Below the pieces are notes generated by a model. That model was not told where the DNA came from, ran no database searches, and saw only the letters and a list, made by a program, of their open reading frames with translations. A program made the position numbers and the translations under genes. Positions 1 to 64,000 of a stretch of 64,000 nucleotides of DNA are shown piece after piece (position 1 is the first letter of the stretch; the number at the start of each line of letters is the position of its first letter). Origin of the DNA: an archaeon (lineage in GTDB: Archaea > Nanobdellota > Nanobdellia > Woesearchaeales > SM23-78). The stretch lies in contig JAZDMG010000042.1 of assembly GCA_043801165.1 (NCBI GenBank), positions 89 through 64,088 on the forward strand. Reading direction: 5' to 3'.

Positions 1-2
1 CC

Positions 3-830
3 AGCCTTAACTGGCCAGTCCAGAACCTATTAATAGGAGACAGATCTGCTCTTGGCAGGGCTTTCTCAGGAAAGCTCGACGAGGTCAAGCTCTCGAACAT
101 AGCAAGGGATGATGCATACATCAAGACTTCTTACAACAACCAGAAGTCCCCATCAACATTCATCGGCGTAGGAGTGGAAGAATCAGAGGTCTGCGTTGAT
201 CTAGATAGTGATGGCTACAACAGTAACGGCGGATTAAGCTGCGGAGCATTTGACTGCGACGACAACAACACCTCAATCCATCCTGGAATAGCAGACGTAT
301 GCGGTAACGGCATCGATGATGACTGTGACGGGCTGATTGATGAAGGCTGTGTTTGCGCAATAGACAGCGACTGTGACGTGCTTGAAAATGTCTTTTGCGA
401 TAGCAACAACAGGGTGCTGAACAACTATGTCTGCCTTAATGCGACCTGTGTGTTCAGCACACCAAGCTTTATCAGTAACTGTTCAGACGGACTATTCTGC
501 AACGGAGCAGAGAGCTGCTCAGAAGGAGCTTGCGTGGCAGGAACACCCGTTATTTGTTCATCCCACAACATTCCAGGAATCGCGACCTGCACTGACGTAG
601 ACTCTGATTCAAACCCATGGACATGGGACTTCAGGGATCAATTCACATCAGTCTGCATGGAGCCAGGGACTTGCTCAGACGGCAGCTTGACAATTACGCA
701 CACCTGTGACGATGTAGGCTGCTCAGCGCAGTGCGATGATACACATCCATGTGCACCTACTGTCTGCAGCGGCTACAATGTGACCAATGCATGTCTGGCT
801 GACTGCGCGTGTGAGTACAACTCTTGCTGA
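3..830 (+). CDS. C-terminal part of a Cys-rich secreted/surface protein; the gene starts before the window
   Basis: The frame is open from base 3 (SLNWPVQ...FSGKLDEVKLSNIARDDAYIKTSYNNQKSPSTF, like the end of a LamG/DUF2341 domain), so the track start at 174 (GTG) is internal. Also has a MopE-like motif (DCDDNNTSIHPGIADVCGNGIDDDCDG) and a TWDFR Cys module shared with 8595-11549. Confidence 0.75.
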   Translation, partial: SLNWPVQNLLIGDRSALGRAFSGKLDEVKLSNIARDDAYIKTSYNNQKSPSTFIGVGVEESEVCVDLDSDGYNSNGGLSCGAFDCDDNNTSIHPGIADVCGNGIDDDCDGLIDEGCVCAIDSDCDVLENVFCDSNNRVLNNYVCLNATCVFSTPSFISNCSDGLFCNGAESCSEGACVAGTPVICSSHNIPGIATCTDVDSDSNPWTWDFRDQFTSVCMEPGTCSDGSLTITHTCDDVGCSAQCDDTHPCAPTVCSGYNVTNACLADCACEYNSC

Positions 831-874
831 ATAGGCAAAGCGACAAGCCCAAATAAATTATTTTTTCTAATTGA

Positions 875-907
875 TTTTCCTGATTTCTAGAGACGCATTA
901 TATTAAC
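875..907. repeat. 33-bp direct repeat R1, copy 1
   Basis: ttttcctgatttctagagacgcattatattaac; one mismatch to 1357-1389. Confidence 0.9.
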
Positions 908-1015
908 AGGTTAGGTTGGATATCCCTATCAGGAGCCTGACCTTATGATTCCAAAAGATTCATATAGTACAATTGACTACATTTATGTAGCAGGGTTGAA
1001 CGCCAAGGTGAGAAG

Positions 1016-1327
1016 ATGAAATGTCCTGAATGCGGTTCTGAACTGAAGAAAGTAGAAGTCAAGGTGCACGGCGCGAAGAGCAAAGCCACAAGCTACCAAT
1101 GCCCTGGCTGCGGCTATTTCGAATTTGACCAAGGCTCCTCTGAAAAGATCCTTGGAGAATTAAGGGATCAGCCTTTGAAGATAAAGCAGAAGATAATCAA
1201 GCTTTCTCAGGATAGGCTTGGCATGTACATCAATCGGGATGTTGCAAGAAGCCTAAACCTTAAGGGAGGGGAGGAGATTTATGTATCTGTGCCTGACAAG
1301 AAGCACCTGTTGGTGAGGATAGATTGA
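1016..1327 (+). CDS. Zn-ribbon plus AbrB/MazE-like DNA-binding protein (orphan antitoxin-like)
   Basis: CPECG...CPGCG zinc knuckles; C-terminal KIIKLSQDRLGMYINRDVARSLNLKGGEEIYV matches the swapped-hairpin AbrB pattern. Confidence 0.65.
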   Translation: MKCPECGSELKKVEVKVHGAKSKATSYQCPGCGYFEFDQGSSEKILGELRDQPLKIKQKIIKLSQDRLGMYINRDVARSLNLKGGEEIYVSVPDKKHLLVRID

Positions 1328-1356
1328 AATCAGATTACTTGCGAAATAAACACATA

Positions 1357-1389
1357 TTTTCCGGATTTCTAGAGACGCATTATATTAAC
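1357..1389. repeat. 33-bp direct repeat R1, copy 2
   Basis: ttttccggatttctagagacgcattatattaac; with copy 1 it brackets the 1016-1327 gene. Confidence 0.9.
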
Positions 1390-1427
1390 TAGCTGGTGAT
1401 ATCATCCTTTGCTTTCAAAAAAAGAAA

Positions 1428-1471
1428 AGTTTTATATACCTTAGGTGTATGTTTATACACCAAAGGTGTAT
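1428..1471 (+). promoter_or_regulatory. TATA box followed by two tandem palindromic operators
   Basis: A-rich BRE and ttttatat, then atatacc-tta-ggtgtat (1434-1450) and atacacc-aaa-ggtgtat (1455-1471), 21 bp apart, just before the ATG at 1476. Confidence 0.7.
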
Positions 1472-1475
1472 TGAT

Positions 1476-2117
1476 ATGCTTACTATGAATGAAAGCAAGG
1501 TATTAAGGCTGCTTTTCGCAGCGGTTGATGAAGACTACTCAATCAATGGGGTAGCTAGGAAATGCGGCTTAGCCCCCAACGGAGCTGCTAAGATACTCAA
1601 GAAGCTCGAGAAGGAGGGCGTCCTGAGGGCAAAAAGCATAGCCAACATCAGGTCCTATAGGATAGATTTTGAAAACCAGAAGACGCCGGCAGTGCTGGAG
1701 CTGTCCATGATGGCTGAAGCGGAAGGCAGGCTCAAAAGCAGGCTTGAAGACCTGAAAGAGCTAAGAGAGACGGCAAAAGCCTGCATCGCCTTCGGCTCTT
1801 ACATCAGCCCAAACAAAGAGCCAAAAGACCTGGACCTGCTATTCATCATTGACAAAAAAGATTACAAGCAATACAAGAAAAAGACCGATAGCTTAAGGCA
1901 CATCCTGCCAGTCAAGCTCCATGACATCACACAGACAGAAGAGGACATGGAAAGCAACATCCGAAAGAAAGACAGGATAATCATCGAAGCATTAAGGGCA
2001 GGGATAATACTCTGGGGACAAAAAACAATCATCGAGCTGATGCAAAAATGCCAGAAACAAAGCTGGGCAAATGCCTCAAAGAAGGAGGAAGGGGCGGAGA
2101 ACGCCACAAAGGGCTGA
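1476..2117 (+). CDS. HTH plus minimal nucleotidyltransferase (MNT) antitoxin-like protein
   Basis: N-terminal HTH (YSINGVARKCGLAPNGAAKILKKLEKEG) and NTase motif AFGSYI...DLDLL; overlaps the downstream HEPN gene. ATG 1476 chosen because it lies downstream of the operators. Confidence 0.8.
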   Translation: MLTMNESKVLRLLFAAVDEDYSINGVARKCGLAPNGAAKILKKLEKEGVLRAKSIANIRSYRIDFENQKTPAVLELSMMAEAEGRLKSRLEDLKELRETAKACIAFGSYISPNKEPKDLDLLFIIDKKDYKQYKKKTDSLRHILPVKLHDITQTEEDMESNIRKKDRIIIEALRAGIILWGQKTIIELMQKCQKQSWANASKKEEGAENATKG

Positions 2118-2569
2118 GACAAATAAAATTCTCAGAAGAGAAAATAAACGGGCACATCAGCAAGGCAAAGCACAACTTCAAAGCCATGCTCAGCTTTCAC
2201 AGCATAGGATTCTCAGACTGGTCGGCCTCAGCAGCGTTCTATTGCCTCTACCACGGATTGCTCGCCATGATGGCAAAGGAAGGCTTTGAGTCAAGGAACC
2301 AAAGCTGCACCTTTGCCCTGATTGATGAGCTGATCACGAAAGGGAGGATCTCACTTACAAAAGAAGAGCTGGATGGTATATATGACCAGGACGCCACAGA
2401 AGATCTCGAGCATAGCAGCAAGATACTTGACCTGCGGGAGAATATGCAATATTCTGTGAAGACATCGCTTGAGGAGCAGGAATTCCAAATCCTCAGGGAA
2501 AGGACCAAGAAGCTGTTTGATAAGATAAGAAGAGAAGTTGAGAAAGAGGGTGAAATGGCCTTCCATTGA
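2048..2569 (+). CDS. HEPN domain protein (UPF0332-like), partner of the MNT
   Basis: HISKAKHN...WSASAAFYCLYHGLLA...ESRNQSCT...LRENMQY pattern; directly follows an HTH-MNT gene. Confidence 0.75.
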   Translation: MPETKLGKCLKEGGRGGERHKGLRQIKFSEEKINGHISKAKHNFKAMLSFHSIGFSDWSASAAFYCLYHGLLAMMAKEGFESRNQSCTFALIDELITKGRISLTKEELDGIYDQDATEDLEHSSKILDLRENMQYSVKTSLEEQEFQILRERTKKLFDKIRREVEKEGEMAFH

Positions 2570-2640
2570 CTTCGGTTAATATGTATGAACCTGGGTTAAC
2601 AGATTAATGGCGCTGGCCGGAAGCCCTTAAAAAGAAAAGC

Positions 2641-2680
2641 TTTATATACGCGGGGTATACATCAATATATGTGATGTATA
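2641..2680 (+). promoter_or_regulatory. TATA box and palindromic operator of the DUF2683/RelE pair
   Basis: tttatata, then tatacatca-N7-tgatgtata (2656-2680) abutting the ATG at 2682. Confidence 0.7.
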
Positions 2681-2681
2681 T

Positions 2682-2924
2682 ATGGTTCAAGCGATGATAA
2701 ACATTGATGAGAGCACAAACAGGGTCTTGAACATAGTCAAGGCCAAGTTCGGGCTTAAGGACAAGTCTGAGGCGATAAACCTAGTCGTGAGCGAGTACGA
2801 GCAGGTCTCTTTGGAGCCTGAACTTAGGCCGGAATACCTTGGAAGGCTAGAAAAGATAAAGAAACAGAAAGGTATACGATTCAAGAGCATAGATGATCTG
2901 AAAAGGCATATTGAAAATGCGTGA
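2682..2924 (+). CDS. DUF2683-family antitoxin
   Basis: MVQAMINIDESTNRVLNIVKAKFGLKDKSEAIN resembles archaeal DUF2683; its stop overlaps the toxin start. Confidence 0.7.
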   Translation: MVQAMINIDESTNRVLNIVKAKFGLKDKSEAINLVVSEYEQVSLEPELRPEYLGRLEKIKKQKGIRFKSIDDLKRHIENA

Positions 2925-3189
2925 TTTTGAAATAAAGCCTGAACTGGATGAAAAACTTGTAAAGCTTTCTAAGAGAGACAAGAAATCTTATCAGGCTGTG
3001 ATGAACAAGATCAAAGAAATCCTGGCCTGTGCTGATGTTGAGCATTACAAAAACCTAAGATATGATATGAAAGATTCGAAGCGAGCCCACATAGGCCATT
3101 TTATCCTAGTGTTCAGCTATGACGAAGCAAAAGATTTTGTCTCATTCGAAGATTACGACCACCACGATAACGTATACCTTAAGAAATGA
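2917..3189 (+). CDS. RelE/YafQ-like addiction module toxin
   Basis: About 90 aa, YKNLRYDMKDSKRAHIGHFILVF...YDHHDNVY typical of the archaeal RelE/StbE superfamily; downstream of a small antitoxin. Confidence 0.75.
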   Translation: MRDFEIKPELDEKLVKLSKRDKKSYQAVMNKIKEILACADVEHYKNLRYDMKDSKRAHIGHFILVFSYDEAKDFVSFEDYDHHDNVYLKK

Positions 3190-3229
3190 GTTCATAAGCT
3201 TTATAAACTTCTGAGATTATTTATCTTCC

Positions 3230-3574
3230 ATGGATAAGAAAATAATCTTCAGCGTCTTGTCAGGCATCTATGTGCTGTTGCTCCTCGTGGGCTCTTTCAT
3301 AGTCAAGCCTAATTCTGTGTTTCCAGATGGTGGTTTTGATTATTATGCTCATATCATCGGTTTTTTTGTGTTTGCTGTGATGTTCTTTTTCACCCTGAAG
3401 TTCTACAGCGTGAAGAGCAAGCTCTTGACAATCGCCATCGCTTCATCAGCCTTGAGCGTCATTGTTGAGCTGCTACGCATCCCTGGCAGGGGCTTCAGCA
3501 TTGTTGACTTGGCCTTTGACATCTTAGGATCATTGATAGGCTTGGTGGTAGCATGGAGCTTTTCCAAGCGATGA
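3230..3574 (+). CDS. VanZ-like membrane protein
   Basis: Four hydrophobic segments with AH..GF, VELLR.PGR.FS..DL..D..G motifs. Confidence 0.7.
   Translation: MDKKIIFSVLSGIYVLLLLVGSFIVKPNSVFPDGGFDYYAHIIGFFVFAVMFFFTLKFYSVKSKLLTIAIASSALSVIVELLRIPGRGFSIVDLAFDILGSLIGLVVAWSFSKR
3551..3574. repeat. 24-bp direct repeat R2, copy a (vanZ-like 3' end)
   Basis: gcatggagcttttccaagcgatga is identical at 5608-5631 and nearly identical to the uppP start at 7738-7760. Confidence 0.9.
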
Positions 3575-3650
3575 AGCATCAGTGATGGCGGCTCTCAAAA
3601 ACAAAAAATCTATATGATAATTTTGAGTTACCATATGGCAACGAGGAGTT

Positions 3651-3781
3651 ATGGGAAATTTCGCCGAGGTCTAATACCTCGCCCTTTAGGGCGAAATTTC
3701 TCATCCCAAAAACTCGCGATAAAGCGAGAGGCGAAAAACCTTGGGCTTTAGCCCGAGGATAGCCTCGAGCAGCGAGTTTTT
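3651..3781. mobile_element. Highly structured non-coding element, possibly an IS200/IS605-derived palindromic remnant
   Basis: Nested inverted repeats: atgggaaatttcgcc/ggcgaaatttctcat enclosing gaggt/acctc and gccctttagggc; aaaaactcgc/gcgagttttt enclosing ccttgggctttagcccgagg. The CTTTAG-loop hairpins resemble IS200/IS605 ends. No tnpA/tnpB nearby. Confidence 0.4.
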
Positions 3782-3787
3782 GTTATT

Positions 3788-3853
3788 ATGGCTTCATTGA
3801 CTGAAAAGGAAAAAGAATCATTGCTCATCCTGCTGAAAAAACTTCTTCCGTAA
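3788..3853 (+). pseudogene. Possible 5' stub of an HTH-type gene
   Basis: MASLTEKEKESLLILLKKLLP* reads like the first helix of the HTH-MNT proteins but stops after 21 codons. Confidence 0.35.
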
Positions 3854-3966
3854 CACGGATAGAATTCTTCCGCTTTTTCTCAGCCGCATTTAATAAATGG
3901 GGTGCGATTAGAATGCTTAAGCGCATTCAAAGCACTGAACATTTTTTAGCCAAAAAAACCAAAATG

Positions 3967-4009
3967 TTTATATATCACCATATACTAGTAAGTAGTATAT
4001 AGTGATATA
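3967..4009 (+). promoter_or_regulatory. TATA box overlapped by a long inverted repeat (AbiEi-type operator)
   Basis: tatatcac-c-atatacta-gtaag-tagtatat-a-gtgatata directly before the ATG at 4012. AbiEi antitoxins are known to autorepress through promoter inverted repeats. Confidence 0.75.
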
Positions 4010-4011
4010 AA

Positions 4012-4644
4012 ATGACTTTCAGGCTTTTAATCAAAAAACTGTACCTTTATGAAAACAGATACATAGACAGCACTACATTGAAAGAATGGTGCGAAAAACT
4101 AAGGCTGGGATACAACAAAGCGATAATATACCTTACCGCCAACAAATACCTTGTAAGAATACTCAAAGGCACATTCTACAAGCTAAGCCTTGAAGAAAGA
4201 AAATTCAAAAAGATAAACGTGATCCACATGGAAGCCATTATGGAAGCCCTCAAAATGAAAAAGATCAACAATTGGTATTTCGGCCTGGAAACAGCCAAGA
4301 AGCTCAACGGCCTCACTCATGAATACTACGCCACCGATTACGTTATCAACGACACCATCTTCCGGGCAAAGCCGATAAACATACTGGACCGCAAGGTGCG
4401 CTTCGTCAAGCTCAAAACTTCCCTCTTCGGCTTCGGCATAACTGAGCACAACGGCATAAAGGTGTCTGACAACGAAAAGACCCTGCTAGACACAATATAC
4501 CTCGCCAGATACGACGGCTTCTCCGATGAAGAGGTAAAAAACCGCATATCAGACATGGTCAAGCATTGCTCTAAAAAAAAGCTTTTAAGCTACGCAAAAG
4601 AATACAGTGGATCCATGAAAAGCTTTGTGGAGGGGCTCTCTTGA
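4012..4644 (+). CDS. AbiEi-like type IV TA antitoxin/transcriptional regulator
   Basis: LVRILKGTFY, YFGLETA..LNGL, VSDNEKTLLD motifs; coupled (4-nt overlap) to an AbiEii gene. Confidence 0.75.
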   Translation: MTFRLLIKKLYLYENRYIDSTTLKEWCEKLRLGYNKAIIYLTANKYLVRILKGTFYKLSLEERKFKKINVIHMEAIMEALKMKKINNWYFGLETAKKLNGLTHEYYATDYVINDTIFRAKPINILDRKVRFVKLKTSLFGFGITEHNGIKVSDNEKTLLDTIYLARYDGFSDEEVKNRISDMVKHCSKKKLLSYAKEYSGSMKSFVEGLS

Positions 4645-5549
4645 GCAAAATCATAGACCAACTAGCAGCAGACGCAGGAATAAGCAATAAAACCCTGCTG
4701 GAAAAGGATTTGCGCCTGCATATGTTGCTGCATGCGATTTCAAAAGACGAATATCTCCAGGCGAACCTTGCCTTCAAAGGAGGCACCTGCCTTATCAAAT
4801 GCTACCTCGGATACTACAGGTTCTCAGAAGACCTCGATTTCACATGGATAAAGCAGAAGGAATTTGAGAATAAGAGCCAGAAGGAAATCAGGAGAATGAT
4901 TTCAAAAGAGCTTGATATCATGCTAAAAATCATAGGTGAGATGACGCATAAGCTTGGCTTGGACTTCAGGCCTGAGAAAAACAACCACAAGTATGTCGAA
5001 TTCGGCGGAAGCAACAAATTCCTGACCTTGAAAGCATGGTATGAATCTGAAATTCTCAAAACCCCGCAATTCATCAAGATACAGGTAAACTTCCTGGAAA
5101 AGATCATTTACCCATTCAAAACCCTGGAAGCAGAGCCGATCATCAAAAAGATAAGCCGGAAAGAGTTCGAATTCCTGTTCCCAGAATATAAAGACCTGCT
5201 TGAAGCTACCAAAATAAAATGCTATGACCTCAGGGAAATCCTGGCGGAGAAAGCAAGAGCCATACTGACAAGACGAGAAATCAAGGCCAGAGACTTCATC
5301 GACATATTCATGATATTGAAAAAAGAGAACATCGGTATTGCGACGCTAAAAGACCATATCATAGAAAAAGTAAGATTCATGATGAGATACGACAAATACG
5401 TCAAGAACCTCAAAGGATTCAGGCTGAGCAAATTCCTAATGGAGGAAGAAGAGAAACTGCTCCTAAAGCCCCTAGACCCCGGATTTGAAATATTCCTGAA
5501 AGAAACTGAAGAATATATTCTAGAATTAATGGAAGAGTTAAAAAAATAA
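4641..5549 (+). CDS. AbiEii-family nucleotidyltransferase toxin
   Basis: FKGGTCLIKCYLGYYRFSEDLDF and EILAEKARAIL.R...ARDFIDI signatures; TTG start. Confidence 0.9.
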   Translation: MSKIIDQLAADAGISNKTLLEKDLRLHMLLHAISKDEYLQANLAFKGGTCLIKCYLGYYRFSEDLDFTWIKQKEFENKSQKEIRRMISKELDIMLKIIGEMTHKLGLDFRPEKNNHKYVEFGGSNKFLTLKAWYESEILKTPQFIKIQVNFLEKIIYPFKTLEAEPIIKKISRKEFEFLFPEYKDLLEATKIKCYDLREILAEKARAILTRREIKARDFIDIFMILKKENIGIATLKDHIIEKVRFMMRYDKYVKNLKGFRLSKFLMEEEEKLLLKPLDPGFEIFLKETEEYILELMEELKK

Positions 5550-5607
5550 TTATGAAGAATGAAAAAATTGGCCAGACCTGCTATCCACAAGCGACATGGT
5601 GTTGCTG

Positions 5608-5631
5608 GCATGGAGCTTTTCCAAGCGATGA
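5608..5631. repeat. 24-bp direct repeat R2, copy b
   Basis: Identical to 3551-3574. Upstream it reads VLLAWSFSKR* in the vanZ frame; downstream tcgttca echoes uppP codons. Confidence 0.9.
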
Positions 5632-5657
5632 TGCGTCGTTCATCTTATTTATATAGC

Positions 5658-5685
5658 TTTCGATTTTAATCGAAATATTTATAAA
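5658..5685 (+). promoter_or_regulatory. Palindromic operator and TATA box
   Basis: tttcgatt-tt-aatcgaaa (5658-5675), then tttataaa; the half-site atcgaaata recurs at 5701. Confidence 0.65.
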
Positions 5686-5708
5686 CTAAGGCATATCATT
5701 ATCGAAAT

Positions 5709-6299
5709 ATGAAAAAGACTGAGCAGGTATTCCGTGAGATACTGTACCAGGCGCTGGAGCATAAAAAACGGATCATGACGCAGGCAGAACTGTCTAAAGA
5801 GCTAGGATTCTCCCTTAGCACCATTAGCCTGGCGGTAAAAAAGCTTGAAAGGATGAACGCCATCAGCATAGGGCGTATGAGCTTCAAGGTGATAGACCCA
5901 AAAAAAATACTATACCTCTGGGCTTCTGAAAGAAACCTCGAAAAAGATATCATATACAAGGCGCGGGCGGATATGCCTGTGCGCGAGATCGAGAAGAGCA
6001 TGCCAGGAATAACATACGCAGCTTATTCAGCCTATAAGCTTAAGTTCAAAGAAGCAGCCGCTGATTATTCTGAAGTATACGTTTACTGCGGCGAAAATGA
6101 TTTGCCAGATATCAAGAAGCGGTTCCCTGAGAGCAACGGCCCGCCAAACATTTTCGTCCTGAAAAAAGACGAGAACATGAGCCGCTACTCAGCCACAGGA
6201 ACATTGGCGCAGGTGTTCGTCGACCTATGGAATCTAAGGCAATGGTACGCCTCAGATTTCCTGAAAGCATTAGAAGCTAAGATGGAGCTGATGGTATGA
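5709..6299 (+). CDS. Winged-helix regulator with an AbiEi-like C-terminus (type IV TA-like antitoxin)
   Basis: HTH MTQAELSKELGFSLSTISLAVKKL; AAYSAY and QVFVDLWN motifs; ATGA overlap with an NTase gene. Confidence 0.65.
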   Translation: MKKTEQVFREILYQALEHKKRIMTQAELSKELGFSLSTISLAVKKLERMNAISIGRMSFKVIDPKKILYLWASERNLEKDIIYKARADMPVREIEKSMPGITYAAYSAYKLKFKEAAADYSEVYVYCGENDLPDIKKRFPESNGPPNIFVLKKDENMSRYSATGTLAQVFVDLWNLRQWYASDFLKALEAKMELMV

Positions 6300-6904
6300 A
6301 AGAGTTCTGGAATTCCCTCCTAACAGAGAAAAGCTGGCTACTGTTACATGAGATAGTAAAGAAGTATGATTTCATACTGATAGGGGGATGGGCGGTTTAT
6401 CTGCTCACAAAACAGCAGAAATCCAAGGACATAGACATAGTGGTTGATATAAGCGAGCTTGACAAGCTAAAGAAAGAAGGATTGATAAAGAATGACCGCC
6501 TGAAGAAATATGAGCTTAAAAAAGAGGAGATAGATGTAGATATATACGTGGCTTATTATTCTGAAATAGCCATCCCCGCAGAAGAGATCAGCAAATACAT
6601 TATTAATGTTGAAGGATTCAAAATTCCGAGGCCTGAAGCAATGATAGTCCTAAAGCAAATGGCTTACACAAGCAGGGAAGCATCGGTTAAAGGCCAGAAA
6701 GACAGGATAGACATACTCTCATTGGTGTTTTTCACAGGATTCAATGCTGAGGCGTACCGGCAGATTATAGCCAAGCATAACCATCAGGGCTATCTTGCGC
6801 AGCTTAGAAAGATTATCAAAGGATTCAAGGAGTATGATGCGCTAAATATGACTCCGAGAGAACTAAAGCTGAAAAAAGAAGCAATTCTCAAAAAATTGGG
6901 ATGA
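6296..6904 (+). CDS. Nucleotidyltransferase (AbiEii-like superfamily)
   Basis: FILIGGWAV...SKDIDIVVD and K..KDRIDI motifs. Confidence 0.75.
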   Translation: MKEFWNSLLTEKSWLLLHEIVKKYDFILIGGWAVYLLTKQQKSKDIDIVVDISELDKLKKEGLIKNDRLKKYELKKEEIDVDIYVAYYSEIAIPAEEISKYIINVEGFKIPRPEAMIVLKQMAYTSREASVKGQKDRIDILSLVFFTGFNAEAYRQIIAKHNHQGYLAQLRKIIKGFKEYDALNMTPRELKLKKEAILKKLG

Positions 6905-6930
6905 CTCGAAGCGTGTTCATAAACCGAAAG

Positions 6931-6998
6931 ATATATAAATTCCTATAAATAGGAATACTTATTCCTATAAAAAGGAATGAACTCCCCTAAAAATAGGA
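6931..6998 (+). promoter_or_regulatory. TATA box with three tandem palindromic operators at a 22-bp period
   Basis: atatataa, then cctataaatagga (6942), cctataaaaagga (6964) and cctaaaaatagga (6986). Confidence 0.75.
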
Positions 6999-7006
6999 CG
7001 ATTAGC

Positions 7007-7639
7007 ATGCTGAACAAAGAATATGATATATTAAAGCCTTTTGCCGAGAGGCCATGGGAAAAGCTGACATTCAAGCAGGTGAAAAAAGCTTCGAAAAAGA
7101 AATCAGTGAGCTTTGTCTTCAAATCATTGAAGAAATCTGTAAAGGAAGGCATCTTGGTGGAAGAAAAAATCGCTAATATCATCCTCTACTCCGTCGATTT
7201 CAAATCAGGAAAAGCATTGTCCTCGTTAGGATACATCCTTGAGCACATCGGCTGGTCTAAAAAGCATATCCCTTATGATGATATGCAGGCAGCAATTGAC
7301 AAGATACCTTTCAAAAGCCACATAACTCTGATAACAGGCAGCTATGCCAAAGGGACTCAGAGGCAAGATTCTGACATCGACGTGGTCGTCATAATAGAAG
7401 ACCCCTGCGATCCAAAAAGAGTGTACGCTGAGTTGAATCTGCACGCAGAGCTAAGCATGCCTAAAATCCATCTTTATGTATTCAGGAACTCTGAATTCTT
7501 GCTGATGCTTAATAATGATAAGGCTAACTACGGAAAGGAAATAGTTAAAAACTGCCTGATATTAACCCAAGGGCAGGCATATCTAAAACTGATCGGCGAG
7601 GCAATAAAGCATGGATTTGATGATAAGCGTCTATCTTAA
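7007..7639 (+). CDS. HTH plus MNT nucleotidyltransferase
   Basis: ITGSYAKGTQRQDSDIDVVVI with an N-terminal HTH-like region. An alternative ATG at 6977 lies inside the operator. Confidence 0.8.
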   Translation: MLNKEYDILKPFAERPWEKLTFKQVKKASKKKSVSFVFKSLKKSVKEGILVEEKIANIILYSVDFKSGKALSSLGYILEHIGWSKKHIPYDDMQAAIDKIPFKSHITLITGSYAKGTQRQDSDIDVVVIIEDPCDPKRVYAELNLHAELSMPKIHLYVFRNSEFLLMLNNDKANYGKEIVKNCLILTQGQAYLKLIGEAIKHGFDDKRLS

Positions 7640-7712
7640 AAGGGCTGAAAATGAAGTCCTGATTGCTGAGAAGCTCAAAAACATTCTTATCAAACATAAA
7701 GAAAGTGATTGA
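7611..7712 (+). pseudogene. Truncated HEPN gene (N-terminal 33 codons)
   Basis: MDLMISVYLKRAENEVLIAEKLK overlaps the MNT stop as the intact HEPN at 2048 does, and resembles HEPN helix 1; it stops 26 bp before uppP. Confidence 0.65.
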
Positions 7713-7738
7713 GAAGAACAATCATTTGTGAGAATAAC

Positions 7739-8500
7739 ATGGATCTTTTCCAAGCGATAATACTAGGGATCGTTCAGGGAATAACAGAATGGCTTCCCAT
7801 ATCCAGCTCAGGCCATCTTGTGCTCTTCCAGGAGCTGTTCGGCTTTGGAGCCAACGTAGCCTTTGACGTGATGCTTCATGTCGCCACCCTTCTTGTCATT
7901 CTCATTGTCTTCTGGAAGGACATCTTGGCTATAATCAAGTCATTGTTTGCCTGGCGCTGGGATGAGCACACCAGGATGCTGCTGTTCATAGTCCTGGCCA
8001 CGATTCCGACAGCCCTGATAGGGCTGCTGTTCAAGGACTGGCTGCTAGGATTGTTCACAAATATGCTGTTATTAGGCGTTTTTTTCATCATTAATGGCAT
8101 CATCCTGCTCATGACTAGGTTTGCCAAGGAAGGCAAGGAATTGGGCTGGAAACACTCGATAATGATGGGGTTTGCCCAGGGATTGTCGATAATCCCTAGT
8201 TTGTCAAGGAGTGGCCTGACGATCTCGACAGGTATGTTCTTTGGAGTCAAGAAAGAGAACCTTGTGAAGCTGTCATTCCTCATGGCAGTGCCTGCCATCC
8301 TGGGGGCAGCGATACTTGAACTGAACCAGCTAGTCATGACTGATCTTATGCCGATGATTGCCGGAACAGTTGTTTCGCTCGTTGTTGGCTACATATCTTT
8401 ACGCTGGCTTATAAAGCTGGTAGAGAATAGCAAGTTCCATGAGTTCGGGTATTACTGCATAGCGATAGGACTTATCATATTAGCTGTTGTGATATTCTAG
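7739..8500 (+). CDS. uppP: Undecaprenyl-diphosphate phosphatase (BacA family)
   Basis: LGIVQGITEWLPISSSGH and Q.L.IIP..SRSG.TI motifs; polytopic. The ATG at 7739 lies in R2 copy c. Confidence 0.93.
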   Translation: MDLFQAIILGIVQGITEWLPISSSGHLVLFQELFGFGANVAFDVMLHVATLLVILIVFWKDILAIIKSLFAWRWDEHTRMLLFIVLATIPTALIGLLFKDWLLGLFTNMLLLGVFFIINGIILLMTRFAKEGKELGWKHSIMMGFAQGLSIIPSLSRSGLTISTGMFFGVKKENLVKLSFLMAVPAILGAAILELNQLVMTDLMPMIAGTVVSLVVGYISLRWLIKLVENSKFHEFGYYCIAIGLIILAVVIF

Positions 8501-8594
8501 AGAATTTAATCAAGCGCGCCTGCATCAAGCAGCAATCAGAATATGGCGCGGTTTATGTGAAGTTTAAAAATAAAAATAATAAAAATTTTTGAGT

Positions 8595-11549
8595 TTACCT
8601 TCTCAGCAGCAATGAAGCAATGAAGACTCCCGCCAATGCCAGCAGGAACATTCCTGTCATCATGGTGCCTGTTGAGGCTCCGTTGACAACAGCTCCTGTT
8701 ATGCTATTGGTCTTGTCAAGCACAGAGGTGACAGGGTCTGTTATATCCTCATCCGCATTCTCTGCTTTCAGCTGGATGTTGCCAGTCACTACACTGCCTT
8801 GAGTCTGTTCGACAGGATCAGATTCCTCACTCTCTGAGGGATGTGTCTCTGTCACAACAGGAGCCGGCATGACTTTGCAGCTTTGGGTCTCTGTCTTGCT
8901 TGCGCCGTTAAGGGTGCATGTCCTTGTCTGCTTCTCAGCAGCACAAACACTCCAATTTCCGCATTGCCAATTGGTGGTGGTTGTTATTGATGATCTCCCG
9001 CCGCCACCGCCTCCGCCTGAAGACGACTTATGAACAATTGGAGTGTATTGGCAGGTGCAATCCTCAAGGCATGTGTCTATCGTGTTAGGATCCTTGTCGT
9101 AGCATTCATCGTCAGAGAGGCATTGTGCACCGCACCTTTCCTTGTCACATGTGTGAGTTATTGTCTCATTTCCTGTGGTGCATCTGTCGTTATCCTCATC
9201 GCAGACCGAGACGAACTGATGCCTGAAATCCCATGTGAAATGGAAATTATCAGGGCTGTTGAAGCAGGTCTCGATTAATGATATGTTGAAACCGTTGCAG
9301 ATCTTTCCTGTTCCGCCGCACTGCCCTTCAGTGCAGACATCGTTGTCTGAGCACCAGAGACCGTCATCACAGCTTGTCCCGTTAGCCTTGTACTTTGTGT
9401 TGCCTGTGTCGATCCACTGAGTCCCGATGGTTGTGTAGGTGCAGTTGACTATCGCTCCTGCTGTGCAGGCGTAGTCCCTCTGCTCCTGTTCCTTCTGCTC
9501 TTTCTCATTGCAGACGGTGGTGTTTGACCATCTCTTGTTTCCTGTGTCATACCATCCGTCGAGCGAGTCACAGTTTAATGTGCTTCCGCCGCTGCAGGAG
9601 CAGCTTGTTGTCAGGTCGCATGTGCTGCCGAAGTGCTTGATGTTCCCGTCGCAGTAGTCTGCGCAGTCACTGTTGCCTGAGCATGTCGCTCCGCACCAGT
9701 CCTTTGTGCACGAGTAGATGAAGTTGTCAGGTGTGCATCCGCAGCTCGCGTCGCAGTTGCCGTAGGTGTCTCTTAATCCTCGCTTTGCGCCTATGCAGTT
9801 GGTGGTTGTCTGCTCGCAGTTCCCGTTGTTGTTGGTGTTCGGAAGCTCGCAGGTTTCTGTTCCTGAGATTAATCCGTCTCCGCAATAATCATTGCTGTCA
9901 TGCTTGCATGTGCAGTTGGCAAGGCAGATGTCAGTTGTATAGGCAATCTGATCGTCACAGTCAGCGTCGCTCTCGCAGTCTGCAGTGCAGTGATCTTTGC
10001 TGCATTGGTGTGATATGCTCTGATTTCCGTTGCTGCATGAATCATTCGCTTCTATGCAGGTGCTTGTGAAAGCAGACCTGAAATCCCATGTGTAATGGAT
10101 GTTGTCAGGGTTGTTGTCGCATGTCTCGATCTTGATTATATTCAATCCGGCACAGCTCACAGCATCTCCGCCGATGCACTGGCCTACGTCGTTGCAGACC
10201 TCGTTTCCGTTGCAGTAAAGGCCGTCTGAGCAGCTTGTGTTGTAAGGAGCGTATATATTGCCAGGGCATGCTGCTGCGCTGCCTGTGCAATACTCTCCAG
10301 GGTCGCATACTCCGTTGGCTGATCTGCACTCGAATGTGCTTGGCTTGAATCCGTTTGTCGGGCAGTCATTAGCTGTCCCTGTGCAGTATTCTTTTACATC
10401 GCATACTCCTGCGCTGTTCCTGCATATGTATGTGTCAGGTCTCTTGCCGTCAGCTGGGCATTCAGGGTTTGTTCCTGTGCAGTATTCTGGAACGTCGCAT
10501 GTTCCTGCGCCTGCTCTGCAAAGAGCAGTTCCAGGAGCGTACTCTTCGGTGCATACTCCTGATTGGCAGACATCGTTTGCTTCGCATGTCCCTGCTTCTG
10601 TCGCGCAGATTGTCCCGTCTGCCTTGTTCCTTGTGCTTCCGCTGTCAACCCATCTTGTTGAGGTGACAGTGTATGAGCAGCTCAATAGGCTGGCTGAGCA
10701 GGTGTAGTCTCTCTCCTCCTGTTCCTTCTGCTGCTTCTCCTTGCACAATCCGTCATCGATCCATCTGCTGTTGCCGTTATCGTACCAGCCGTCCTTTGAG
10801 TCGCAGTCCTCGACAACGGTCTCATCTGTCCAGCTGACATGGTCTTTGCATGTGGCCTGGCAGTAGAAGTCATGGAGCTGCCTGTGCTTCTTCAAGAAGC
10901 TTCCTTCGCAGAAGTTCACATAGCCATTGTAAGAATCAATGTGCCTGTTGCTGTAATCATAGATGCACGGAGAGCCTGTTCCCTCGTTGCAGGAATAATC
11001 CCTGTCCTCACATCCAGTGCTGTAGGCGTAGCAGCCGTCGTTATCGTTGCAGTGCTCTGCTTCTGAAGTTATTGACAAGACACAGGTATTGCCGTTCCAG
11101 GTGTAATGCCATACTTGCCTCACTTCGCTGTCTGAGCACATCCATGCATCAGGAGGGCAGTTGTAGATCTTTAATTTAGAGGTCTCTGTGTCTGAGTCGC
11201 AGCAGCAAGGGTCGCAGCTGGTCTCTGTGGCTGTGCACTTCACATCGAACTCCTTTGCGGAATTGAGGGCTATGGTGCCGTAATCAGCAGGCCCGACTGA
11301 TACAGGGACGTCGAATACGCTGGCAGCATTTGTCCCTGAGGCGAGGACCTTGTTGACTCCATTGCCGATCAGCTCTACCTTGTAGTTGGCTGGCCCGAGC
11401 ATAGGGTCAACTGTACACGTAAAACTTGCAGTATTCCCTGACTTTATTGTCTGGTCTCCTGACATGAAGACGAAGATAGCTGCCACCAGGCTTGCTGAAA
11501 GCAGCAAGACTGTCATTATAACCAAAACGCTCTTGTTAATTTTCATCAT
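8595..11549 (-). CDS. Cys-rich repeat surface protein (signal peptide, disintegrin-like repeats, duplicated modules, poly-Gly linker, C-terminal TM anchor)
   Basis: MMKINKSVLVIMTVLLLSASLVAA signal; CRxxxGxCDxxEYCTG repeats; two DGWYD and two TWDFR modules; G7 linker, WQCGNWSVC..QTRTC, TM helix then RR. Confidence 0.85.
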   Translation of the reverse strand: MMKINKSVLVIMTVLLLSASLVAAIFVFMSGDQTIKSGNTASFTCTVDPMLGPANYKVELIGNGVNKVLASGTNAASVFDVPVSVGPADYGTIALNSAKEFDVKCTATETSCDPCCCDSDTETSKLKIYNCPPDAWMCSDSEVRQVWHYTWNGNTCVLSITSEAEHCNDNDGCYAYSTGCEDRDYSCNEGTGSPCIYDYSNRHIDSYNGYVNFCEGSFLKKHRQLHDFYCQATCKDHVSWTDETVVEDCDSKDGWYDNGNSRWIDDGLCKEKQQKEQEERDYTCSASLLSCSYTVTSTRWVDSGSTRNKADGTICATEAGTCEANDVCQSGVCTEEYAPGTALCRAGAGTCDVPEYCTGTNPECPADGKRPDTYICRNSAGVCDVKEYCTGTANDCPTNGFKPSTFECRSANGVCDPGEYCTGSAAACPGNIYAPYNTSCSDGLYCNGNEVCNDVGQCIGGDAVSCAGLNIIKIETCDNNPDNIHYTWDFRSAFTSTCIEANDSCSNGNQSISHQCSKDHCTADCESDADCDDQIAYTTDICLANCTCKHDSNDYCGDGLISGTETCELPNTNNNGNCEQTTTNCIGAKRGLRDTYGNCDASCGCTPDNFIYSCTKDWCGATCSGNSDCADYCDGNIKHFGSTCDLTTSCSCSGGSTLNCDSLDGWYDTGNKRWSNTTVCNEKEQKEQEQRDYACTAGAIVNCTYTTIGTQWIDTGNTKYKANGTSCDDGLWCSDNDVCTEGQCGGTGKICNGFNISLIETCFNSPDNFHFTWDFRHQFVSVCDEDNDRCTTGNETITHTCDKERCGAQCLSDDECYDKDPNTIDTCLEDCTCQYTPIVHKSSSGGGGGGGRSSITTTTNWQCGNWSVCAAEKQTRTCTLNGASKTETQSCKVMPAPVVTETHPSESEESDPVEQTQGSVVTGNIQLKAENADEDITDPVTSVLDKTNSITGAVVNGASTGTMMTGMFLLALAGVFIASLLLRR
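9001..9017. repeat. 17-bp poly-Gly linker string shared by three surface-protein genes, copy 1
   Basis: ccgccaccgcctccgcc; identical at 16253-16269 and 23695-23711. Confidence 0.85.
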
Positions 11550-11575
11550 TTTTCTTTCCCCCTTGCACCCTTTTA

Positions 11576-12892
11576 TCAAAACCTGACACCAATCAGTCCG
11601 TATTTGGTTGTCCTGTTGCCGTCAAGCTTGACCACTGTCCCTGCGTATTCGAAGGACCTGTTCTGTCCAATCCTGACTCCGGCTCCGAACACCAGCTCTA
11701 TGTCTCCGCCTTTGAGCGGGACCATGAACATGGCCTGGTATCTTTGTATGAGCCCGTTGAGGCTCTTGTTGCCGATGCATTCATACGGATCCTTAATGTC
11801 AGCTCCTGTCAGCTTGTCCCTTGCGGTCTGTATGAGCTTGTGCTCGATGCCCATCCATTCGTAGCCGAACAATGCTCCAAGCCCAAACCTGGTCTTGCCT
11901 TCTCTGCCAGCGACCAAGTTGAATCCGCCTCCAAGCGCATGGGCAGTTGCTGTGCTCTCAAGGTCAGTCCTTCCTATGATTGTCTGTCCCTTGACATTGA
12001 ACTCATCATATTGTAAGTTGTTGCTTGCCATCTCTGGGAATGTCATCTCTCCGAACACTCCAAAGTAAGCCCTCAGCTTCTCGCCGAGCTTGAAGTTGAT
12101 AGGCATGAGGTCCAATCCTGCTCTCTTTCCGTCAGAGTAGACGTCCAGTAATGCGCCGCCTCTCCTCTTGATGACTTCCTTCTCGACAATCTTGTCAACA
12201 AGCACCTTCTTTTCAACTTCTCTATCAACAATCTTTTCCTTGATTACTGGATCGCAGCATTTCTCTGTGTAGACAAATGTCGGTACGCTTGCCAGCAATT
12301 TCCTGCCGTCTTCGATGGCTGGGAATGCTACGTAAAGGGTTCCATCCTTCAGGCCGTAGTTCTTGATGTTTTCGATGAATGCTGGGAACGCATGCTCTCC
12401 GCTTCCTGCTATCTGTAGCGGGTTGTGGAGCGGCTCCCCTGGCTTTCCAGTCTTATAATTGAATTCGCTTATCACCATGTCAAGAGGAAGCTGTAATCCT
12501 CCTTTCTTTATGTGGATTATCGGGCTTCCATTGTTGTCTGCCACTCCGAATGATCCTCCGCAAGGAACTATCCTTGGAGGGCTCTTCAGGTTGGCGCCCT
12601 GCATTTCCTTGACTATTGTGACAAGGTTATGATTAGAATCGTAGGTTGATATGCTGAAAGGCGGTATTGTCGCCGTATTGTCTCCCTGCGGGCTTGATAT
12701 TCCTGGCTTGTTCTGCTGTGCGTCAGGAGTTCCGGCATACCCTAATGCTGGCAGGCCAAGTCCGGCCAACCACAATGCGAATGCTGCTGCTCCGAGCCCC
12801 CATCTCTGGTTCATGCTCAATGGACTGGTTCTTTTTAGAATTGCGTTTGCCATGACGGCATTTGTGATCTCATCTGTGTTCACGACTTCCAT
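11576..12892 (-). CDS. Secreted hypothetical protein with an amphipathic beta-strand C-terminal domain
   Basis: 438 aa; hydrophobic signal-like segment at about residues 31-53; C-terminal alternating strands ending YGLIGVRF. Confidence 0.75.
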   Translation of the reverse strand: MEVVNTDEITNAVMANAILKRTSPLSMNQRWGLGAAAFALWLAGLGLPALGYAGTPDAQQNKPGISSPQGDNTATIPPFSISTYDSNHNLVTIVKEMQGANLKSPPRIVPCGGSFGVADNNGSPIIHIKKGGLQLPLDMVISEFNYKTGKPGEPLHNPLQIAGSGEHAFPAFIENIKNYGLKDGTLYVAFPAIEDGRKLLASVPTFVYTEKCCDPVIKEKIVDREVEKKVLVDKIVEKEVIKRRGGALLDVYSDGKRAGLDLMPINFKLGEKLRAYFGVFGEMTFPEMASNNLQYDEFNVKGQTIIGRTDLESTATAHALGGGFNLVAGREGKTRFGLGALFGYEWMGIEHKLIQTARDKLTGADIKDPYECIGNKSLNGLIQRYQAMFMVPLKGGDIELVFGAGVRIGQNRSFEYAGTVVKLDGNRTTKYGLIGVRF

Positions 12893-13365
12893 AATAGATC
12901 CCCCCGAATCGTTTGTTGGTAATTAGCTCTAGGCTATATAATTTACTCTTTATTTCCTACGGAGAATCCTCACAGGATTTATAAAGCTTTTGCTTTTGTT
13001 CTCTTTGTCCAGTGATAACTAATTTATCCAGTAACCCGCTAGTGACTGATATCCTGCAGTGTTTTGTTATAGAAGATACTGTTGTAGCCTTAACTGATTC
13101 CGTTGATCCAAAACAGTACATTAATAAGATGAGGCAAATAGATGGGCAATTAGCCCAAGGGTGGGTACAAATTGTACATACCCTTATGATGAAAGAGAAT
13201 ATTCTGACCTGTTTATAGAAAAAATCATTGCTAAACGAACCGAAAAAATTCCGTTTTTTCTTGCGGTGAGTTTATTAAGCACTTCTGATGCTAGGGATCA
13301 GTCAATGATGCGGCCTGCAGCGAATCATGACTGCCAAGAACCGATGCAATTGTAAGAACCGAAAT

Positions 13366-13397
13366 ATTTAAATAGTAAGGTAAACTAACTTACCTTA
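13366..13397 (+). promoter_or_regulatory. TATA box and palindromic operator
   Basis: atttaaata, then taaggtaa-actaac-ttacctta (13376-13397) running into the ATG. Confidence 0.7.
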
Positions 13398-13987
13398 TGG
13401 TAAGTTTTTATACCTACTTGGGATTATACCTGAATGACCTAAGAAAGAAAGTCAGCTTAAGCGAATTTGAAAAGCACTTCAAAACACCGCACCAAACCAT
13501 AAAAAAACACTTGGCTGTCCTTGTCAGTTCAAGAATACTGCTGGAAGAAAAAAAAGCGCGGTTCAGGTTTTATAGCCTAAACCTGAAAAACCCTCTGCTC
13601 GTTGAGTACCTGTCCATTTGCGAAAAAGAGAGGCTATTTGCGCTCCTTGAAAAAAGCACACTGATTAACAGGCTATACCAGCTGGCATCAGGCAGCCTGA
13701 AAAACGCGCTGATATTCGGCTCAGCAACAACAAGTAAAGATTACGATGATATTGATTTGCTCGCATTAACGAAAGATGGCCGGCTAAAAGCAGAGCTAAA
13801 GCAGTTCGAGAATACCTATGGTAAAAAGGTGCACTTGATACAGACAGGTGAAAAAGATCTCACTCCTGCTTTCCTTGAGGAGATAAAGCAAAAGCACATA
13901 ATCCTGAATAACCACGACTACATAATTAGGGTGATCTACAAAAATGAGCTTGGACTGGTGCAGGAAACAAGGTATGAAGCTGATTGA
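13397..13987 (+). CDS. ArsR-like HTH plus MNT nucleotidyltransferase
   Basis: HTH PHQTIKKHLAVLVSSRIL; NTase motif LIFGSATTSKDYDDIDLLAL. Confidence 0.8.
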   Translation: MVSFYTYLGLYLNDLRKKVSLSEFEKHFKTPHQTIKKHLAVLVSSRILLEEKKARFRFYSLNLKNPLLVEYLSICEKERLFALLEKSTLINRLYQLASGSLKNALIFGSATTSKDYDDIDLLALTKDGRLKAELKQFENTYGKKVHLIQTGEKDLTPAFLEEIKQKHIILNNHDYIIRVIYKNELGLVQETRYEAD

Positions 13988-14093
13988 GCCAAACGATAAT
14001 CTGGCAGAAGAATATTTCCAAAACGCCGAAGCTACATTAAGAGTCACAAGCCTCATAAAGGATTCTGGCTCCAACATCGCAACATTCGCCTAA
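13944..14093 (+). pseudogene. Truncated HEPN gene (49 codons)
   Basis: MSLDWCRKQGMKLIEPNDNLAEEYFQNAEATL overlaps the MNT stop and resembles a HEPN N-terminus; it ends at TAA 14091-14093, close to the next promoter. Confidence 0.65.
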
Positions 14094-14149
14094 TGCATAA
14101 CCATATAAACGAAAAGTTTATATATCTGTTAAGATGGATAACCAGGTTT

Positions 14150-14770
14150 ATGATGGTTGATGATGACTTGCTAAGGCGCCTGGAAGGCCTGCACACGATA
14201 GAGACCTTAGCCAAAGCCCTGGGGATGGGCAGGCAGAGCGCCATAAACTTTGCCAGCAGGCTAAGAAAGCAGGGATACCTGTCAAGCAGCGGGGGAGGAA
14301 AACAGCCAAGGTTCTATAAAATAACTGCCCGGAAGCAGAGAGAAAGAGTCCCTGGCATGTTTGACATACTGAACAAGCATTCTCCCCAGAAGCTCAGCCC
14401 CTGGTATGACCACCAGGTGCATGGGCGCTACGGAGTAGAGGAAGCATTGGTAGACGCTGTCAAGACAGGCAGTTTTCGGGCAATACTTGCAAGCCTGAGC
14501 CTATTCAACCACGTAAAGGATTGGCCCAGGCTTCACAGGCTCGCGGATGATAATGGCTGCTGGCAGAAGGTCGGCGCTTTGTACGATGCCGCAAGAATGC
14601 ACCTGCGAGTCAAGAGAATGCCGGAAAGATATCGGAACATATCAGGAAAAGAATATGAATGGGTTAAGCTTACATCGCTAGAAAACAGAGATAATTTTTC
14701 TGACGTGCAGCAGAAATGGCATGTCTACATACCTTTCAATGAAAAAGATTTGAAGTCGTGGAATGAATGA
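14150..14770 (+). CDS. Winged-helix antitoxin-like regulator
   Basis: TIETLAKALGMGRQSAINFASRLRKQG HTH; TATA aagtttatata about 30 bp upstream of ATG 14150; ATGA overlap with an NTase gene. Confidence 0.65.
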   Translation: MMVDDDLLRRLEGLHTIETLAKALGMGRQSAINFASRLRKQGYLSSSGGGKQPRFYKITARKQRERVPGMFDILNKHSPQKLSPWYDHQVHGRYGVEEALVDAVKTGSFRAILASLSLFNHVKDWPRLHRLADDNGCWQKVGALYDAARMHLRVKRMPERYRNISGKEYEWVKLTSLENRDNFSDVQQKWHVYIPFNEKDLKSWNE

Positions 14771-15417
14771 TAACTCACAATGATCAGAAACGCCTTTTCG
14801 AGCTCATAGCTGATAAGCTAACAATAGATATTGAGTGCTTTGCTTTCGGCGGAACAGCCATGATGTTCTACGGATACAAGGAAGAGACAAAAGACATAGA
14901 CCTATTGTTCGAGAAAGAGGAAGACCGAAAAGAGTTCATACGCGCCATCGAAGTTCTAGGCTTTGAAAAAAGCGACCCAATTAAAATATACATACCTGAG
15001 AAGCTCCGGGATCCGCACAGGCCAATGATGTTTAAAAGAGGAGATGTCAGGCTTGACCTGTTTGTGCATAAGATATTCCGCACACAAATAAGCCCAGTAA
15101 TGAAGGAAGACCTTTATGCTCTGTCAGAATTTAGAGAAAAAAATACTCTGAAGATAAAAGTTCTGAGGACTGAGCACATAGTATTGCTAAAAGCCATAAC
15201 TGAACGGGATAAGGACTTGGAGGACATAATAACCATTATTAAAAAAGAAAAAAACTTTAACTGGGAATACCTGATAAACGAAGCGGCCTGGCAGCACTCG
15301 CACGGTGACAGCTGGGCGCTTCATGACCTGGAAAAGACGATGCAGGAATTAAAGAAGTATTTCTTCATCGAGGAAAAGCATTTCAAGAGGCTATACGCTG
15401 CGTTGAAAAATAAGTGA
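14767..15417 (+). CDS. Nucleotidyltransferase (DUF6036/AbiEii-like)
   Basis: AFGGTAMMFYGYKEETKDIDLL and LLKAITERDKDLEDI motifs. Confidence 0.75.
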   Translation: MITHNDQKRLFELIADKLTIDIECFAFGGTAMMFYGYKEETKDIDLLFEKEEDRKEFIRAIEVLGFEKSDPIKIYIPEKLRDPHRPMMFKRGDVRLDLFVHKIFRTQISPVMKEDLYALSEFREKNTLKIKVLRTEHIVLLKAITERDKDLEDIITIIKKEKNFNWEYLINEAAWQHSHGDSWALHDLEKTMQELKKYFFIEEKHFKRLYAALKNK

Positions 15418-15450
15418 TTCTAAAAAATTGATAAAAAAAATAAAATAATT

Positions 15451-18400
15451 TCAGTGCTTGTGGTGCCCGTGCTCTGGGTGATGCTGTTCTTCAGCCTGAG
15501 AGCCCTGCTGTGTGCCAGGATCATACTCGACCAAGGGCAAAGGCTTCTTCTTCCTGCTGTTGACCAAGAGCACAATGAAGACAGCCACTATCAGCACCAG
15601 CACTACGCCGATGACTATCTTGCCGATGAGCGCGCCGTTGATCTTCTCCTTGGCAGGCTCCACTGTCTTGTTCTCCTCAGCAGGCTTGGCAGCCTCTGGA
15701 GCCACAATGGTCTCTGCAGGCGGCGTATTGTCAGCTGAGATGTTGATCACAGGGTTAACTGCTGGCGTTGTCAGCTTGAGAGAGGTCTTTGCTCCGATGA
15801 GGAAATAGCTGAACCCAAGGCTCTCTGATTCATAGTATGCGTAGCTGCTATCCTCCCTGACCTTTGTGGTCTTGAGATCCATCCACTTGCTGCTAGAATA
15901 CCTCTTGAAGAAGACATCGGCTGAGCTTATGCCGTTGGCGGTAAGCCAGCTCTTCTCCACTCTGAAGCTTATCCTTATGGGTGTCATGATCTGATCGTCG
16001 GTTATTCCTGCTTTTGTTATCTTCAGGTATTTGTAGATGCCGCCTTCTGCGGCATTCGCATCCGATGGCTTGCTAGGCAGGAGCTCAATGGTTATCTTTG
16101 CCACGCCAGCTGCCTTGTTCAATGAGAACTTAATCTCATAAACTCCGAGCCTGATGTTGCTGATATTCATCATCTGGATAACATTTGCAGGTATTGTGTT
16201 CCAGCTCTTTGATGACTGAGGATTAGTGCTGTTGGATGCAGGGACAGATCCTCCGCCACCGCCTCCGCCATGATTATTGTTGTCTTCAACAACAACGGGA
16301 GTGGAGCTATATGCCGCGAAGTCTGTAAAATGGTATGTCCAAATGATTAGGTCTGTATTGGTTGAATCGTTCGTATAGCACTCCCTTACTGAGCTGTTTA
16401 TGTTTATATTTGTCGGGGCAGATTCATTATCGCAATATGTCAGAATATCAGTAAAGCCGGATGAATTCCTCGCCCACGCGGCCTTTTTACCAGCCATTCC
16501 CCCAATGACCAATTTGACAGGGCTTGAAAAGTTTAATTCACCAGAATAGCCAATAATTATGACTGCTTCTAAGGTTGTTGTCGCTCCAGAAATTGTTGGA
16601 GCGCTTAATCCAGATGCGGATTTTACGGTCGGGAGTATGAACTCTCCATCCCAGCCAGTGCCGCCGCTTATGATCACGTCTGCCGGTATTGAAATGCTGT
16701 AATTTACTGAGCTTCCTGTCCTGGAAATATTAACCTCTCCTCCAAAGCTCATATTGCCATTGGAATCGACTCTCTGCCCAAGATTCAATGTGATTGTCTC
16801 TGTTCCCGCCCTGTCTGAGGGTATGGTTATCTCAGATATGCTTTGGTTTGTCGGGAGGATGATTTCGCTGACATTCTCCGGGACAGAGAAGCTGGACTCG
16901 TTGGCTATCAGCTGGCCAGGCTCAAGCTCTCCTACGGCAAAGCTTATGCTCTGGCTGCGCAGGTGGCTATGGCTGTCATTCGCATAGAATGTGAATGTAT
17001 AGCTTCCGTTTGCCAAGCTGATATAAGACTCTGAGCTGAAGGTATTATTTGCAGTGGTGTTATAATACCATAAGCGGCTTATCCCGCTTAGATCGCTTGC
17101 GCTAAAGTTGATCCTTATTAATTGCCCGACAAAATAGCTTGTGTTGCTTGGAGAAAGAACAGTCAATGTCGGCGCGATTGTGTCAATTGTGAGCGTCCTG
17201 TTGCCGGTGTAAGTTGAATTTGCATAGCTGGTTATGGCTTTGACGCGCCAGAAATATGTCCCGTCAGAGAGTGCTGTGGCTGTGTAGTTGTTTGCGGTCA
17301 GTGTGTAGTTTGATTGTGCTATGCTTACAAAGCCAGCATCACTAGCTATCTCTATCCCATACGTTACCGTGTCGCTGTCTGCGTCTGTGCTGGCTGTCCA
17401 GTTGAAAAATGGCGTTGCGATTGTGGCGTTGGTCTTGTTCAGCGGCTGATCAAGGGTTGGTGCTGTCGGCATCGTGTCCGCCACAACAAAACAGTAAATT
17501 GTCGAATTGTTAGAATTGCCGAGTGTGTCATTTGCCCAATAGTACCAGCATACGTTTGTTCCTCTTGGCGAGGTGATGTTTGCGCTATTCGAGGCATTGT
17601 TAGACGCTCCACTTATGTTGGTGGAGGTGTTCGCCCATGAGCCTGTTGCGTTTGTGAAGAACATGTAATGATCCAGCCCCACCAGGCTGTCTGTTGTTGT
17701 TATGTTAGCTGTGAAATCAGAGTAGCGCTTGAAATCGGCTGATGTGTTTGAGGGATTGGAGAATGTTGGCGCAGCCGTATCCAATATGATTATTCTAGTC
17801 CCTGTTGAATTCATATTGCCCCAGGTGTCATTGGCTGTCGCATTAAGCCTATATGCTCCATCAGGAAGATTCGTGAAATTAGCGAAGAGAGACGTATTGG
17901 AAGGATCAATGGTGTTATTCATGCTAGAATTATACAATCCAGATGAATTGAATAGGAATATTGAAATGCTGCTGACAGCGCTGGAGTCACCAACCGTAAC
18001 ATTCGCCCAGATAGAGCTTCTGGAATAATTCCCTTCCTCTGTTGATGCGGCATCGATGAACACTATATTAGGAGTAACATTCTCTCCGATTTCAAAACCA
18101 AGAGAGTATGAATTTGCGCTTGAGCTTCCAGACTCGTAATAAACGGTTGAATTGAGCGTATTAATCGCATTATAGGCAGTAGATAAAGCGCTGAAATTTG
18201 CGTATAGCGTATAAGATTGCCCTTGCGAAAGATTAACAGAGATGTTATTCCATGATATGGTGTGATTGGCATAGTCCACTCCATTAGGAGCTAATGACGC
18301 ATTGGTATAGTTATAATTCGCATCAAATCCATCCACTACAGTCAGATTAGAAATATTAGCGCTTCCTGTGTTTGTTATATTAATCAACAATCTAATCATT

Positions 18401-21400
18401 TCTCCAACATTCGGCCTTCCAGAGTTAAGCAAAGTTAAATTTGCAGTCACATTCATTTCGGGCTCGGACTCATTTGCCTGAACTGAAAAGTTCAATGCAT
18501 AGGTTGCGTTGTTCCCAGCTTCTTCTCCATAGTCCCATGCAGTTATTATTGCCTGATATTCTCCATTCGACAAATGAGAGGTCGTGTTGCATGAATATAA
18601 TTCAGAGCCATTTGTCTGCGGATTGCAGGTTATATCATAGAGTGGCGGCTGATTATCAGGGTTATAAGACGATTCTGTTCCATTCAGCATCATCTGGACC
18701 CTGCTTATTGGCGTTCCAGTCCCATTTACGCTGAAATTAAAGTTTATTGTTGATGTGATGGTAATGTTTTGGCCATTTGCAGGATATGCCGGCGTTATTA
18801 TAGGAGAGACATTATCTGAAACATTATATCCTGAGAATCCATAGACGCTGAATGTAAGGTTTCCTGTTATTGCATGGAAATCTGGTTCGTACCCGTTTGA
18901 AGTCCAGTTTATGGAAGATATGTTAATCCCTGTCGCATCATTCAAATCCGAAATTATTTCCGGCATCGTCGTGAATGGCAGATGATAAATTGTCACTGTT
19001 GTTGTTCTATTTAACTCTGCAAATGCAGAAGAATTCACATAAATCCTGGACGATCCATGGGAGTTCGGGGGCAAAATATCAAAATCCACTGCCGCCATCA
19101 GGTTTCCAAGCTTTTGCCCTGTTGAGGGGCTGCTGAAGTCCAATGAGCTGAAATTCCACAGCATCATCGTCATATAATCTTGCGGGAGCAGAGAATTATT
19201 TGCCTGGCAAGACATATTGACTTTTATTTCCATGATGAAGCTGATATTTGTAAAATCGAATTCGTCGTTAAAATTCGTTGTTAAAGACCCTATCTCAATG
19301 CATTCCATGCCTGGCGGTGCCTGCTCTCCTCTCGGTCCACCCAGCTGGGGAACACCAAGATCGTGGAGGTTTACTGGTGATGATGCAGGCATACATTCGG
19401 TGTTTCCTGGCCCCTCTCCCTGATCCTCACATTCTTGAGGAGGAGTTATTGAGGTATTGTAAACGCCTGCTGAAGGATTTCCATAAGTATCAACTGCTAT
19501 GAAGCGCACATTGAAACTTGCAACAAAAGACCCATTACTTTCATTCCCATTGCCTGTGTAATTCAATATGTCTGACTGATTAAACAAATCAAAAGTGCAG
19601 TTTCCTTCCCATTTGCCTAATGAAGAATTGTATGCTAATTCAAAGACATCTCCGTCACAGGTTCCGTGCTTAGTGAAGTTCTCAAATTCAGATAGATCTG
19701 CGTACACATAGCCATAGCCCCAGGTCTGGTTCATCCCGATGTTATCGCTGGCTTTTACTGAAAAGTTGATGGTCAATTCATTGGGTGAAAAGAAAATATC
19801 TGCCTGTTTTGTGAAATTCCTGTAATCAGGTATAGTAATTGGGGTTTCAGTCATATTTTGGTCGACAGAGGTCGTATTCCACCAGCTGAAATGCAATTGC
19901 GGAGCTGTCAAGTCAATGGCAAACAAATTTTCCCACGAGCTATCTGAAGTCCAGACATAGTCCTGGGCTTGCACTAAGAAGTTATAATTTCCTTCTTCCA
20001 AATCCTGGACTAATTCCAGATTGCTTGGATTGCCGATTGCATACAGTGTTATCTCAGGTAAATTTTCTTTTGTGAAATTCCCTTGGCCGTTATATTTGTC
20101 CATTTGAGGCCTGAATTTTGTTTCTCCAGGATTTATCAAGGATGTGTTAATGCTGCACCCGGCGCCCTCAAGGCACCAATTTTCCTGAGTCAGCCCAATC
20201 AAGGTTCCGTTTCCAGTCTCAACAGACATATTATAGACCGGCCACCATCTGTATGCCTTGCAATTTGGTTCTCCTTCATATGTGCAACTATCATATTCCT
20301 GGCCGCAATCATATTCTGATGTAGCATTGAATTTTATACAGCCTGGAATTGCATTGAAATACGACTCATTGCTGATTCCATATATCGGTTCGAAATTAAA
20401 TTTGTAATGGACAGGAACATGAAACCCGTTCAATGAACAGGAGCCAAGATCCCATTCTTGCAGGAATGTTCCGCTTCCAGGACTCGCGCATGAGCTATTC
20501 TGCGATATATTGCACAAGGTATCCCATTGAAGGACGATGTAATCGCTTGAATTCAGGATATATGCTGAAGCTTGGCTAAGATGCTCGTCAGAGACATTAA
20601 ATGTCACATTCCATCTTCCCAAGTTATCTTTAACAAAATCATACAATGCTGTTTCATTTATATTAGGGTATTTGTTGTCTATAATTATCGGGTTTATCCT
20701 GTTGGCATTATCAGAAATGTTGTTTTGGTGCCCGGCATTGTCAAAAACACTCAAGACAAGGGTGACATTCCCGCATTCAGCTCCTATTGGGCAGAACTGC
20801 GTCGTATTCCAAAGGCACAGAGTTCCATTTATCGAAACATCGCTTGCATTAACGCAGGCAGTGCTATTGAATGCTCCGTTTGTGTAGATGCCCAATGACC
20901 AATTTTTCAGGTCTGAGTCATTGACATAACCTAAAATTTCCACCTCTCCGCCGCCATATTTAATTATCTCCCCGCTTTCATTGACGTAATTAAAGCCGCA
21001 GGCATCAGAGTATATTGATGTACTCATAAGGTTGACCGCGGTATCAACTGAAAAAGTCCGATTAAATCCCGCCCAGAAACTAGCTGATTCCCCATTCATG
21101 CACATCACATTCCACTGGTAATTGCCGTCGACCAAAGAATCAACAGTAAAGTTGTTATTCTGCCCTAATGATGCATTTGATACATTTGTATTCGTCTGGT
21201 TTTCTGCCCACACTCCTGTGAAGTTTCCCCAAAGAGAGCAATTGGAAACCATCCCGGAGCCATTAACAGTATAATTAAATATGAACGGCGCTGATGTAAA
21301 AGTGTATCCGTCAGAAGGGAATGTCAGATTCACAGTTAAATTTCCCATTTCTCCGCCGCATGTGCCGATGACAATCACATTGCCGCTAGCATTCAGCAGC

Positions 21401-22806
21401 CATTGGGTTGCGTTTGATACCCGCACAGTGTTAGTTAAATTGCCACTGCTTGCGGTAAAATTTGCGTAAATAACATAGCTCTCATTAGGCCCAAGATTTG
21501 AGATCGTCCAATAAACATAATTATCTGATGAAAAGTTGGTTTGAACTGGCGAAGACGCCCAGAAGAAAAATCCTGTGGTATTTCCCAAAGTATCATTGAT
21601 CGTGATATTTGTAAGGTTATAATCGTCATTATTGGTCACATTGATGATGAACTGTATCATCGAGCTGCAGTTCACAGTGTTGTTTTCCATATATTTCACT
21701 ACGGTTAGATTCACTGCTTCCGCTAGTTGTGTATAATTTAGGCTGTAATTCCCTTCCTGGCTCCAGGCACAGTGGTCAGCATCGTCACATCCATAGCAGT
21801 TCCATAAATAAACATCTGAATAAGTAAAATTATATTCAAAATACAGGTCGAGAGATGATGCAGACTCATTATAGGCTCCTGCGACGGAACGGTCATCTGA
21901 ATAGGCAATATCCCCTGTTGAGTTCCATATGAAGATGGTTATATTCCTCAATTGGATATTATCGCTCATATTCCAATCAAAGCTTTCAGTTGCATTAGAT
22001 GTGTTTAGCCCGTTGGCAGGATATACGATATGCACTGTCGGAGGGGTTGTATCAACTGAAAATGTTTGGTTGGATGCTGCCCATGATTCATTTTCCCCAT
22101 TCGTGCACATCACATTCCACGCATATATCCCGTCCGTAAGAGACGATAATGTAAAATTATTAGTGGTATTAATATCGCCAATCGTCACATTATTGCGGGT
22201 CTGGTTTTCTGCCCACACTCCTGTGAAGTTTCCCCAAAGAGAGCAATTTGCAGAATCGGAGCCCGTGACTGTATAATTAAGGGTAAATGGTGCTGATGTA
22301 AAAGTGTATTCGTCAGGAGGGAATGTCAGATTTACATTTAAATTTCCCATTTCTCCGCTGCATGTGCCGATGACAATCACATTGCCGCTAGCATTCAGCA
22401 GCCATTGGGTTGCGTTTGATACCCGCACAGTGTTAGTTAAATTACCCGCGTCGTATGCAGTAAAATTTGCGTAAATAACATAGCTCTCATTAGGCCCAAG
22501 GTTATTGATTAACCAGGAAACATAATCGCATGATGAGAAATTAGTATTCATCGGCGAAGAAGTTTGGAAGGATAATCCGTTTGTGCATAGTGGCGTATCA
22601 TTGACCGTGATATTTGTGAGGTTATAATCATTATTATTGGTCACATTGATGATGAACTGTACCATCATTGAGCTGTTTGAACTGCAATTAACAGTGCTAT
22701 TCTCCGGATATTTTACCACTGAAATATTTGTCTCAGCAGCAAGAACAACCGGCACGAGCAAACAAAGAACAAGAAAATATAGAAATAATATGTCTGCCTT
22801 TTTCAT
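15451..22806 (-). CDS. Giant PGF-pre-PGF domain surface glycoprotein (2451 aa; DUF11-like and Ig-like repeats)
   Basis: Signal peptide; many NxS/T sequons; G7 linker, then WNTI...ISFRVEKSW...ESLGFSYFLIG; C-terminal TM and His-rich tail. Confidence 0.85.
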   Translation of the reverse strand: MKKADILFLYFLVLCLLVPVVLAAETNISVVKYPENSTVNCSSNSSMMVQFIINVTNNNDYNLTNITVNDTPLCTNGLSFQTSSPMNTNFSSCDYVSWLINNLGPNESYVIYANFTAYDAGNLTNTVRVSNATQWLLNASGNVIVIGTCSGEMGNLNVNLTFPPDEYTFTSAPFTLNYTVTGSDSANCSLWGNFTGVWAENQTRNNVTIGDINTTNNFTLSSLTDGIYAWNVMCTNGENESWAASNQTFSVDTTPPTVHIVYPANGLNTSNATESFDWNMSDNIQLRNITIFIWNSTGDIAYSDDRSVAGAYNESASSLDLYFEYNFTYSDVYLWNCYGCDDADHCAWSQEGNYSLNYTQLAEAVNLTVVKYMENNTVNCSSMIQFIINVTNNDDYNLTNITINDTLGNTTGFFFWASSPVQTNFSSDNYVYWTISNLGPNESYVIYANFTASSGNLTNTVRVSNATQWLLNASGNVIVIGTCGGEMGNLTVNLTFPSDGYTFTSAPFIFNYTVNGSGMVSNCSLWGNFTGVWAENQTNTNVSNASLGQNNNFTVDSLVDGNYQWNVMCMNGESASFWAGFNRTFSVDTAVNLMSTSIYSDACGFNYVNESGEIIKYGGGEVEILGYVNDSDLKNWSLGIYTNGAFNSTACVNASDVSINGTLCLWNTTQFCPIGAECGNVTLVLSVFDNAGHQNNISDNANRINPIIIDNKYPNINETALYDFVKDNLGRWNVTFNVSDEHLSQASAYILNSSDYIVLQWDTLCNISQNSSCASPGSGTFLQEWDLGSCSLNGFHVPVHYKFNFEPIYGISNESYFNAIPGCIKFNATSEYDCGQEYDSCTYEGEPNCKAYRWWPVYNMSVETGNGTLIGLTQENWCLEGAGCSINTSLINPGETKFRPQMDKYNGQGNFTKENLPEITLYAIGNPSNLELVQDLEEGNYNFLVQAQDYVWTSDSSWENLFAIDLTAPQLHFSWWNTTSVDQNMTETPITIPDYRNFTKQADIFFSPNELTINFSVKASDNIGMNQTWGYGYVYADLSEFENFTKHGTCDGDVFELAYNSSLGKWEGNCTFDLFNQSDILNYTGNGNESNGSFVASFNVRFIAVDTYGNPSAGVYNTSITPPQECEDQGEGPGNTECMPASSPVNLHDLGVPQLGGPRGEQAPPGMECIEIGSLTTNFNDEFDFTNISFIMEIKVNMSCQANNSLLPQDYMTMMLWNFSSLDFSSPSTGQKLGNLMAAVDFDILPPNSHGSSRIYVNSSAFAELNRTTTVTIYHLPFTTMPEIISDLNDATGINISSINWTSNGYEPDFHAITGNLTFSVYGFSGYNVSDNVSPIITPAYPANGQNITITSTINFNFSVNGTGTPISRVQMMLNGTESSYNPDNQPPLYDITCNPQTNGSELYSCNTTSHLSNGEYQAIITAWDYGEEAGNNATYALNFSVQANESEPEMNVTANLTLLNSGRPNVGEMIRLLINITNTGSANISNLTVVDGFDANYNYTNASLAPNGVDYANHTISWNNISVNLSQGQSYTLYANFSALSTAYNAINTLNSTVYYESGSSSANSYSLGFEIGENVTPNIVFIDAASTEEGNYSRSSIWANVTVGDSSAVSSISIFLFNSSGLYNSSMNNTIDPSNTSLFANFTNLPDGAYRLNATANDTWGNMNSTGTRIIILDTAAPTFSNPSNTSADFKRYSDFTANITTTDSLVGLDHYMFFTNATGSWANTSTNISGASNNASNSANITSPRGTNVCWYYWANDTLGNSNNSTIYCFVVADTMPTAPTLDQPLNKTNATIATPFFNWTASTDADSDTVTYGIEIASDAGFVSIAQSNYTLTANNYTATALSDGTYFWRVKAITSYANSTYTGNRTLTIDTIAPTLTVLSPSNTSYFVGQLIRINFSASDLSGISRLWYYNTTANNTFSSESYISLANGSYTFTFYANDSHSHLRSQSISFAVGELEPGQLIANESSFSVPENVSEIILPTNQSISEITIPSDRAGTETITLNLGQRVDSNGNMSFGGEVNISRTGSSVNYSISIPADVIISGGTGWDGEFILPTVKSASGLSAPTISGATTTLEAVIIIGYSGELNFSSPVKLVIGGMAGKKAAWARNSSGFTDILTYCDNESAPTNININSSVRECYTNDSTNTDLIIWTYHFTDFAAYSSTPVVVEDNNNHGGGGGGGSVPASNSTNPQSSKSWNTIPANVIQMMNISNIRLGVYEIKFSLNKAAGVAKITIELLPSKPSDANAAEGGIYKYLKITKAGITDDQIMTPIRISFRVEKSWLTANGISSADVFFKRYSSSKWMDLKTTKVREDSSYAYYESESLGFSYFLIGAKTSLKLTTPAVNPVINISADNTPPAETIVAPEAAKPAEENKTVEPAKEKINGALIGKIVIGVVLVLIVAVFIVLLVNSRKKKPLPLVEYDPGTQQGSQAEEQHHPEHGHHKH
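16253..16269. repeat. 17-bp poly-Gly linker string, copy 2
   Basis: ccgccaccgcctccgcc. Confidence 0.85.
21194..22720. repeat. Intragenic duplication of about 0.5 kb (offset about 1 kb) in the 2451-aa gene
   Basis: Identical blocks 21194-21243 = 22199-22248 (50 bp) and 21358-21441 = 22360-22443 (84 bp), with diverged patches between them. Confidence 0.9.
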
Positions 22807-22820
22807 TTTTCAACCCCTCT

Positions 22821-22869
22821 TTTATAAAGTACGCACTAAAAGCACGCAATAAGGTGTATATGAATACAC
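22821..22869 (-). promoter_or_regulatory. TATA box and upstream palindrome of the giant surface protein gene
   Basis: tttataaa at 22821-22828; ggtgtat-atga-atacac at 22853-22869. Confidence 0.5.
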
Positions 22870-22931
22870 ATACTTATAAAATTGCCGTTTCGAACTGTAT
22901 GGTTTAAAAAAGTAAAAAAATTATAAACAAC

Positions 22932-25900
22932 CTATTTATGGTGTTCTGTGTGATGCTCAGAAGCCTCATCATATGATAATGAGCTCTTCTTCTTCCTCTT
23001 CAAGGCGAGCACTATGAAGACAGCGGCCAATGCCACCACTATGATGCCTGCTGCTATCTTGCCGATGAGCGCACCGTTGATCTTCTTCTCCTTGGCAGGC
23101 TCCCCTGTCTTGTTCTCTTCACCAGGCTTGACAGTCTCTTCTGGAGTCACTGTGCTCTCATCAGGAGCGGTATTACCCGCTGATATGTTGATCACGGGGT
23201 TGGTGAGCGTTGTCGGTTTAGGAACAGCCTTTGTTCCTATGAGGAAATAGCTGAATCCAGGGCTTTCTGCCTCATAGTATACATAACTGCTGTCCTCGCT
23301 GACCTTTGTGGTAGTAAGATCCATCCATCTGTTGCTCGAGTACCTCTTGAGCACAACATCGGCTGAGCTTATGCCATTGGCTGTAAACCAGCTTTTCTCC
23401 ACTCTGAAGCTTATCTTTATAGGCATCACAACATCATCATCGACAAATCCTGCCTTTGTTATCTTTAGGTATTTGTACACGCTGCCCTCAGGGGTGTTGG
23501 CCTCCAATGGCTTGACTGGCAGCAGCTCGGTCGTTAACTTCACAACGTTAGCTGCCTTGTTCAACGAGAACTTTATATCAGCTAATCCCAGTCTAGTGTT
23601 GCTTATGTTCATTATCTGCATCGTATTGGCCGCTATGGTGTTCCAGCTCTTTGTTGACTGGGGATTGGTGTTGTTGGATGCAGATGAGCTTCCGCCGCCA
23701 CCGCCTCCGCCACTTGAAGATGATGTTGCTGCAGCAACGCTGAAGCTTATTGCTGTGCTTGCGTTGTTGGCGTTTCCGCTCATGTCAGAGCATCTAGCAT
23801 AGATGGCATAGCTGTTGCCTGCGCTCACGCTGTATGTTGCCGTGTGGCTTGTGATGTTGTCTGTGAAGTTGCCTGTCATATTTACATAGGCCAGGTCGCT
23901 CGTCGAATACCTGCAGGTCGCATTCTCATCAGTCGTCACAGATAGTGTGACTGCTGTCGTTGATGAGAGCTGGCTTCCGCTGGGCAGAGCGCCGCTGATA
24001 CCCGGAGCTACTGTGTCAGAAATATTGAAGGTCACGCTTGAATAATTCATCAACCCTGCAGCGTCGATTACAAAGACAGCTAATGTATGAGAGCCATTTG
24101 CCAGATGCAGTGATGTGTTGATGCATGAAGCAAGGGTCACGTTTGCTGCTCCGTCAAGCGAGTATTTGCAGGTGATTGCAGAACCATCGCTGGCAGTGTA
24201 GTTCAATCCTGCATATGAGCCATTGTATGTGGTCGCGGTCGGGCTTGACACTGTCAGTGCAGGATATACTGTGTCAACCGTGAAGCTCCTCTCTGTGCTG
24301 GTTGTAGGGTTATTTGCGTTGTCTGTGCAGTTCCAGTACCATGTCTTTGTGCCGTTTGTAAAGTTGAGGATAGGCGCGATGCTTGTGCTGTTCGCCAAAT
24401 ACAGTGTCATGTTGAGCGATCCGTTGATGTAGAGCCCGCAGCTGATGTTAGTGTCAATACTATCAGAAGGTGTCATGTTGAAGGCAATTGATGCATTGCT
24501 GGTTGTCACGGCATCGGCCGGCCCTGAAATGCTTATGGTTGGTGCAACAGCATCCACGTAGTAAAGCCTTACTCCACTGGTCGCAATGTTCCCTCCGTTG
24601 TCTGTGCAGTTCACGAACCAAGACACAAGGCCATCTCCACTTGTCACGTTGATCCCGCCATAGGTTGATCCGTTGGTTGGGGTGATTGGCAAGTTGTAGT
24701 TCCAGTTTGAGCCGTTGTTCCAGTACATTGTGCAGTTGATGGATGAGCTTCCTGTGTCTGTCACATTGTAATAATGCAAGTTGGCACCGGTACTGACGGT
24801 GACATTGATTCCAGGAGATATTGCTGCTATTACAGGCACTGTGTTGTCAATGAAGATTGCTGTCAGTGTTAGGTCTTCGCTTGAGTTGACGTTCACAGCT
24901 GAGTTATTAACCAGAGTGGCCTTGACCACAAAGGAAACAGATTCTGCAATCGCATCAGTGATATTGACGACAACCACGTGGCTGTTCTCAGCTGTGTTGT
25001 TTTCGAAGCTTAGCTGCAGTATGGCCGAACCATTTATGGTTCCTGTAGCTGAACCGCTGGAGATGACGCTCAGGTTATAGATCCTACTAACATTGTCATT
25101 GTTGGTTATGTTCAGCGTATATGACATCACTAATGAGATGTTTGTTGTTCCAGAGGCCACAGATAGGTTCGTGAATGAGAGATTATAGACTTCTTCTCCT
25201 AGAGTGTAGGTTGAGAATCCTAGCGAGATCGGTATCTCCCATTTTATGTAGTCAGGCCCTGACTCGTTAAGCGTTGCCTGCTCTGATACATCGCTGCAAT
25301 CGGTTATGTTGTTCTCGTTGCACTTGATGAGCTTGTTCCCTGATCCAGGAATCTTGATGGTTATTGAGTCGACTCCGAGGTTCTGGGCCAAGTCAAGCCA
25401 TTTCTGGTTCTGCATGCCAATATGTGCTCGGCCTGATTCATTGGATATGTTGAATGCTGTTGATATGTTGAAATCCAATGCCTTTGACATATCTATGCCT
25501 TTAAGCTCTATCTCCCAATTGGCTTCAGGATTATCGAACTTCAGTTTTGCGTTCTCAAGATAGTTATTCTTTGTTTGGGTCGATCCCTGTGTTATGTTCT
25601 CGTATTCAGTGCCGTTCCATATCTTTATCATGGTTGTGTTCAGCATTGGGTTTGCTGGCGGAATGAAGTCGAACTTGAAGTTCACCGGCTGAGCGCTTGA
25701 TCTGGTGGTGAAGTTCAGGCACGCGCTTGTTCCACAGTTGCCTGCTTTGTCACAGTTGCTTAATTTGTAGAAATATGTTGTCGAAGACGCAATTGATATT
25801 GCCTGGCTCTTTGAGTCAGTGTCGCCATTCTTTATGCCGATATCATGCCATGGCTTGTAATCATCAAAGCTCATTGGGCCTCCGAGCTCGTAGAACGTGT

Positions 25901-28373
25901 TGATTGCAGTGCTGTTCATGCAATTAGTATGGAACGTGACTGTCGCGTTCGTAGGTTCGTTCGTAGTCCAGTGCAGGAAGGCGAAGTCGTTGAAGGTCTC
26001 TACGCGGTTACCGACCACTGTTGGAGCAGTCTTGTCTGCTGAGATGTTATATTGGCCTGCGCACCATGGAGCCATCTGGCAGTCAGAGTCTTCGCAATTG
26101 GAAAGGCCGTCAAGATCCTCATCACCAGACCCTATGAAGCAATCCTCAAAAGGCATGAATTTTCCTCCTCCAATAATTCCGAATGCTGATCCGCAAGCCA
26201 TTGGGTTGGCGAAGCAGTCATTGGGTTTGAAATCAACAGCCCCAGGAGTATAGTAAATTCCGTTATTGTCAGGTCCTAGGAGCGTATCGTTTGCGTTTTC
26301 TGCAGGGGTATCATTGGTGCCTGTTGCTGCAATGAATCTCATGTTGCCTGAGGGATTGCCAAGGTCTGTCTTGTCAACCGCAATTATGGCTACATTCTCG
26401 ACGCATGATATCTTCTGAGGCTCTCCTCCGAACATGTCCATGTCAGGGGGTCCTGTCATCCTCGCAGGATAGAGGCTGAAGTTGCCATCAGGCATACATC
26501 TATAGCCTCTCCTGATCTCTAATGGGCCGTCTGTGCCGTTGTTCTGAATCTCATAATCGAACTTGTACTCAAAGCCGGCTTTCACAGACTCGCTGATGTT
26601 GGCATCGCAGCCTGTTGATTCATTTGCGTCAGTATCGACGAAGTAATAATAAGCTCCAGATCCAGTTCCTCCGCACAGCAAGGAGATTCCTGGGAACGGA
26701 GGAGGAGAGCTCATGTTGACGAATCCCTCCACCTTCACTCCCATGCCAAGGGCATTGCCCATGTCCTTTATCATGAACTCTCTGGCGTCAATATGCATAG
26801 GCAGGGGATCGCCTGCTGGCTCTGAGAATAGCATCACCGGTGGGCTCGGATCCATGTCGCTGAATAGCATCTTCTTCATCGCCTCGAATGGGTTCAAGGT
26901 GCCGTAGCCTCCGGTCAGGACGTCGATATCTCCTCCGCAGGCAGGATTGTTCAGGCACTGAGTGTCTGCGCAGTCTATCTTTCCATCTGCATTGTTGTCT
27001 GTTCCGTCGAAGCAGAGCTCATTTGAGGCGTTATAGCATACTTTGAACTGCACACTCCAATTGCCTCCTATACCATCACAAGCAGTGCTGTTGAAGCATC
27101 TGTCAAGCTTGTTAGCGCCGCAGGTGAACACTGAGTTAGAGCCTGATATCTGAACTGTTGATAGATCGCACCATGATTTTCCGAAGAAAGGATCGGTCAC
27201 CCACTTGCATCCGTTTCCGCCCATAGGATCCGGATATGCTGAGCTAGAGCATGTCTCGTTGCTGTAGCAATATTTACAATTCTCGTCGCAGCTGCCTTGG
27301 CTTCCGAACATGAACTTGCTCATATCCTCGACGCATATCTTTGTTCCTCCGTCATCCCATGATTTGGCTTCTGGCGGGAGCATTGGAGGGGCAGCCATCA
27401 CCATGCATTTGCCTTTTGCACCAGCCTGGCATTCCCCTGTGCTTTCGCAGGCTCCGCAAAAGTCAGAGCAATTCATACTGCCGAAATCTGGTTTGCACTT
27501 TTCCATGAAACTGTCCCATATGCAGTTCTCAGCTCCAGTTATGTTATCAGAATTAGTGGTGCAGCTTGTCTCATCAGAGTTATCATAGCTCATGCAGGGA
27601 TGCTGGTCCTCGAACATCATGTCTTTTCCTCCTGCGAACATGATCTTGTCCATGAATTCTCCTCCTGAGAATCCGCCAAGCATCTCGACAGGCGGGCCGA
27701 AAACAGAGACCTCTGCAGCGAATTGCATGGCGGTGACGTTGATAGCCGACTCGTTTATAGCAATCAATAATGTTGATGGGGAGCCGCATGTGTAGTTGAA
27801 GCTTACGTTGTACATAGGATCAAAGCTTCCTTGGTTCATGACTGAGTAGCACATGCCTGGCTGTCCTATGACGCATGGTTGCGGGATGCCTCCATTATCT
27901 CTTCTGCTGTAATTATATATTTCAAAATCAATCTGGCCATCTCCCCAGAGCCACAATCTGAAGTCTGCTCCCGGGTAGCATGGCTCGCCCATCCTGCATC
28001 CTGTGCTTATGTTATTGTCTATATCGAATTGTATCGCGAACTGCCAGGCATTATTTGAGAATGGTCCTCCGCAAAATCCAGTGTCCGAGAGGTTGGGCGC
28101 CATGATTTTCCAGGCGATATATCCGTTTGACCTATCTACCCACACTGCTCCTAAATCAAAAACAGGATTGCTTTCATTTGGGCAGTTTTGGCCCGGAGTC
28201 ATTGCTTGTTGTAATCCTGACAGTTCTGGGGTTCTGCATCCAGGACCGTTGGCCGCATAGGGTGTTGTTGATCCATCAAAAACCCTGAACTGAGACCAGT
28301 CGATTGCGCTGACATTGCATGCCGTCAATAACAAAAACAAAATAATTCCTGCCACTAGAAAATTCTTATTCAT
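22932..28373 (-). CDS. Large PGF-pre-PGF domain surface protein (1813 aa; Cys-rich and Ig/FN3-like domains)
   Basis: Signal peptide; two DxDxNxxTG motifs and DGxxxCxDxxC repeats; G7 linker; ESPGFSYFLIG; TM and His-rich tail paralogous to the neighbouring gene. Confidence 0.85.
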   Translation of the reverse strand: MNKNFLVAGIILFLLLTACNVSAIDWSQFRVFDGSTTPYAANGPGCRTPELSGLQQAMTPGQNCPNESNPVFDLGAVWVDRSNGYIAWKIMAPNLSDTGFCGGPFSNNAWQFAIQFDIDNNISTGCRMGEPCYPGADFRLWLWGDGQIDFEIYNYSRRDNGGIPQPCVIGQPGMCYSVMNQGSFDPMYNVSFNYTCGSPSTLLIAINESAINVTAMQFAAEVSVFGPPVEMLGGFSGGEFMDKIMFAGGKDMMFEDQHPCMSYDNSDETSCTTNSDNITGAENCIWDSFMEKCKPDFGSMNCSDFCGACESTGECQAGAKGKCMVMAAPPMLPPEAKSWDDGGTKICVEDMSKFMFGSQGSCDENCKYCYSNETCSSSAYPDPMGGNGCKWVTDPFFGKSWCDLSTVQISGSNSVFTCGANKLDRCFNSTACDGIGGNWSVQFKVCYNASNELCFDGTDNNADGKIDCADTQCLNNPACGGDIDVLTGGYGTLNPFEAMKKMLFSDMDPSPPVMLFSEPAGDPLPMHIDAREFMIKDMGNALGMGVKVEGFVNMSSPPPFPGISLLCGGTGSGAYYYFVDTDANESTGCDANISESVKAGFEYKFDYEIQNNGTDGPLEIRRGYRCMPDGNFSLYPARMTGPPDMDMFGGEPQKISCVENVAIIAVDKTDLGNPSGNMRFIAATGTNDTPAENANDTLLGPDNNGIYYTPGAVDFKPNDCFANPMACGSAFGIIGGGKFMPFEDCFIGSGDEDLDGLSNCEDSDCQMAPWCAGQYNISADKTAPTVVGNRVETFNDFAFLHWTTNEPTNATVTFHTNCMNSTAINTFYELGGPMSFDDYKPWHDIGIKNGDTDSKSQAISIASSTTYFYKLSNCDKAGNCGTSACLNFTTRSSAQPVNFKFDFIPPANPMLNTTMIKIWNGTEYENITQGSTQTKNNYLENAKLKFDNPEANWEIELKGIDMSKALDFNISTAFNISNESGRAHIGMQNQKWLDLAQNLGVDSITIKIPGSGNKLIKCNENNITDCSDVSEQATLNESGPDYIKWEIPISLGFSTYTLGEEVYNLSFTNLSVASGTTNISLVMSYTLNITNNDNVSRIYNLSVISSGSATGTINGSAILQLSFENNTAENSHVVVVNITDAIAESVSFVVKATLVNNSAVNVNSSEDLTLTAIFIDNTVPVIAAISPGINVTVSTGANLHYYNVTDTGSSSINCTMYWNNGSNWNYNLPITPTNGSTYGGINVTSGDGLVSWFVNCTDNGGNIATSGVRLYYVDAVAPTISISGPADAVTTSNASIAFNMTPSDSIDTNISCGLYINGSLNMTLYLANSTSIAPILNFTNGTKTWYWNCTDNANNPTTSTERSFTVDTVYPALTVSSPTATTYNGSYAGLNYTASDGSAITCKYSLDGAANVTLASCINTSLHLANGSHTLAVFVIDAAGLMNYSSVTFNISDTVAPGISGALPSGSQLSSTTAVTLSVTTDENATCRYSTSDLAYVNMTGNFTDNITSHTATYSVSAGNSYAIYARCSDMSGNANNASTAISFSVAAATSSSSGGGGGGGSSSASNNTNPQSTKSWNTIAANTMQIMNISNTRLGLADIKFSLNKAANVVKLTTELLPVKPLEANTPEGSVYKYLKITKAGFVDDDVVMPIKISFRVEKSWFTANGISSADVVLKRYSSNRWMDLTTTKVSEDSSYVYYEAESPGFSYFLIGTKAVPKPTTLTNPVINISAGNTAPDESTVTPEETVKPGEENKTGEPAKEKKINGALIGKIAAGIIVVALAAVFIVLALKRKKKSSLSYDEASEHHTEHHK
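23695..23711. repeat. 17-bp poly-Gly linker string, copy 3
   Basis: ccgccaccgcctccgcc. Confidence 0.85.
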
Positions 28374-28614
28374 TTAAACCCACCCTCTTTTTTATCAGAT
28401 TTATATCGAATTGATGATGTCGCTGTACTGATATCATGTACTGATAACAATCAAGTTTGACATAACCGTTATTTAAATATTTTGATTTGTTGTTCCCACT
28501 TCGTAATGATTTTTTGCTTAAAAGACGAACGGCAGCAGATTTTTTTTGTTTCATCTTTCTTAGTTAGTTTTTTAAACAAGGCAAGATTCATATTGCCAGA
28601 AGAAGCTTGAAATC

Positions 28615-29601
28615 ATGAAAAAGAATGTCTTTCCCTGGATGCATGAGAAGAAGGTCTTGGTAAAGCGTGAGGCTGCGCATAACAGCGAGCTTGGGCAAGA
28701 CCCTTGCAACAGGCCAATCGCTGAGCTGCTTGATTACAGCATAGTCAACATCGACAAGCCATCGGGTCCAAGCAGCCATCAGGTCAGCGCCTATGTGAAG
28801 AATATCCTCTGCATCGACAAGTCAGGCCATTCAGGGACCCTTGACCCAAAGGTCACAGGAGCGCTTCCAGTAGGCCTTGGCAGAGGGACAAGGATTGTGC
28901 AGTCATTGCTCACAGCAGGCAAGGAATATGTCTGTCTGATGACAGTTCATGATGACAAGGACCCTGAGAAGATCAAGCAGGCGATGATGCGCTTCGTCGG
29001 TGAGATAGACCAGCTTCCTCCTGTCAGGAGCGCTGTCAAGAGGCAGCTGAGGAAAAGGACTATATATTATATAGACATAATCGAGATCAAAGGAAGATTT
29101 GTTCTTTTCAAGGTCGGATGCCAGGCAGGGACTTATATCAGAAAATTATGCAACGACATTGGACTGCAGCTTGGCTCTGGAGCGCACATGGCAGAGCTGA
29201 GGAGGACCATGGCAGCCTCTTTTGATGAGAGCACCCTCTGCACATTGCAGGATCTCACTGATGCTTACTATTATTATAAGGAGAAGCAGGATGAGGCGCC
29301 TCTGAGGCGCATCCTGCAGCCGCTGGAAGAAGGAGTCAAGCATCTTCCAAAGGCCTGGGTTCTTGACAGCACAGTGCACACCCTCTGCCACGGGGCATTC
29401 CTCAACATCCCTGGCATCGCAAAGCTGCACGACAGGATAGAGAAAGGCGACCGCGTCGCGGTGATGACCCTCAATGAAGAGCTTGTCTGCGTCGGCATAG
29501 CCCAGCTCTCTTCTGATGATGTGATGAAGAAAGACAAGGGGCTTTTCCTGAAGCCAGAGCAGGTCTTCATGTTCCCAGATCTTTATCCCAAGAGCCCTTG
29601 A
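28615..29601 (+). CDS. cbf5: RNA-guided/tRNA pseudouridine synthase Cbf5 (TruB family)
   Basis: IDKPSGPSSHQV, GHSGTLDPKVTG (catalytic Asp), GTYIRKLC and a C-terminal PUA domain. Confidence 0.95.
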   Translation: MKKNVFPWMHEKKVLVKREAAHNSELGQDPCNRPIAELLDYSIVNIDKPSGPSSHQVSAYVKNILCIDKSGHSGTLDPKVTGALPVGLGRGTRIVQSLLTAGKEYVCLMTVHDDKDPEKIKQAMMRFVGEIDQLPPVRSAVKRQLRKRTIYYIDIIEIKGRFVLFKVGCQAGTYIRKLCNDIGLQLGSGAHMAELRRTMAASFDESTLCTLQDLTDAYYYYKEKQDEAPLRRILQPLEEGVKHLPKAWVLDSTVHTLCHGAFLNIPGIAKLHDRIEKGDRVAVMTLNEELVCVGIAQLSSDDVMKKDKGLFLKPEQVFMFPDLYPKSP

Positions 29602-29956
29602 ATGCCTTGGCACCATTGATGGCGGTCAGGTACAGCATGACCAAGAGCACCACTATCCCCATTCTGCTGTAATCAATCGAACCTGCGATGTCTCCGTGCA
29701 GCAGCCTTGAGACAGACCTTGTCAAGCCGCAGCCAGGACATTCGCAGTCCCTGAAGATCCCTGAGGATGGGCATTCATGGAAGACAGCCGGCAATATTAT
29801 CGTCTTGAAGATGCATGTCGCCGGTGCATTGTTTATGGCAGATGTTGGTATGATCGCCAGCAGCACTAATATCAGTGTGAGGTTTATCGCTACTGCTCTT
29901 GGAGAGTCAAAGCTTATGTGCTCCAGAAGGATTCTCTTTATCTTTGTGATTTTCAT
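29567..29956 (-). CDS. DUF2752-family membrane protein
   Basis: C.F....CPGCGLTRS...LLHGD motif between TM segments. Confidence 0.75.
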   Translation of the reverse strand: MKITKIKRILLEHISFDSPRAVAINLTLILVLLAIIPTSAINNAPATCIFKTIILPAVFHECPSSGIFRDCECPGCGLTRSVSRLLHGDIAGSIDYSRMGIVVLLVMLYLTAINGAKAFKGSWDKDLGT

Positions 29957-29989
29957 CTTAAAAAAAGAAATAATTTTTTTGATGACTGC

Positions 29990-30265
29990 TCAGTTGCCGA
30001 TCCACTCAATTCCCTGGAACGGATGCTTGGTAGCGATGAGTATTACGTCGATCAGCCACCAGATGCCGCAGCCTCCGAAAGTGATCAGCTTCAGAATCCC
30101 AAGCCCCACGTGGCCCATCAGGAACCTGTCTACGCCTAGCGTCCCAAACAGGACAGACATTATGAGTGTCAGGATCCAATTTACTTTCCTAGCTCCCACG
30201 CCTGTGTTGATATTGTTGTTTATCACTATCTTGCTCTCTTCTCCTGATTTCTTCTTTTCTGCCAT
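29990..30265 (-). CDS. TM2 domain membrane protein
   Basis: LFGTLGVDRFLMGHVGLGILKLITFGGCGIWWLID signature. Confidence 0.85.
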   Translation of the reverse strand: MAEKKKSGEESKIVINNNINTGVGARKVNWILTLIMSVLFGTLGVDRFLMGHVGLGILKLITFGGCGIWWLIDVILIATKHPFQGIEWIGN

Positions 30266-30342
30266 ATCGCACCTCACAAAAAAATATTATAAGATAAAAA
30301 TGTATAATATAAAAATAATAAAAAATTTTAGCCTTGGAATGT

Positions 30343-30741
30343 TCAGAAGGTGAACTTCTCAGCAAACCCGCCGATGATTGGCAGTGCTTTCTCCTTTCCC
30401 GTGGCTGCATAGATTATTCCTATTATAAGCAGCACCAATATTGCCAACCAGACCAGTGTACTGATCAGTGAGCCCAGGATCCAGAAGATTGGCATCCATG
30501 CGAATATCATCCAGAGTATCGAGATCGCGACCCATGCTATCACATCAACGATGAGCAGCACGAGCGCCTGCTTCGCATGGAATTTCGCGAAATTGTTCTT
30601 TCTCATGTTATCGTCAGCGAAGAACCATATTATTCCCACTAGGAAATAGCTTAGTATCGCGCATGCTGTGCCGTTGTCGCTTCCTCCCTTGCTTGATGAT
30701 GTTGCCTTTACAGGACTTCTCTTAGATTCAATCTTAGCCAT
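30343..30741 (-). CDS. DUF4870-like membrane protein
   Basis: AILSY...FAKFHAKQAL...LPIIG motifs. Confidence 0.75.
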   Translation of the reverse strand: MAKIESKRSPVKATSSSKGGSDNGTACAILSYFLVGIIWFFADDNMRKNNFAKFHAKQALVLLIVDVIAWVAISILWMIFAWMPIFWILGSLISTLVWLAILVLLIIGIIYAATGKEKALPIIGGFAEKFTF

Positions 30742-30838
30742 TGGTAGCACCCCCTCGACTTATTTTATTAACCTATTAATCCTTTGATTAGGACTTGTTT
30801 TGGCTCAGGACTATAAATAGTTTGCTATTTCATCGTAC

Positions 30839-31144
30839 TCAGTCTGCTGCGAACAGCTCGCTGTCGCTGACCTTGAAAAGCCTGATCCTTGCTCCGGCAT
30901 CAAGCCAGGCATGGGCGTAGTTCACGGCAGCGAATGCCAATACATAGTTCCCCTGCTCCCTGAAATGCTTTGCGTCAGAATAATATCGCTCAGCCATGTC
31001 AAGGAAATCAGCCGCCTCTTTCCCTCTTAAAGAATCCTTCTCTGCAGCCCTTACTTTCTCAAGGGCCCTTCCTGTTATGTCAAAATACTTATCTAACCGC
31101 TTGTCGCAGACAACATCGACTTTCTTTGGCTTGTCAGGCATCAT
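30839..31144 (-). CDS. DUF357 family protein
   Basis: MAERYYSDAKHF...AFAAVNYAHAWLDAGAR. Confidence 0.85.
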   Translation of the reverse strand: MMPDKPKKVDVVCDKRLDKYFDITGRALEKVRAAEKDSLRGKEAADFLDMAERYYSDAKHFREQGNYVLAFAAVNYAHAWLDAGARIRLFKVSDSELFAAD

Positions 31145-31227
31145 GAAATACCATCGAGTGATTAATTATATAAAATTTGTCATTATCAGACAAAGAGTCA
31201 TGAGCCAGCAATCAAAAACAAGCTGGT

Positions 31228-31848
31228 TCATCTCTTGTATTCACGCGCCAGCCTTTCCAAAAAGCCTTTGTTCTCATCAGTAGCTGGAACATGCCCGATG
31301 ATAGCCACTTTGCTGCTAGGATCATCCTTCACACGTTTGATGTCCTTCAAGAACAGGATGTAAGCTTGGCCAGTCTCCAGGATGGGAGTGGCGACTTGAG
31401 TGGCAGCTACACTATCTGCTTTTGCAGCGGCAAGCACACCATCTGGAACGGTTGTGTCAGGCAGTACGCCTTTGCAGGCCGCTTTTATATCAACAGATGT
31501 GCCATCAGCCTTTTTGATAATCGTATTAGTTTTGTATATATCTGGTCCATAGACTACAGTGTTCAGTTTGTATGGTATGTTTTTCTCAGCGATATAGAGA
31601 CTGAATACTCCTTTGTTTGGCTTATTATATTCAACTCCTTTCTCTTTGATTGTGCTTATCGTTACTGTGTTTGCTTCGGTGAACCAGCTCCTGAGTTCGG
31701 CAGGTATAGGTATCTCAACCGGTGCTTGCTGCGGAGTTGCCTCCTGCGCAACCTGCTCTAGGTCTGGTTTGGCGCTGATTCCTTTGATAGCACTTCCAAT
31801 AGCAAGCGGGCTCACCGCCAACATCTCCAAGAATGTTCTCCTTTCCAT
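31228..31848 (-). CDS. Exported hypothetical protein with a twin-arginine-like signal
   Basis: ggaggga RBS before MERRTFLEMLAVSPLAIGSA; the longer start in the ORF track is unlikely. Confidence 0.65.
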   Translation of the reverse strand: MERRTFLEMLAVSPLAIGSAIKGISAKPDLEQVAQEATPQQAPVEIPIPAELRSWFTEANTVTISTIKEKGVEYNKPNKGVFSLYIAEKNIPYKLNTVVYGPDIYKTNTIIKKADGTSVDIKAACKGVLPDTTVPDGVLAAAKADSVAATQVATPILETGQAYILFLKDIKRVKDDPSSKVAIIGHVPATDENKGFLERLAREYKR

Positions 31849-31967
31849 GATTATCCCTCCGATACCCTTTTCCCTGATGTAAAGATGTTTCATATATAAA
31901 ATTAACCATTCCGCAGTGGGAATCATCACAGAAATCGCAATCATTATAAACTATCGCTAGGAGAGCT

Positions 31968-32915
31968 ATGGCATCAAGCATGGCTATGAAAAAGAAGAGA
32001 AAGAAAAAAACTGAACTGATGATTGGCGGCCAGGCAGTGATAGAAGGAGTGCTCATGCGCTCCAAGGAAGAATATGCCGTGGCAGTCAGGAGAAGCGACA
32101 AGAAGATAATCATCAAGAAAGAAAGGTTCATCTCTATCACCAGCAAGAGCAGATTGCTCGGGCTTCCTTTTATCAGGGGGATGATAGTTCTCTTCGAGAC
32201 ACTTATCTTGGGAATAAAGGCCCTTAACTATTCAGCAGACCAGGCTCAGCTAGAGATTGAGGACAAGCCTTCATCAAAGAAAAAGGTCGAGCAGAAGAAA
32301 CCAGATGACAAGGCTTTCTCTGCCGCCCAGCTTTTTGTTGTCATGCTCTTCTCGTTCGGATTCACGATTCTTCTATTCAAGCTGCTTCCTCTGCTGGCAG
32401 CCACCCTGATCAATAAGCTCATCGGCGGAAACAATGTCGTGTTCAACCTTATCGACGGCATATTCAAGCTGGTGATATTCATAGGATATTTGCTGCTCAT
32501 CTCGCTGATGAGCGATGTCAGGCGCCTGTTCCAATACCATGGGGCAGAGCATAAGACCGTGAGCTGCTATGAGAAGAAGAAGCCCCTGACGGTGGCGAAC
32601 ATTAGGAAAGAGTCAAGGGTCCATCCTCGCTGCGGGACCAGTTTCATAATACTGGTGCTGGTGCTCAGCATAATATTCTATCTTGTGATCCCGATGCAGA
32701 TGGGCTTCTGGCTCAAGCTGCTGATAAGGATTGCTTTCCTGCCGATAATAGCAGGCATATCCTATGAGCTAATAAAGTTCAGCGGCAAGCACCATGATTC
32801 TCTTTTCAGCAGGATATTGATTGGGCCGAGCCTGCTGGTGCAGAAGCTTACGACGAGAGAGCCTGATGATGACCAGATAGAAGTGGCGGTAAAGGCGCTG
32901 AAAGGGGTCATATAA
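31968..32915 (+). CDS. DUF1385 family membrane metalloprotein
   Basis: IGGQAVIEGVLMR, FQYHGAEHK and HPRCGTSF. Confidence 0.9.
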   Translation: MASSMAMKKKRKKKTELMIGGQAVIEGVLMRSKEEYAVAVRRSDKKIIIKKERFISITSKSRLLGLPFIRGMIVLFETLILGIKALNYSADQAQLEIEDKPSSKKKVEQKKPDDKAFSAAQLFVVMLFSFGFTILLFKLLPLLAATLINKLIGGNNVVFNLIDGIFKLVIFIGYLLLISLMSDVRRLFQYHGAEHKTVSCYEKKKPLTVANIRKESRVHPRCGTSFIILVLVLSIIFYLVIPMQMGFWLKLLIRIAFLPIIAGISYELIKFSGKHHDSLFSRILIGPSLLVQKLTTREPDDDQIEVAVKALKGVI

Positions 32916-32928
32916 CCAATAATAAATT

Positions 32929-33321
32929 TCACATCTTCTCGATGACCCGTCTTGCCTCGTTCCTTGTGACAAAGCTCTCTGGAGCCCAGACATCGATCCT
33001 TTTCTCAAAGCGCTTGAACTCATCTGCCTTGACGCTGCTCTTGAGCTGGCCTATGAGCGCAAGGATAGTGCGCTGCACCAGGCGGATGTCATCTTTCATT
33101 GAAGAGAAATCTTTCTTCAGGTCATTGAGCTGGCGTCGGATCAGGGTCTTCCTGAGATCGATCTCAGAGTCAAGCCTTGTGCCTGCCTGCTCCATCTCCT
33201 TGATGCTCTTGCTGAGACCGGCTATCCTTGAAGAGAGGCTCTTGAGATAGCCTGAGATCTCAAGCACATCCTGGTTATCAACATAGTCTGCTGCCATCAA
33301 CAATCCCATTGCCTGCGTCAT
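32929..33321 (-). CDS. Hypothetical coiled-coil protein
   Basis: 130-aa ORF that fills the gap with coding-like composition; no motif recognised. Confidence 0.6.
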   Translation of the reverse strand: MTQAMGLLMAADYVDNQDVLEISGYLKSLSSRIAGLSKSIKEMEQAGTRLDSEIDLRKTLIRRQLNDLKKDFSSMKDDIRLVQRTILALIGQLKSSVKADEFKRFEKRIDVWAPESFVTRNEARRVIEKM

Positions 33322-33469
33322 ATAAATACTTTATTGTTGATGTGCCTTGGCTTTGCTGATGATCGGCTGCGCCCGCCCTCCTCGAGCCTGCTCTGCTCCA
33401 CGAGAACTATACCAAAAAGTTTTTATACTAAAAGATGATTTAAGCGTATTATAGTAGAGGGGTGAGTGA

Positions 33470-35380
33470 TTGACAGAGGATATTTTGCCGCCATTGCCGC
33501 CAGGCGAGAAGTCTGCCGCTAAGAAGGAAGGGTTCTTCAGCAGCTTTTTCAAGAAAAAGAAGCAGGACAATTATCCTGGCAGCCAAGATTTTCGCTCAGG
33601 CGATGTGCTGCTCCAGAGCGCACCCCCTGCGCCGATGCCAACATCACAGCTCGATTCTCCTCCGCAGGCGCCTGTCATCTCTGATGTCACTCTGGATAGC
33701 ATAAGGAAGCAGCTCGGCCTTGACATCGTCCAGGATGATCATGATGATGTCCATGAGCCTCCCAGGATCATGCCTAAGCAGGATGATTACAAGACCAATC
33801 TTGACAGGCAGATATCTGATTGGTCTTCTCATGCGGAAGATGATATTTCTCCTTTGAAGAAGCAGGAGAAGATTATTGCTCCGCAGCCTTCTAAAGATAT
33901 TGATTTTACCAAGGATGCTGATGAAGAGGTGGATGAGCCTTCGAAGATAGCGCCTACAAGGATAATGCACACAAAGATAGTGCCTGCAAAGGCAGCGCCT
34001 ATAGCGCTTCCTAAGGTTGAGCCGCACAAGAGGCAAGAGCCTATCCTCTCTAAGAAAGCGATGAAGAAGCAGAAGCAGCAGAAGCCTGCGCCAGAGCCTG
34101 TGGCTGAGGCTGTCAAAGATGATATCTCTGAGTGGACTAATTTTGAGCACAAGGCACAAGAGGAAAAAGCTGACTCTCCATTCATGAAGGATGTTGAGCC
34201 TGAGGAAATAAAAAAGCTCGCCAAGGACATCCATAGGAAGAAGTTCGAGGATAAGAAAAGGATAAAGTATGAGCCTGAGCTTTCTGAGGATGAGATTACC
34301 AGAGAGATCAGGCAGAGCGCCAAGAGCTTTGACCATGACATGAAATCATTAGAGACGGAAAGCCTTGAGCCAGCTCCATTGCTTAAGAAGCCATTAAAGA
34401 TAGTCGAGCCTATCATTGTCAAAGAGCCTGTCAAGGACGAGATGAAGGATCATGATGATAATATCATGAGCGCCGACAAGATTGATTTCACCTCTTCCAT
34501 CGAGATAGAAGAAAGAGAGCCTGCGGCCAGGGAAGTCAAGCAGCAAGAGCCAATCGTCAAGATCAATCCTGCGAAGGAGGCCAAACTGAAGAAGCTGCAG
34601 GAGAAAGCAGCCGTCGCCAATATGCACGAGCTTCGCAAGGAGATAGAGAGCATAATCAAGGATAAGATCCGAGACAAGGTAAGAGAAGAAGAGCGGGCAA
34701 AGCTCGACAAGGAGCTGACCGTCGAGAGGGACAAGCTTAAGAAGGAGCGCCAGGCAGTCGAGCAGGAGAAGATAGCCGTAGCAGGCAACTCCAACAAGCT
34801 TGACTTCAGGGAGAAGCATCTGGCCCAGGCCAGGACAGAACTGGAGCACGATCGCTATGCCCTGAGAAAAGAGAGAGCCCAGTTCGAGAGCGACGAGAAA
34901 GAGCACCAGGAGCTTGTCAAGAAGCTTCCGATGATGAGAAAAGATTATGAGAAGCTCAAGGACCGTATGGTGGCATTCGGGGATAAGATAAAGCTCAATA
35001 CTAGGCTTGAGGAAAACATAGCCAGGAGAGAGAAGGCCTTGGCAGATGCCCAGAGGCATCTTGATGAGATGGAGTCAAGGATAAAGAAGGATGGCTTCTC
35101 AGGATACCTTGAGACCGAGATCAGCGGCCAATCATTCATATCAAAGAAGCTCAGCCAGGGGGACATCCTGAAGGAGAAGAATCCTGAGCTCTACGCGCTT
35201 GTCGACGATTGCAGGTCATCCATCTGGCGCAACCAGCTGTCCCATGCGAAGGAAGCCTATATGAAGCTCCGCGGAATGTATCATTCAGCCAAGATGAGCG
35301 ATGCGGAGAGAGAGCTCCTCTACACGACGATAAGGGAATTATACGACGACATAACTCTTGCGAGCATGGGCTCTGAATAG
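33470..35380 (+). CDS. Hypothetical protein: long disordered Pro/Lys/Glu region, coiled coil and C-terminal helical domain
   Basis: 636-aa ORF with TTG start after gaggggtga RBS. Confidence 0.75.
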   Translation: MTEDILPPLPPGEKSAAKKEGFFSSFFKKKKQDNYPGSQDFRSGDVLLQSAPPAPMPTSQLDSPPQAPVISDVTLDSIRKQLGLDIVQDDHDDVHEPPRIMPKQDDYKTNLDRQISDWSSHAEDDISPLKKQEKIIAPQPSKDIDFTKDADEEVDEPSKIAPTRIMHTKIVPAKAAPIALPKVEPHKRQEPILSKKAMKKQKQQKPAPEPVAEAVKDDISEWTNFEHKAQEEKADSPFMKDVEPEEIKKLAKDIHRKKFEDKKRIKYEPELSEDEITREIRQSAKSFDHDMKSLETESLEPAPLLKKPLKIVEPIIVKEPVKDEMKDHDDNIMSADKIDFTSSIEIEEREPAAREVKQQEPIVKINPAKEAKLKKLQEKAAVANMHELRKEIESIIKDKIRDKVREEERAKLDKELTVERDKLKKERQAVEQEKIAVAGNSNKLDFREKHLAQARTELEHDRYALRKERAQFESDEKEHQELVKKLPMMRKDYEKLKDRMVAFGDKIKLNTRLEENIARREKALADAQRHLDEMESRIKKDGFSGYLETEISGQSFISKKLSQGDILKEKNPELYALVDDCRSSIWRNQLSHAKEAYMKLRGMYHSAKMSDAERELLYTTIRELYDDITLASMGSE

Positions 35381-35405
35381 CTCAGAACATGATTCTGTAA
35401 ATCTA

Positions 35406-36452
35406 TCACCACTGCTTCTCGCAGCTGATGGTATTTTCCTTGATGGTGAACTTAGAATCAAGGAACTTCTCAGCCACATAGATGTTTGACCTGACATGGT
35501 CTGTTATCTTGGTTGTTCGGATGACTCCGCCGGCTACTGCTATGAAAGGAATCAGTTGGTCTGCAAGATATTCATCAACAGCAGCGCCTGATTCAATGAT
35601 CTCAACCAGCCGCTCAGCTGCCTCCATGCCGACGAGCTCTGCCTTCTTTCCACGCTCTCCGAGGGAATCTGCTCCAAGAACGATTGGGTTTGCCTGGTCT
35701 ATCTCATCATCTCCGAACACAGCCCAGAGGGTTATGCCGCTGCCAGTGCTTTCTGATTTTGAGTATTGCGTCGAGATCCTGATCGGCACCTTCATTTTTC
35801 TGAGGCTCAGCTCTGCATTCGCTGCCTGTCGGTCAGCCACCTTTGCATCTGCAAGGTCTGCTGATGCATGGCTCACTCCCCTCATCTGCAGCAGATGCTT
35901 CTGCTCCACGAGCAGCAGTGAAGGAGCATCCTCCGGGGAGCATCTTCCGTTGATGCTGATCCTTATCTCTCCGCCGCCTTTAGGGTAATATCCTCTCTTG
36001 AAAAGGTTCGCCTCGATGTCAGCATATCTTCTTGCCTGAGCGAGGAAGACTGAGTTGAAGTAATCGAATGGCTGGGACCATTTCACATCAGTCCCTCCGA
36101 TGATTATGAAAGAGACTTTTTTTCCTGAGAATATGCTGGGAAGAATCAGCGATTGCATCAGAAGAGTTATTGATCCTGCTGTCCCGATGTCTATCCTATA
36201 GCTGCCGCTCTTGAACTCTCCTGGCTTGAAAGAGACCTCTGTGCTGCCAAGATAATTTCCGACCACCTCTGCCTCGCAGAGCTTGGCTGCGGCCTCAAGG
36301 CTTGCCTGGTGCTGTGGAGCAAGACCAGGATTCTCACGCCCTTTCCTGATGTTGACTATCCTGAACTCCTTGCCTGTCAGGATGCTCAAGGCCAAGGCCT
36401 GCCTGAACACAGAGCCTCCTCCTTCTCCAAAACTTCCGTCAAGCTCTATCAT
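35406..36452 (-). CDS. rtcA: RNA 3'-terminal phosphate cyclase
   Basis: IELDGSFGEGGG, RGYYPKGGG, VDEYLADQL and H.RSN. Confidence 0.95.
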   Translation of the reverse strand: MIELDGSFGEGGGSVFRQALALSILTGKEFRIVNIRKGRENPGLAPQHQASLEAAAKLCEAEVVGNYLGSTEVSFKPGEFKSGSYRIDIGTAGSITLLMQSLILPSIFSGKKVSFIIIGGTDVKWSQPFDYFNSVFLAQARRYADIEANLFKRGYYPKGGGEIRISINGRCSPEDAPSLLLVEQKHLLQMRGVSHASADLADAKVADRQAANAELSLRKMKVPIRISTQYSKSESTGSGITLWAVFGDDEIDQANPIVLGADSLGERGKKAELVGMEAAERLVEIIESGAAVDEYLADQLIPFIAVAGGVIRTTKITDHVRSNIYVAEKFLDSKFTIKENTISCEKQW

Positions 36453-36561
36453 GCATCATAAGAATATTCAGTGGTATAAATAATTTTGGCAATTGGGAGA
36501 ATGCCATAAAACATTTCAGGATAAATAGAAAAATCAGAATAAATAAAAATTAAAATAATTT

Positions 36562-36795
36562 TTAACGCTCGAAAGGCTTAAGCCTTCTCACACCAATGGG
36601 AAGCACTCCTGCATCGAACTCCAGCTTGGCGATGTCAACAGGGTTGTACTTCAGCTCTGCGAGCTGCTTGGGAGAAAGCTTGACAAGGAAAGGAGCTCCC
36701 ATGCTTATCTGGAGCGCCCTTGAGCCTATAAGTCTTGCCTTCTCATACTTGGTGTATTCGTTCTCTCCGAGCGGTTCTATCTGGTGGTCAATCAT
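36562..36795 (-). CDS. rpoK: RNA polymerase subunit K (Rpo6)
   Basis: [22 protein letters not shown]. Confidence 0.95.
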
Positions 36796-37577
36796 CTTAA
36801 TGCCTCTTTAACCTTCTGCCTTAGATCATGGCTCTTCCTAATCGCAAGGTCTACCATATCATTTATATCTTTTGCGGTAAGGCTCTCAGTCCCGCCCTTC
36901 TGCATGGCGCAGAGAGTGCCATCCTCGAGCACAGCCACTGTCAGGCGTGCATCGATGCCTTTCTCCTCATCGTCCGTAGGGTCCAATATGAAATTGTCAC
37001 CTACCTTGAACACCGTGACAGGGACCGGCATGGTTGTGACAGGCAACATCTTGTCTGTCTTTGAGCCGATCACGATCTTGTCATTCTTGAGCTCAGGCAT
37101 CTTTGTGCAGTAGAGAGCAGTCAATGCTGCCATGCCGCCTACATCTATGAGGTTTCCATCATAGTTGAGAGGGACGATATCAATCATCACGTTCCAGACC
37201 AGTTCGCCTGCCCTTATGCATAGCTTCTTGGTGTCGATGGCTTTTCCTTCCCTGATGCCCCTGTCGATGACTCTTGCCACCTCTATCGATTCTATGCTTG
37301 GGGGTCCTGACTCAAACCTAGGGTTTGACATCGGCAGGAGCTCTGACCCTACCATCATGACTCCATCTTCCTGGGTGTCAGGATAGGGCTTGGCGACCTC
37401 TAGCTTTATGCCTGCGACGACAACTGTCTCGCCGCACTTGACCATGGCGCTTCCCTCGGCAGTCGATATCATGTTTGCGGTTATCTCTATCTGCCTGAAC
37501 TCGTCGCGCTTCCTTCCGTCGGCGCGGATTCCTTTTTTCAATGCCTCATTGATATGGGCTTTAATTTCTTCATTCAT
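36792..37577 (-). CDS. rrp42: Exosome core subunit Rrp42
   Basis: [28 protein letters not shown]; RNase PH fold; operon position. Confidence 0.95.
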
Positions 37578-37593
37578 CTTGATTCACCTTTAA

Positions 37594-38382
37594 TCATTCG
37601 TTGTTCGTGTTATAGTCCTGGCCGCTGCTCTCGCTCGCTGATGGCTGAGCATCATCCTCTGCCACAGCTCCCTCGAATCCTTCATCCTTGTATTTCTCCT
37701 TGAGGGCTTTGCGCTGTATCTCAGCTATTTTCTTGAGCACAGGAGTCACTTTATCGATGCCTTTCAGCAGGTCTTCCTTTGTGAGCTTTCCGTCGCACTG
37801 CAGCAATGTCACCTCGCCGGTGCTAGGGACCATGGCGATTGGTATGTCTGCCACATCCAATTCATGCTGATGCTCCTCATCTCCATTAAGGTCTATGACG
37901 ACCTGATGGTCAATCACTCCTACGCTTACGGCTGCCACCATGTCCTTCATGGTGATGCCTGCATCAGCAAGGGCTATGGCTGCTGCGCATATGCCTGCGC
38001 ACCTTGAGCCTGCATCAGTCTCTGTCAGCTCTATGAACACATCGACCACTGCGTTGGGGTAATCCTCAAGGTTCACAGCAGGCAGCAATGCCTTCACCGT
38101 GACCATGCTGATCTCCTTGCTTCGCCTGCTTGGCCCTGGCCTGATCCTGTCTGTGCCGCTGAATGGCAGCATGTTGTAGTTGCACCTAAGCACTCCTTTC
38201 TTTGGGTCCTGCATGTGCTTTGGGTTCATCTCTCTAGGGCCGTAGACTGCTGCGAATGCTGCAGTGTCCCCGATCTTGAAGAATGCGCTTCCATCTGCCT
38301 TCTTTATGACGCCTGCCTTTGCAGAAATAGGCCTTGTTTCGTCAAATCCTCTTCCGTCCAATCTTTTGGTGTATTTGCTCAT
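37594..38382 (-). CDS. rrp41: Exosome core subunit Rrp41
   Basis: RLDGR...R, AVYGPRE, RRSKEIS, DAGSR; acidic C-terminal tail. Confidence 0.95.
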   Translation of the reverse strand: MSKYTKRLDGRGFDETRPISAKAGVIKKADGSAFFKIGDTAAFAAVYGPREMNPKHMQDPKKGVLRCNYNMLPFSGTDRIRPGPSRRSKEISMVTVKALLPAVNLEDYPNAVVDVFIELTETDAGSRCAGICAAAIALADAGITMKDMVAAVSVGVIDHQVVIDLNGDEEHQHELDVADIPIAMVPSTGEVTLLQCDGKLTKEDLLKGIDKVTPVLKKIAEIQRKALKEKYKDEGFEGAVAEDDAQPSASESSGQDYNTNNE

Positions 38383-39320
38383 TGTGATCCCCTCGGTTGA
38401 TAGGTTCGCCTTGGTGGGCCTCTGTATCCGCCTCCACCGCCGCCTCCTCTGTTGCCGCCATAGCCACCACCGTAGCCACCGCCTCCTCTTTGCTCGTACT
38501 CACGCCTTGGCTCTCGGGGCCTGTATTCTCTCTGCTCTCCGCTAGAGCTTTGGCCCTGGCCTTCATCATGCTGCTGGTACTCGCCGCCTTCATCGCTGCC
38601 AGACTCCAGGCTCTCAAGCTCTATGGTTTTGCCGGTGGCTTTCTCAAGGAACTCCTTGATTCTCTCGGTCAGGCCGCTGGTGTGGGATTTGTCCTCGATC
38701 ATCCTGATGGTGTTGATGGCTATCATCTCCATCTCAGCTGCTCCGCTGACCCAGGCCACGCCGTTCTGTCCGACGATGACCCTGCAGTCAGTCGCTCTCT
38801 TGATCATGGAGACCATGGAGCCTTTCTTCCCGATTATCCTTGGCACCTTGTGGGTGTTGACATGGATTATCTGGCCGCCCCTTATCTTCTGCAGCCCAGG
38901 CCCTTTGCAGGTGACATCCACCAGCTTCTGGCTCGTGACATTGGTGATCTTGACCACCATGTAATCCTCGAGCTCAAAGTATTGGGTCAGGTCAGCTCCT
39001 TTCTCTATGAAATTGAAGCTTGCATCCTTCAGCGGAAGAACTGCGGTGTAGGGGCTGTTGATATCCATTCTCCAGCCGCTCATGAGGATGTCAACCACTT
39101 GTCCGATTATGACATCATTGCTCTTGGGAAGATATCTTCCTGAGAGCGGAACAGTCTTCAATACTTTCCCGTCTATCATTAACAATCCCAGGCGGTTGGC
39201 CATTATCGTGTCGCCAAGCCTGTAGCTGCCGTATCCTGGAAGATAGCTCATTCCCTGAGCAAGCACTTCACCCGGCACTACCACGTCCCTGTCTTTTACA
39301 AAAAGTTTCTCTTCATTCAT
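38379..39320 (-). CDS. rrp4: Exosome cap subunit Rrp4 (S1 and KH domains) with an RGG-rich tail
   Basis: VVPGEVL, YLP..NDVIIG, KVPRIIGKKGSM (KH GxxG). True start is 39320; the longer track ORF runs through an A-rich spacer. Confidence 0.93.
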   Translation of the reverse strand: MNEEKLFVKDRDVVVPGEVLAQGMSYLPGYGSYRLGDTIMANRLGLLMIDGKVLKTVPLSGRYLPKSNDVIIGQVVDILMSGWRMDINSPYTAVLPLKDASFNFIEKGADLTQYFELEDYMVVKITNVTSQKLVDVTCKGPGLQKIRGGQIIHVNTHKVPRIIGKKGSMVSMIKRATDCRVIVGQNGVAWVSGAAEMEMIAINTIRMIEDKSHTSGLTERIKEFLEKATGKTIELESLESGSDEGGEYQQHDEGQGQSSSGEQREYRPREPRREYEQRGGGGYGGGYGGNRGGGGGGGYRGPPRRTYQPRGSQ

Positions 39321-39426
39321 ATAAATCACTCCGTGTTTGTGTTGTTTTATTGTCTGTCTTTGTATATTGTTTATTGTGTCTCTGCTGTTTTTTGTGTTTT
39401 GCTTTTCGTGTTGTTGTTTTCCTTTT

Positions 39427-40155
39427 CTATCTTTTCTTTGCCGTTGCAGTCTCCACATTAATCTCCACATCGCCGTGGGTCTTGCTCTTGAGCTCGTCCA
39501 TGAGCTCAGAGACCTTTCCTGCAGGCAGCTCTGCCCTGCAGCTCCATGAGCCGTCGCCGAGCCAGTTCTCGCTCACTATGCGGGTCCTGCTTGTGACGGT
39601 GCCGTAGAGCTTTGCTGCATTGAGCGCAGGAATCCTTATGGCAAGGATCTTCTTCTCGAGCGTGATCGGGAGCGCTGTCCTGAGCTTTGCTATTATGTCA
39701 GGCAGCTGGTCCTCTGGCTTCTTGTAGATGTCTATGTTAATCTTCGCCTTTGACATGGCGCCTGTGATCTTGCCCTCTGTCAAGGCATTGCCTGTGTTGG
39801 CATCGGCCGCGTCCCTCAGCAGGATGGCAATGATGACTTTTTTCTTGTCGTTCCTGACATTGTCCTTGTATTCGTCGGTGAAGTGGAGCTCCCCGTCCTT
39901 GATTATCTTCTCTGCGACGGCGGACTGGTCGTTGGTGTTGAATATCTCCTGCATCAGCTGCTCGCTGGCAAGCTCTCCCTTCATGGCATCCCTGAAGACA
40001 TTTGGCGCCTTGAGGGCGTCACGTATATTTGCCTCTCCGTGCCTGAGCTTGATGGCGTTGTCAGGGTCTATGACCACTTCAAAATCATGGCCGTGGGTCT
40101 TGAGCTTCGCCAGGCTCATGCTAACTTTCTCCTTGTCAAAGGTAATGTTGTGCAT
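39427..40155 (-). CDS. Ribosome maturation factor SBDS/Sdo1
   Basis: FEVVIDPD..I, VFRDA.KGE.AS, W..DGSW; conserved position between psmA and rrp4; gaggtga RBS before ATG 40155. Confidence 0.88.
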   Translation of the reverse strand: MHNITFDKEKVSMSLAKLKTHGHDFEVVIDPDNAIKLRHGEANIRDALKAPNVFRDAMKGELASEQLMQEIFNTNDQSAVAEKIIKDGELHFTDEYKDNVRNDKKKVIIAILLRDAADANTGNALTEGKITGAMSKAKINIDIYKKPEDQLPDIIAKLRTALPITLEKKILAIRIPALNAAKLYGTVTSRTRIVSENWLGDGSWSCRAELPAGKVSELMDELKSKTHGDVEINVETATAKKR

Positions 40156-40191
40156 GATATTCACCTCTTTCTGGTATCATAAGCCCTATTC

Positions 40192-40905
40192 TCACAGGAA
40201 CTTTTTGAGCTTCTCCTTGGATATCTTCTTCATCATCTTGTCTTTCTCGTCGATGTAGGCAGCGTCTATCCTCTCTGCGTTGAAGTTGGTGTCCAGGAAT
40301 TTCTTGAGCGCCTTGAAGCAGAGCTTCAATCCTTCATCCAGTGTCATGTCGTCCTTGTATTCTTTCTGCAGGATCTCCTCTACCTCGGTCTCTGCCTCTC
40401 CGATGACAGTGGCCTTGTACTGGTAGAATATCCCTGTCGGGTCTGTCATGAAAAGCTTTTTGCCGCCCTCGTCGATGCCTGCTATGAGCAGGGAGACTCC
40501 GAATGGCCTGAGGCCTCCTGACTGTGTGCACATCTGCTTCAGGTCGCAGATGCTCTTGACCACTGTGATTATGTCGATCGGCGACTCATAGAGGACCTTG
40601 TTCTGCTGGGCCTTGACCTGGGACTGCTCGATGAGCACTCTTGCGTCGCTGATTATGCCTGCTGCTGTGGCCATTATGTGGTCATCGATCTGGAATATCT
40701 TCTCGATGGCCTCGGGCACCACAAGCTTGTCAACTATCCTCTTGTCGGTCACAAGGAGCACTCCGTCCTTGCACACCATGCCAATGGCTGTGTTGCCTAG
40801 CCTGACGGTCTTCTTGGCGTACTCCACCTGGAGCAGCCTTCCGTCTGGGCTGAACATTGTGATCGCTCTGTCATATCCCATCATCTGGTGTTGGACTGGT
40901 TGCAT
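40192..40905 (-). CDS. psmA: Proteasome subunit alpha
   Basis: GYDRAITMFSPDGRLLQVEYA, RPFGVSLL. Confidence 0.97.
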   Translation of the reverse strand: MQPVQHQMMGYDRAITMFSPDGRLLQVEYAKKTVRLGNTAIGMVCKDGVLLVTDKRIVDKLVVPEAIEKIFQIDDHIMATAAGIISDARVLIEQSQVKAQQNKVLYESPIDIITVVKSICDLKQMCTQSGGLRPFGVSLLIAGIDEGGKKLFMTDPTGIFYQYKATVIGEAETEVEEILQKEYKDDMTLDEGLKLCFKALKKFLDTNFNAERIDAAYIDEKDKMMKKISKEKLKKFL

Positions 40906-40989
40906 TTTTTCACTACCTCCTTAACTCATTTCCTTTTGTTTTTTGTATTATTCTTGTTAACGCAATAGGCCTGATTGTTTCTTTGCCTC

Positions 40990-41364
40990 TTAATTTATGT
41001 GCTCCCCTGCCCTGTTGAGCATCCCGCTGACGTATAATGTCCTTATGAGGACTTCCTGATTATTCAGGCTTTTAATCATCACAAAGCATGCACGTACAAA
41101 GTCCACGAACTTCCGCTCGACCTTGAGCAGCCCTCTTTGCTTCTCAGGATTGTACTTGACTGGCATGATGCCTGCCTTGCTGGTGTTGAAAACCCCGAGC
41201 AGGTCATTGATCCTCGCTATCAGCTGCCTGTCAGCATCCCTCTGCAATGGCTTGTCGCTCATGAGCTCATAGGCCAAGTAGCGCTTCTTCTCGCGCATGC
41301 ACGGTCTTAATATGTTGACCTTTGGCTTGTTGCTCTTTTGCGTGTTAGGCTTGTTAGTTGCCAT
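40990..41364 (-). CDS. RNase P protein Pop5/Rpp14
   Basis: REKKRYL...VSG.L..A; upstream of psmA as in the conserved archaeal operon. Confidence 0.85.
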   Translation of the reverse strand: MATNKPNTQKSNKPKVNILRPCMREKKRYLAYELMSDKPLQRDADRQLIARINDLLGVFNTSKAGIMPVKYNPEKQRGLLKVERKFVDFVRACFVMIKSLNNQEVLIRTLYVSGMLNRAGEHIN

Positions 41365-41477
41365 GATGACCGTTCAGAGAAAAAAAGCTTCATCAAATAT
41401 TCGTTTTCTAGTCTGTTGTTCAGTAACGGTCTTTCGCTCGCTCTTCTTCTCTTCCAAGCACAAAAGAATTACGGACG

Positions 41478-41559
41478 GTTTAAAAAGGTTTCTAAAAGCA
41501 TAGCTTTTAGGACCAGAAAATCGTAGATTTTCTCGTTTCTAAAAACATGGTTTTTAGGA
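41478..41559. promoter_or_regulatory. TATA-like box followed by three tandem 8-bp-arm palindromes
   Basis: ctaaaagc-ata-gcttttag, agaaaatc-gta-gattttct and ctaaaaac-atg-gtttttag, centred at 41501, 41524 and 41548. Confidence 0.55.
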
Positions 41560-41567
41560 ACTGCAAA

Positions 41568-43160
41568 TCATTCTTCTCCCTTATAAGGCGGCAGTAGCTG
41601 GTCGTAGTTCTCCCGCCTGATGCCGTGCTTTTCTAGGTGCGATTGGACCTCGTCGAATAGGTCATAGAGAAGTTTCCTAGTGGAAAACGATTCAAGCACC
41701 ACCACAAGTACCGCTGAGTTGGATGATGCCCTGACCAAAGCCGAGGAGCCGTCTTCCAATACGACGCGGACGCCGTTGACTGTGATGAGCTCTCTTATCT
41801 TCCTGCCAGCGAATGGCGTTCCTTTCCTGTGCATCGCGTCAAATTCCTTGATTATCTTGTCGACAATCTCGTATTTTATCTTGTCGTTCTCGACCGCTGG
41901 CTCCATGGTAGGGCTCTGATGGCTCTTTGGCTGCTCTGCGATGAGCGCAGAGAGCAGTTTCTTTTGACGTGATAGTATGGTGCAGAACAGGGCTGCCGAG
42001 AGGCAGGCGTCATCATAGCCGTGGCCAAATGGCTCACGCAAGAAGAAATGTCCGCTTCGCTCAAAGCCTGCAAGAGCATTTACTTCTCGGGTCTTTGCCT
42101 TTACATATGAGTGGCCTGTCTTGCTGAACGTAAGGGTGATGCCATTCTTCTTGAGGACAGGATCCATCAGGTATGCCCCTGTTGATTTGACGTCGATGAC
42201 AATCGGCTTTCCTTTTTCCTGTTCGCTTATGAAGCGCGCGATGAATAAGCCTGCCCGGTCGCTGAAGATCTCATGCCCTTCTTCATTCACGACGCCGAAA
42301 CGGTCTCCGTCACCGTCAGAGCCGACACCTAGGTCTGCCTTGTGCTGCTTTACTGCATCTCCCAATTGCTTTAGGAATTTGATATCCTCTGTGTTCGGGT
42401 TGAAATTAGGGAAATCCCAGTCCAGGTCACAGTTGACTTTTATGATGTCGAAACCAAGCCTTTTCAGCACTTCTGGCAAGAAGATACCTGCTCCGCCGTT
42501 AGCCGTCGATACCACCACTTTGAGTTTTCTTTCGCAGGGATAGGGCTTGCAGCGCTTCACAACCTCTGCTATGTACGCTTCATTGATGTCGAGGCGCTCA
42601 TATTTGCCGCTTCCTCTCTTGAACTTGCCTGCATAGACGCTTTTCTTGAACGTCACGATGTCATCAGGCTCGAAAGTTCTTGAGAATCCCTTCGCGAGCT
42701 TAAGTCCGCACCAGCCGTTGTCGTTGTGGCTTGCGGTAATCATGGCTGCTCCAGTAAATTTCAAGAAATACTGCGCGAAATATAATGTTGGCGTGGCAAC
42801 AACCCCTATGTCGACCACATCAACACCCGTGCTCATGACGCCGGTCATGAAGGCATAGGCCATGCCACGAGAATATGAACGATAATCATTTCCGATGACA
42901 ATCTTCTTCTGCTTGAGAACATTCTGGGCATATGTGCCGTATGCCTGCCCAAGGACTCGAATCCCATCGGCATTGATGCCCGGGAGCACTGCCTTTCCAC
43001 CCTTATTCAATGTCCAGATGGGGCTTCGTAGGTCATATTCCCTGAAAAGGGATTCTGCGACAACAGGCTCAGTCGCCCATTCAATCGACTTATACTGTGC
43101 TTCCTTGAGAATAAGATAATCCTTCTGCTTCTTAATCTTTTTTCCAGTCATAAGGCTCAC
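41568..43160 (-). CDS. Phosphomannomutase/phosphoglucomutase
   Basis: ITASHN (phosphoserine loop), DGDGDR (metal loop), GFERSGH (sugar loop). Confidence 0.95.
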   Translation of the reverse strand: MSLMTGKKIKKQKDYLILKEAQYKSIEWATEPVVAESLFREYDLRSPIWTLNKGGKAVLPGINADGIRVLGQAYGTYAQNVLKQKKIVIGNDYRSYSRGMAYAFMTGVMSTGVDVVDIGVVATPTLYFAQYFLKFTGAAMITASHNDNGWCGLKLAKGFSRTFEPDDIVTFKKSVYAGKFKRGSGKYERLDINEAYIAEVVKRCKPYPCERKLKVVVSTANGGAGIFLPEVLKRLGFDIIKVNCDLDWDFPNFNPNTEDIKFLKQLGDAVKQHKADLGVGSDGDGDRFGVVNEEGHEIFSDRAGLFIARFISEQEKGKPIVIDVKSTGAYLMDPVLKKNGITLTFSKTGHSYVKAKTREVNALAGFERSGHFFLREPFGHGYDDACLSAALFCTILSRQKKLLSALIAEQPKSHQSPTMEPAVENDKIKYEIVDKIIKEFDAMHRKGTPFAGRKIRELITVNGVRVVLEDGSSALVRASSNSAVLVVVLESFSTRKLLYDLFDEVQSHLEKHGIRRENYDQLLPPYKGEE

Positions 43161-43470
43161 CCGATGATGTAAATCCCGTGTAATATTTAAATATTTAATG
43201 GAATTGAAGTAAACTATGAGTAAACTATATATACCACCTGATCCCAGGAGCTTATTTGATGGACAAACAGTTCAAAGCACACCCTATTGAGAAGTTTTTC
43301 TGGATAGTAATAGTGCTTGTGCTCCTAGGATTGATTGCATTGATGTATGCCTGCAGCCTGAGCGCCACGCCTTGATTAGGGGCTCGGCTCTATGGCTCTA
43401 TCATTCTGGCATAGCTGTAGCTTGCATGAAAGAACTCTGAAGAATAGAATCATAAAAATAATATGATAAT

Positions 43471-44244
43471 TTATTTCTTCGCAGGCGCTGCCTTTCCAGC
43501 TGGTGCTGCTGCTTTTCCGCCGGCTGCTGGCTTCCCGCCAGCTCCACCGCCCTTCTCTGTCGGCAGCAATTCCTGGATGATGATGTCTGGTATCTCGAGC
43601 TCCTCCATCCTCTTCCTGATGATCTTGCTCTCCTTGCCTTCCATCTCCTTCATCACTGACTGGGCCTTCTTGATGAACTCATCCCTTCTTGTGGTGAGCT
43701 CTTCCTGGAGCTTCTTCCTCTCCTCGGCTATCTGCTTGAGCTCCTCTGCTGTCAGCTCTGTCTTTCCAGAGGCGATCTTCTTGTCGAAATTGCCTGCGTC
43801 AACAGCCTTGATGGCATCTCTCGCATGCATCTCCTCGACCATCACGCCCATTGAGTTGCAGGTCCCTATGATCTCCTTGACCCTGTCCTTCAGGGTCTTG
43901 CCGCTGAGCGCATCCTCTTTCATCTTTGCGATCTTGATTATCTGCTCTATCTTGATGTCAGCCACGTGCTCGAGCGGGTTTCCTGCGCCCTTTTCTATGC
44001 CGGCCTCTTTCTTTATGAGCTCAGAGGCAGGAGGCGTCCCTACTGTTATCTCAAACTCTTTAGTAGAAGAATCTATTGTTATCTTGACAGGCACCTGCAT
44101 CCCCTTGAAGGCAGCTGTCTTCTTGTTGATCTCAGAAATAACTAGGCCTATGTTGACTCCTTTAGGTCCCAGTGCTGGTCCCAGCGGAGGGGCTGCTGTA
44201 GCCTTTCCTCCTTCCACCAATGCATCAACAACTTCTTTTGACAT
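43471..44244 (-). CDS. rpl11: 50S ribosomal protein uL11 with a long C-terminal extension
   Basis: EGGKATAAPPLGPALGPKGVN, TPPASELIKK, EIIGTC.SMGV. Confidence 0.95.
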   Translation of the reverse strand: MSKEVVDALVEGGKATAAPPLGPALGPKGVNIGLVISEINKKTAAFKGMQVPVKITIDSSTKEFEITVGTPPASELIKKEAGIEKGAGNPLEHVADIKIEQIIKIAKMKEDALSGKTLKDRVKEIIGTCNSMGVMVEEMHARDAIKAVDAGNFDKKIASGKTELTAEELKQIAEERKKLQEELTTRRDEFIKKAQSVMKEMEGKESKIIRKRMEELEIPDIIIQELLPTEKGGGAGGKPAAGGKAAAPAGKAAPAKK

Positions 44245-44348
44245 GTTCTCCTGGAAATATGGCCCATTTATAAATCTTACGGCCGATGAATAATTGAAAA
44301 GAAAGAAGAGAAAAAAAGAAAAAAATAATTATGGATTATTCCAAAGAA

Positions 44349-44930
44349 TCATTTCTTCTTCGGCCTGTCCTTCTTGTCTGCTGTCGGGTTGCATAGGCAG
44401 CAGTCGTCGTCGAAGCACATGCACTCAGGCTCATAGTATTCTCTCGGGTGCTTGCAGCAGGGGCATTTCTCTGGCGGCTCTGTGCCTTCGTGGATGTAGC
44501 CGCACTGGCTGCATTTCCATCTTATGGGCTTGTCCCGCTTGTAGACCATGCCTTTCTCAACCATCTCAAGCAGCTTCTTGTACCTTTTCTCGTGGTGGGC
44601 CTCTACCTCTCCCGTCTCCTTGAAAAGCTTGGCAGCATCCATGTTCTTGTCAGCGAGCGCCTGTTTCTCGAAGCCTGGATACATCTGGTCAGTCTCATAA
44701 TGCTCTCCTTCGATCGCCTTCTTCAGGTTCTCCTTTGTGCTGCCGATTCCCTTCAGGAGCTTGAAATTCTCCTTCGCATGCTGCACTTCGTTCTCAGCAG
44801 TCTCCTCGAAGATCTTTGCTATATAATGCAATCCCTCATTCCTCGCTGCCTTGGCAAAGTAGACATACTTGTTCCTTGCCTGGCTCTCTCCGGCGAACGC
44901 CGCCTTAAGATTTTCCTCGGTCTTGTTCAT
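44349..44930 (-). CDS. rbr: Rubrerythrin
   Basis: GESQA..KY, E..HA, EGE.YE, E..HE di-iron ligands; WKCSQCG...CPCC rubredoxin domain. Confidence 0.92.
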   Translation of the reverse strand: MNKTEENLKAAFAGESQARNKYVYFAKAARNEGLHYIAKIFEETAENEVQHAKENFKLLKGIGSTKENLKKAIEGEHYETDQMYPGFEKQALADKNMDAAKLFKETGEVEAHHEKRYKKLLEMVEKGMVYKRDKPIRWKCSQCGYIHEGTEPPEKCPCCKHPREYYEPECMCFDDDCCLCNPTADKKDRPKKK

Positions 44931-45092
44931 GCTCTCACCCTCCTAAACTGATTAGACAATAATATTTTTATGCTCTTGGATACCGCAAAGGCCAGTTATG
45001 TTATAAATCTTTTGGACTGCTGCGCCCTGTGCTTTTCTGCAGGATGCTTGCTGTGGAAAGATTTATAAAAACCAATCCCCAATGCATCCTTT

Positions 45093-45425
45093 ATGGAGAT
45101 AACCAACGAGAAGCTCTACCTTGAGCTGCTGAAGATAAAGAAGCTGCTCCAGGAAAGCCTTGACCTCCAGCGTGAGATGAGCTCAGTCGAGGATGAGATC
45201 AAGATTTTTGAGGGCCGCCAGGCCGATGAGGAGAAGCTGCTCGCAGAGGCTATCCAGCGAAGGAAGTTCAATACGCTCATGGACTGGAAGGGAGCTGTTT
45301 GGGATCATTGCTCTTCCAGGAAGGAGCAGCTCTCGCAGAACACTGTGTCTTTCTATTGCGAGATCAGGAAGGGCCCATGCAAGTTCGAGTCCTGCCCAAA
45401 GAATATTATCGATGAAGTGCCGTGA
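45093..45425 (+). CDS. Hypothetical protein (coiled coil and C-terminal four-Cys cluster)
   Basis: TATA tttataaa upstream; C...C..C....CP at the C-terminus. Confidence 0.65.
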   Translation: MEITNEKLYLELLKIKKLLQESLDLQREMSSVEDEIKIFEGRQADEEKLLAEAIQRRKFNTLMDWKGAVWDHCSSRKEQLSQNTVSFYCEIRKGPCKFESCPKNIIDEVP

Positions 45426-45517
45426 AGAGGTTTTCGGCGATATTCTTCTCTTGAAAGAAAAACACTTATAAATTCGCTCTCTTTCTTATTGGATGGTTGT
45501 TTCTGGCATTTCTATAC

Positions 45518-45657
45518 GCGGGGGTGCCGGAGTGGAAAACGGGCAGGACTTAAGCCCATGAGAAGACAGCGAGGAAAACCGAGTTTTTCTGGGTCTTCTC
45601 TTCGAGAAGACATCCTGTGGCTTAGTGCCTACAAGGGTTCGAACCCCTTCCCCCGCA
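45518..45657 (+). tRNA. tRNA-Leu(UAA) with a 57-nt intron at position 37/38 (45555-45611)
   Basis: Acceptor stem GCGGGGG/CCCCCGC plus discriminator A; anticodon stem CAGGA/TCCTG around CT-TAA-G|intron|A; long variable arm; T-arm AAGGG-TTCGAAC-CCCTT. Confidence 0.93.
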
Positions 45658-45737
45658 TCATCTTTTCTTGGGCTATTCCTGTCATATCTTATCTCATTTG
45701 ATAATATTTAAATAAAACCTATTACTCTTTCATCGTT

Positions 45738-46094
45738 ATGAGCAAGATAAACGAGATTGTCGACCCAAAGGAGAAAATTTTCAAGCTGCAGACCAAGAGC
45801 GTCCTGATAAGCCAGCTTGAGGATGAGAAGACTGACAACCAATACAAGACCGCCATACTGAGGCTGTTTGATGTCAACAACCCTCATAAGAAGGACGTCT
45901 TCCCGACGCACATCTATAAGTTCAGCAACACAGAGAAGGTCAGGATAAGGAGGCTCAATGTCTCATATTATCTTGAAGGTGAGGACATCGTGGTCAATGA
46001 CCTTGAGGAGCTTTACATCACCCACGAAGGCAACAAGCTCATCCTGCGAGGCTATCAGGTAGAGGTTGAGAGCCGAGCCGATAAGAAGAAGTAG
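45738..46094 (+). CDS. Hypothetical protein
   Basis: 118-aa ORF with TATA (tttaaata) upstream and host-like codon use. Confidence 0.65.
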   Translation: MSKINEIVDPKEKIFKLQTKSVLISQLEDEKTDNQYKTAILRLFDVNNPHKKDVFPTHIYKFSNTEKVRIRRLNVSYYLEGEDIVVNDLEELYITHEGNKLILRGYQVEVESRADKKK

Positions 46095-46111
46095 CTGAGC
46101 CGTAGTCATAA

Positions 46112-46327
46112 TCATTTCTTTTTGCTTGTCCTATTCATTTTGATCAGGAGCTTGCCGTACTCCTGCTGGTATTTTGCGATAAGCTTCTTCAGCTCTGTGT
46201 CGTACTGCTCCTTGTGCTTAGGGATGTTCTCGCTGTCCTTGCCTATGCGATCCATGAAACCGTTGTCAAGCTTCTCCTTCTCTGCTCCGTACCAGCTTTC
46301 TATCTCTTCCTCAGAATCAAATCCCAT
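46112..46327 (-). CDS. Small helical hypothetical protein
   Basis: MGFDSEEEIESWY...; this start avoids overlap with pth2 and has a divergent TATA (atttaaat) upstream. Confidence 0.55.
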   Translation of the reverse strand: MGFDSEEEIESWYGAEKEKLDNGFMDRIGKDSENIPKHKEQYDTELKKLIAKYQQEYGKLLIKMNRTSKKK

Positions 46328-46381
46328 GCATCGATTATTTTTTCCGTCATATTTAAATATTACTGAACCACAGCGGCATGT

Positions 46382-46726
46382 ATGAATTACAAGCAGGCAA
46401 TCCTTGTCAGGGATGATCTTAAGCTGCCGAAAGGCAAGATGGCGGCCCAGGCAGCCCATGCCAGCGTAGCAGCTGTCTTCAGGGCAGATGATCCCATCGT
46501 CAAGAGATGGCGCCTTGAAGGCATGGGCAAGATAGTGCTGAAAGTCCATGATGAGAAGGAGCTCTATGCCTTTATTCAGCAGGCAAAGGACATCGGCATC
46601 GCCACCAGCGTGATAACCGATGCAGGCCACACGGTTGTTGAGCCAGGCACAGTGACCTGCGGAGCCATAGGCCCTGACAGCGCAGAGCGCATCGACATGA
46701 TAGTCTCAAAGCTGAAGCTGATGTGA
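46382..46726 (+). CDS. pth2: Peptidyl-tRNA hydrolase Pth2
   Basis: KQAILVR.DL..PKGKMAAQAAHA, KIVLK, DAGHT...PGT.T..AIGP. Confidence 0.95.
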   Translation: MNYKQAILVRDDLKLPKGKMAAQAAHASVAAVFRADDPIVKRWRLEGMGKIVLKVHDEKELYAFIQQAKDIGIATSVITDAGHTVVEPGTVTCGAIGPDSAERIDMIVSKLKLM

Positions 46727-46778
46727 CAAAGGCACCAATATCTTCCAATAGTCCTATAACGAAATATTTATAAACAAT

Positions 46779-47198
46779 ATGAAGTTACTACTCGCCATGA
46801 GTGTCAGACATCCACTTACTTACTGGGAAGAAAACAAGCACCATAGAATGGTCGATGAGTTCTATGAAAAAAAGAAGAAATATAAGCAAGATCTTCGTCG
46901 AGGTATTCGTGGTGAAAAACCAGAGCATCCATTCCCATTATCCGATGAATTCTTTGACTGTTTTGTAGCGACAGCAGTTTACGGAAATATAAATGCTCCG
47001 CAGGTTGAAGTTCTAAGACAGTTCAGAGATAACGTCCTTGCCAATAGCTCTTTTGGGAGGGCATTCATCAATTTTTATTACAGCGGCTCGGGAGAAAAAA
47101 CAGCCAAATTCATAGAAAAGCATTTGCCTTCAACAATTCCGATACTAAGAAAAAGCCTTGATGTCTTAGTTCGTATATACTCTCCGCAAGGAAAGTAA
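46779..47198 (+). CDS. CFI-box-CTERM domain protein
   Basis: CFVATAVYG...V.VLRQFRD..L.....GR.FI.FYY; AT-richer than its neighbours. Confidence 0.8.
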   Translation: MKLLLAMSVRHPLTYWEENKHHRMVDEFYEKKKKYKQDLRRGIRGEKPEHPFPLSDEFFDCFVATAVYGNINAPQVEVLRQFRDNVLANSSFGRAFINFYYSGSGEKTAKFIEKHLPSTIPILRKSLDVLVRIYSPQGK

Positions 47199-47323
47199 TC
47201 ATTTAAATTCACACATTCTAGAATGAACTCAAGCTATAGATTAATCATTATCTAAAGCAATTGTAAAAGAATAAAGGCTTCGAGTCAAAAAATTTATATA
47301 TACTCTTGCCTGTCTCATGAGCC

Positions 47324-48802
47324 ATGGATACGGAATCAAGAATCCTCGGCGAAAGAAAAGATAAAGTCGCTGCCCTGATGAAACAGGGCATCAATCCTTA
47401 TCCATACTCTTTCAAGAGGAATGCTGACGCCGCTGAATTAAGGAAAGCCTATTCCCATCTCACCGCAGAGCAGAAGGACCCTGCTGGGAAAATTTTCAGG
47501 ATCGCAGGAAGGCTTATGATAACAAGGATCATGGGCAAGGCTGCCTTTGCCAGCGTCATGGACGTGACCGGGAACATCCAGCTATACCTGAGGCAGGATA
47601 CCCTGGGAGAAGAGAGCTATGCATTATTTAAGGCCCTGGATATGGGTGATTTCATAGGAGTCGAAGGCGTTGCTTTCAAGACCAAGACCAATGAGCTGAC
47701 TCTTGAGGTGAAGCATCTTGAGCTTCTCTCTAAATCGATGAGGCCTTTGCCTGAGAAATTCCACGGGCTGAAGGATCATGAGCTAAGGTACAGGAAAAGA
47801 TATCTTGACCTGATATCAAACCCTGATCTGAAGAGAACATTCATCCTGAGAGCCAGGATGATCCGCGAGTTTAGGAGATACCTCAATGAGCAGGAATACG
47901 TAGAGGTCGAGACACCGATCCTTCAGGCGCAGTACGGAGGGGCTGCGGCAAAGCCTTTCATAACAAGGCACAACGCCCTCAACACAGACCTTTTCCTGAG
48001 GATCTCTCCAGAGCCTTATCTTAAGAGGCTCTTGGTCGCTGGCTTTGAGCGGGTCTATGACATGAACAAGAACTTCAGGAACGAAGGCATTGACTTCGAC
48101 CACAACCCTGAGTTCACGATGATAGAATGGTATGAGGCGTATTCTGACTACAACAGGATGATGGATATGTGCGAGGAAGTCATAAAGCGCGCAGCCATGA
48201 ATGTCTTCGGCAAGATGAGCTTCAATTTCAGGGAGATGGAGATAAACCTGGAGGGAGACTGGCCGAGGATGCCCATGGCTGAGGCTCTCAAGCAGTATGC
48301 TGACCTTGATGTTGATGCGATGAGCGATGATGAGCTCCTTGAGCTGGCAGAGCAGCACCAATACCACCTGCCTGAGAAATCAAGAGGCCATCTCATAAAC
48401 TTCCTGTTCGAGGAATTGGTCGAAGAGAAGCTGGTCAACCCAACATTCATAATAGATCATCCTGTCGAGGTATCGCCGCTCACCAAGCGCCACAGGAGCA
48501 AGGATGGCTGCGTAGAGAGAGCAGAGCTCTTCATGGCAAAGTCCGAGATAGCCAACATCTACTCTGAGCTCAATGATCCTGCTGAGCAGAGGATCAGGCT
48601 TGAGGAGCAGGAGCGCCAAAGAAAGCAGGATGAGGAGCATAACTATCCCATGGACGAGGATTTCTGCGAGTCGCTTGAATACGGCATGCCTCCGGCTGGA
48701 GGGATTGGCATCGGTGTCGACAGGATCTTCATGATTCTCTCAGAGACTTCATCTATCAGGGAGGTAATATTATTTCCTACCTTGAGGCCGGAAAACAAAT
48801 GA
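47324..48802 (+). CDS. lysS: Lysyl-tRNA synthetase, class II
   Basis: OB-fold GKAAF; motif 1 EVETPIL; motif 2 FRNEGID..HNPEFT; motif 3 GMPP.GG.GIGVDR. Confidence 0.96.
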   Translation: MDTESRILGERKDKVAALMKQGINPYPYSFKRNADAAELRKAYSHLTAEQKDPAGKIFRIAGRLMITRIMGKAAFASVMDVTGNIQLYLRQDTLGEESYALFKALDMGDFIGVEGVAFKTKTNELTLEVKHLELLSKSMRPLPEKFHGLKDHELRYRKRYLDLISNPDLKRTFILRARMIREFRRYLNEQEYVEVETPILQAQYGGAAAKPFITRHNALNTDLFLRISPEPYLKRLLVAGFERVYDMNKNFRNEGIDFDHNPEFTMIEWYEAYSDYNRMMDMCEEVIKRAAMNVFGKMSFNFREMEINLEGDWPRMPMAEALKQYADLDVDAMSDDELLELAEQHQYHLPEKSRGHLINFLFEELVEEKLVNPTFIIDHPVEVSPLTKRHRSKDGCVERAELFMAKSEIANIYSELNDPAEQRIRLEEQERQRKQDEEHNYPMDEDFCESLEYGMPPAGGIGIGVDRIFMILSETSSIREVILFPTLRPENK

Positions 48803-49218
48803 GCGCAGAGCAATCAAGTTCTCAGTCGACTGATGGTAAGACCATTGTAGGCCTGACAGAGTTCGTTGTAGTCAAAGGAGCTCTTGAGAGCAAGGATCTA
48901 ATAGCCAGGATTGATACTGGCGCCACAAAAAGCAGCATAGACCTTATGCTTGCCTCAAAGCTCGGGCTTGGGCCTGTTGTCGATTCAAAGCTCATCAAGA
49001 GCGCCTATGGCATACGCCTCAGGCCTGTGGTGCAGGCAGATATCATGATCGCAGGCAGGATGATAAGAGCTAAATTCACTTTGGCTGACAGGCTTCACAT
49101 GAGATTCCCTGTCTTGATAGGCCAGAACATATTGAAGAAAGGATTCCTTGTGGACCCTTCAAGAAGGGTTGATCTGCCGCCAAAGAAGAAAGAAAATGAG
49201 CAGGTAGAAGGCAAATGA
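48799..49218 (+). CDS. Retropepsin-like protease of the RimK-associated (RimB/Zn_protease) family
   Basis: ARIDTGATKSSID, F.LADR..M.FPVLIG; directly upstream of rimK. Confidence 0.8.
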   Translation: MSAEQSSSQSTDGKTIVGLTEFVVVKGALESKDLIARIDTGATKSSIDLMLASKLGLGPVVDSKLIKSAYGIRLRPVVQADIMIAGRMIRAKFTLADRLHMRFPVLIGQNILKKGFLVDPSRRVDLPPKKKENEQVEGK

Positions 49219-49255
49219 TCTCAACTAATTCAAAAATGCTTGAGGTGGTTTTGTT

Positions 49256-50347
49256 TTGAAGCTTAAGGCAGCAATCCTAAGCCTTGGAAGCAAGAGTTCA
49301 GAGTGGACCTTCGAGGCAATGAAGAAGTATTTTCCTGAAGTTGACCAATTGGACATAAGGAAGATAGACATAAAGATATCAGGAAAGGAAGAAGAGATAT
49401 TATACGACGGAAAGCCGATCGGCCCATATGACTGCATCTATGCAAAGGGATCATTCAGGTATGCTGAGCTGCTAAAATCATTGACCAGCATCCTTGAGAG
49501 GAAATGCTATATGCCTATCTCAGCAGAGGCCTTCACCACTGCCCATGACAAGCTTCTCACCCATCTTGAGCTCCAGAAATTCAACATTCCCATGCCAAGG
49601 ACATATATCACTGCCACTTCGCAGGCAGCCAGGCATGTCCTCAAGAGCATGAACTTTCCTGTGATGATGAAGTTCCCGCACGGCACAGGAGGAAAAGGAG
49701 TGATGTTCGCAGACTCATATGCCTCTGCCTCTTCGCTGCTTGATGCTCTCTCGACACTGAGACAGCCTTTCATAATCCAGGAGTACATCGACACCGGCGG
49801 GATTGACCTGCGTCTTATTGTCGTCGGCAACAGGGTCGTCGCCAGCATGAAGAGAAGGGCTGGTCCTGCAGAGGCAAGGGCTAACTTCCATTCAGGCGGC
49901 TCTGGAGAGCATTTTGACCCCGACCCTTACACCAGAAAGCTGGCGGTTGATGTGGCAAAGGCCATAAAGGCAGAGATATGCGCGGTGGATATATTGCCCA
50001 GCGCACGAGGGCCTCTTGTTATCGAGGCCAATATCAGTCCAGGCCTTCAGCTGATATCAAAGACGACAAAGCTTGATGTCGCTGACATGATCGCGAAATT
50101 CCTCTACGAAAGGACTCTTGAGCTTAAGTCAAAGGACGGGAGCACAGAGGCATCAAGGCTGATAAGGGAGATAGAAGGCAAGAAAGGAGGAGAGAAGAAG
50201 CTTTTCTCGAGTCTTACTTTCAGAGGCGGGACCATCCTGATACCTGACATCGTTGTCAGGGGTACAGAGTTCGAGCCATCGGACACATTCGAGATAACCG
50301 CTGAGCACGACAAGATAACCATCAAGAAGATGAAGTTCGGCCAATAA
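49256..50347 (+). CDS. rimK: RimK-family ATP-grasp amino acid ligase with an extra C-terminal domain
   Basis: DKL.T, K...G.GG.GV, IIQEYI, DLR..VVG, R..F.SGG, VIEAN.SPG; TTG start after gaggtgg. Confidence 0.85.
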   Translation: MKLKAAILSLGSKSSEWTFEAMKKYFPEVDQLDIRKIDIKISGKEEEILYDGKPIGPYDCIYAKGSFRYAELLKSLTSILERKCYMPISAEAFTTAHDKLLTHLELQKFNIPMPRTYITATSQAARHVLKSMNFPVMMKFPHGTGGKGVMFADSYASASSLLDALSTLRQPFIIQEYIDTGGIDLRLIVVGNRVVASMKRRAGPAEARANFHSGGSGEHFDPDPYTRKLAVDVAKAIKAEICAVDILPSARGPLVIEANISPGLQLISKTTKLDVADMIAKFLYERTLELKSKDGSTEASRLIREIEGKKGGEKKLFSSLTFRGGTILIPDIVVRGTEFEPSDTFEITAEHDKITIKKMKFGQ

Positions 50348-50360
50348 TTATTTTCTTTGC

Positions 50361-50630
50361 TTAAAGCAAGTCCTTGAGCTTGTTGATGTAGCCTGCGACT
50401 TCCTGGCCTCTCTTTGTGAGGGTCAGCACCTTAAGCCTTCCTTTCTTCTCGAAAGCGACCAGGCCTGCCTTCTGCATCTCCTGCAGTATCTTAACGACAT
50501 GGCTGTAGGTGCAGTCGACGACTTTAGCAAGGTTAGAAGCATATATCTCATCGGTCTTGTTGTAGAGGATGACTAGCATCATGGCTGGCTTCTCTCTGAA
50601 GAACACATTGAATATTTTCTTCTGCTTCAC
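50361..50630 (-). CDS. MarR-like winged-helix regulator
   Basis: YASNLAKVVDCTYSHVVKILQEM...KKGR...LTKRG. Confidence 0.8.
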   Translation of the reverse strand: MKQKKIFNVFFREKPAMMLVILYNKTDEIYASNLAKVVDCTYSHVVKILQEMQKAGLVAFEKKGRLKVLTLTKRGQEVAGYINKLKDLL

Positions 50631-50822
50631 TGGCTATCACCCGTTCATATTTCCTGTTTTTGCTGATTATAAATATTTATTTGCTGGGTTATAACTATTG
50701 CGAAGATTATTTCTATTTATATAGTTTTCCATTCATATTATGAGAAAGAGAGTTTCATCTTCACTCCTATGAACATGAAAAAATGCTAATATTTATATAG
50801 TTTTCTGTTCAAGGAGATTATC

Positions 50823-52100
50823 ATGAAGCTTATATTCCATGGCGCAGCAAAAGAGGTGGGCAGGAGCTGCATAGAGCTCCAGACCCAGGGCGACCGTTAT
50901 CTTCTTGACGCAGGGATCAAATTCAAGGAAGGCGGATTTGAGTATCCTGAGAAAGTGCTTGATATCCCTGAGATCGACGGTCTTTTCATCAGCCACGCCC
51001 ATCTTGACCATTCCGGTTCCCTTCCGTTGTTCGAGCACTATAACATAGTGTGCCCTGTCTTCTGCACAGAGCTCACATTCGCTCTCGTGAAGGTCCTTCT
51101 CAAGGATTCATACAAGATTGCGAGAATCAAGAACTTGCATCCTGCCTATGACAAGCTGGATCTCAAGAAGGTCGAGAAGAGCACTCGTTTCATGAAATAC
51201 GACCAGGAGTTCGTGCACAGGAAAGTGAAGGTGACCTTCAGGAATGCAGGCCACATCCCTGGCAGCGCGATGATTCTGTTAGAGGCAGAAGGGAAGAAGC
51301 TGCTCTACACTGGAGACACAAAACTAAAGACCACTGAGGTGGTCAAGGGCGCTGACACTAATTTCAATGATATTGATACGTTGATCATAGAGAGCACCTA
51401 TGGCGCAAGGGTGCTGTCTGACCGAGCAGAGATTAAGAAAAGGTTCCTTGACAAGGTCGAGGAGGTCATCGGCAAAGGCGGCTCAGTCATCGTACCTGTC
51501 TTCGCCCTTGGAAGGGCCCAGGACATCTTGGTGATGCTTTCTGAACGCGAGTTCAAGGCTCCGATATACTATGATGGGATGTGCAACACAATTAGCAAGA
51601 AGATGCTTGAATCATCAGACCCTTACCTCAACAGCCAGGAAGCTCTTGAGAAGATGGTATTCCACAACGCGATTCATGTCAACAACGACATGCGAAGGCA
51701 GGCTGCGATCAAGAAGCAGGGGATTTTTGTGACCACAAGCGGAATGCTGCAGGGTGGGCCAGTGCTATCATATGTAAAGGAATTATGGCATGACCCCAAG
51801 AACGCGATACTGCTCACAGGATTCCAATGCAAGAGGACCAATGGAAGGACTCTTGTGGAAGAGGGCTATGTCTATATCGATGGCTGGAAGACCTATGTCA
51901 AATGCTATGTCGAGAAGTTTGATTTCTCAGGCCACGCAGACCAGTCAGACCTGAAGGAGATAATAACAAGGATAAACCCAAAGATGATAATCTTCCAGCA
52001 CGGAGACGAAGAGGACATCACAGCCATCAGCACCTGGGCTGGCCAGCAGGGAAAATACAAGATATTCGTGCCCTCGATTGGCGATGAGATAGAGATATGA
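50823..52100 (+). CDS. beta-CASP metallo-beta-lactamase ribonuclease (aCPSF-like)
   Basis: GRSC, SHAHLDH, AGHIPGS, YTGD, ESTYG, FSGHAD. Confidence 0.92.
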   Translation: MKLIFHGAAKEVGRSCIELQTQGDRYLLDAGIKFKEGGFEYPEKVLDIPEIDGLFISHAHLDHSGSLPLFEHYNIVCPVFCTELTFALVKVLLKDSYKIARIKNLHPAYDKLDLKKVEKSTRFMKYDQEFVHRKVKVTFRNAGHIPGSAMILLEAEGKKLLYTGDTKLKTTEVVKGADTNFNDIDTLIIESTYGARVLSDRAEIKKRFLDKVEEVIGKGGSVIVPVFALGRAQDILVMLSEREFKAPIYYDGMCNTISKKMLESSDPYLNSQEALEKMVFHNAIHVNNDMRRQAAIKKQGIFVTTSGMLQGGPVLSYVKELWHDPKNAILLTGFQCKRTNGRTLVEEGYVYIDGWKTYVKCYVEKFDFSGHADQSDLKEIITRINPKMIIFQHGDEEDITAISTWAGQQGKYKIFVPSIGDEIEI

Positions 52101-52155
52101 GAACTGAGCAGAACATAAGAATCTAAGAAATAAAAACTGATTTCGCTTTTTGCGA

Positions 52156-52569
52156 TCACAGGTCTTCTTCGGTCATCACATTGATGCCGTTCTTCTTCAG
52201 CAAAGCAGTTGTTATGCCGTCGCCCTTGATGATCTTGTCTGAGAAAGTCCCGTCATGTATCTTTCCGCAGCCGCAGGATGGGCTGCTCTGCTTCATTATG
52301 GCCTCTGTGATGCCGAGATGCTTTGCGATGTTGAGAGTCTCCTCGGCGCCGCGGTTGAACTGATGCGTGAGGTCATCCTCAAGATCAGTCACTACTTTCT
52401 TGCCGCGTATCTCGCTCGGCCTCCTGGGAGTCGCTAGTCCTCCTAGCTGCTCAGGGCAGACAGGAACAAGGACATCAAGCTTTGCCATGCTGATGACCCT
52501 AGAATCTGGCTTGCTGGCTCCGTCATATCTGCATCTAACCCCTAGCAAACATGCACTGCAAAGTTTCAT
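52156..52569 (-). CDS. DUF523 family (TudS-like 2-thiouracil desulfurase)
   Basis: SACLLG..CRYDG, VCPEQLGGL.TPR, K..SPSCG. Confidence 0.88.
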   Translation of the reverse strand: MKLCSACLLGVRCRYDGASKPDSRVISMAKLDVLVPVCPEQLGGLATPRRPSEIRGKKVVTDLEDDLTHQFNRGAEETLNIAKHLGITEAIMKQSSPSCGCGKIHDGTFSDKIIKGDGITTALLKKNGINVMTEEDL

Positions 52570-52607
52570 GCGTCATCCTCGGGTTTTCAGATTAATAAAT
52601 CTTTGCT

Positions 52608-53636
52608 TTAATCAACCACTTCAGTTGCTACCTTGTCAAGCTCGCAGAACTCTGTGTGGAAGTTGTAGGCGCCGGCATTCAGGAATATCATCTTGTCGCC
52701 TTTCTTCAGCTTCCTGCTCTCGGGGAAATAGGCGCGATACCTGAAGATGTCAGTAGAGCAGGGCGTGATGCCTTTGACGACATAGGGTTTTCCCTGTTCG
52801 CTCTCTCCCTCGATCATGAGCTTTATGGGCACGATGAGAGTGTCTGGTGACGCGTTATACACCGAGGCATCGACGACAATCGTGCTGCCATGCATCCCGA
52901 CAATCTTAGTCTCAAGCCTGATCGCAGGCCCTGAGATGTATCTTCCTGGCTCGATGATCATATGCACTCTCGCAGAGGAAAGCCATTGCTTTGCCTCATC
53001 AAGCTTCTCAAGCACAGTAGGGATTATCCTGTCGGTGATATTCTTGTAAAGGACAGGGATTCCTCCTCCTATGTCAAGATAATCAATCGTTTCAAGCACC
53101 TCTGGCAGTATTATCTCAGAGAGCTCTCGCTTGAGGTCCCATTCTGAGACGTTCTGGGTCTTGCGGTGGATATGGATTCCCAGCTTTTTTATGAGCCTGT
53201 TGCTCTTGAGCTCAAGAACCTTCTGATTGACAACATCTGACTCGATGCCGAAGACATAATATTTCTCTGTCTTTATGGTGTGCTCCTTGAGCTTCATCCT
53301 CAGCAGCAGCTCAATCTCCTTGTTGTGCTGCGTGATATAGCTGATCAGCGCGTCCAGGTCTTCCATGTTCTCTATCACGAACTTGCTCACTCCCATGGCA
53401 AACAATCTCTCGAGGATTTCTTTGTCAAGAGCCTGGGCCAGGAACCACACCCTTCTCCTATCATTTATCAGCTTGAGCTCATTGATGAAATGCACGCTGA
53501 ACATGCAGTCAGTCGAATCCTCAAGTATCTTTCCGACGATGGGATTGGTCTTGAAGCTGTAGGATATGATCCCAAAGCCTTTGAGGCTGTTGTACTGCTC
53601 CAATACTTTTGACTTTGACAGTATGAACCTTGCCAT
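52608..53636 (-). CDS. PLP-dependent basic amino acid decarboxylase (fold III; Orn/Lys/Arg/DAP family)
   Basis: YSFKTN (PLP Lys), H.H, LDIGGG, IEPGRY, G.TPCSTD, AGAY. Confidence 0.85.
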   Translation of the reverse strand: MARFILSKSKVLEQYNSLKGFGIISYSFKTNPIVGKILEDSTDCMFSVHFINELKLINDRRRVWFLAQALDKEILERLFAMGVSKFVIENMEDLDALISYITQHNKEIELLLRMKLKEHTIKTEKYYVFGIESDVVNQKVLELKSNRLIKKLGIHIHRKTQNVSEWDLKRELSEIILPEVLETIDYLDIGGGIPVLYKNITDRIIPTVLEKLDEAKQWLSSARVHMIIEPGRYISGPAIRLETKIVGMHGSTIVVDASVYNASPDTLIVPIKLMIEGESEQGKPYVVKGITPCSTDIFRYRAYFPESRKLKKGDKMIFLNAGAYNFHTEFCELDKVATEVVD

Positions 53637-54581
53637 TCATCCCACCTTCAGCAGCCCTTCTGCGCTCAAGCTCTCAAGAGCCCTGATCATCGCCAAGGGA
53701 AACATTATGCTGACATCTCCTATGACTGTCGCTGCGTCAGCATCCTCCTTTATCTTTCCCCAGGACTTAGCTTCCCTTGTCGTCGCTCCGCTCATGCTGC
53801 CAGAGGCCTGGCTTGCGGTGGTCATGTAGACAGCGTACTCTGCACCGCCGTTGAGCAATGTCGCCAGGATGGCATGATGCTTTGAGATGCTTCCGCCAAG
53901 AGCAATCACTCCCTTCGGCTCATCATTGGAGGTGCTGAATAGTATGTTCTTGAAATCATCGACGACATCTATCATGAAATCCTTGTGCTTCTGCTGGAAA
54001 AGAAAAAGGTGGAATCCGAATGATCCATCTGTTATCGCTGGGCAGAATACGGGAACATCATTGCGCGCGGCCTGGTAAAGAATTGAGTTCTCATCATCAA
54101 GCATCAGCCCTATCTCCCTGAAGAGCTCTGATGGGGTCCATTTATTCTTCTTCTCGTAGAGCTTTCCCAGCATCTCTGTCAGTATGTCCTCGAATTTCAT
54201 ATAGCTCTCGTTCGAGACAAATATGTTCCCGACCCTGTTGATGCCTTTCTCATGGAGCTCAACGTCATCAGCCTGGAAACTACCCACCAAGAACTTCTCT
54301 CCGCAGGCCTTCATGATATCCTCCTCGATCCCTCCGACCGTGGTGACTATGATGTTGGCCATCTTGAGCCTTATCACCTGGCTGAAGAATCCCCTGAGGC
54401 CTGATGTGACCATGTTAGAGGTGAATGTCAGGAATATCTTAGCTCCTGCCTTTTTCATCTTGACGATTGCGCCGGCGGCCTTGTTGAGCTCTATGCTCTG
54501 ATAGCCTACTTGGCCAAGGTTCTCAACGAAGTCCTTGACGCTCATCCCTTGTTCCCACTTGAAATCCTTTATGTAATGCAT
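53637..54581 (-). CDS. dys: Deoxyhypusine synthase family protein
   Basis: FTSN.V.SGLR, CPAITDGS.G, GG..SKH, GS.SGA..REAKSWGK (catalytic Lys). Confidence 0.93.
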   Translation of the reverse strand: MHYIKDFKWEQGMSVKDFVENLGQVGYQSIELNKAAGAIVKMKKAGAKIFLTFTSNMVTSGLRGFFSQVIRLKMANIIVTTVGGIEEDIMKACGEKFLVGSFQADDVELHEKGINRVGNIFVSNESYMKFEDILTEMLGKLYEKKNKWTPSELFREIGLMLDDENSILYQAARNDVPVFCPAITDGSFGFHLFLFQQKHKDFMIDVVDDFKNILFSTSNDEPKGVIALGGSISKHHAILATLLNGGAEYAVYMTTASQASGSMSGATTREAKSWGKIKEDADAATVIGDVSIMFPLAMIRALESLSAEGLLKVG

Positions 54582-54789
54582 ATTATCACCTTTGAATTGT
54601 TTTATTGAATGGTTGATTTATGGAATAACAACTAACCAAATCTAAGAATTCAGGCATTTGCTCGTACAGCGTTATCCATTGCAGCACAGGAGCGGTGGCT
54701 GGTTTAAAAATATTGCGGGGATTGCAGTTATAACCTATTAACAGAAGTCAGCAATATCTTTATAAGCCTCTGTGCATTCGCTTTTTTGC

Positions 54790-55638
54790 ATGACGTACAT
54801 AGACCTGGGCGATGAGAGGTTGATAGCGCGGCTGAATATCAACAACGGGCAGCTGATAGGTCTTTCGCTTGATGACAAGGAGTTCTTCCACGACGGCGGA
54901 AGCCCTGATTGGGAGAAGAACGGCTGGGCAAACTCTGAGATAATAATGTTCCCGCTAGTAGGGCCGCCAAAGGATTACAAGGTCACGATAGGCAGCATCG
55001 GTTTTCCACAAGACCAGCATGGCATATCAAGGATACTGCCATTTGTCATAAAGCAGCACAGCAAAGGCTATGTGCAGCTTATCCAGGAATATAAGCCGCA
55101 TAACCTGCGCAACCCAAAATATCAGCCAGGCAACGGGCATCCTGAGCATCTTTTCTGGCCATTTGCCTGTTCCATCGAGAAAGAGTTCAAGATCATCGAT
55201 GATAGGCTTGTTATGACCTTGTCTGTGGCCAACAATTCAAGCGATATCATGCCCTACAGGGCTGGTTGGCATCCTGGGTTCAGGCTTCAGGGCTCTGTAG
55301 TGGATGGTGCATTTACGGTCGATGATGAATCAAGCATATCATTGGATGAAGTTATCAATGCATCGCTTGATCCGACTAGGAACGCCTACGCGCTGAAGGA
55401 TGTCCATTCTGTCAGATACTCTGATAATAAGACAGGGAAAGGGATACTGGTCTCAAGCGATGATTTCAAGCACATGATGCTCTGGAGCCCTGGAAAGGAC
55501 GCAGGCATGTTTTGCATAGAGACAGCCACCCATCCTCTTGGCCAGGCCAAAGGCGAGGAATTGTTTGTGCACGGGCGTTTCGAGCTCCTAAAGCCGGGCG
55601 AAAGAAGGTCATATTCAGTCGTGTTGAAGCCTTTCTGA
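54790..55638 (+). CDS. Aldose 1-epimerase (galactose mutarotase-like) family protein
   Basis: MFPLVG, QHG.SR, GWHPGF, FCIE motifs. Confidence 0.8.
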   Translation: MTYIDLGDERLIARLNINNGQLIGLSLDDKEFFHDGGSPDWEKNGWANSEIIMFPLVGPPKDYKVTIGSIGFPQDQHGISRILPFVIKQHSKGYVQLIQEYKPHNLRNPKYQPGNGHPEHLFWPFACSIEKEFKIIDDRLVMTLSVANNSSDIMPYRAGWHPGFRLQGSVVDGAFTVDDESSISLDEVINASLDPTRNAYALKDVHSVRYSDNKTGKGILVSSDDFKHMMLWSPGKDAGMFCIETATHPLGQAKGEELFVHGRFELLKPGERRSYSVVLKPF

Positions 55639-55720
55639 TTAATATTCGAAAACAATATAAGCACCATTGACTTGTCAGGCATCAATCAAGTATCAGTCAA
55701 GCATTAGTTTCTCGGAGAGA

Positions 55721-58417
55721 ATGGTCAAGACCAAACAAAAGAAGAAAAAAAAAGGAGAAGCAAACCAAGAGGTCATCAGGGCAGATGATGCGGCCGGATT
55801 GCATGATGATCCTGTTGAGAAAGGTGATGTTTCAGTCAAAAATGACCAATCTCGACGGCTTCCTGGACCAGGTGTTGGAGAAGGACAGAAAAACAAGGCT
55901 AAAGAGAAGAGCATCATCAAAAGGCTGTTCATCATCGGATTAGCGGCAGCGGTGCTGCTGTTGATAATATTCTTTGTCAGCTCAAAGATAAGGTTCATCT
56001 TCAGCGATGAGCTGAACATGAGGGTCTCACCTCTCCAGCAGAGCTTCTCGGTCACGAACCGTGACGCGGTTGTGGCGAACATAACATTGGTCAACAGCAA
56101 TTTCATACAGTGCAGAAGCCAATGCAAGTTCACTCTCACAAACCTTGCTGATGAGAGCATAATCTATTCTAGCAATGAGTCTGTGAAGCACAATGAGCAG
56201 CTCAACAAGCAATTCATCATCAGGATGCCTGGCAAAGGGAGCGGCCAGCTGCTCTACATGTTCGAATCAGAATGCATCAACCTCAGGTCGGTTGTCTGCC
56301 TGACCGATGAGAACCCGCATTACAAGAGCAGCATGATAATAATAAACTATGGCCTCACCGCAGAAGAGGCGCACGCCAAGGAGCTGATGCAGCAGAGCCT
56401 GGATGGTTTCCGCAGGCTCCTATCAGAGGTATCTGCTCTGCATGAGGAGAACCTAATCCTCAGCAGGAATCTTCCCTCTGGCGCAGTTGAAAATCAAGCC
56501 CTCATATCATCTCTTGAGATTAACCAGCAGGCGCTCGACAGGTTCCGCATCAGAAGCCAGGCCCTCACGTCTCTCTGGGACCAGGAAAATTATCTTGGGC
56601 TGATGAACTCTTTCTCTGGAGAAGAGCTTAGCGCTCTTTTGTCATTGAAAGACGAGGTTTCCAAAATGCGGAAGGAGATGATTGCCCTTATAGAAGCCAG
56701 GAACAAGAACATTGAGCTGCTGCAGAAGACATCTGATTATGCAGCTGATGTCAGGGAGATGGCATTGCGCTATAGGAATGAGAGCAATCCGCAGAACAGC
56801 CTCCTGTTGGCAAAGCTGAACAGCGTTGCAGAGGACATCTCCCGAAATTATATTTTCATCTCAACAGGCACAGTCCATTCAGAGGGAGAGATAGGCAAGG
56901 CATTGGAGGATGACCTGCAGAATCTCAGTGTATTAGCCCAGGATCTTGATCTGAAGAAGGCAGAGGAGGCATTCCTGCTGATCTACGGCAGCAACCTGCT
57001 GCGCCAGAAAGGAATCAATATCAACTCATCTGTTAGCTCAGGGTGTGCTGGCCTGCGCGGGCTGGCCTCGAATATCGCCCTGACCAACGTGAACTCATCG
57101 CTGCGCAGAGCCTATGATTACAACTGGAGCATCGGCAACGAGAGCTTTGACCAAGCGCTTAAGATGGCTTCAATAAATATCGCTTTGCAGGCATTGAACA
57201 AGAGCCGTGAACAGGTCAACCTGCAGGCTTCTGGTGGTCCGTACAATATGACTGTGATTAATAGGACAAGGATCATCATGATGATTGACGCTGAAGAAGC
57301 TCGCCTCAATGCTGACCTTGTAGGCCTTGGAGCCGCAGAAGAGATAGGCCTCGAAAGCCTCAAGTCCCTGGTCATGATAAACGGTTCAATGAGCAATGAA
57401 TACATCATCATGAACTGCGCTGCAGCTAATCACTCATCGACAGGATCTGTCGCAGGCATCATAGCATTCCTTTCGATACCATTCAGCAGCATCCTCGACC
57501 TCAGGGCATCATCAGAAGTCACTGTGATCAATGCCAGCCTTCCTGGGCTCGGATCGAATCCTGCCCAGTGCTGTGTCTTTGGGAAATGTACACCCTGCTG
57601 TTCAGAGCCTGGATGCAGAGGAGCCATCAGCCCAGTGATATTCATCCACGGGCACGTATTCAATGATGCAAACACCCCTGAGTATTCCATGAACTCATTC
57701 ACAAAGATCCAGAGGAAGATGATGTCTGACGGGTTCATCTCATTCGGAGAGCTTGACTTGAAGGCCAACAAGGAGAACGCTTCATTCGGTGAGTGGAGTG
57801 AAAGCCGCGTTCCTGCTACTGTCAGGGTGAGCTATTACTACATAACATATTACACTCTCGCTGATTATTCTGTCGCCGCCCAGAAGACTGAGAGCATAGA
57901 AAGCTACGCTTTAAGGCTGAAGGAGATCATAGATCTTGTGAAATACAAGACCGGATCAAACAAGGTATCAATAGTGGCTCATTCCATGGGAGGCCTTGTG
58001 GCGCGCGAATACACGTCACTCTTTGGCTACGATGATCTCTCGAAACTCATCCTGGTGAACACGCCCAACAGCGGGGTCAGTGGAAAGGTCAAGGATTTCT
58101 GCTCTGTCCTTGGAGCTAAAAAGGAATGCGGTGAGATGGCAGAGGGGAGCATATTCCTGAGCAGGCTTAACGTAAGAAAGATTCCTGCAGATGCAATGGT
58201 ATACGCCATAAGGAGCACTGGCTGCGAGATGGATGGCAACAGGGACGGAGACGGCATTGTGACCGCTGAGAGCGCCTATCTTGAAGGAGCCAAGAAGAAC
58301 TACGAGATTAAGGGCAACTGCACAGGCTCATTCAAGGACAGCCTTCACTCAGACTCACTCAATCCTGAGAAATATCCTGAGACCTATGATTTGATTTTGA
58401 GCATCCTGACTTCTTAG
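55721..58417 (+). CDS. Membrane-anchored protein with Ig-like and coiled-coil stalk and a C-terminal alpha/beta hydrolase
   Basis: N-terminal TM (LFIIGLAAAVLLLIIFFV); IFIHG, IVAHSMGGL nucleophile elbow, GDGIV, LHS. Confidence 0.85.
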   Translation: MVKTKQKKKKKGEANQEVIRADDAAGLHDDPVEKGDVSVKNDQSRRLPGPGVGEGQKNKAKEKSIIKRLFIIGLAAAVLLLIIFFVSSKIRFIFSDELNMRVSPLQQSFSVTNRDAVVANITLVNSNFIQCRSQCKFTLTNLADESIIYSSNESVKHNEQLNKQFIIRMPGKGSGQLLYMFESECINLRSVVCLTDENPHYKSSMIIINYGLTAEEAHAKELMQQSLDGFRRLLSEVSALHEENLILSRNLPSGAVENQALISSLEINQQALDRFRIRSQALTSLWDQENYLGLMNSFSGEELSALLSLKDEVSKMRKEMIALIEARNKNIELLQKTSDYAADVREMALRYRNESNPQNSLLLAKLNSVAEDISRNYIFISTGTVHSEGEIGKALEDDLQNLSVLAQDLDLKKAEEAFLLIYGSNLLRQKGININSSVSSGCAGLRGLASNIALTNVNSSLRRAYDYNWSIGNESFDQALKMASINIALQALNKSREQVNLQASGGPYNMTVINRTRIIMMIDAEEARLNADLVGLGAAEEIGLESLKSLVMINGSMSNEYIIMNCAAANHSSTGSVAGIIAFLSIPFSSILDLRASSEVTVINASLPGLGSNPAQCCVFGKCTPCCSEPGCRGAISPVIFIHGHVFNDANTPEYSMNSFTKIQRKMMSDGFISFGELDLKANKENASFGEWSESRVPATVRVSYYYITYYTLADYSVAAQKTESIESYALRLKEIIDLVKYKTGSNKVSIVAHSMGGLVAREYTSLFGYDDLSKLILVNTPNSGVSGKVKDFCSVLGAKKECGEMAEGSIFLSRLNVRKIPADAMVYAIRSTGCEMDGNRDGDGIVTAESAYLEGAKKNYEIKGNCTGSFKDSLHSDSLNPEKYPETYDLILSILTS

Positions 58418-58992
58418 AAGATCGCGCTGAACAGGTACTTGAAGACATTCCAGCCATCGAAGAAAGGTATCGGTAGCATGTTGAATATGAAAAGGAACAT
58501 GTTGATCCTGCTGGTGAGGAAAACTATGTGATATGCAGTCCTCTTGAGCTTGACTTTTTTCATCAATATCTTCGCCCCAAGCCAGAATAAAAGATTGACC
58601 AGTGGGCCTGCGAAGGCCACCCCTGCCATCTGCAGGGCAGTCCCTCCTCCACCTATGCTTGTATAGGCCGGGACAAGGAATACGAATCCGAATCCAGCGA
58701 GCTTCAGGATGATGCCCAGCCCTAGCCAGAAATAGGCTGCCTCGAATGTGGCGCTCATGCCGTTGGCGATGGCAAAGAACTTATGGCCGAACTCATGCAG
58801 GATTATGCTCGGAGCGACCACTGCTGCAGCAAACCAGAAATCATTCATGCTGAAGAGCGGCCTTTTCTTCAGGTAATATTCTGGGGTTATGACCTCAACC
58901 TTTGGCCTGTAGCGGAAGACATCCTTGAAGATGAATCCTATGGCGAACGTCATTATGAATACATCGATTATCTCATTGATCGAAAAAAACAT
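58414..58992 (-). CDS. M50/site-2 family membrane metalloprotease
   Basis: HEFGH, AGP.VN, NMLP...FDG. Confidence 0.88.
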   Translation of the reverse strand: MFFSINEIIDVFIMTFAIGFIFKDVFRYRPKVEVITPEYYLKKRPLFSMNDFWFAAAVVAPSIILHEFGHKFFAIANGMSATFEAAYFWLGLGIILKLAGFGFVFLVPAYTSIGGGGTALQMAGVAFAGPLVNLLFWLGAKILMKKVKLKRTAYHIVFLTSRINMFLFIFNMLPIPFFDGWNVFKYLFSAIF

Positions 58993-59120
58993 GACCTGGG
59001 TGCAGGGCATGATGTTTAAATGTTTTTTGCATCGGTAAGCAGATGGCCGGCTTGCTATGATAAAATTTAAATAGCATGGTAGGTAATTCTTTCTCTGCAG
59101 AAGAAGTTAAGAGGTTATTC

Positions 59121-60347
59121 ATGGGTTTCCTGAGTTTTTTAGGTGGAAAGAAGGCTGAGAGCATTAATTTCTCTGAGATAGACCGCTGGCTTGACAAGCA
59201 GGTCGAGGGCAAGCGCTTTGACCAGAGGATCACCAGGACTAAGTCAGTGGTGAAGGATCTAATAGCAGACGGCCACAGATATCTTGAGGAGCTTGAGAAG
59301 GCAGGACTGGTCAACACCAACATACCTGAGCGGGCCAAGCAAATGATGGACGGCCACAGGAAGGCATATATCAGCCGCATAAAGAGATTCCTTGGCGATA
59401 TCAGCATCCCAGATGATTTCTCCCAGATTGGGCATTATGCGGCAAGGGTCTCTGAGTCATTGGATAGCCTAAGCCAGGAGACCCGGAAGAATTACATGAT
59501 TATCAGAGAATTTCTAGAGGTTGAGCTCACAAGAGTGATAAAGGTAGTGAAGGGCATAGAGGAGGAGCTTGCAAAGCTGCAGTCAGAGATCGACAAGGAA
59601 GGGGTTGAGCTGATAAGAGAGGCTAAGATAAGGCTTGACCAGTTCAAAGATGATGCCATGAAAAAAGAGAGGCTTGAGCAGGAGAAGACACGGCTCGAGT
59701 CTGAACTGGAGATGCTCCTAAAGAAGAAGGAGAAGCTTGACGGAAGGATTACGGAGCTCAAGAGCAGCAAGGAATATGAGCAGTTCAGGGAATGCCTTGA
59801 TGAGAACAAGCAATCAGAGGAGAGGATCAATGCGATAGAGCAGGAGATGATAAGCATATTCTCTGAGCTGAACAGGCCTCTCAAGAAGTACACCCATAAC
59901 ACTTTGCACGAGAAGTTCGTCGATAGGTATATCGCTGACCCTGCCGGCACATTGCAGGAAGATGACAGCCTTGTGATCAGCGAGATCCTGAAGAAGATGG
60001 GGCAGGAATTGGATACTCTTGAGCTGAAGGACAAACAGCTTGACAAGACCAATGAGATGCTGGCGAAGCTGAGCAGGGATTTCTTAGTTGAGAGAAAATC
60101 TGAGCTCAGCAGGCTGAGATCTGTCTGCAGGGATGCCGCCACCAAGATCAACAGGAGCGTTGCAGCCCTGAACATCTCTGAGAACGATAGCTGGCTCAAA
60201 TCACTAGACAACAAGATAAGCCAGGCAGAGAAGGGCATAGCTGCCTTGAACAAGCAGATCGAGGAGATAAATCTCGACTACCTGAAGCAGAAGGTAAAGG
60301 AGAAAGTAAAAGAGATCGCGACCCACGTCAAGATAATAGATGATTAA
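59121..60347 (+). CDS. Hypothetical coiled-coil protein
   Basis: Long heptad-rich ORF; gaggtt RBS before ATG 59121. Confidence 0.7.
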   Translation: MGFLSFLGGKKAESINFSEIDRWLDKQVEGKRFDQRITRTKSVVKDLIADGHRYLEELEKAGLVNTNIPERAKQMMDGHRKAYISRIKRFLGDISIPDDFSQIGHYAARVSESLDSLSQETRKNYMIIREFLEVELTRVIKVVKGIEEELAKLQSEIDKEGVELIREAKIRLDQFKDDAMKKERLEQEKTRLESELEMLLKKKEKLDGRITELKSSKEYEQFRECLDENKQSEERINAIEQEMISIFSELNRPLKKYTHNTLHEKFVDRYIADPAGTLQEDDSLVISEILKKMGQELDTLELKDKQLDKTNEMLAKLSRDFLVERKSELSRLRSVCRDAATKINRSVAALNISENDSWLKSLDNKISQAEKGIAALNKQIEEINLDYLKQKVKEKVKEIATHVKIIDD

Positions 60348-60910
60348 TCCTCTTTCTTCTTCTCAGAGAATATTATCGCTTGGAACTTATATATCTTATT
60401 TGAGATATCTTTCCAGTCATTGAAGCCAAGCCCTGCCTTCTGGCAGAGGCAGTTCAGAAACTGCTGGATGCTGAAAGCGTTCTCTGTCGCGACCTGCGGC
60501 AGGAGAAGGCCTGATCCGTACGAGCCCTCGATTATGAGCCCGTCCTCACCTATCTTTATCATCTTGAGATAATCATTTGAATGCGTCACCTTTATCAGCT
60601 CAGGGACGGTGAGCACTGATATCTCGATATATATGTCATTGAGCTCTGGCTGCGAGAGCTGTTTGAATCTTGGGTCCTGGAAAGCAGCGCTCCTGGCAGC
60701 CTCTGCAATCGCTGTGCACAGCGAATACGCAGGCGTCGGAAACCCGATGCATCCTCTCAGCTTCCCGCGCTTTTCATGCAGGGTCACAAAGACTCCGCGC
60801 TTCTCTGTCAGGTGCTTTGTCTCGCTCATGTCAGGCTTCTTGCCTGAGAAATAGGTACTGATGGATTCGCGTGCCAGTTTAAGCAGCAGCTTCTTGTCTT
60901 TATCGTTCAT
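60344..60910 (-). CDS. AMMECR1 domain protein (AmmeMemoRadiSam protein A)
   Basis: GVFVTL, LRGCIG, A..DPRF, EISVLT, GLLLPQVA. Confidence 0.92.
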   Translation of the reverse strand: MNDKDKKLLLKLARESISTYFSGKKPDMSETKHLTEKRGVFVTLHEKRGKLRGCIGFPTPAYSLCTAIAEAARSAAFQDPRFKQLSQPELNDIYIEISVLTVPELIKVTHSNDYLKMIKIGEDGLIIEGSYGSGLLLPQVATENAFSIQQFLNCLCQKAGLGFNDWKDISNKIYKFQAIIFSEKKKED

Positions 60911-60994
60911 TGATGAGATTAGTGCATAGCACTATTAATATTTTATTATTTTTCCAGCTGGCTGCTTGAGAAATATCGAGAAATACCTACAGTC

Positions 60995-61273
60995 TCACTT
61001 TGCCTTCTTGAAAGCGGTCTTGAACTCATCGTTGAGCTTGCCAAGGCGCTTTGCCGCTGCCTTCATGACATCTGTAGGCTCCTTCTGGCCGCTGGTCTCG
61101 ATTATGAACTTCGGTATTCGCACCAGCGGGTGCGCGATGTTGTAGGTCGAGATCTTGACATTGTCGTCGTTCAAAAGCTCTTTCTTCAGCGCATTGCAGA
61201 AAGTGTGGTCTGCGCCGATGAGCTCGAAGATCATCCTTTTCTTGGTCTGCTCTATTACTTTGATTTCCATCAT
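60995..61273 (-). CDS. rpoL: RNA polymerase subunit L (Rpo11)
   Basis: DHTFCNALK.EL...Y.I.HPL. Confidence 0.93.
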   Translation of the reverse strand: MMEIKVIEQTKKRMIFELIGADHTFCNALKKELLNDDNVKISTYNIAHPLVRIPKFIIETSGQKEPTDVMKAAAKRLGKLNDEFKTAFKKAK

Positions 61274-61317
61274 CCCATGAAGGACAAACCAGGGGTTTAT
61301 AAATATTGCGCTGAGCT

Positions 61318-61376
61318 GTCATGATGAAAATCAGCTGAAGGGACTGTGATGAGCCGAGGCTTGGTCATGGTCTGTC
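61318..61376 (+). ncRNA. Candidate box C/D-like sRNA or k-turn element
   Basis: AUGAUGA (61321), CUGA (61335), GUGAUGA (61346); the terminal D box is only CUGU (61372) and the first guide is only 7 nt. Confidence 0.25.
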
Positions 61377-61458
61377 TCCAGAAACAGAAACCTTTATAAA
61401 CCGCCCATTAATTCTTGAGGATGGGTTTAGAGAACGATTCTGTACAGGAATTAATCAT

Positions 61459-61947
61459 ATGACTAAGAAGGGATTTAGAATGAGTGTTTCAAAACAAGAA
61501 CTGATAATAGCGATTTCAGAGCAGCTCAAGCCTATGCTTAAGAAGCCGGAATGGGCTGACTTTGTAAAGACAGGTGTACACAAGGAAAAGCCTCCGGTCA
61601 ATCCTGACTGGTGGTACGTTAGAGCGGCAAGCGTCCTCCTCAAGATTGAGAAGCTTGGCCCGATTGGCGTCTCAAAGCTGAGGGTCAAGTACGGCGGCAG
61701 GAAGAACAACGGCGTCGCTCCAGAGCATTTCAGGAAAGGCTCAGGCAACATCATAAGGAAGGTGCTCCAGCAGCTTGAGAAAGAAGGGCTCCTGAAGAAG
61801 GAGATCGGGAAGCACAAGGGAAGGATGCTCACGCCAAAGGCGCATTCATTGATAGCTCAGACAACAAAGAGGATTGAATTGGCTAAGCTAAAGAAAGCAA
61901 AGGCAGTGCTCGCAGAGAAGGCTGCTCCTGAGCAAGATTCTGCTTAA
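61459..61947 (+). CDS. rps19e: 30S ribosomal protein eS19
   Basis: PEWADFVKTG..KE.PP...DWWYVRAAS, GV..LR..YGG, SG.IIRK.LQQLE. Confidence 0.96.
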   Translation: MTKKGFRMSVSKQELIIAISEQLKPMLKKPEWADFVKTGVHKEKPPVNPDWWYVRAASVLLKIEKLGPIGVSKLRVKYGGRKNNGVAPEHFRKGSGNIIRKVLQQLEKEGLLKKEIGKHKGRMLTPKAHSLIAQTTKRIELAKLKKAKAVLAEKAAPEQDSA

Positions 61948-61958
61948 AGGTATTCACA

Positions 61959-62132
61959 ATGGCAAGATACAAACCAAGGGCAAAGAAGAAAAGGCTCATA
62001 AAGAAAGGCTCACAGACAAAATGGGCTCCATACTGGACCGTGCCAAAGATATACGGCAAGACCAGAAGGGTCCATCCTGGAAGGCACACTGTCGTCAAGA
62101 GAAGCTGGCGCAGGACCAAGATTAAACCATAG
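61959..62132 (+). CDS. rpl39e: 50S ribosomal protein eL39 (missed by the ORF track)
   Basis: 57 aa MARYKPRAKKKRL...WAPYW...RSWRRTKIKP, between eS19 and eL31. Confidence 0.9.
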   Translation: MARYKPRAKKKRLIKKGSQTKWAPYWTVPKIYGKTRRVHPGRHTVVKRSWRRTKIKP

Positions 62133-62147
62133 CTGAGTTGATGATCA

Positions 62148-62651
62148 ATGGCAAAGAAGAAAGAAGTCAAGAATGAGATTGAGAGGGACTATGTGGTCCC
62201 GCTTAGAAAAGGATTCAGGAGAATCGCAGGCTACAAGAAGTCAGCGAAAGCCATGAGGACTTTGAGGATTTTTCTCGAGAAGCACATGAAGAGCGACAAG
62301 GTCAGGATCGGCCTGCACATCAACGAGTACATCTGGGCCAACGGAGGAAAAAACCCTCCCCACCATGTCAAGGTCCATGTCTGGAAGAGCGACGATGAGG
62401 TAAGGGCAGAGCTGCACGGCTTTGAGTTCAAGGAGGCTGTGAAGGCAGAGAAGAAGAAAGAGCCTGAGACCATGAAAGAGAAGCTCGCCGCGAAGCTTGG
62501 CGTAGATGAGAAGGCAGAGAAGGATTCTGAGAAGAAGGAAGCATTGCCTGAGGCGGCGCCTGAAAAGAACGACGAAGCCAAAACAGAGGAGAAGAAAGAA
62601 TCATCTGCTGAGCCAAAGGTCGCCAGGAAGAAGCCGGCTAAGAAGCAGTAA
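62148..62651 (+). CDS. rpl31e: 50S ribosomal protein eL31 with a charged C-terminal tail
   Basis: ERDYVVPLR, KA...LR.FL.KHMK, INEYIWA.G.K.PP..VKV. Confidence 0.95.
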   Translation: MAKKKEVKNEIERDYVVPLRKGFRRIAGYKKSAKAMRTLRIFLEKHMKSDKVRIGLHINEYIWANGGKNPPHHVKVHVWKSDDEVRAELHGFEFKEAVKAEKKKEPETMKEKLAAKLGVDEKAEKDSEKKEALPEAAPEKNDEAKTEEKKESSAEPKVARKKPAKKQ

Positions 62652-62759
62652 ACTATTTTATTTCTTTTAGTCTTTTTTCATATTTTTGTTTCTAGATTCA
62701 TATCTGCTGAGCATTTCAATCTTCGAAGAAAAATACAAAATAATTTTACAATCTCTGCC

Positions 62760-63098
62760 TTACCAGCCCCTGTCGCGCTCCTTCTGCTTCGACACGTCTC
62801 GCTCTGCTTCGCCAAAGACCTTGCTGAGGACAGAATCCAAGCCCACAAAAAGGTTCCTTTCGACTAGCTCAGAGAACACAGAGTTGCCTTTGATAAGCAC
62901 CTTGGCATGGAGCTCATATTTCTCGCTGCCTTCGGTCTTGTGCACCGGCTTCAGTGTGACTGTCATGTGCTCGAAGTCAGGCACCAGGTCGCTGAACTTC
63001 CTCGCGTAGCTGCCCACCAATTTCTTGACAACGACAAGCTCGGCTTGGTCTATCTCCTTAAATCCCACAAGGGTAATGTTTCCGCCCAATTCAATCAC
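62760..63098 (-). CDS. Small protein with a possible HPF/RaiA-like (ribosome hibernation) fold
   Basis: GTG start with aggaggt RBS; beta-alpha-beta-beta-beta-alpha-like pattern ending RNLFVGLDSVLSK. Confidence 0.55.
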   Translation of the reverse strand: MIELGGNITLVGFKEIDQAELVVVKKLVGSYARKFSDLVPDFEHMTVTLKPVHKTEGSEKYELHAKVLIKGNSVFSELVERNLFVGLDSVLSKVFGEAERDVSKQKERDRGW

Positions 63099-63217
63099 TG
63101 TGAGTACCTCCTTTTGCAATTGGTAGAAAAACAGCTTGGTTTTAAATAACTTATGAAAAATTAGTATAAGACAAAAATAACGCATAGTTTATATATTAGT
63201 TCTGTTATTGCGTTGTT

Positions 63218-64000
63218 ATGATAAAATTGCCTACGAGAGAACTAGTTTTAAGATGGAAAAAAGAAGGAAAGACACAGCAAGAGATTGCGACATTAGTTGG
63301 TTGCAATCAATCAGCCATCAGCAGGCTGATTGAAAAATTCAGGCAAACAGGTAATGTAAAGAATCTGCCACGAAGTGGCAGACCAACACCGTTAACAAAG
63401 AAAACTCTTGCAAAACTCAAGTCAGAATTTACGCGAGAAGCAAGAGCCGCTAACAAGAAATTCTGTTCAATAGACGTGAAACAATTCTCTCAAATAATTG
63501 AAAACAAAACACGAAAGAAATATTCTTCAAGGCATGTTATGCGCGTACTTCATAAACTAGATTTTTCAAGAATAACGCCTCGTAGCCAACACATCAAAAA
63601 TGACCCCAAGAAAGTCAAAGAATTTCGTGCAGAATTTAAAAAAAACTTGAAACAAAATATTTGGGTTATGAGATTATAGCAATAGATGAAGCCAGCTTCC
63701 AACTAACAACAACTTACAAAAAGATTTGGTATCCTCGAGGAGAAACTCCTCGAGCAGCATTCTTTTGGAGCAACAAAAAACTCATAACATTCGGAGCACT
63801 AACAAGCAATCACAAATTTTATTATGATTTTTATGAAGCGCAAAACAGCATGACCTTCATGAACTTCTTAAGAGAATTATTCAAAAAAATAGACCAAAAA
63901 AAGAAATACGTGCTGATAATGGATAATGCAGGATTCCATAAAACAAGCTGCGTAAGAAATCTAATTGCAGAATATTCTGACAAAATTTGCGTGGAACACA
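63218..64000 (+). mobile_element. IS630-family transposase in two frames joined by a -1 frameshift; runs off the window
   Basis: ORF A (63218-63679) has two HTH regions; A8 run at 63638-63645; the -1 frame reads IAIDEASF...LIMDNAGFHK (DDE-type core); AT-rich relative to the host. Confidence 0.9.

Follow-up and report, generated by a model that had tools for sequence, protein, structure and literature searches.

A probable hotspot for toxin–antitoxin and defence modules in a DPANN chromosome, with a duplicated vanZ–uppP junction

The stretch of archaeal DNA analysed here (the window, 64,000 nucleotides of genome G000) carries what is probably a variable hotspot for toxin–antitoxin (TA) and defence modules in a DPANN chromosome of the Woesearchaeota/Nanoarchaeota type, in which autonomous units come and go, change their order and pass from one species to another. 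Comparison of the genomes shows module insertion to have been accompanied by duplication of the local target, the junction J being single in one species, double elsewhere and triple in G000. The most likely route is a recombinase-independent “insertion with long target duplication” combined with short-homology recombination; the length of J, at or under the 30-bp criterion for a “long target duplication”, counts against that route. Each unit starts with a BRE/TATA promoter and a palindromic operator; next comes a DNA-binding partner (wHTH, wHTH fused to a minimal nucleotidyltransferase (MNT), or DUF2683), then an effector (a HEPN RNase, an AbiEii/DUF6036-type nucleotidyltransferase (NTase), or YafQ/RelE), and the unit ends at the stop codon.

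Modules and their control regions

Seven two-gene modules in two islets and one orphan gene lie on the + strand throughout (Table 1), where a sequence-only reading of this DNA had placed them; all of its listed genes were found and their assignments are backed by HMMs. The modules are three wHTH-MNT(/HEPN), one DUF2683/YafQ, one AbiEi/AbiEii and two wHTH/DUF6036-NTase. The PADLOC and TA HMM searches which that reading had proposed uphold these assignments through matches to PDC-M05A, Polbeta, PF05168, AbiEi, AbiEii and TIGR00053, several matches (YafQ, DUF2683, DUF6036 and the MNT3 Polbeta match) scoring under curated cut-offs. We regard the two islets as one hotspot split by two surface-protein genes in G000. 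Genome-wide, wHTH-MNT matches number 10 on the + and 9 on the − strand, so the strand bias is local to the array.

Table 1. Features of the array, with window positions and supporting matches.
Feature	Position	Strand	Remarks
DR_A copy 1	874–907	+	34 nt; identity to copy 2, 97%; lies 44 nt past the stop codon of the surface-protein gene upstream
Orphan Zn-ribbon gene, AbrB/MazE-like C-terminal half	1016–1327	+	Zn-ribbon HMM; DR_A copies on both sides
DR_A copy 2	1356–1389	+	Site duplicated in R
Module 1 BRE/TATA, two tandem palindromic operators	1419–1471	+	Kept in R, one symmetric double change
wHTH-MNT 1	1476–2117	+	PDC-M05A 2e-13, Polbeta 4e-6, HTH_24; winged helix fused to MNT
HEPN 1	2048–2569	+	PF05168 1e-5
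Module 2 (DUF2683/YafQ) BRE/TATA, palindromic operator	2629–2680	+	
DUF2683 antitoxin-like gene (2682–2924), YafQ/RelE-like toxin gene (2911–3189)	2682–3189	+	YafQ/RelE: TIGR00053 4e-14, below cut-off
vanZ-like membrane protein gene	3230–3574	+	PF04892; left core flank
Junction J1	3553–3574	+	ATGGAGCTTTTCCAAGCGATGA; vanZ stop region, ancestral vanZ/uppP overlap
MITE-like structured element	3649–3786	+	Nested hairpins, CTTTAG loops; fold z = -4.8
AbiE BRE/TATA, palindromic operator	3955–4009	+	17-nt arms; outer arms kept in G005 copy
AbiEi (4012–4644), AbiEii (4641–5549)	4012–5549	+	PADLOC 2e-45 and 3e-61; AbiEii Pfam 2e-29
Junction J2	5610–5631	+	Required by no gene
wHTH_a/NT_a TATA boxes, palindromic operator	5648–5685	+	Kept in R
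wHTH_a (5709–6299), NTase NT_a (6296–6904)	5709–6904	+	DUF6036 family
MNT2 TATA, two tandem palindromic operators	6930–6978	+	In R, arms kept, spacer diverged
wHTH-MNT 2	6977–7639	+	Polbeta/NTP_transf_2 1e-7, MntA 8e-7, PDC-M05A 1e-9
HEPN 2 remnant	7611–7715	+	In-frame, after a 363-nt internal deletion relative to two relatives
Junction J3	7739–7760	+	ATGGATCTTTTCCAAGCGATAA; uppP start
uppP/bacA undecaprenyl-diphosphatase gene	7739–8500	+	PF02673 1.5e-75; right core flank
MNT3 BRE/TATA, palindromic operator	13357–13397	+	
wHTH-MNT 3	13397–13987	+	PDC-M05A 7e-10; GS...DIDLL motif
HEPN 3 stump	13944–14093	+	N-terminal; aligns with HEPN N-termini, E 0.003 vs G008
wHTH_b (14150–14770), NTase NT_b (14767–15417)	14150–15417	+	Pfam DUF6036 1.5e-4, weak

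An NTase occurs in six of the seven modules, as previously claimed, with the motif G[GS]-x(9-13)-D-x-D read from all six translations. The further suggestion that such an array marks a DPANN-specific type of NTase island is not borne out as new: G000 has 19 Polbeta-type MNT matches scattered over many contigs, a count that leaves out MNT1 and MNT3 of the window, which score lower, and AbiE and PDC-M05 (NTase plus HEPN) had been reported before to be enriched in DPANN and archaea (PMC12988326). The NTase bias of the array reflects the genome-wide abundance of wHTH-MNT genes together with this enrichment.

The three HTH-MNT/HEPN modules of the sequence-only reading stand as regards the three wHTH-MNT genes, but HEPN is full length in module 1 only, the other two being remnants of 34 and 49 aa. 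HEPN 1 itself has Gln in place of the conserved His of its family in the alignment, and its gene is broken in the metagenomic relative R by the MITE-like element, there in reverse orientation. R has an intact HEPN 2 of 164 aa, whose N-terminus the remnant matches at 73% identity, and the gene is intact in the sediment contig S too; the HEPN 3 stump ends where the wHTH_b/NT_b module starts, with a TATA box at about 14112–14123. Toxin partners would then decay after insertion, two HEPNs having been truncated and one having lost its conserved His, to leave MNT orphans. Of the MNT proteins, wHTH-MNT 1 is a putative antitoxin/repressor, and wHTH-MNT 2 may start instead at 7007, the start called in R. 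NT_a has more than 1270 homologs, named Nanoarchaeota/Woesearchaeota DUF6036 NTase, with a wHTH partner beside the homolog in all three other loci inspected, and its fold is nearest to the JHP933 and MenT1 toxins; NT_b gives a profile match to the NT_a family across 112 columns. A paralogous DUF2683/YafQ pair lies on contig C31 of G000. The orphan gene, read as Zn-ribbon/AbrB, has a clear Zn ribbon but an AbrB/MazE half that is a weak MazE_antitoxin match (E 0.05), and R holds the 3′ end of an ortholog.

Inter-module spacers of 40–160 nt, occupied by the promoter of the next module, bear out the close packing described earlier for most gaps, but not for the 437-nt spacer preceding AbiE, which holds the MITE-like element; non-coding stretches of 430–500 nt with short ORF fragments lie ahead of both AbiE and MNT3. 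Elsewhere in G000, contig C10 has an 89% copy of the MITE-like element and C31 has part of one; the copies show compensatory changes. The palindromes reported at 1434, 2656, 3971, 5658, 6942 and 13376 all proved real. The accompanying claim, a TATA box and own operator for six of the seven modules, was too narrow, the seventh (wHTH_b/NT_b) also having a TATA box: in a scan from −70 to +5 of each gene, a palindrome score of at least 8 was reached by the first gene of 7/7 modules vs 3.2% of 1243 other G000 genes (binomial p < 1e-8). On the model of AbiE, HepT-MntA and type II systems, the DNA-binding proteins of the modules would most likely repress their own promoters via the palindrome and neutralise the effectors.

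The vanZ–uppP slot in related genomes

The order of the slot in G000 is vanZ–J–(MITE, AbiE)–J–(wHTH_a/NT_a)–(MNT2/dHEPN2)–J–uppP, where J has a 22-nt core, or 38 nt with flanks at 87%. In the congener G001 the 22-nt vanZ–uppP overlap is unbroken and J single, which makes it an empty site. The slot is a 112-nt spacer in G012 and holds a 610-nt antisense insert in G010; G002 and G008 carry one non-orthologous MNT/HEPN module each, two flanking J copies being seen in G002, and S has vanZ, 48 nt, MNT2 with intact HEPN2, and uppP. R, from a lake metagenome and closer than the congeners compared, reads vanZ–J–(MNT2/HEPN2)–J–(wHTH_a/NT_a)–(PDC-S01 ATPase)–J–uppP, followed by two further non-orthologous modules. 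Mapping of module boundaries against relatives, proposed earlier as a check, thus gives an order and content that vary, with the slot empty (G001), holding one module (G002, G008, S) or three (G000), or reordered (R). The order breakpoints between G000 and R coincide with J copies: the HEPN2 stop adjoins J in each, at different copies, and the joint of J2 to the wHTH_a promoter is common to both. AbiE, of the type IV TA/abortive-infection class, occurs in neither R nor S. In G005 a 66% copy has another context, between ATPase genes and flanked by its own 17–19-nt repeat, and the cassette at 3869–5543 has a 93% identical copy, with unlike flanks, on a separate contig of the lake metagenome that yielded R. 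Excision products, circles and polymorphism within a population were not seen, and none of the public runs searched contained the G000 genome at near identity.

Homology blocks run from 8–30 nt before the TATA box to the stop codon and are much less diverged than the backbone, which supports the earlier proposal that modules move as promoter-to-stop units and speaks for horizontal exchange. Between G000 and R the modules share 85–94% aa identity (wHTH-MNT 1, 85%; wHTH-MNT 2, which in R adjoins vanZ directly, 91%; DUF2683, 94%; YafQ, 93%), with differences of 0.21–0.35 at 4-fold sites, vs 72% for Cbf5, 77% for uppP and about 50% for vanZ, despite the 93% of adjoining YafQ, with differences of 0.43–0.64; overall, change at 4-fold sites is 22% in modules and 52% in the backbone, a baseline of three genes only, two encoding membrane proteins. 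Outside the slot, DR_A is confined to this locus within the G000 genome, and where G000 has one copy (DR_A copy 2) R has two, around an extra 87-aa/ParE-like module, a duplication around an insert as at J. Once present in several copies, J would offer short sites for recombination, through which units change places and units of other strains come in by exchange, and a cassette-borne integrase would play no part. Against this, G000 has no J copy between NT_a and MNT2, so that simple excision and re-integration at J needs a further deletion to give the observed order.

Alternative routes of insertion

It is rather unlikely that J, and possibly DR_A, is an att-type site of a recombinase encoded elsewhere (Xer-like or an integrase, on another contig or an unseen plasmid or virus), modules excising as circles with one J and re-integrating at J in an analogue of an integron. 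Such a site would fit the extra J copy needed by no gene in both G000 and R, which selection for intact vanZ and uppP by itself would not demand, as well as the breakpoints exactly at the J core, the single orientation shared by slot modules in G000, R, G002 and S, and the three tyrosine recombinases that G000 encodes. These enzymes, however, are all on other contigs, unlinked to the array, and resemble ordinary Xer-type enzymes; J is absent from the rest of the G000 genome and is simply a gene overlap with an internal dyad of only 4 bp; and the G010 insert is oppositely oriented. The sequence duplicated at other inserts is unrelated to J: it is DR_A at one of them and, for AbiE in G005, the repeat on its two sides. 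A single site-specific enzyme would not produce this.

The term integron-like, used in the sequence-only reading, suits the layout of tandem, co-directional, TA-rich small cassettes but not the machinery. A genuine integron or CALIN, with attC sites around its cassettes and an IntI integrase to capture them, is largely refuted and extremely improbable: no integrase/tyrosine recombinase (PF00589) matched in the 64-kb window, no conserved attC-like imperfect palindrome (recurring, 55–140 nt) was found after module stop codons, and an Rfam scan of the window gave nothing at gathering threshold. The best inverted repeats of the array are the operators and the MITE-like element, each cassette has its own promoter, filling the short spacers, and the upstream neighbour is a surface-protein gene, not an integrase, although the array lies close to the left end of the contig, which leaves room for an upstream intI. 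When mobile elements decay, TA genes typically survive, and direct repeats at gene ends are a footprint of integrase-mediated integration. One or several larger elements (plasmid, virus or genomic island) could accordingly have integrated at vanZ/uppP with their own integrase and then decayed until the addictive TA genes alone were left as the present modules, and the ORF fragments ahead of AbiE and MNT3 agree with this; it is nevertheless very improbable, as integrase, replication and structural gene remnants are absent from the slot in all six genomes compared, the inserts are single modules of 0.6–2 kb, and homology between genomes covers single modules with sharp promoter-to-stop edges rather than larger-element blocks. 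In favour of an integron, attC clusters have been reported for Nanoarchaeota in archaeal MAGs (Ghaly et al. 2022, PMC9668308).

Relation to known systems

The closest precedent is the insertion with long target duplication of restriction-modification gene complexes, reportedly described by Nobusato and colleagues in 2000. There too a small selfish or addictive unit occupies a site at which a related genome has no insert. Direct copies of a unique local sequence, often one that overlaps a gene 3′ end, stand on either side of it, and the insert lacks transposase and integrase. Our case differs in its TA/abortive-infection cargo, its DPANN host, its short duplication (22–38 nt) and its repeated use of one site, whose copies then became breakpoints for reordering. 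The published survey of these restriction-modification insertions holds no archaeal cases (Furuta, Abe & Kobayashi 2010, PMC2853133).

Chromosomal integrons and CALINs likewise line up small co-directional cassettes in tandem, with TA genes frequent among them, a content that varies between relatives and a repeat between some cassettes; here, in contrast, IntI, attI and attC are lacking, cassettes bring their own promoter and operator, and the repeat is a duplicated gene overlap rather than a folded recombination site. Bacterial defence islands and integration hotspots are flanked by conserved core genes. The slot resembles them in its core flanks vanZ and uppP, and in cargo that differs among relatives and comprises established or candidate genes of defence (AbiE, PDC-M05, PDC-S01), but spans 0–4 kb, has no mobile-element backbone and was made inside a 22-nt gene overlap (defence-island concept cited in PMC12988326). 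The modules share domain pairs with AbiE/MenAT (type IV, NTase toxin), HepT-MntA (type VII, HEPN-MNT) and RelE/YafQ (type II), as well as a gene order in which the antitoxin or DNA-binding partner leads, overlaps of 4–70 nt within pairs, and promoter palindromes as in autoregulated AbiE. They differ in that the MNT carries a wHTH fused to its N-terminus (PDC-M05A type), two of three HEPNs are destroyed, and the HEPN family has H-E-x-T and R-E-x-F-x-Y with no clear Rx4-6H motif; in length the DUF6036 NTases fall far short of AbiEii. Finally, in CIMEs, and where elements accrete in tandem at tRNA genes or at the 3′ end of a gene, several att-like direct repeats also delimit integrase-less segments stacked at one gene end, but here the segments are single operons and no donor integrative element with matching att and integrase is known.

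Composition and regulation of the module array

The genome carrying the window (G000; 1.44 Mb in 48 contigs, with the window making up nearly all of one 64.2-kb contig) harbors between positions 875 and 15417 seven co-directional modules on the + strand plus an orphan gene, an arrangement proposed by an earlier sequence-only reading and borne out by gene calls and HMM matches. The nearest homologs of the window proteins are found in MAGs named Nanoarchaeota or Woesearchaeota, which makes G000 a DPANN archaeon. The same reading had placed a nucleotidyltransferase (NTase) in six modules, and the G[GS]...DxD signature is indeed present in 6/6 NTases. All three wHTH-MNT proteins are assigned by PADLOC to PDC-M05A, and in module 1 a GSx(9-13)DxD MNT lies beside a HEPN protein, as in HEPN-MNT type VII systems (HepT/MntA; PDC-M05). 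The AbiE module consists of a wHTH AbiEi gene followed, with a 4-nt overlap, by a DUF1814 NTase AbiEii gene, the gene order of AbiE type IV TA / abortive-infection systems, and its promoter has inverted repeats like those through which AbiE is negatively autoregulated. Both HMM scores of the DUF2683/YafQ module, a candidate RelE/YafQ type II TA, fall below cut-off, and the two genes are kept together as a pair in a closer lake-metagenome relative (R; 94% and 93%) and on another G000 contig, C31.

Features of the array in the window
Feature	Position	Strand	Remarks
Orphan gene	1016-1327	+	clear Zn ribbon and weak AbrB/MazE-like half
wHTH-MNT1	1476-2117	+	PDC-M05A 2e-13
HEPN1	2048-2569	+	PF05168
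DUF2683 gene	2682-2924	+	24.6 bits, under cut-off 27
YafQ/RelE-like gene	2911-3189	+	TIGR00053 52.9 bits, under cut-off 87
vanZ	3230-3574	+	
38-nt repeat, copies J1, J2 and J3	3543-3580, 5600-5637, 7729-7766		
AbiE predicted operator	3971-4009		17-nt-arm palindrome between TATA box and ATG; outer arms kept in related genome G005
AbiEi	4012-4644	+	PADLOC 1.9e-45
AbiEii	4641-5549	+	PADLOC 3.3e-61; Pfam PF08843 103 bits, above 22.5-bit cut-off
wHTH_a	5709-6299	+	
NTase NT_a	6296-6904	+	
wHTH-MNT2	6977-7639	+	
HEPN2 remnant	7611-7715		34 aa, in frame
uppP	7739-8500	+	
Two surface-protein genes	8595-12892	minus	
wHTH-MNT3	13397-13987	+	
49-aa ORF	13944-14093	+	
wHTH_b	14150-14770	+	
NT_b	14767-15417	+	

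NT_a scores 18.8 bits against PF19502 (DUF6036), below the cut-off of 23.6, and many of its 55-66% identical homologs do carry PF19502. The best folds for its AF2 model (pLDDT 92.9) are JHP933 and MenT1 (TM 0.5-0.58), with ANT(2'') and LnuA scoring about equally, and hhalign detected no relation between NT_a and AbiEii. A wHTH partner was seen in 3/3 other loci inspected. In two unrelated contexts among the loci extracted from relatives (L030:2895-5521 and L040:5332-8027), a wHTH/DUF6036-NTase pair is followed by an AAA_14/DUF4143 ATPase (PADLOC PDC-S01, 9e-111), which may represent a recurrent three-gene association.

Besides the weaker-scoring MNT1 and MNT3, G000 contains 19 Polbeta-type MNT hits, spread over many contigs and both strands with several in small clusters, and a 2026 survey found AbiE and PDCs to be enriched in DPANN and PDC-M05 (NTase+HEPN) to be mostly archaeal (PMC12988326). 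The NTase bias thus reflects a trait already known for the lineage, and the suggestion that it marks a DPANN-specific type of island does not hold up as something new.

At the head of every module stand a BRE/TATA-like box and, behind it, a palindrome. When the best palindrome in the -70 to +5 window of each gene was scored, 7/7 module first genes reached at least 8, compared with 3.2% of 1243 other G000 genes. The operators are retained in R despite a backbone at ~74% nucleotide identity: between G000 and R, one symmetric double change keeps the dyad of the MNT1 operator, and the MNT2 operator has diverged in its spacer and kept its arms. Given this excess and this conservation, the promoter and palindromic operator that the sequence-only reading ascribed to six of the seven modules are real and far beyond chance. 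By analogy with the paradigms of these families, the wHTH (or DUF2683) protein would repress its own promoter at the palindrome and neutralise the HEPN RNase, the AbiEii/MenT-like NTase or the RelE-type mRNA interferase.

Repeated insertion and reordering at the vanZ-uppP junction

Modules have entered a single slot repeatedly and duplicated the target there; they have also been reordered, with breakpoints at the duplicated core. This core, the 22-nt J (ATGGAGCTTTTCCAAGCGATGA), comprises the last codons and stop of vanZ and also the first codons of uppP. It lies within a 38-nt repeat whose window copies are J1 at the end of vanZ, J2, and J3 at the start of uppP, and which has no further copy in G000. 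In the congener G001, vanZ and uppP overlap by exactly the J stretch (ATGGAAATTTTCCAAGCAATAA), and G001 shows the empty site of the slot. Among other congeners, 112 nt separate the two genes in G012, a 610-nt insert with antisense ORFs lies between them in G010, and a single MNT/HEPN module stands ahead of uppP in G002 and G008 (the G008 contig stops before vanZ). The G002 module is flanked by two J copies, both in G002's own version of the sequence. We considered the G002/G008 module as an ortholog of MNT2 and rejected this at 23% identity; it is nearer to MNT1/HEPN1 (29% and 38%).

A sediment metagenome contig (S), with vanZ and uppP 88% and 91% identical to those of G000 at the nucleotide level, has the order vanZ, 48 nt, MNT2 with an intact HEPN2, and uppP; in G000 those 48 nt are replaced by 3346 nt (3575-6920). 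In R, the Zn-ribbon gene is followed by an 87-aa/ParE-like module, MNT1/HEPN1 (with a 144-nt element inside), DUF2683/YafQ and vanZ ending in J; then come MNT2/HEPN2, a second J, wHTH_a/NT_a, an AAA_14-DUF4143 ATPase (PDC-S01) and the J that begins uppP; and to the right of uppP lie another MNT/HEPN module, another wHTH/DUF6036 module and a Cys-rich gene. R is without AbiE, a candidate defence ATPase occupies a slot in it, and the order of MNT2 and wHTH_a/NT_a is reversed between R and G000. The R counterpart of the second islet of the array (the modules beyond the surface-protein genes) directly follows uppP with non-orthologous modules (24-32% identity), and thus the two islets of G000 are one hotspot region. 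Mapping of module boundaries against relatives, the check that the sequence-only reading had named, accordingly finds order and content varying among R, G000, S and congeners, and the slot offers a natural series that runs from the empty state through a single cassette to three cassettes, these in two orders, with sharp breakpoints.

The Cys-rich surface gene is split in R into 770-aa and 303-aa ORFs (window 8595-12892 versus L033:6353-10912). In R this gene and uppP flank the TA islet, which in G000 lies beyond a 438-aa gene; therefore, the surface-protein block and the islet have swapped places. Across G000 and 40 relatives, uppP was found in only 14/41 genomes and vanZ in only 11, and even the two "core" flanks have a patchy distribution across the order. 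A search of the genus with the 438-aa protein for an empty site of the second islet gave one distant, uninformative match; neither AbiEii nor a 916-aa housekeeping protein retrieved anything in related-locus searches, and an exact look-up of UppP was likewise empty.

Exchange between species and decay of modules

The modules have also been transferred between species. They are less diverged between G000 and R than the backbone is, and therefore share an ancestor that postdates that of the chromosomes carrying them, which implies horizontal exchange.

Divergence between G000 and its closer lake-metagenome relative R
Genes	Amino acid identity	Fraction of 4-fold sites differing
Six module genes	85-94%	0.21-0.35
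MNT2, wHTH_a and NT_a pooled		0.23
Cbf5	72%	0.43
uppP	77%	0.58
vanZ	50%	0.64
Backbone pooled (Cbf5, uppP, vanZ)		0.52

DNA identity between the two falls from 84% to unalignable inside vanZ, at about position 3300, a jump in divergence that is the mark of a recombination breakpoint inside a gene. VanZ itself (3230-3574 versus L031:2114-2464) is ~50% identical to that of R at the amino acid level, and the adjoining YafQ is 93% identical. None of the public sequencing runs holds G000 (best word share 0.13).

R and G000 agree in that the HEPN2 stop codon sits against a J core (J2 in R, J3 in G000) and a J core against the wHTH_a promoter; the NT_a homology block ends at the NT_a stop codon, and the start of the MNT1 and MNT2 blocks lies 8-30 nt ahead of the respective TATA box. 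R's lake metagenome also contains a separate 1.8-kb contig that carries the AbiE unit (3869-5543) at 93% identity between unlike flanks, and G005 has a 66% copy between ATPase genes, bracketed by its own 17-19-nt direct repeat. Such block edges are what promoter-to-stop units should give. The proposal that modules move as such units thus gains strong comparative support from block edges, reordering and low module divergence. Sharp breakpoints and modules clearly younger than the backbone mean that TA/defence operons travel from species to species in units of this kind, with no integrase linked to them. The G005 repeat reads TGCCCTGTTGA(C/T)TGT(T)AG (L028:611-629 and 2245-2264) and is unrelated to J or to DR_A, a second direct repeat of the array.

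The DR_A pair of G000 is 34 nt long and 97% identical, and R has two diverged copies around the extra ParE-like module at a site where G000 has DR_A once. We rejected DR_A as a dedicated recombination motif of cassette boundaries. Its loose consensus amounts to an oligo-T tract plus TATA box and also occurs upstream of AbiE, on C31 beside a DUF2683 paralog and on contig C17, and at up to 2 mismatches it lies ~25 nt before ordinary genes in relatives; therefore, only the 97% pair of G000 and the orthologous duplication in R count as evidence. A stricter pattern had no match across the genome contigs. The motif TCCG-N-TTTTTC-N6-GCATT(A/T)(A/T)AT(A/T)AA (window 874-907, 1356-1389 and 3864-3897; L038:128-155 and 984-1011) is found 90-140 nt ahead of the start codons of several cassettes. 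With stringency relaxed, it also precedes ordinary genes in 7/15 congeners (8 matches versus 0 in the reversed control), and it is probably an oligo-T terminator plus TATA box rather than a dedicated recombination site.

The array had been read as containing three HTH-MNT/HEPN modules. All three MNTs stand, and of the HEPN partners only HEPN1 is full length. G000 lacks 363 nt after MNT2, where a short HEPN remnant is left, and HEPN2 is intact in R (164 aa) and S; the ORF after MNT3 aligns with HEPN N-termini and runs up to the start of the following module's TATA box. Modules therefore decay toxin-first and leave orphan wHTH-MNT genes, which is the usual fate of such modules as displayed at this locus and may account for the abundance of MNT hits elsewhere in G000. 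In a search for the catalytic Rx4-6H, the pattern common to the relatives was H-E-x-T and R-E-x-F-x-Y. At about residue 86 of HEPN1, G000 and R alike have Gln in place of the family His, which five relatives show in HECT, HRKT or HEAT; because of this replacement, even the sole full-length HEPN of the array may be catalytically impaired.

A structured element of ~140 nt (3649-3786), with nested hairpins, CTTTAG loops and a fold z of -4.8, has further copies in G000 (C10:6051-6187 and C31:22620-22687; 89% and 84%) in which compensatory changes preserve the stems, and occurs in reverse orientation inside HEPN1 of R (L031:892-1042). Word depth over it is high in one sediment run. From these features it looks like a MITE-like mobile element; an Rfam search by E-value on 3500-4050 found no family for it.

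Proposed mechanism of insertion and relation to integrons

The genomes of DPANN archaea are tiny and contain few CRISPR or RM systems, and we know of no description of how they acquire and turn over AbiE/NTase-HEPN systems. At this locus, the duplications would result from the process called insertion with long target duplication, after which short-homology recombination would take place between J copies. Insertion of that type is known from bacterial RM gene complexes, with no case from archaea (PMC2853133). With respect to the features set out by Furuta et al. (2010), the insert is missing at the same site in a relative (a single J in G001; a single DR_A in G000 versus two in R), and it contains no transposase, integrase or mobile-element gene, the only extra being the non-coding MITE-like repeat. 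Against their duplication length of >30 bp, DR_A measures 34 nt and the J core 22 nt, with similarity extending to 38 nt between J1 and J2 (87%).

The main rival is a trans-acting recombinase that uses J as its att site. The third J copy, which no gene requires, speaks for such an enzyme, but other insertions duplicate unrelated sequences, and we consider it unlikely. Across the whole of G000, PF00589 gave three matches (two on contig C37 and one on C23) and none in the window; these tyrosine recombinases look Xer-like. A tRNA scan found nothing, nor did Rfam over the window at gathering threshold; the array thus lacks a tRNA-type att site, and the structured element belongs to no known RNA family. 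Target duplication followed by recombination between J copies could belong to a wider DPANN cassette economy, integrase-free or driven by resident Xer, in which autonomous, self-repressing TA/defence operons enter gene ends or overlaps, duplicating 20-40 nt of target, and the junctions serve as portable recombination sites. We offer this generalization tentatively, as a possibility that is itself open to considerable doubt. If it is true, modules could stack, reorder and cross species as a functional analogue of integrons without IntI or attC, and this would be a main route by which reduced DPANN genomes renew their defence repertoire. J and DR_A can be used as substrates, which makes the mechanism testable at this locus.

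The likeness to integrons extends to layout only. Archaeal integrons are recognized by IntI and/or attC clusters (PMC9668308), attC sites being imperfect palindromes of ~55-140 nt with R''/R' cores at cassette 3' ends, at least two within 4 kb. Inverted-repeat scans of the array for attC-like sites gave only the operators and the MITE, and the inter-module spacers (40-160 nt) are filled by promoters. With no IntI beside the array, no attC-like palindromes and a separate promoter for each cassette, we reject integron or CALIN identity. Integron/CALIN cassettes are mostly promoterless and depend on a common Pc promoter, whereas each module here has its own BRE/TATA box and operator. Defence/TA hotspots and insertion with long target duplication are both already known; what is new here is their archaeal, integrase-less, multi-cassette form.

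Follow-up and report, generated by a model that had tools for sequence, protein, structure and literature searches.

Composite SCC and pseudo-SCC islands sit at rlmH. In the streamlined genomes of Prochlorococcus, tycheposons and cargo-only satellites reportedly occupy hotspots at conserved gene ends; tycheposons are said to encode tyrosine recombinases, and the sites described for them to be mainly tRNA-type genes. Tandem accretion at attachment (att) sites, with integrase-less att-flanked cis-mobilisable elements (CIMEs), is documented in Streptococcus thermophilus, where islands related to ICESt1/ICESt3 occupy the 3' end of fda (PMC5704250). Core-gene-flanked defence hotspots devoid of mobile-element genes are found in Pseudomonas aeruginosa, where they are designated cDHS (PMC10250203), and E. 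coli defence islands likewise occupy hotspots between core genes, without mobile-element genes (PMC10121019). Integrons and integrase-less attC clusters (CALINs), which include the archaeal integrons of Ghaly et al. 2022 (PMC9668308), provide a further point of reference.

The archaeal locus described here is contained in a 64-kb stretch of DNA (the window). Its 22-base vanZ–uppP overlap is a recurrent site for the insertion or exchange of small TA/defence modules between strains.

The junction repeat and its flanking genes

The order of features in the window (Table 1) is vanZ, repeat copy a, a first interval comprising a cassette relic, hairpins, AbiEi/AbiEii and a vanZ' relic, copy b, a second interval comprising cassettes B and A, copy c and uppP. 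The 24-mer GCATGGAGCTTTTCCAAGCGATGA is identical in copies a and b. The original observation of such an exact recurrence, with a near copy at the uppP start bearing two mismatches in a 23-mer, is borne out, the mismatches numbering three across 24 positions. The window holds three matches to the 24-mer, compared with none in 100/100 shuffles, and a repeat search extends the family to 38 nt: 3543-3580, 5600-5637 (87%) and 7729-7766 (68%).

Table 1. Features of the vanZ–uppP island and its surroundings (window positions)
Feature	Position	Strand	Basis or remark
Second repeat-bounded cassette of the same island	874..1389	+	34-nt direct repeats 874-907, 1356-1389
vanZ-like gene, 114 aa	3230..3574	+	last 22 nt: former uppP overlap
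Repeat copy a, attL-like, vanZ stop region	3551..3574	+	exact 24-mer
Relic, left end (promoter + operator) of MNT/HEPN-type cassette	3575..3651	+	match to L060
Strong hairpin pair; candidate terminator or dispersed element	3652..3781	.	MFE
AbiEi/AbiEii module + promoter	3941..5549	+	PADLOC
vanZ' relic, second vanZ gene, internally deleted	5550..5607	+	match to L038 vanZ-2
Repeat copy b, vanZ' relic end + left boundary of cassette B	5608..5631	+	exact 24-mer
Cassette B: wHTH 5709-6299 + nucleotidyltransferase 6296-6904	5632..6920	+	match to L033
Cassette A: HTH-MNT 6977-7639 + HEPN remnant ~7611-7731	6921..7737	+	match to L031, L033
Repeat copy c, attR-like, uppP start	7737..7760	+	3 mismatches to a and b; ATG 7739
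uppP (BacA, undecaprenyl-diphosphatase)	7739..8500	+	Pfam BacA/UppP 1.3e-75; 3' 190 nt mosaic

The string is read in two frames, as had been proposed: GCA TGG AGC TTT TCC AAG CGA TGA encodes AWSFSKR*, the C-terminus of the VanZ-like protein, and ATG GAK CTT TTC CAA GCG encodes M(E/D)LFQA, as at the uppP start. Copies away from uppP end in GATGA and the uppP copy in GATAA, a pattern common to the window, L031 and L033. The inverted repeat TGGA-N5-TCCA noted earlier is present in the core; its arms measure only 4 bp, and it arises because the W and S codons dictate those bases. Dual coding fully accounts for the conservation of the string.

The VanZ-like product matches Pfam VanZ weakly (24.6 bits); for its orthologues in L033 and L059 the precomputed VanZ match is unmarked, the strongest grade. 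Similarity among strains is discordant between vanZ and uppP. Among the window, L031 and L033, the repeat is the sole exact match of at least 14 nt between vanZ alleles; in uppP, the exact match of greatest length is again the repeat for the pairs window–L033 and L031–L033. Within uppP, positions 7739-8307 are 85–89% identical to L030/L031, and 8308-8500 align to neither. The host is a tiny DPANN, Woesearchaeota-like archaeon, and uppP is called an essential gene.

Cargo modules in the window

The modules noted between the copies, AbiEi/AbiEii in one interval and wHTH/nucleotidyltransferase with HTH-MNT/HEPN in the other, were recovered, the HEPN gene being an internally deleted remnant. Next to copy a, positions 3598-3651 are 76% identical to L060 7253-7306, which follows the repeat of a second vanZ (vanZ-2) in that relative. 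The adjoining hairpin pair (MFE -65.9 kcal/mol, z = -6.0) has a reverse-complement copy at L033 1-139 and shows high depth in run X1. AbiEi (4012-4644) scores 1.9e-45 in PADLOC; AbiEii (4641-5549) scores 3.3e-61, and 2.4e-29 in Pfam. The AbiE module is 78.8% identical in nucleotides to L038 4993-6594, whereas uppP of the two genomes shares only ~65% (protein) and vanZ 36%.

An intact vanZ-2 (6676-7026) lies after AbiEii in L038, and its 3' end is 89% identical to window 5600-5627; the relic frame reads ..DMVLLAWSFSKR* as against AMVLAWTFSKR* in L038. Copy b is not a bare junction but what remains of the 3' end of a second vanZ, which came with the AbiE module. Of the sequences thought to flank copy b, the vanZ-like codons upstream are real and belong to this relic; the supposed uppP-like tcgttca downstream did not hold up, identity to uppP in register being 8/39 beyond the repeat, a background level.

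Cassette B, whose nucleotidyltransferase has a weak DUF6036-type match, is 89.2% identical to L033 2818-4090. The junction of repeat and cassette B recurs at L033 2796, where the sequence to the left is cassette A. B-like modules are inverted in L060 and L064 and lie at unrelated loci of L065 and L066, where the repeat is missing. Cassette A of the window, which has lost its first 48 nt and, by internal deletion, the greater part of HEPN (~355 nt), is 93.5% identical to L031 7794-8533 and 89.4% to L033 1610-2328; its right end, gaagaacaatcatttgtgagaataa, adjoins the repeat in all three genomes. No repeat separates B from A in the second interval. Cassettes bring promoters and operators of their own; inverted examples also occur.

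Empty and occupied sites in relatives

In three relatives, L030, L037 and the P0006 contig (uppP identity 84%, 65% and 79%), the site is empty and vanZ overlaps uppP by exactly 22 nt; this agrees with the proposed origin of the string as the overlap of a former vanZ–uppP operon. Occupied sites with differing cargo, amounting to ~12 module types, are found in at least eight other relatives. Duplication places the overlap both at the end of vanZ and at the start of uppP in 7/7 occupied relatives with readable DNA (L001, L031/32/35, L033/34, L038, L059, L060-63 and L064); the P0004 contig, outside these seven, is occupied as well. Taken together, empty sites and variable cargo support the suggestion that the junction is used repeatedly for insertion or recombination that regenerates uppP. 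Beyond a repeat of 21–27 nt identity is at background level, except where a copy is a vanZ relic. Even in L038, where copies identical at 25/25 positions point to a recent event, the flanks are already at background identity.

There is a negligible likelihood that the repeats reflect chance or misassembly. Nothing beyond the general risk of metagenome assembly speaks for an artefact, and the shuffled sequences argue against coincidence. The same architecture is present in independent ENA, JGI and Logan assemblies, and empty or occupied alleles of relatives are unlikely chimeras because these layouts recur there. In addition, run X1 contains the window-type vanZ–cargo junction, X2 has the L031 allele at 100% identity, and a 24-nt repeat is far shorter than a typical assembly k-mer (probably k = 141, to judge from contig names of the k141_ type).

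Cassette transfer and insertion

Between L031 and L033 vanZ is 56.7% identical, cassette A 87.6–92.6% and uppP 68.2%, the identity shifting at the repeat. The order of cassettes is A-B in L033 and B-A in the window. At the level of sequence comparison, these patterns demonstrate that cassettes pass horizontally between lineages, bounded by the repeat. L060 and L064 are near-isogenic, with flanks 95–98.5% identical, and differ solely by a 1.2-kb cassette that in L060 lies between duplicated copies of a ~32-nt repeat. To its left the copy is the same as the one that occurs singly in L064; to its right the copy carries five mismatches in 32 and does not adjoin uppP. This divergence and position indicate that the mechanism, rather than selection for uppP, generates the repeat. 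Sequence markers place the crossover within core positions 14-21 in L060/L064 and between positions 7 and 20 in L031. Remnants of vanZ adjoin cargo in the window, L038, L060 and L064, and the homology covers as little as 24 nt or as much as an entire second vanZ (391 nt at 85%, L038).

The second cassette of the island has an unrelated boundary: its 34-nt repeats, 97% identical, enclose a Zn-ribbon/AbrB-like gene (1016-1327). L031 has a single copy at 6051-6096 with flanks matching both sides, and thus represents the empty site. Two island sites with direct repeats of 22–34 nt around single cassettes, and one-copy empty sites, could be the work of a staggered-cut integrase (a Cas1-type casposase or spacer integrase) cutting ~22–34 nt apart, gap repair leaving a long target-site duplication; CRISPR repeat duplication has a comparable size range. 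This is very improbable, since the repeat length is inconstant, the L060 copies differ at 5/32 positions with one equal to the empty site, as befits an imported copy rather than a fresh duplication, and terminal inverted repeats are absent from the cassettes. No Cas1 was detected in the window.

Other TA islets (13025-15420) are inserted relative to L030 and L031 with no flanking repeat, and the whole region between two giant surface-protein genes is variable. Both observations would suit untargeted insertion, by illegitimate joining of sister chromosome copies or by template switching, under selection for intact vanZ and uppP: the need for both genes would force duplication of the overlap, so that the site would only seem specific. 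The repeat indeed approximates the 22-nt overlap, the minimum that preserves both genes. Such an origin is nevertheless unlikely. The right L060 copy serves no gene, lies away from uppP and is diverged as if imported; random duplications would vary in extra length, whereas the 25/25 copies of L038 have background flanks; and individual cassettes, their ends included, reappear in lineages with much more divergent flanks.

The explanation favoured, with about even confidence, is homology-guided recombination at the conserved dual-coding string. The ancestral state in the clade would be a vanZ/uppP overlap of 22 nt, ATGGAnnTTTTCCAAGCnnTrA, which, being read in two frames, is almost the sole long identity that strains share in their fast-evolving vanZ alleles. 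TA/defence modules, small and self-contained, would enter by reciprocal recombination inside the string, between the chromosome and incoming DNA bearing its own copy, which that DNA would have gained at this locus in a different strain. It would arrive either as a circle released by excision between flanking copies or as a fragment containing a copy of vanZ. After a single crossover the insert would have one copy to its left, supplying the vanZ stop, and one to its right, supplying the uppP start; repeated events would stack modules, and later deletion would erode surplus copies of vanZ and of the repeat as well as toxin genes. We infer a circular intermediate and joining by the general recombination machinery of the host, not a dedicated integrase; no circular form was seen among the assembled contigs.

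Several sequence features suggest homology-guided exchange: the variable length of homology and the vanZ relics beside cargo, the discordance of vanZ and uppP with the mosaic uppP 3' end, B-like cassettes in both orientations and elsewhere without the repeat, the different 34-nt repeat of the second cassette, and the repeat as sole long exact match among three vanZ alleles. Consistent with the predicted lack of an integrase, no recombinase domain occurs in the 40 window ORFs, and none is annotated up to 10 kb from the relatives' loci (to contig ends). On the other side, 21–25 nt is short for RadA-type recombination, the perfect match at the L060/L064 crossover is ~8 nt, a better fit to the overlap region of a tyrosine recombinase, and repeat boundaries are sharp and nearly identical across independent events. 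The homology model also leaves the first acquisition of the string by a module without account.

A true attachment site, served by a site-specific recombinase (tyrosine, Xer-like or integrase) encoded elsewhere in the genome, is possible but clearly the less probable choice. Integrase-less cassettes would move as circles with one site copy each, resembling SCC-type or CIME elements, or an integron without attC hairpins. Constant boundaries around unrelated cargo, the reciprocal-crossover signature within ~8–14 identical nt and the invariant right end of cassette A would all be expected, and tandem accretion with three att copies is a known bacterial outcome (PMC5704250). Against it stand the lack of a recombinase in the window and near the relatives' loci, the sufficiency of dual coding with symmetry limited to 4 bp, cargo in both orientations or at other loci without the site, whole vanZ copies within the homology, the unrelated 34-nt repeat nearby and the absence of the string from IMG/VR viral contigs.

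Comparison with known systems

The site is not an integron. As in integrons and CALINs, small, often TA-type cassettes pile up at one chromosomal site and are shuffled between genomes; unlike them, the locus has no intI and no attC hairpins, its cassettes carry their own promoters and operators, with some inverted, and the repeated unit is coding sequence common to two host genes. With tycheposons and cargo-only satellites it shares a streamlined genome, a gene-end hotspot, tandem arrays and degraded remnants with partial att repeats, although no tyrosine recombinase is linked to it.

By analogy of arrangement, the closest counterparts are CIMEs and core-gene-flanked defence hotspots. Like CIMEs and SCC islands, the locus has direct repeats of gene-end sequence at every junction, at least three copies bracketing stacked elements, one-copy empty sites in relatives, elements without their own recombinase and a regenerated target gene. 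It departs from them in its archaeal host and in having no known recombinase of the integrase or ccr type, whether encoded in cis or in trans. Moreover, it is built of TA modules of 0.5–2 kb rather than of decayed ICEs; its site, an overlap of two genes, is restored on both sides; and the homology is of variable length, cargo being accompanied by entire copies of the left-hand gene. Like the cDHS and the E. coli hotspots, it holds strain-variable defence/TA cargo between the same conserved genes, devoid of recombinase or transposase genes, with exchange presumed to proceed via recombination in the flanks. In contrast to those hotspots, the breakpoints are resolved here to a string of 22–25 nt that is duplicated with each insertion, and individual cassettes can be traced between lineages.

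The vanZ/uppP overlap and its copies

The overlap of the vanZ-like gene with uppP, a string of 22 nt read by both genes, is repeated within the window. The 24-mer GCATGGAGCTTTTCCAAGCGATGA occurs exactly at two positions and a third time, with three mismatches, at the start of uppP, and none of 100 dinucleotide-preserving shuffles of the sequence contained any match to it. The three junction copies proposed in the original prediction are thus upheld, and they do bracket toxin-antitoxin (TA) modules as it had claimed: AbiEi/AbiEii between copies a and b, and wHTH/NTase together with HTH-MNT and a HEPN remnant between copies b and c. By repeat search, the copies can be lengthened to 38 nt, with identities of 87% and 68%. 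The sole inverted repeat in the 22–25-nt coding string has arms of 4 bp. In the clade that includes the window and the relatives' loci L031 and L033, the uppP copy ends in ..GATAA and copies elsewhere in ..GATGA; in the empty site of this clade (L030) the vanZ stop is a TAA within uppP codons 7–8.

The window contains no tRNA, and positions 1–12000 gave no Rfam match of note, so the string is not a tRNA-type att site. It was not found in the viral contigs of IMG/VR, which also held no relatives of the proteins of the two cassettes of the second interval, and exact-protein look-ups for the window VanZ and UppP returned no record.

Features of the vanZ-uppP region of the window
Feature	Position	Basis or remark
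vanZ-like ORF, 114 aa	3230–3574	Ends in copy a, ..AWSFSKR*
Copy a	3551–3574	Exact 24-mer
Relic of left end of other cassette, 77 nt		3598–3651 is 76% identical to L060 7253–7306 (blastn vs relatives)
Hairpin pair, strongly folding	3652–3781	MFE -65.9 kcal/mol, z = -6
AbiE module	3941–5549	78.8% identical to L038 4993–6594 (blastn)
Second-vanZ relic, 58 nt	Right end of interval between copies a and b	L038 vanZ-2
Copy b	5608–5631	Exact 24-mer
wHTH gene and weak DUF6036-type NTase (cassette B)	Between copies b and c
HTH-MNT gene and HEPN remnant (cassette A)	Between copies b and c
Copy c	7737–7760	Three mismatches
BacA/UppP gene, MDLFQA..	ATG 7739, inside copy c	Pfam 1.3e-75

Empty and occupied sites in relatives

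Loci of relatives were gathered through UppP homologues. Judged by the names attached to the closest of these in the source records, the organism of the window is a Woesearchaeota-like DPANN archaeon. An empty site with vanZ overlapping uppP, which the original prediction had proposed to look for, is present in three of them, the overlap being exactly 22 nt in each. Variable cargo between junction copies, likewise proposed as a check, is found as about 12 module types over the occupied loci, comprising MNT/HEPN variants, wHTH/NTase, two AbiE types, Bro-N, AAA_14/DUF4143, DUF5678/Asp-protease and RHH. In all occupied loci with DNA the string is found on both sides of the cargo, once at the vanZ stop and once at the uppP start, and in some of them between cassettes as well. 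Direct repeats lie at each element boundary and a single copy in the empty sites of relatives, as in CIME/SCC-like elements with tandem accretion.

Arrangement of the vanZ-uppP interval in relatives
Locus	UppP identity	Content	Remark
L030	84%	Empty site	..gcagtATGGATATTTTCCAAGCGATAAtactt
L037	65%	Empty site	570-kb contig
P0006 contig	79%	Empty site	From gene coordinates only
L031, L032, L035		Single MNT+HEPN cassette (A)
L033, L034		A, then wHTH+NTase (B), then AAA_14/DUF4143 ATPase
L001, L036		Different HTH-MNT+HEPN
L059		DUF5678 + Asp-protease; AbiE-like pair inverted
L060–L063		AbiE-like pair inverted; A-like MNT+HEPN; B-like pair inverted
L064		Bro-N; B-like pair inverted
L038		Bro-N x2; NTase pair; AbiEi/AbiEii; HEPN/MNT pair inverted
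P0004 contig		One RHH gene	Occupied

These layouts are seen again and again in assemblies made independently (ENA, JGI, Logan). Of two related sediment sequencing runs, X2 contains the L031 allele, 100% identical, and X1 the window-type vanZ-cargo junction. An assembly artefact is therefore excluded for practical purposes.

Composition of the two intervals

In the first interval (3575–5607), 4012–5549 is predicted to hold an AbiE pair (type IV TA, abortive infection), in which the gene for the antitoxin, AbiEi, overlaps the AbiEii NTase gene that follows it: AbiEi scores 1.9e-45 and AbiEii 3.3e-61 in PADLOC (Pfam 2.4e-29 for the latter), and the overlap measures 4 nt. In L038, AbiEii is followed by an intact second vanZ (vanZ-2, 6676–7026) whose 3' end is matched by window 5600–5627, and the vanZ frame of the window relic, DMVLLAWSFSKR*, is nearer to AMVLAWTFSKR* of L038 than to GLVVAWSFSKR* of the window's own vanZ. 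These matches identify copy b as the end of a second vanZ, now degraded, which was imported with AbiE. The tcgttca 3' of this copy, which had been taken as uppP-like, is a chance resemblance by in-register comparison. On the whole the first interpretation of the locus is supported, refined in that copy b is a vanZ relic and the second interval consists of two fused cassettes.

The hairpin pair of the first interval has a reverse-complement copy at the edge of L033 (1–139), and its depth in run X1 is ∼30x, against ∼1–11x for the sequence around it. It looks like a dispersed structured element; it occurs once and is not present at each junction.

In the second interval (5632–7737), cassette B is 89.2% identical to L033 2818–4090 (blastn) and is joined without a repeat to cassette A. 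The latter shares 93.5% identity with L031 and 89% with L033 and is missing its first 48 nt and ∼355 nt of HEPN. The right end of cassette A (HEPN stop, then gaataa) adjoins the repeat identically in the window, L031 and L033. The HEPN loss is an internal deletion relative to the latter two loci, leaving a remnant at 7611–7731 into which the intact HTH-MNT gene (6977–7639) runs on, giving 220 aa versus 210; a related allele in run X1 retains part of the missing region. The wHTH and NTase genes are followed by an AAA_14/DUF4143 ATPase in L033 2895–5521 and in L065 6001–8696, and the window copy is without the ATPase. This gene order in two unrelated contexts suggests a three-gene module.

Other insertions and mosaics nearby

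Direct repeats of 34 nt (97% identical) at 874–1389 bound a 482-bp unit with one Zn-ribbon/AbrB-like gene, the cassette itself lying at 908–1355. At L031 6051–6096 a single repeat copy is present with both flanks matching, so that L031 shows a clean empty site of this cassette, which is the second one bounded by repeats and unrelated to those at vanZ/uppP. The only motif common to the 34-nt repeat (874/1356) and the overlap string, TTTTCC, is not convincing. A 2.4-kb islet at 13025–15420, whose three genes encode proteins of 196 aa and 225 aa and a DUF6036-like NTase of 216 aa, is missing from L030 and L031, which have 50–70 nt instead; no direct repeat was found to flank it, which indicates a style of insertion other than that at vanZ/uppP.

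The first 570 nt of uppP are 85–89% identical to L030 and L031, and the last ∼190 nt (8308–8500) are unalignable; the gene is a recombinant mosaic. A contig of run X2 has 1024 other bases in place of 8308–8594. Upstream of the window vanZ, most of a gene pair (DUF2683-like, 80 aa, and 92 aa) has been lost in L031 (7279–7400 versus window 2641–3135), in a deletion that joins two AAAAGA-type stretches and leaves the 92-aa gene with its final codons; what appeared as a 540-bp insertion at 2568–3107 relative to L031 is actually a deletion in L031.

Downstream of uppP in L033 (6430–6557 and 7751–7862), a unit of ∼130 nt stands ahead of each of two extra TA modules and consists of a GC-rich hairpin, GGGCGCGCC...GGCGCGG, then CACTGGACA..GCGTAAGGCTTTTAAAC. 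Its first half only is found in the window, at 8515–8560. The unit appears to mark a second accretion site on the 3' side of uppP. The promoter upstream of uppP in L038, L059 and L060 was considered as a possible relic of the vanZ promoter; the match is to a general TATA consensus.

Breakpoints and proposed mechanism of cassette movement

Between L031 and L033, nucleotide identity is 56.7% in vanZ, 87.6–92.6% in cassette A and 68.2% in uppP; between the window and L033 it is 58.6% in vanZ and 72.8% in uppP, flanking the 89.2% of cassette B. Cassette order is B-A in the window and A-B in L033. The similarities of VanZ and UppP are discordant, as the window vanZ is 89% identical to that of L031 and 48% to that of L033, the corresponding values for UppP being 80% and 77%. 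Directly beyond the repeat of 21–27 nt, identity is at background (20–30%) by in-register comparison, unless the copy is a vanZ relic.

The most detailed breakpoint is offered by L060 and L064, whose flanks are 95–98.5% identical. At its vanZ-2 repeat, L060 carries an A-like cassette of 1.2 kb that L064 does not have. The repeat (∼32 nt) is duplicated there: the left copy equals the single L064 copy through core position 21, whereas in the right copy five mismatches fall in the left part and agreement with L064 is complete from position 14 on. Such a pattern marks a reciprocal crossover, located within AGGCATTA, in which a copy on the chromosome recombined with a diverged one carried by the cassette. 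Since the right copy lies away from uppP and serves no gene, the duplication was made by the mechanism and not kept by selection. This contradicts illegitimate insertion filtered by selection, an improbable explanation; a staggered-cut integrase as the agent is given hardly any credence.

Homology-guided (Campbell-type) recombination at the overlap string is favoured as the means by which cassettes move, with about an even chance of being correct. Recombination between diverged strains would be channelled into the string because the repeat is the sole exact vanZ match of at least 14 nt among the window, L031 and L033; it is also the longest exact match in uppP when L033 is compared with the window or with L031. 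Homology is of no fixed length, ranging from the bare 24-mer through 32 nt and 144 nt (the vanZ-1 relic of L060) to whole vanZ duplicates (L038, 391 nt, 85%), which speaks for this model. Also counted in its support are vanZ relics beside cargo in four lineages, the mosaic flanking genes (the uppP 3' end), the fact that B-like cassettes are found either way round and also, lacking the string, at unrelated loci (L065, L066), the second cassette of the island with its unrelated 34-nt repeat, and the absence of a recombinase from 40 window ORFs and from the surroundings of the relatives' loci.

The main rival, a site-specific recombinase acting in trans on the overlap string, is a possible but less probable reading: the sharp and reproducible repeat boundaries and the very short identical segment at the mapped crossover point to such an enzyme, against which stand the 40 window ORFs, free of Phage_integrase or any other recombinase domain in Pfam (as the original prediction had it for integrases), and the loci of relatives, whose annotation lists no recombinase over distances of up to 10 kb (to contig ends). 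The assembled Logan contigs of the two sediment runs showed neither circles nor go-back joints, which weighs neither for nor against an excised circular form joined at the repeat. More tentatively still, an enzyme encoded away from the locus (e.g. Xer-like) may use the 22-nt dual-coding overlap as an attachment site and circulate integrase-less defence cassettes among diverged Woesearchaeota. If true, archaea would here have a system of gene capture that works in the manner of an integron, without attC hairpins or a linked integrase, and whose landing pad is shielded from drift through being read by two genes. The first acquisition of the string by a module is explained by neither leading model.

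Significance

DPANN archaea have very small genomes, and close strains differ greatly in their defence and toxin-antitoxin repertoires; to our knowledge, few mobile elements are known in this group. The vanZ/uppP locus represents one concrete, nucleotide-resolved route for such strain variation. A two-frame string, near-identical over lineages whose flanks are at 57–73% nucleotide identity, provides a common landing pad for the gain, exchange and decay of small modules, and the start of the essential uppP gene can be rebuilt in every event. With three empty alleles, others that carry from one to several cassettes, and the near-isogenic pair L060/L064, the locus supplies a natural series on which general recombination and a hidden recombinase can be tested directly against each other.

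Comparison with known systems

An integron or CALIN was rejected, as there is no intI next to the array and no attC hairpins at cassette 3' ends; the cassettes here differ further in having their own promoters and in being inverted in some cases. A DNA transposon with target-site duplication does not fit either: a transposase is missing, the cassettes do not end in inverted repeats, and the direct repeats vary in length (22–34 nt) and can differ between copies. CIMEs (PMC5704250) and SCC composites have the layout and empty-site logic in common with this locus, but that class is defined by its recombinase and none was found at vanZ/uppP. Core-gene-flanked defence hotspots (PMC10250203, PMC10121019) share the absence of mobile-element genes, and here too varied defence and TA cargo lies between the same conserved genes; in contrast to those hotspots, each breakpoint can be placed in a string of 22–25 nt that is duplicated. 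What is new is an attachment sequence that is a two-gene overlap rebuilt on both sides, in a DPANN host, along with cargo-only units of TA size and co-travelling vanZ copies.
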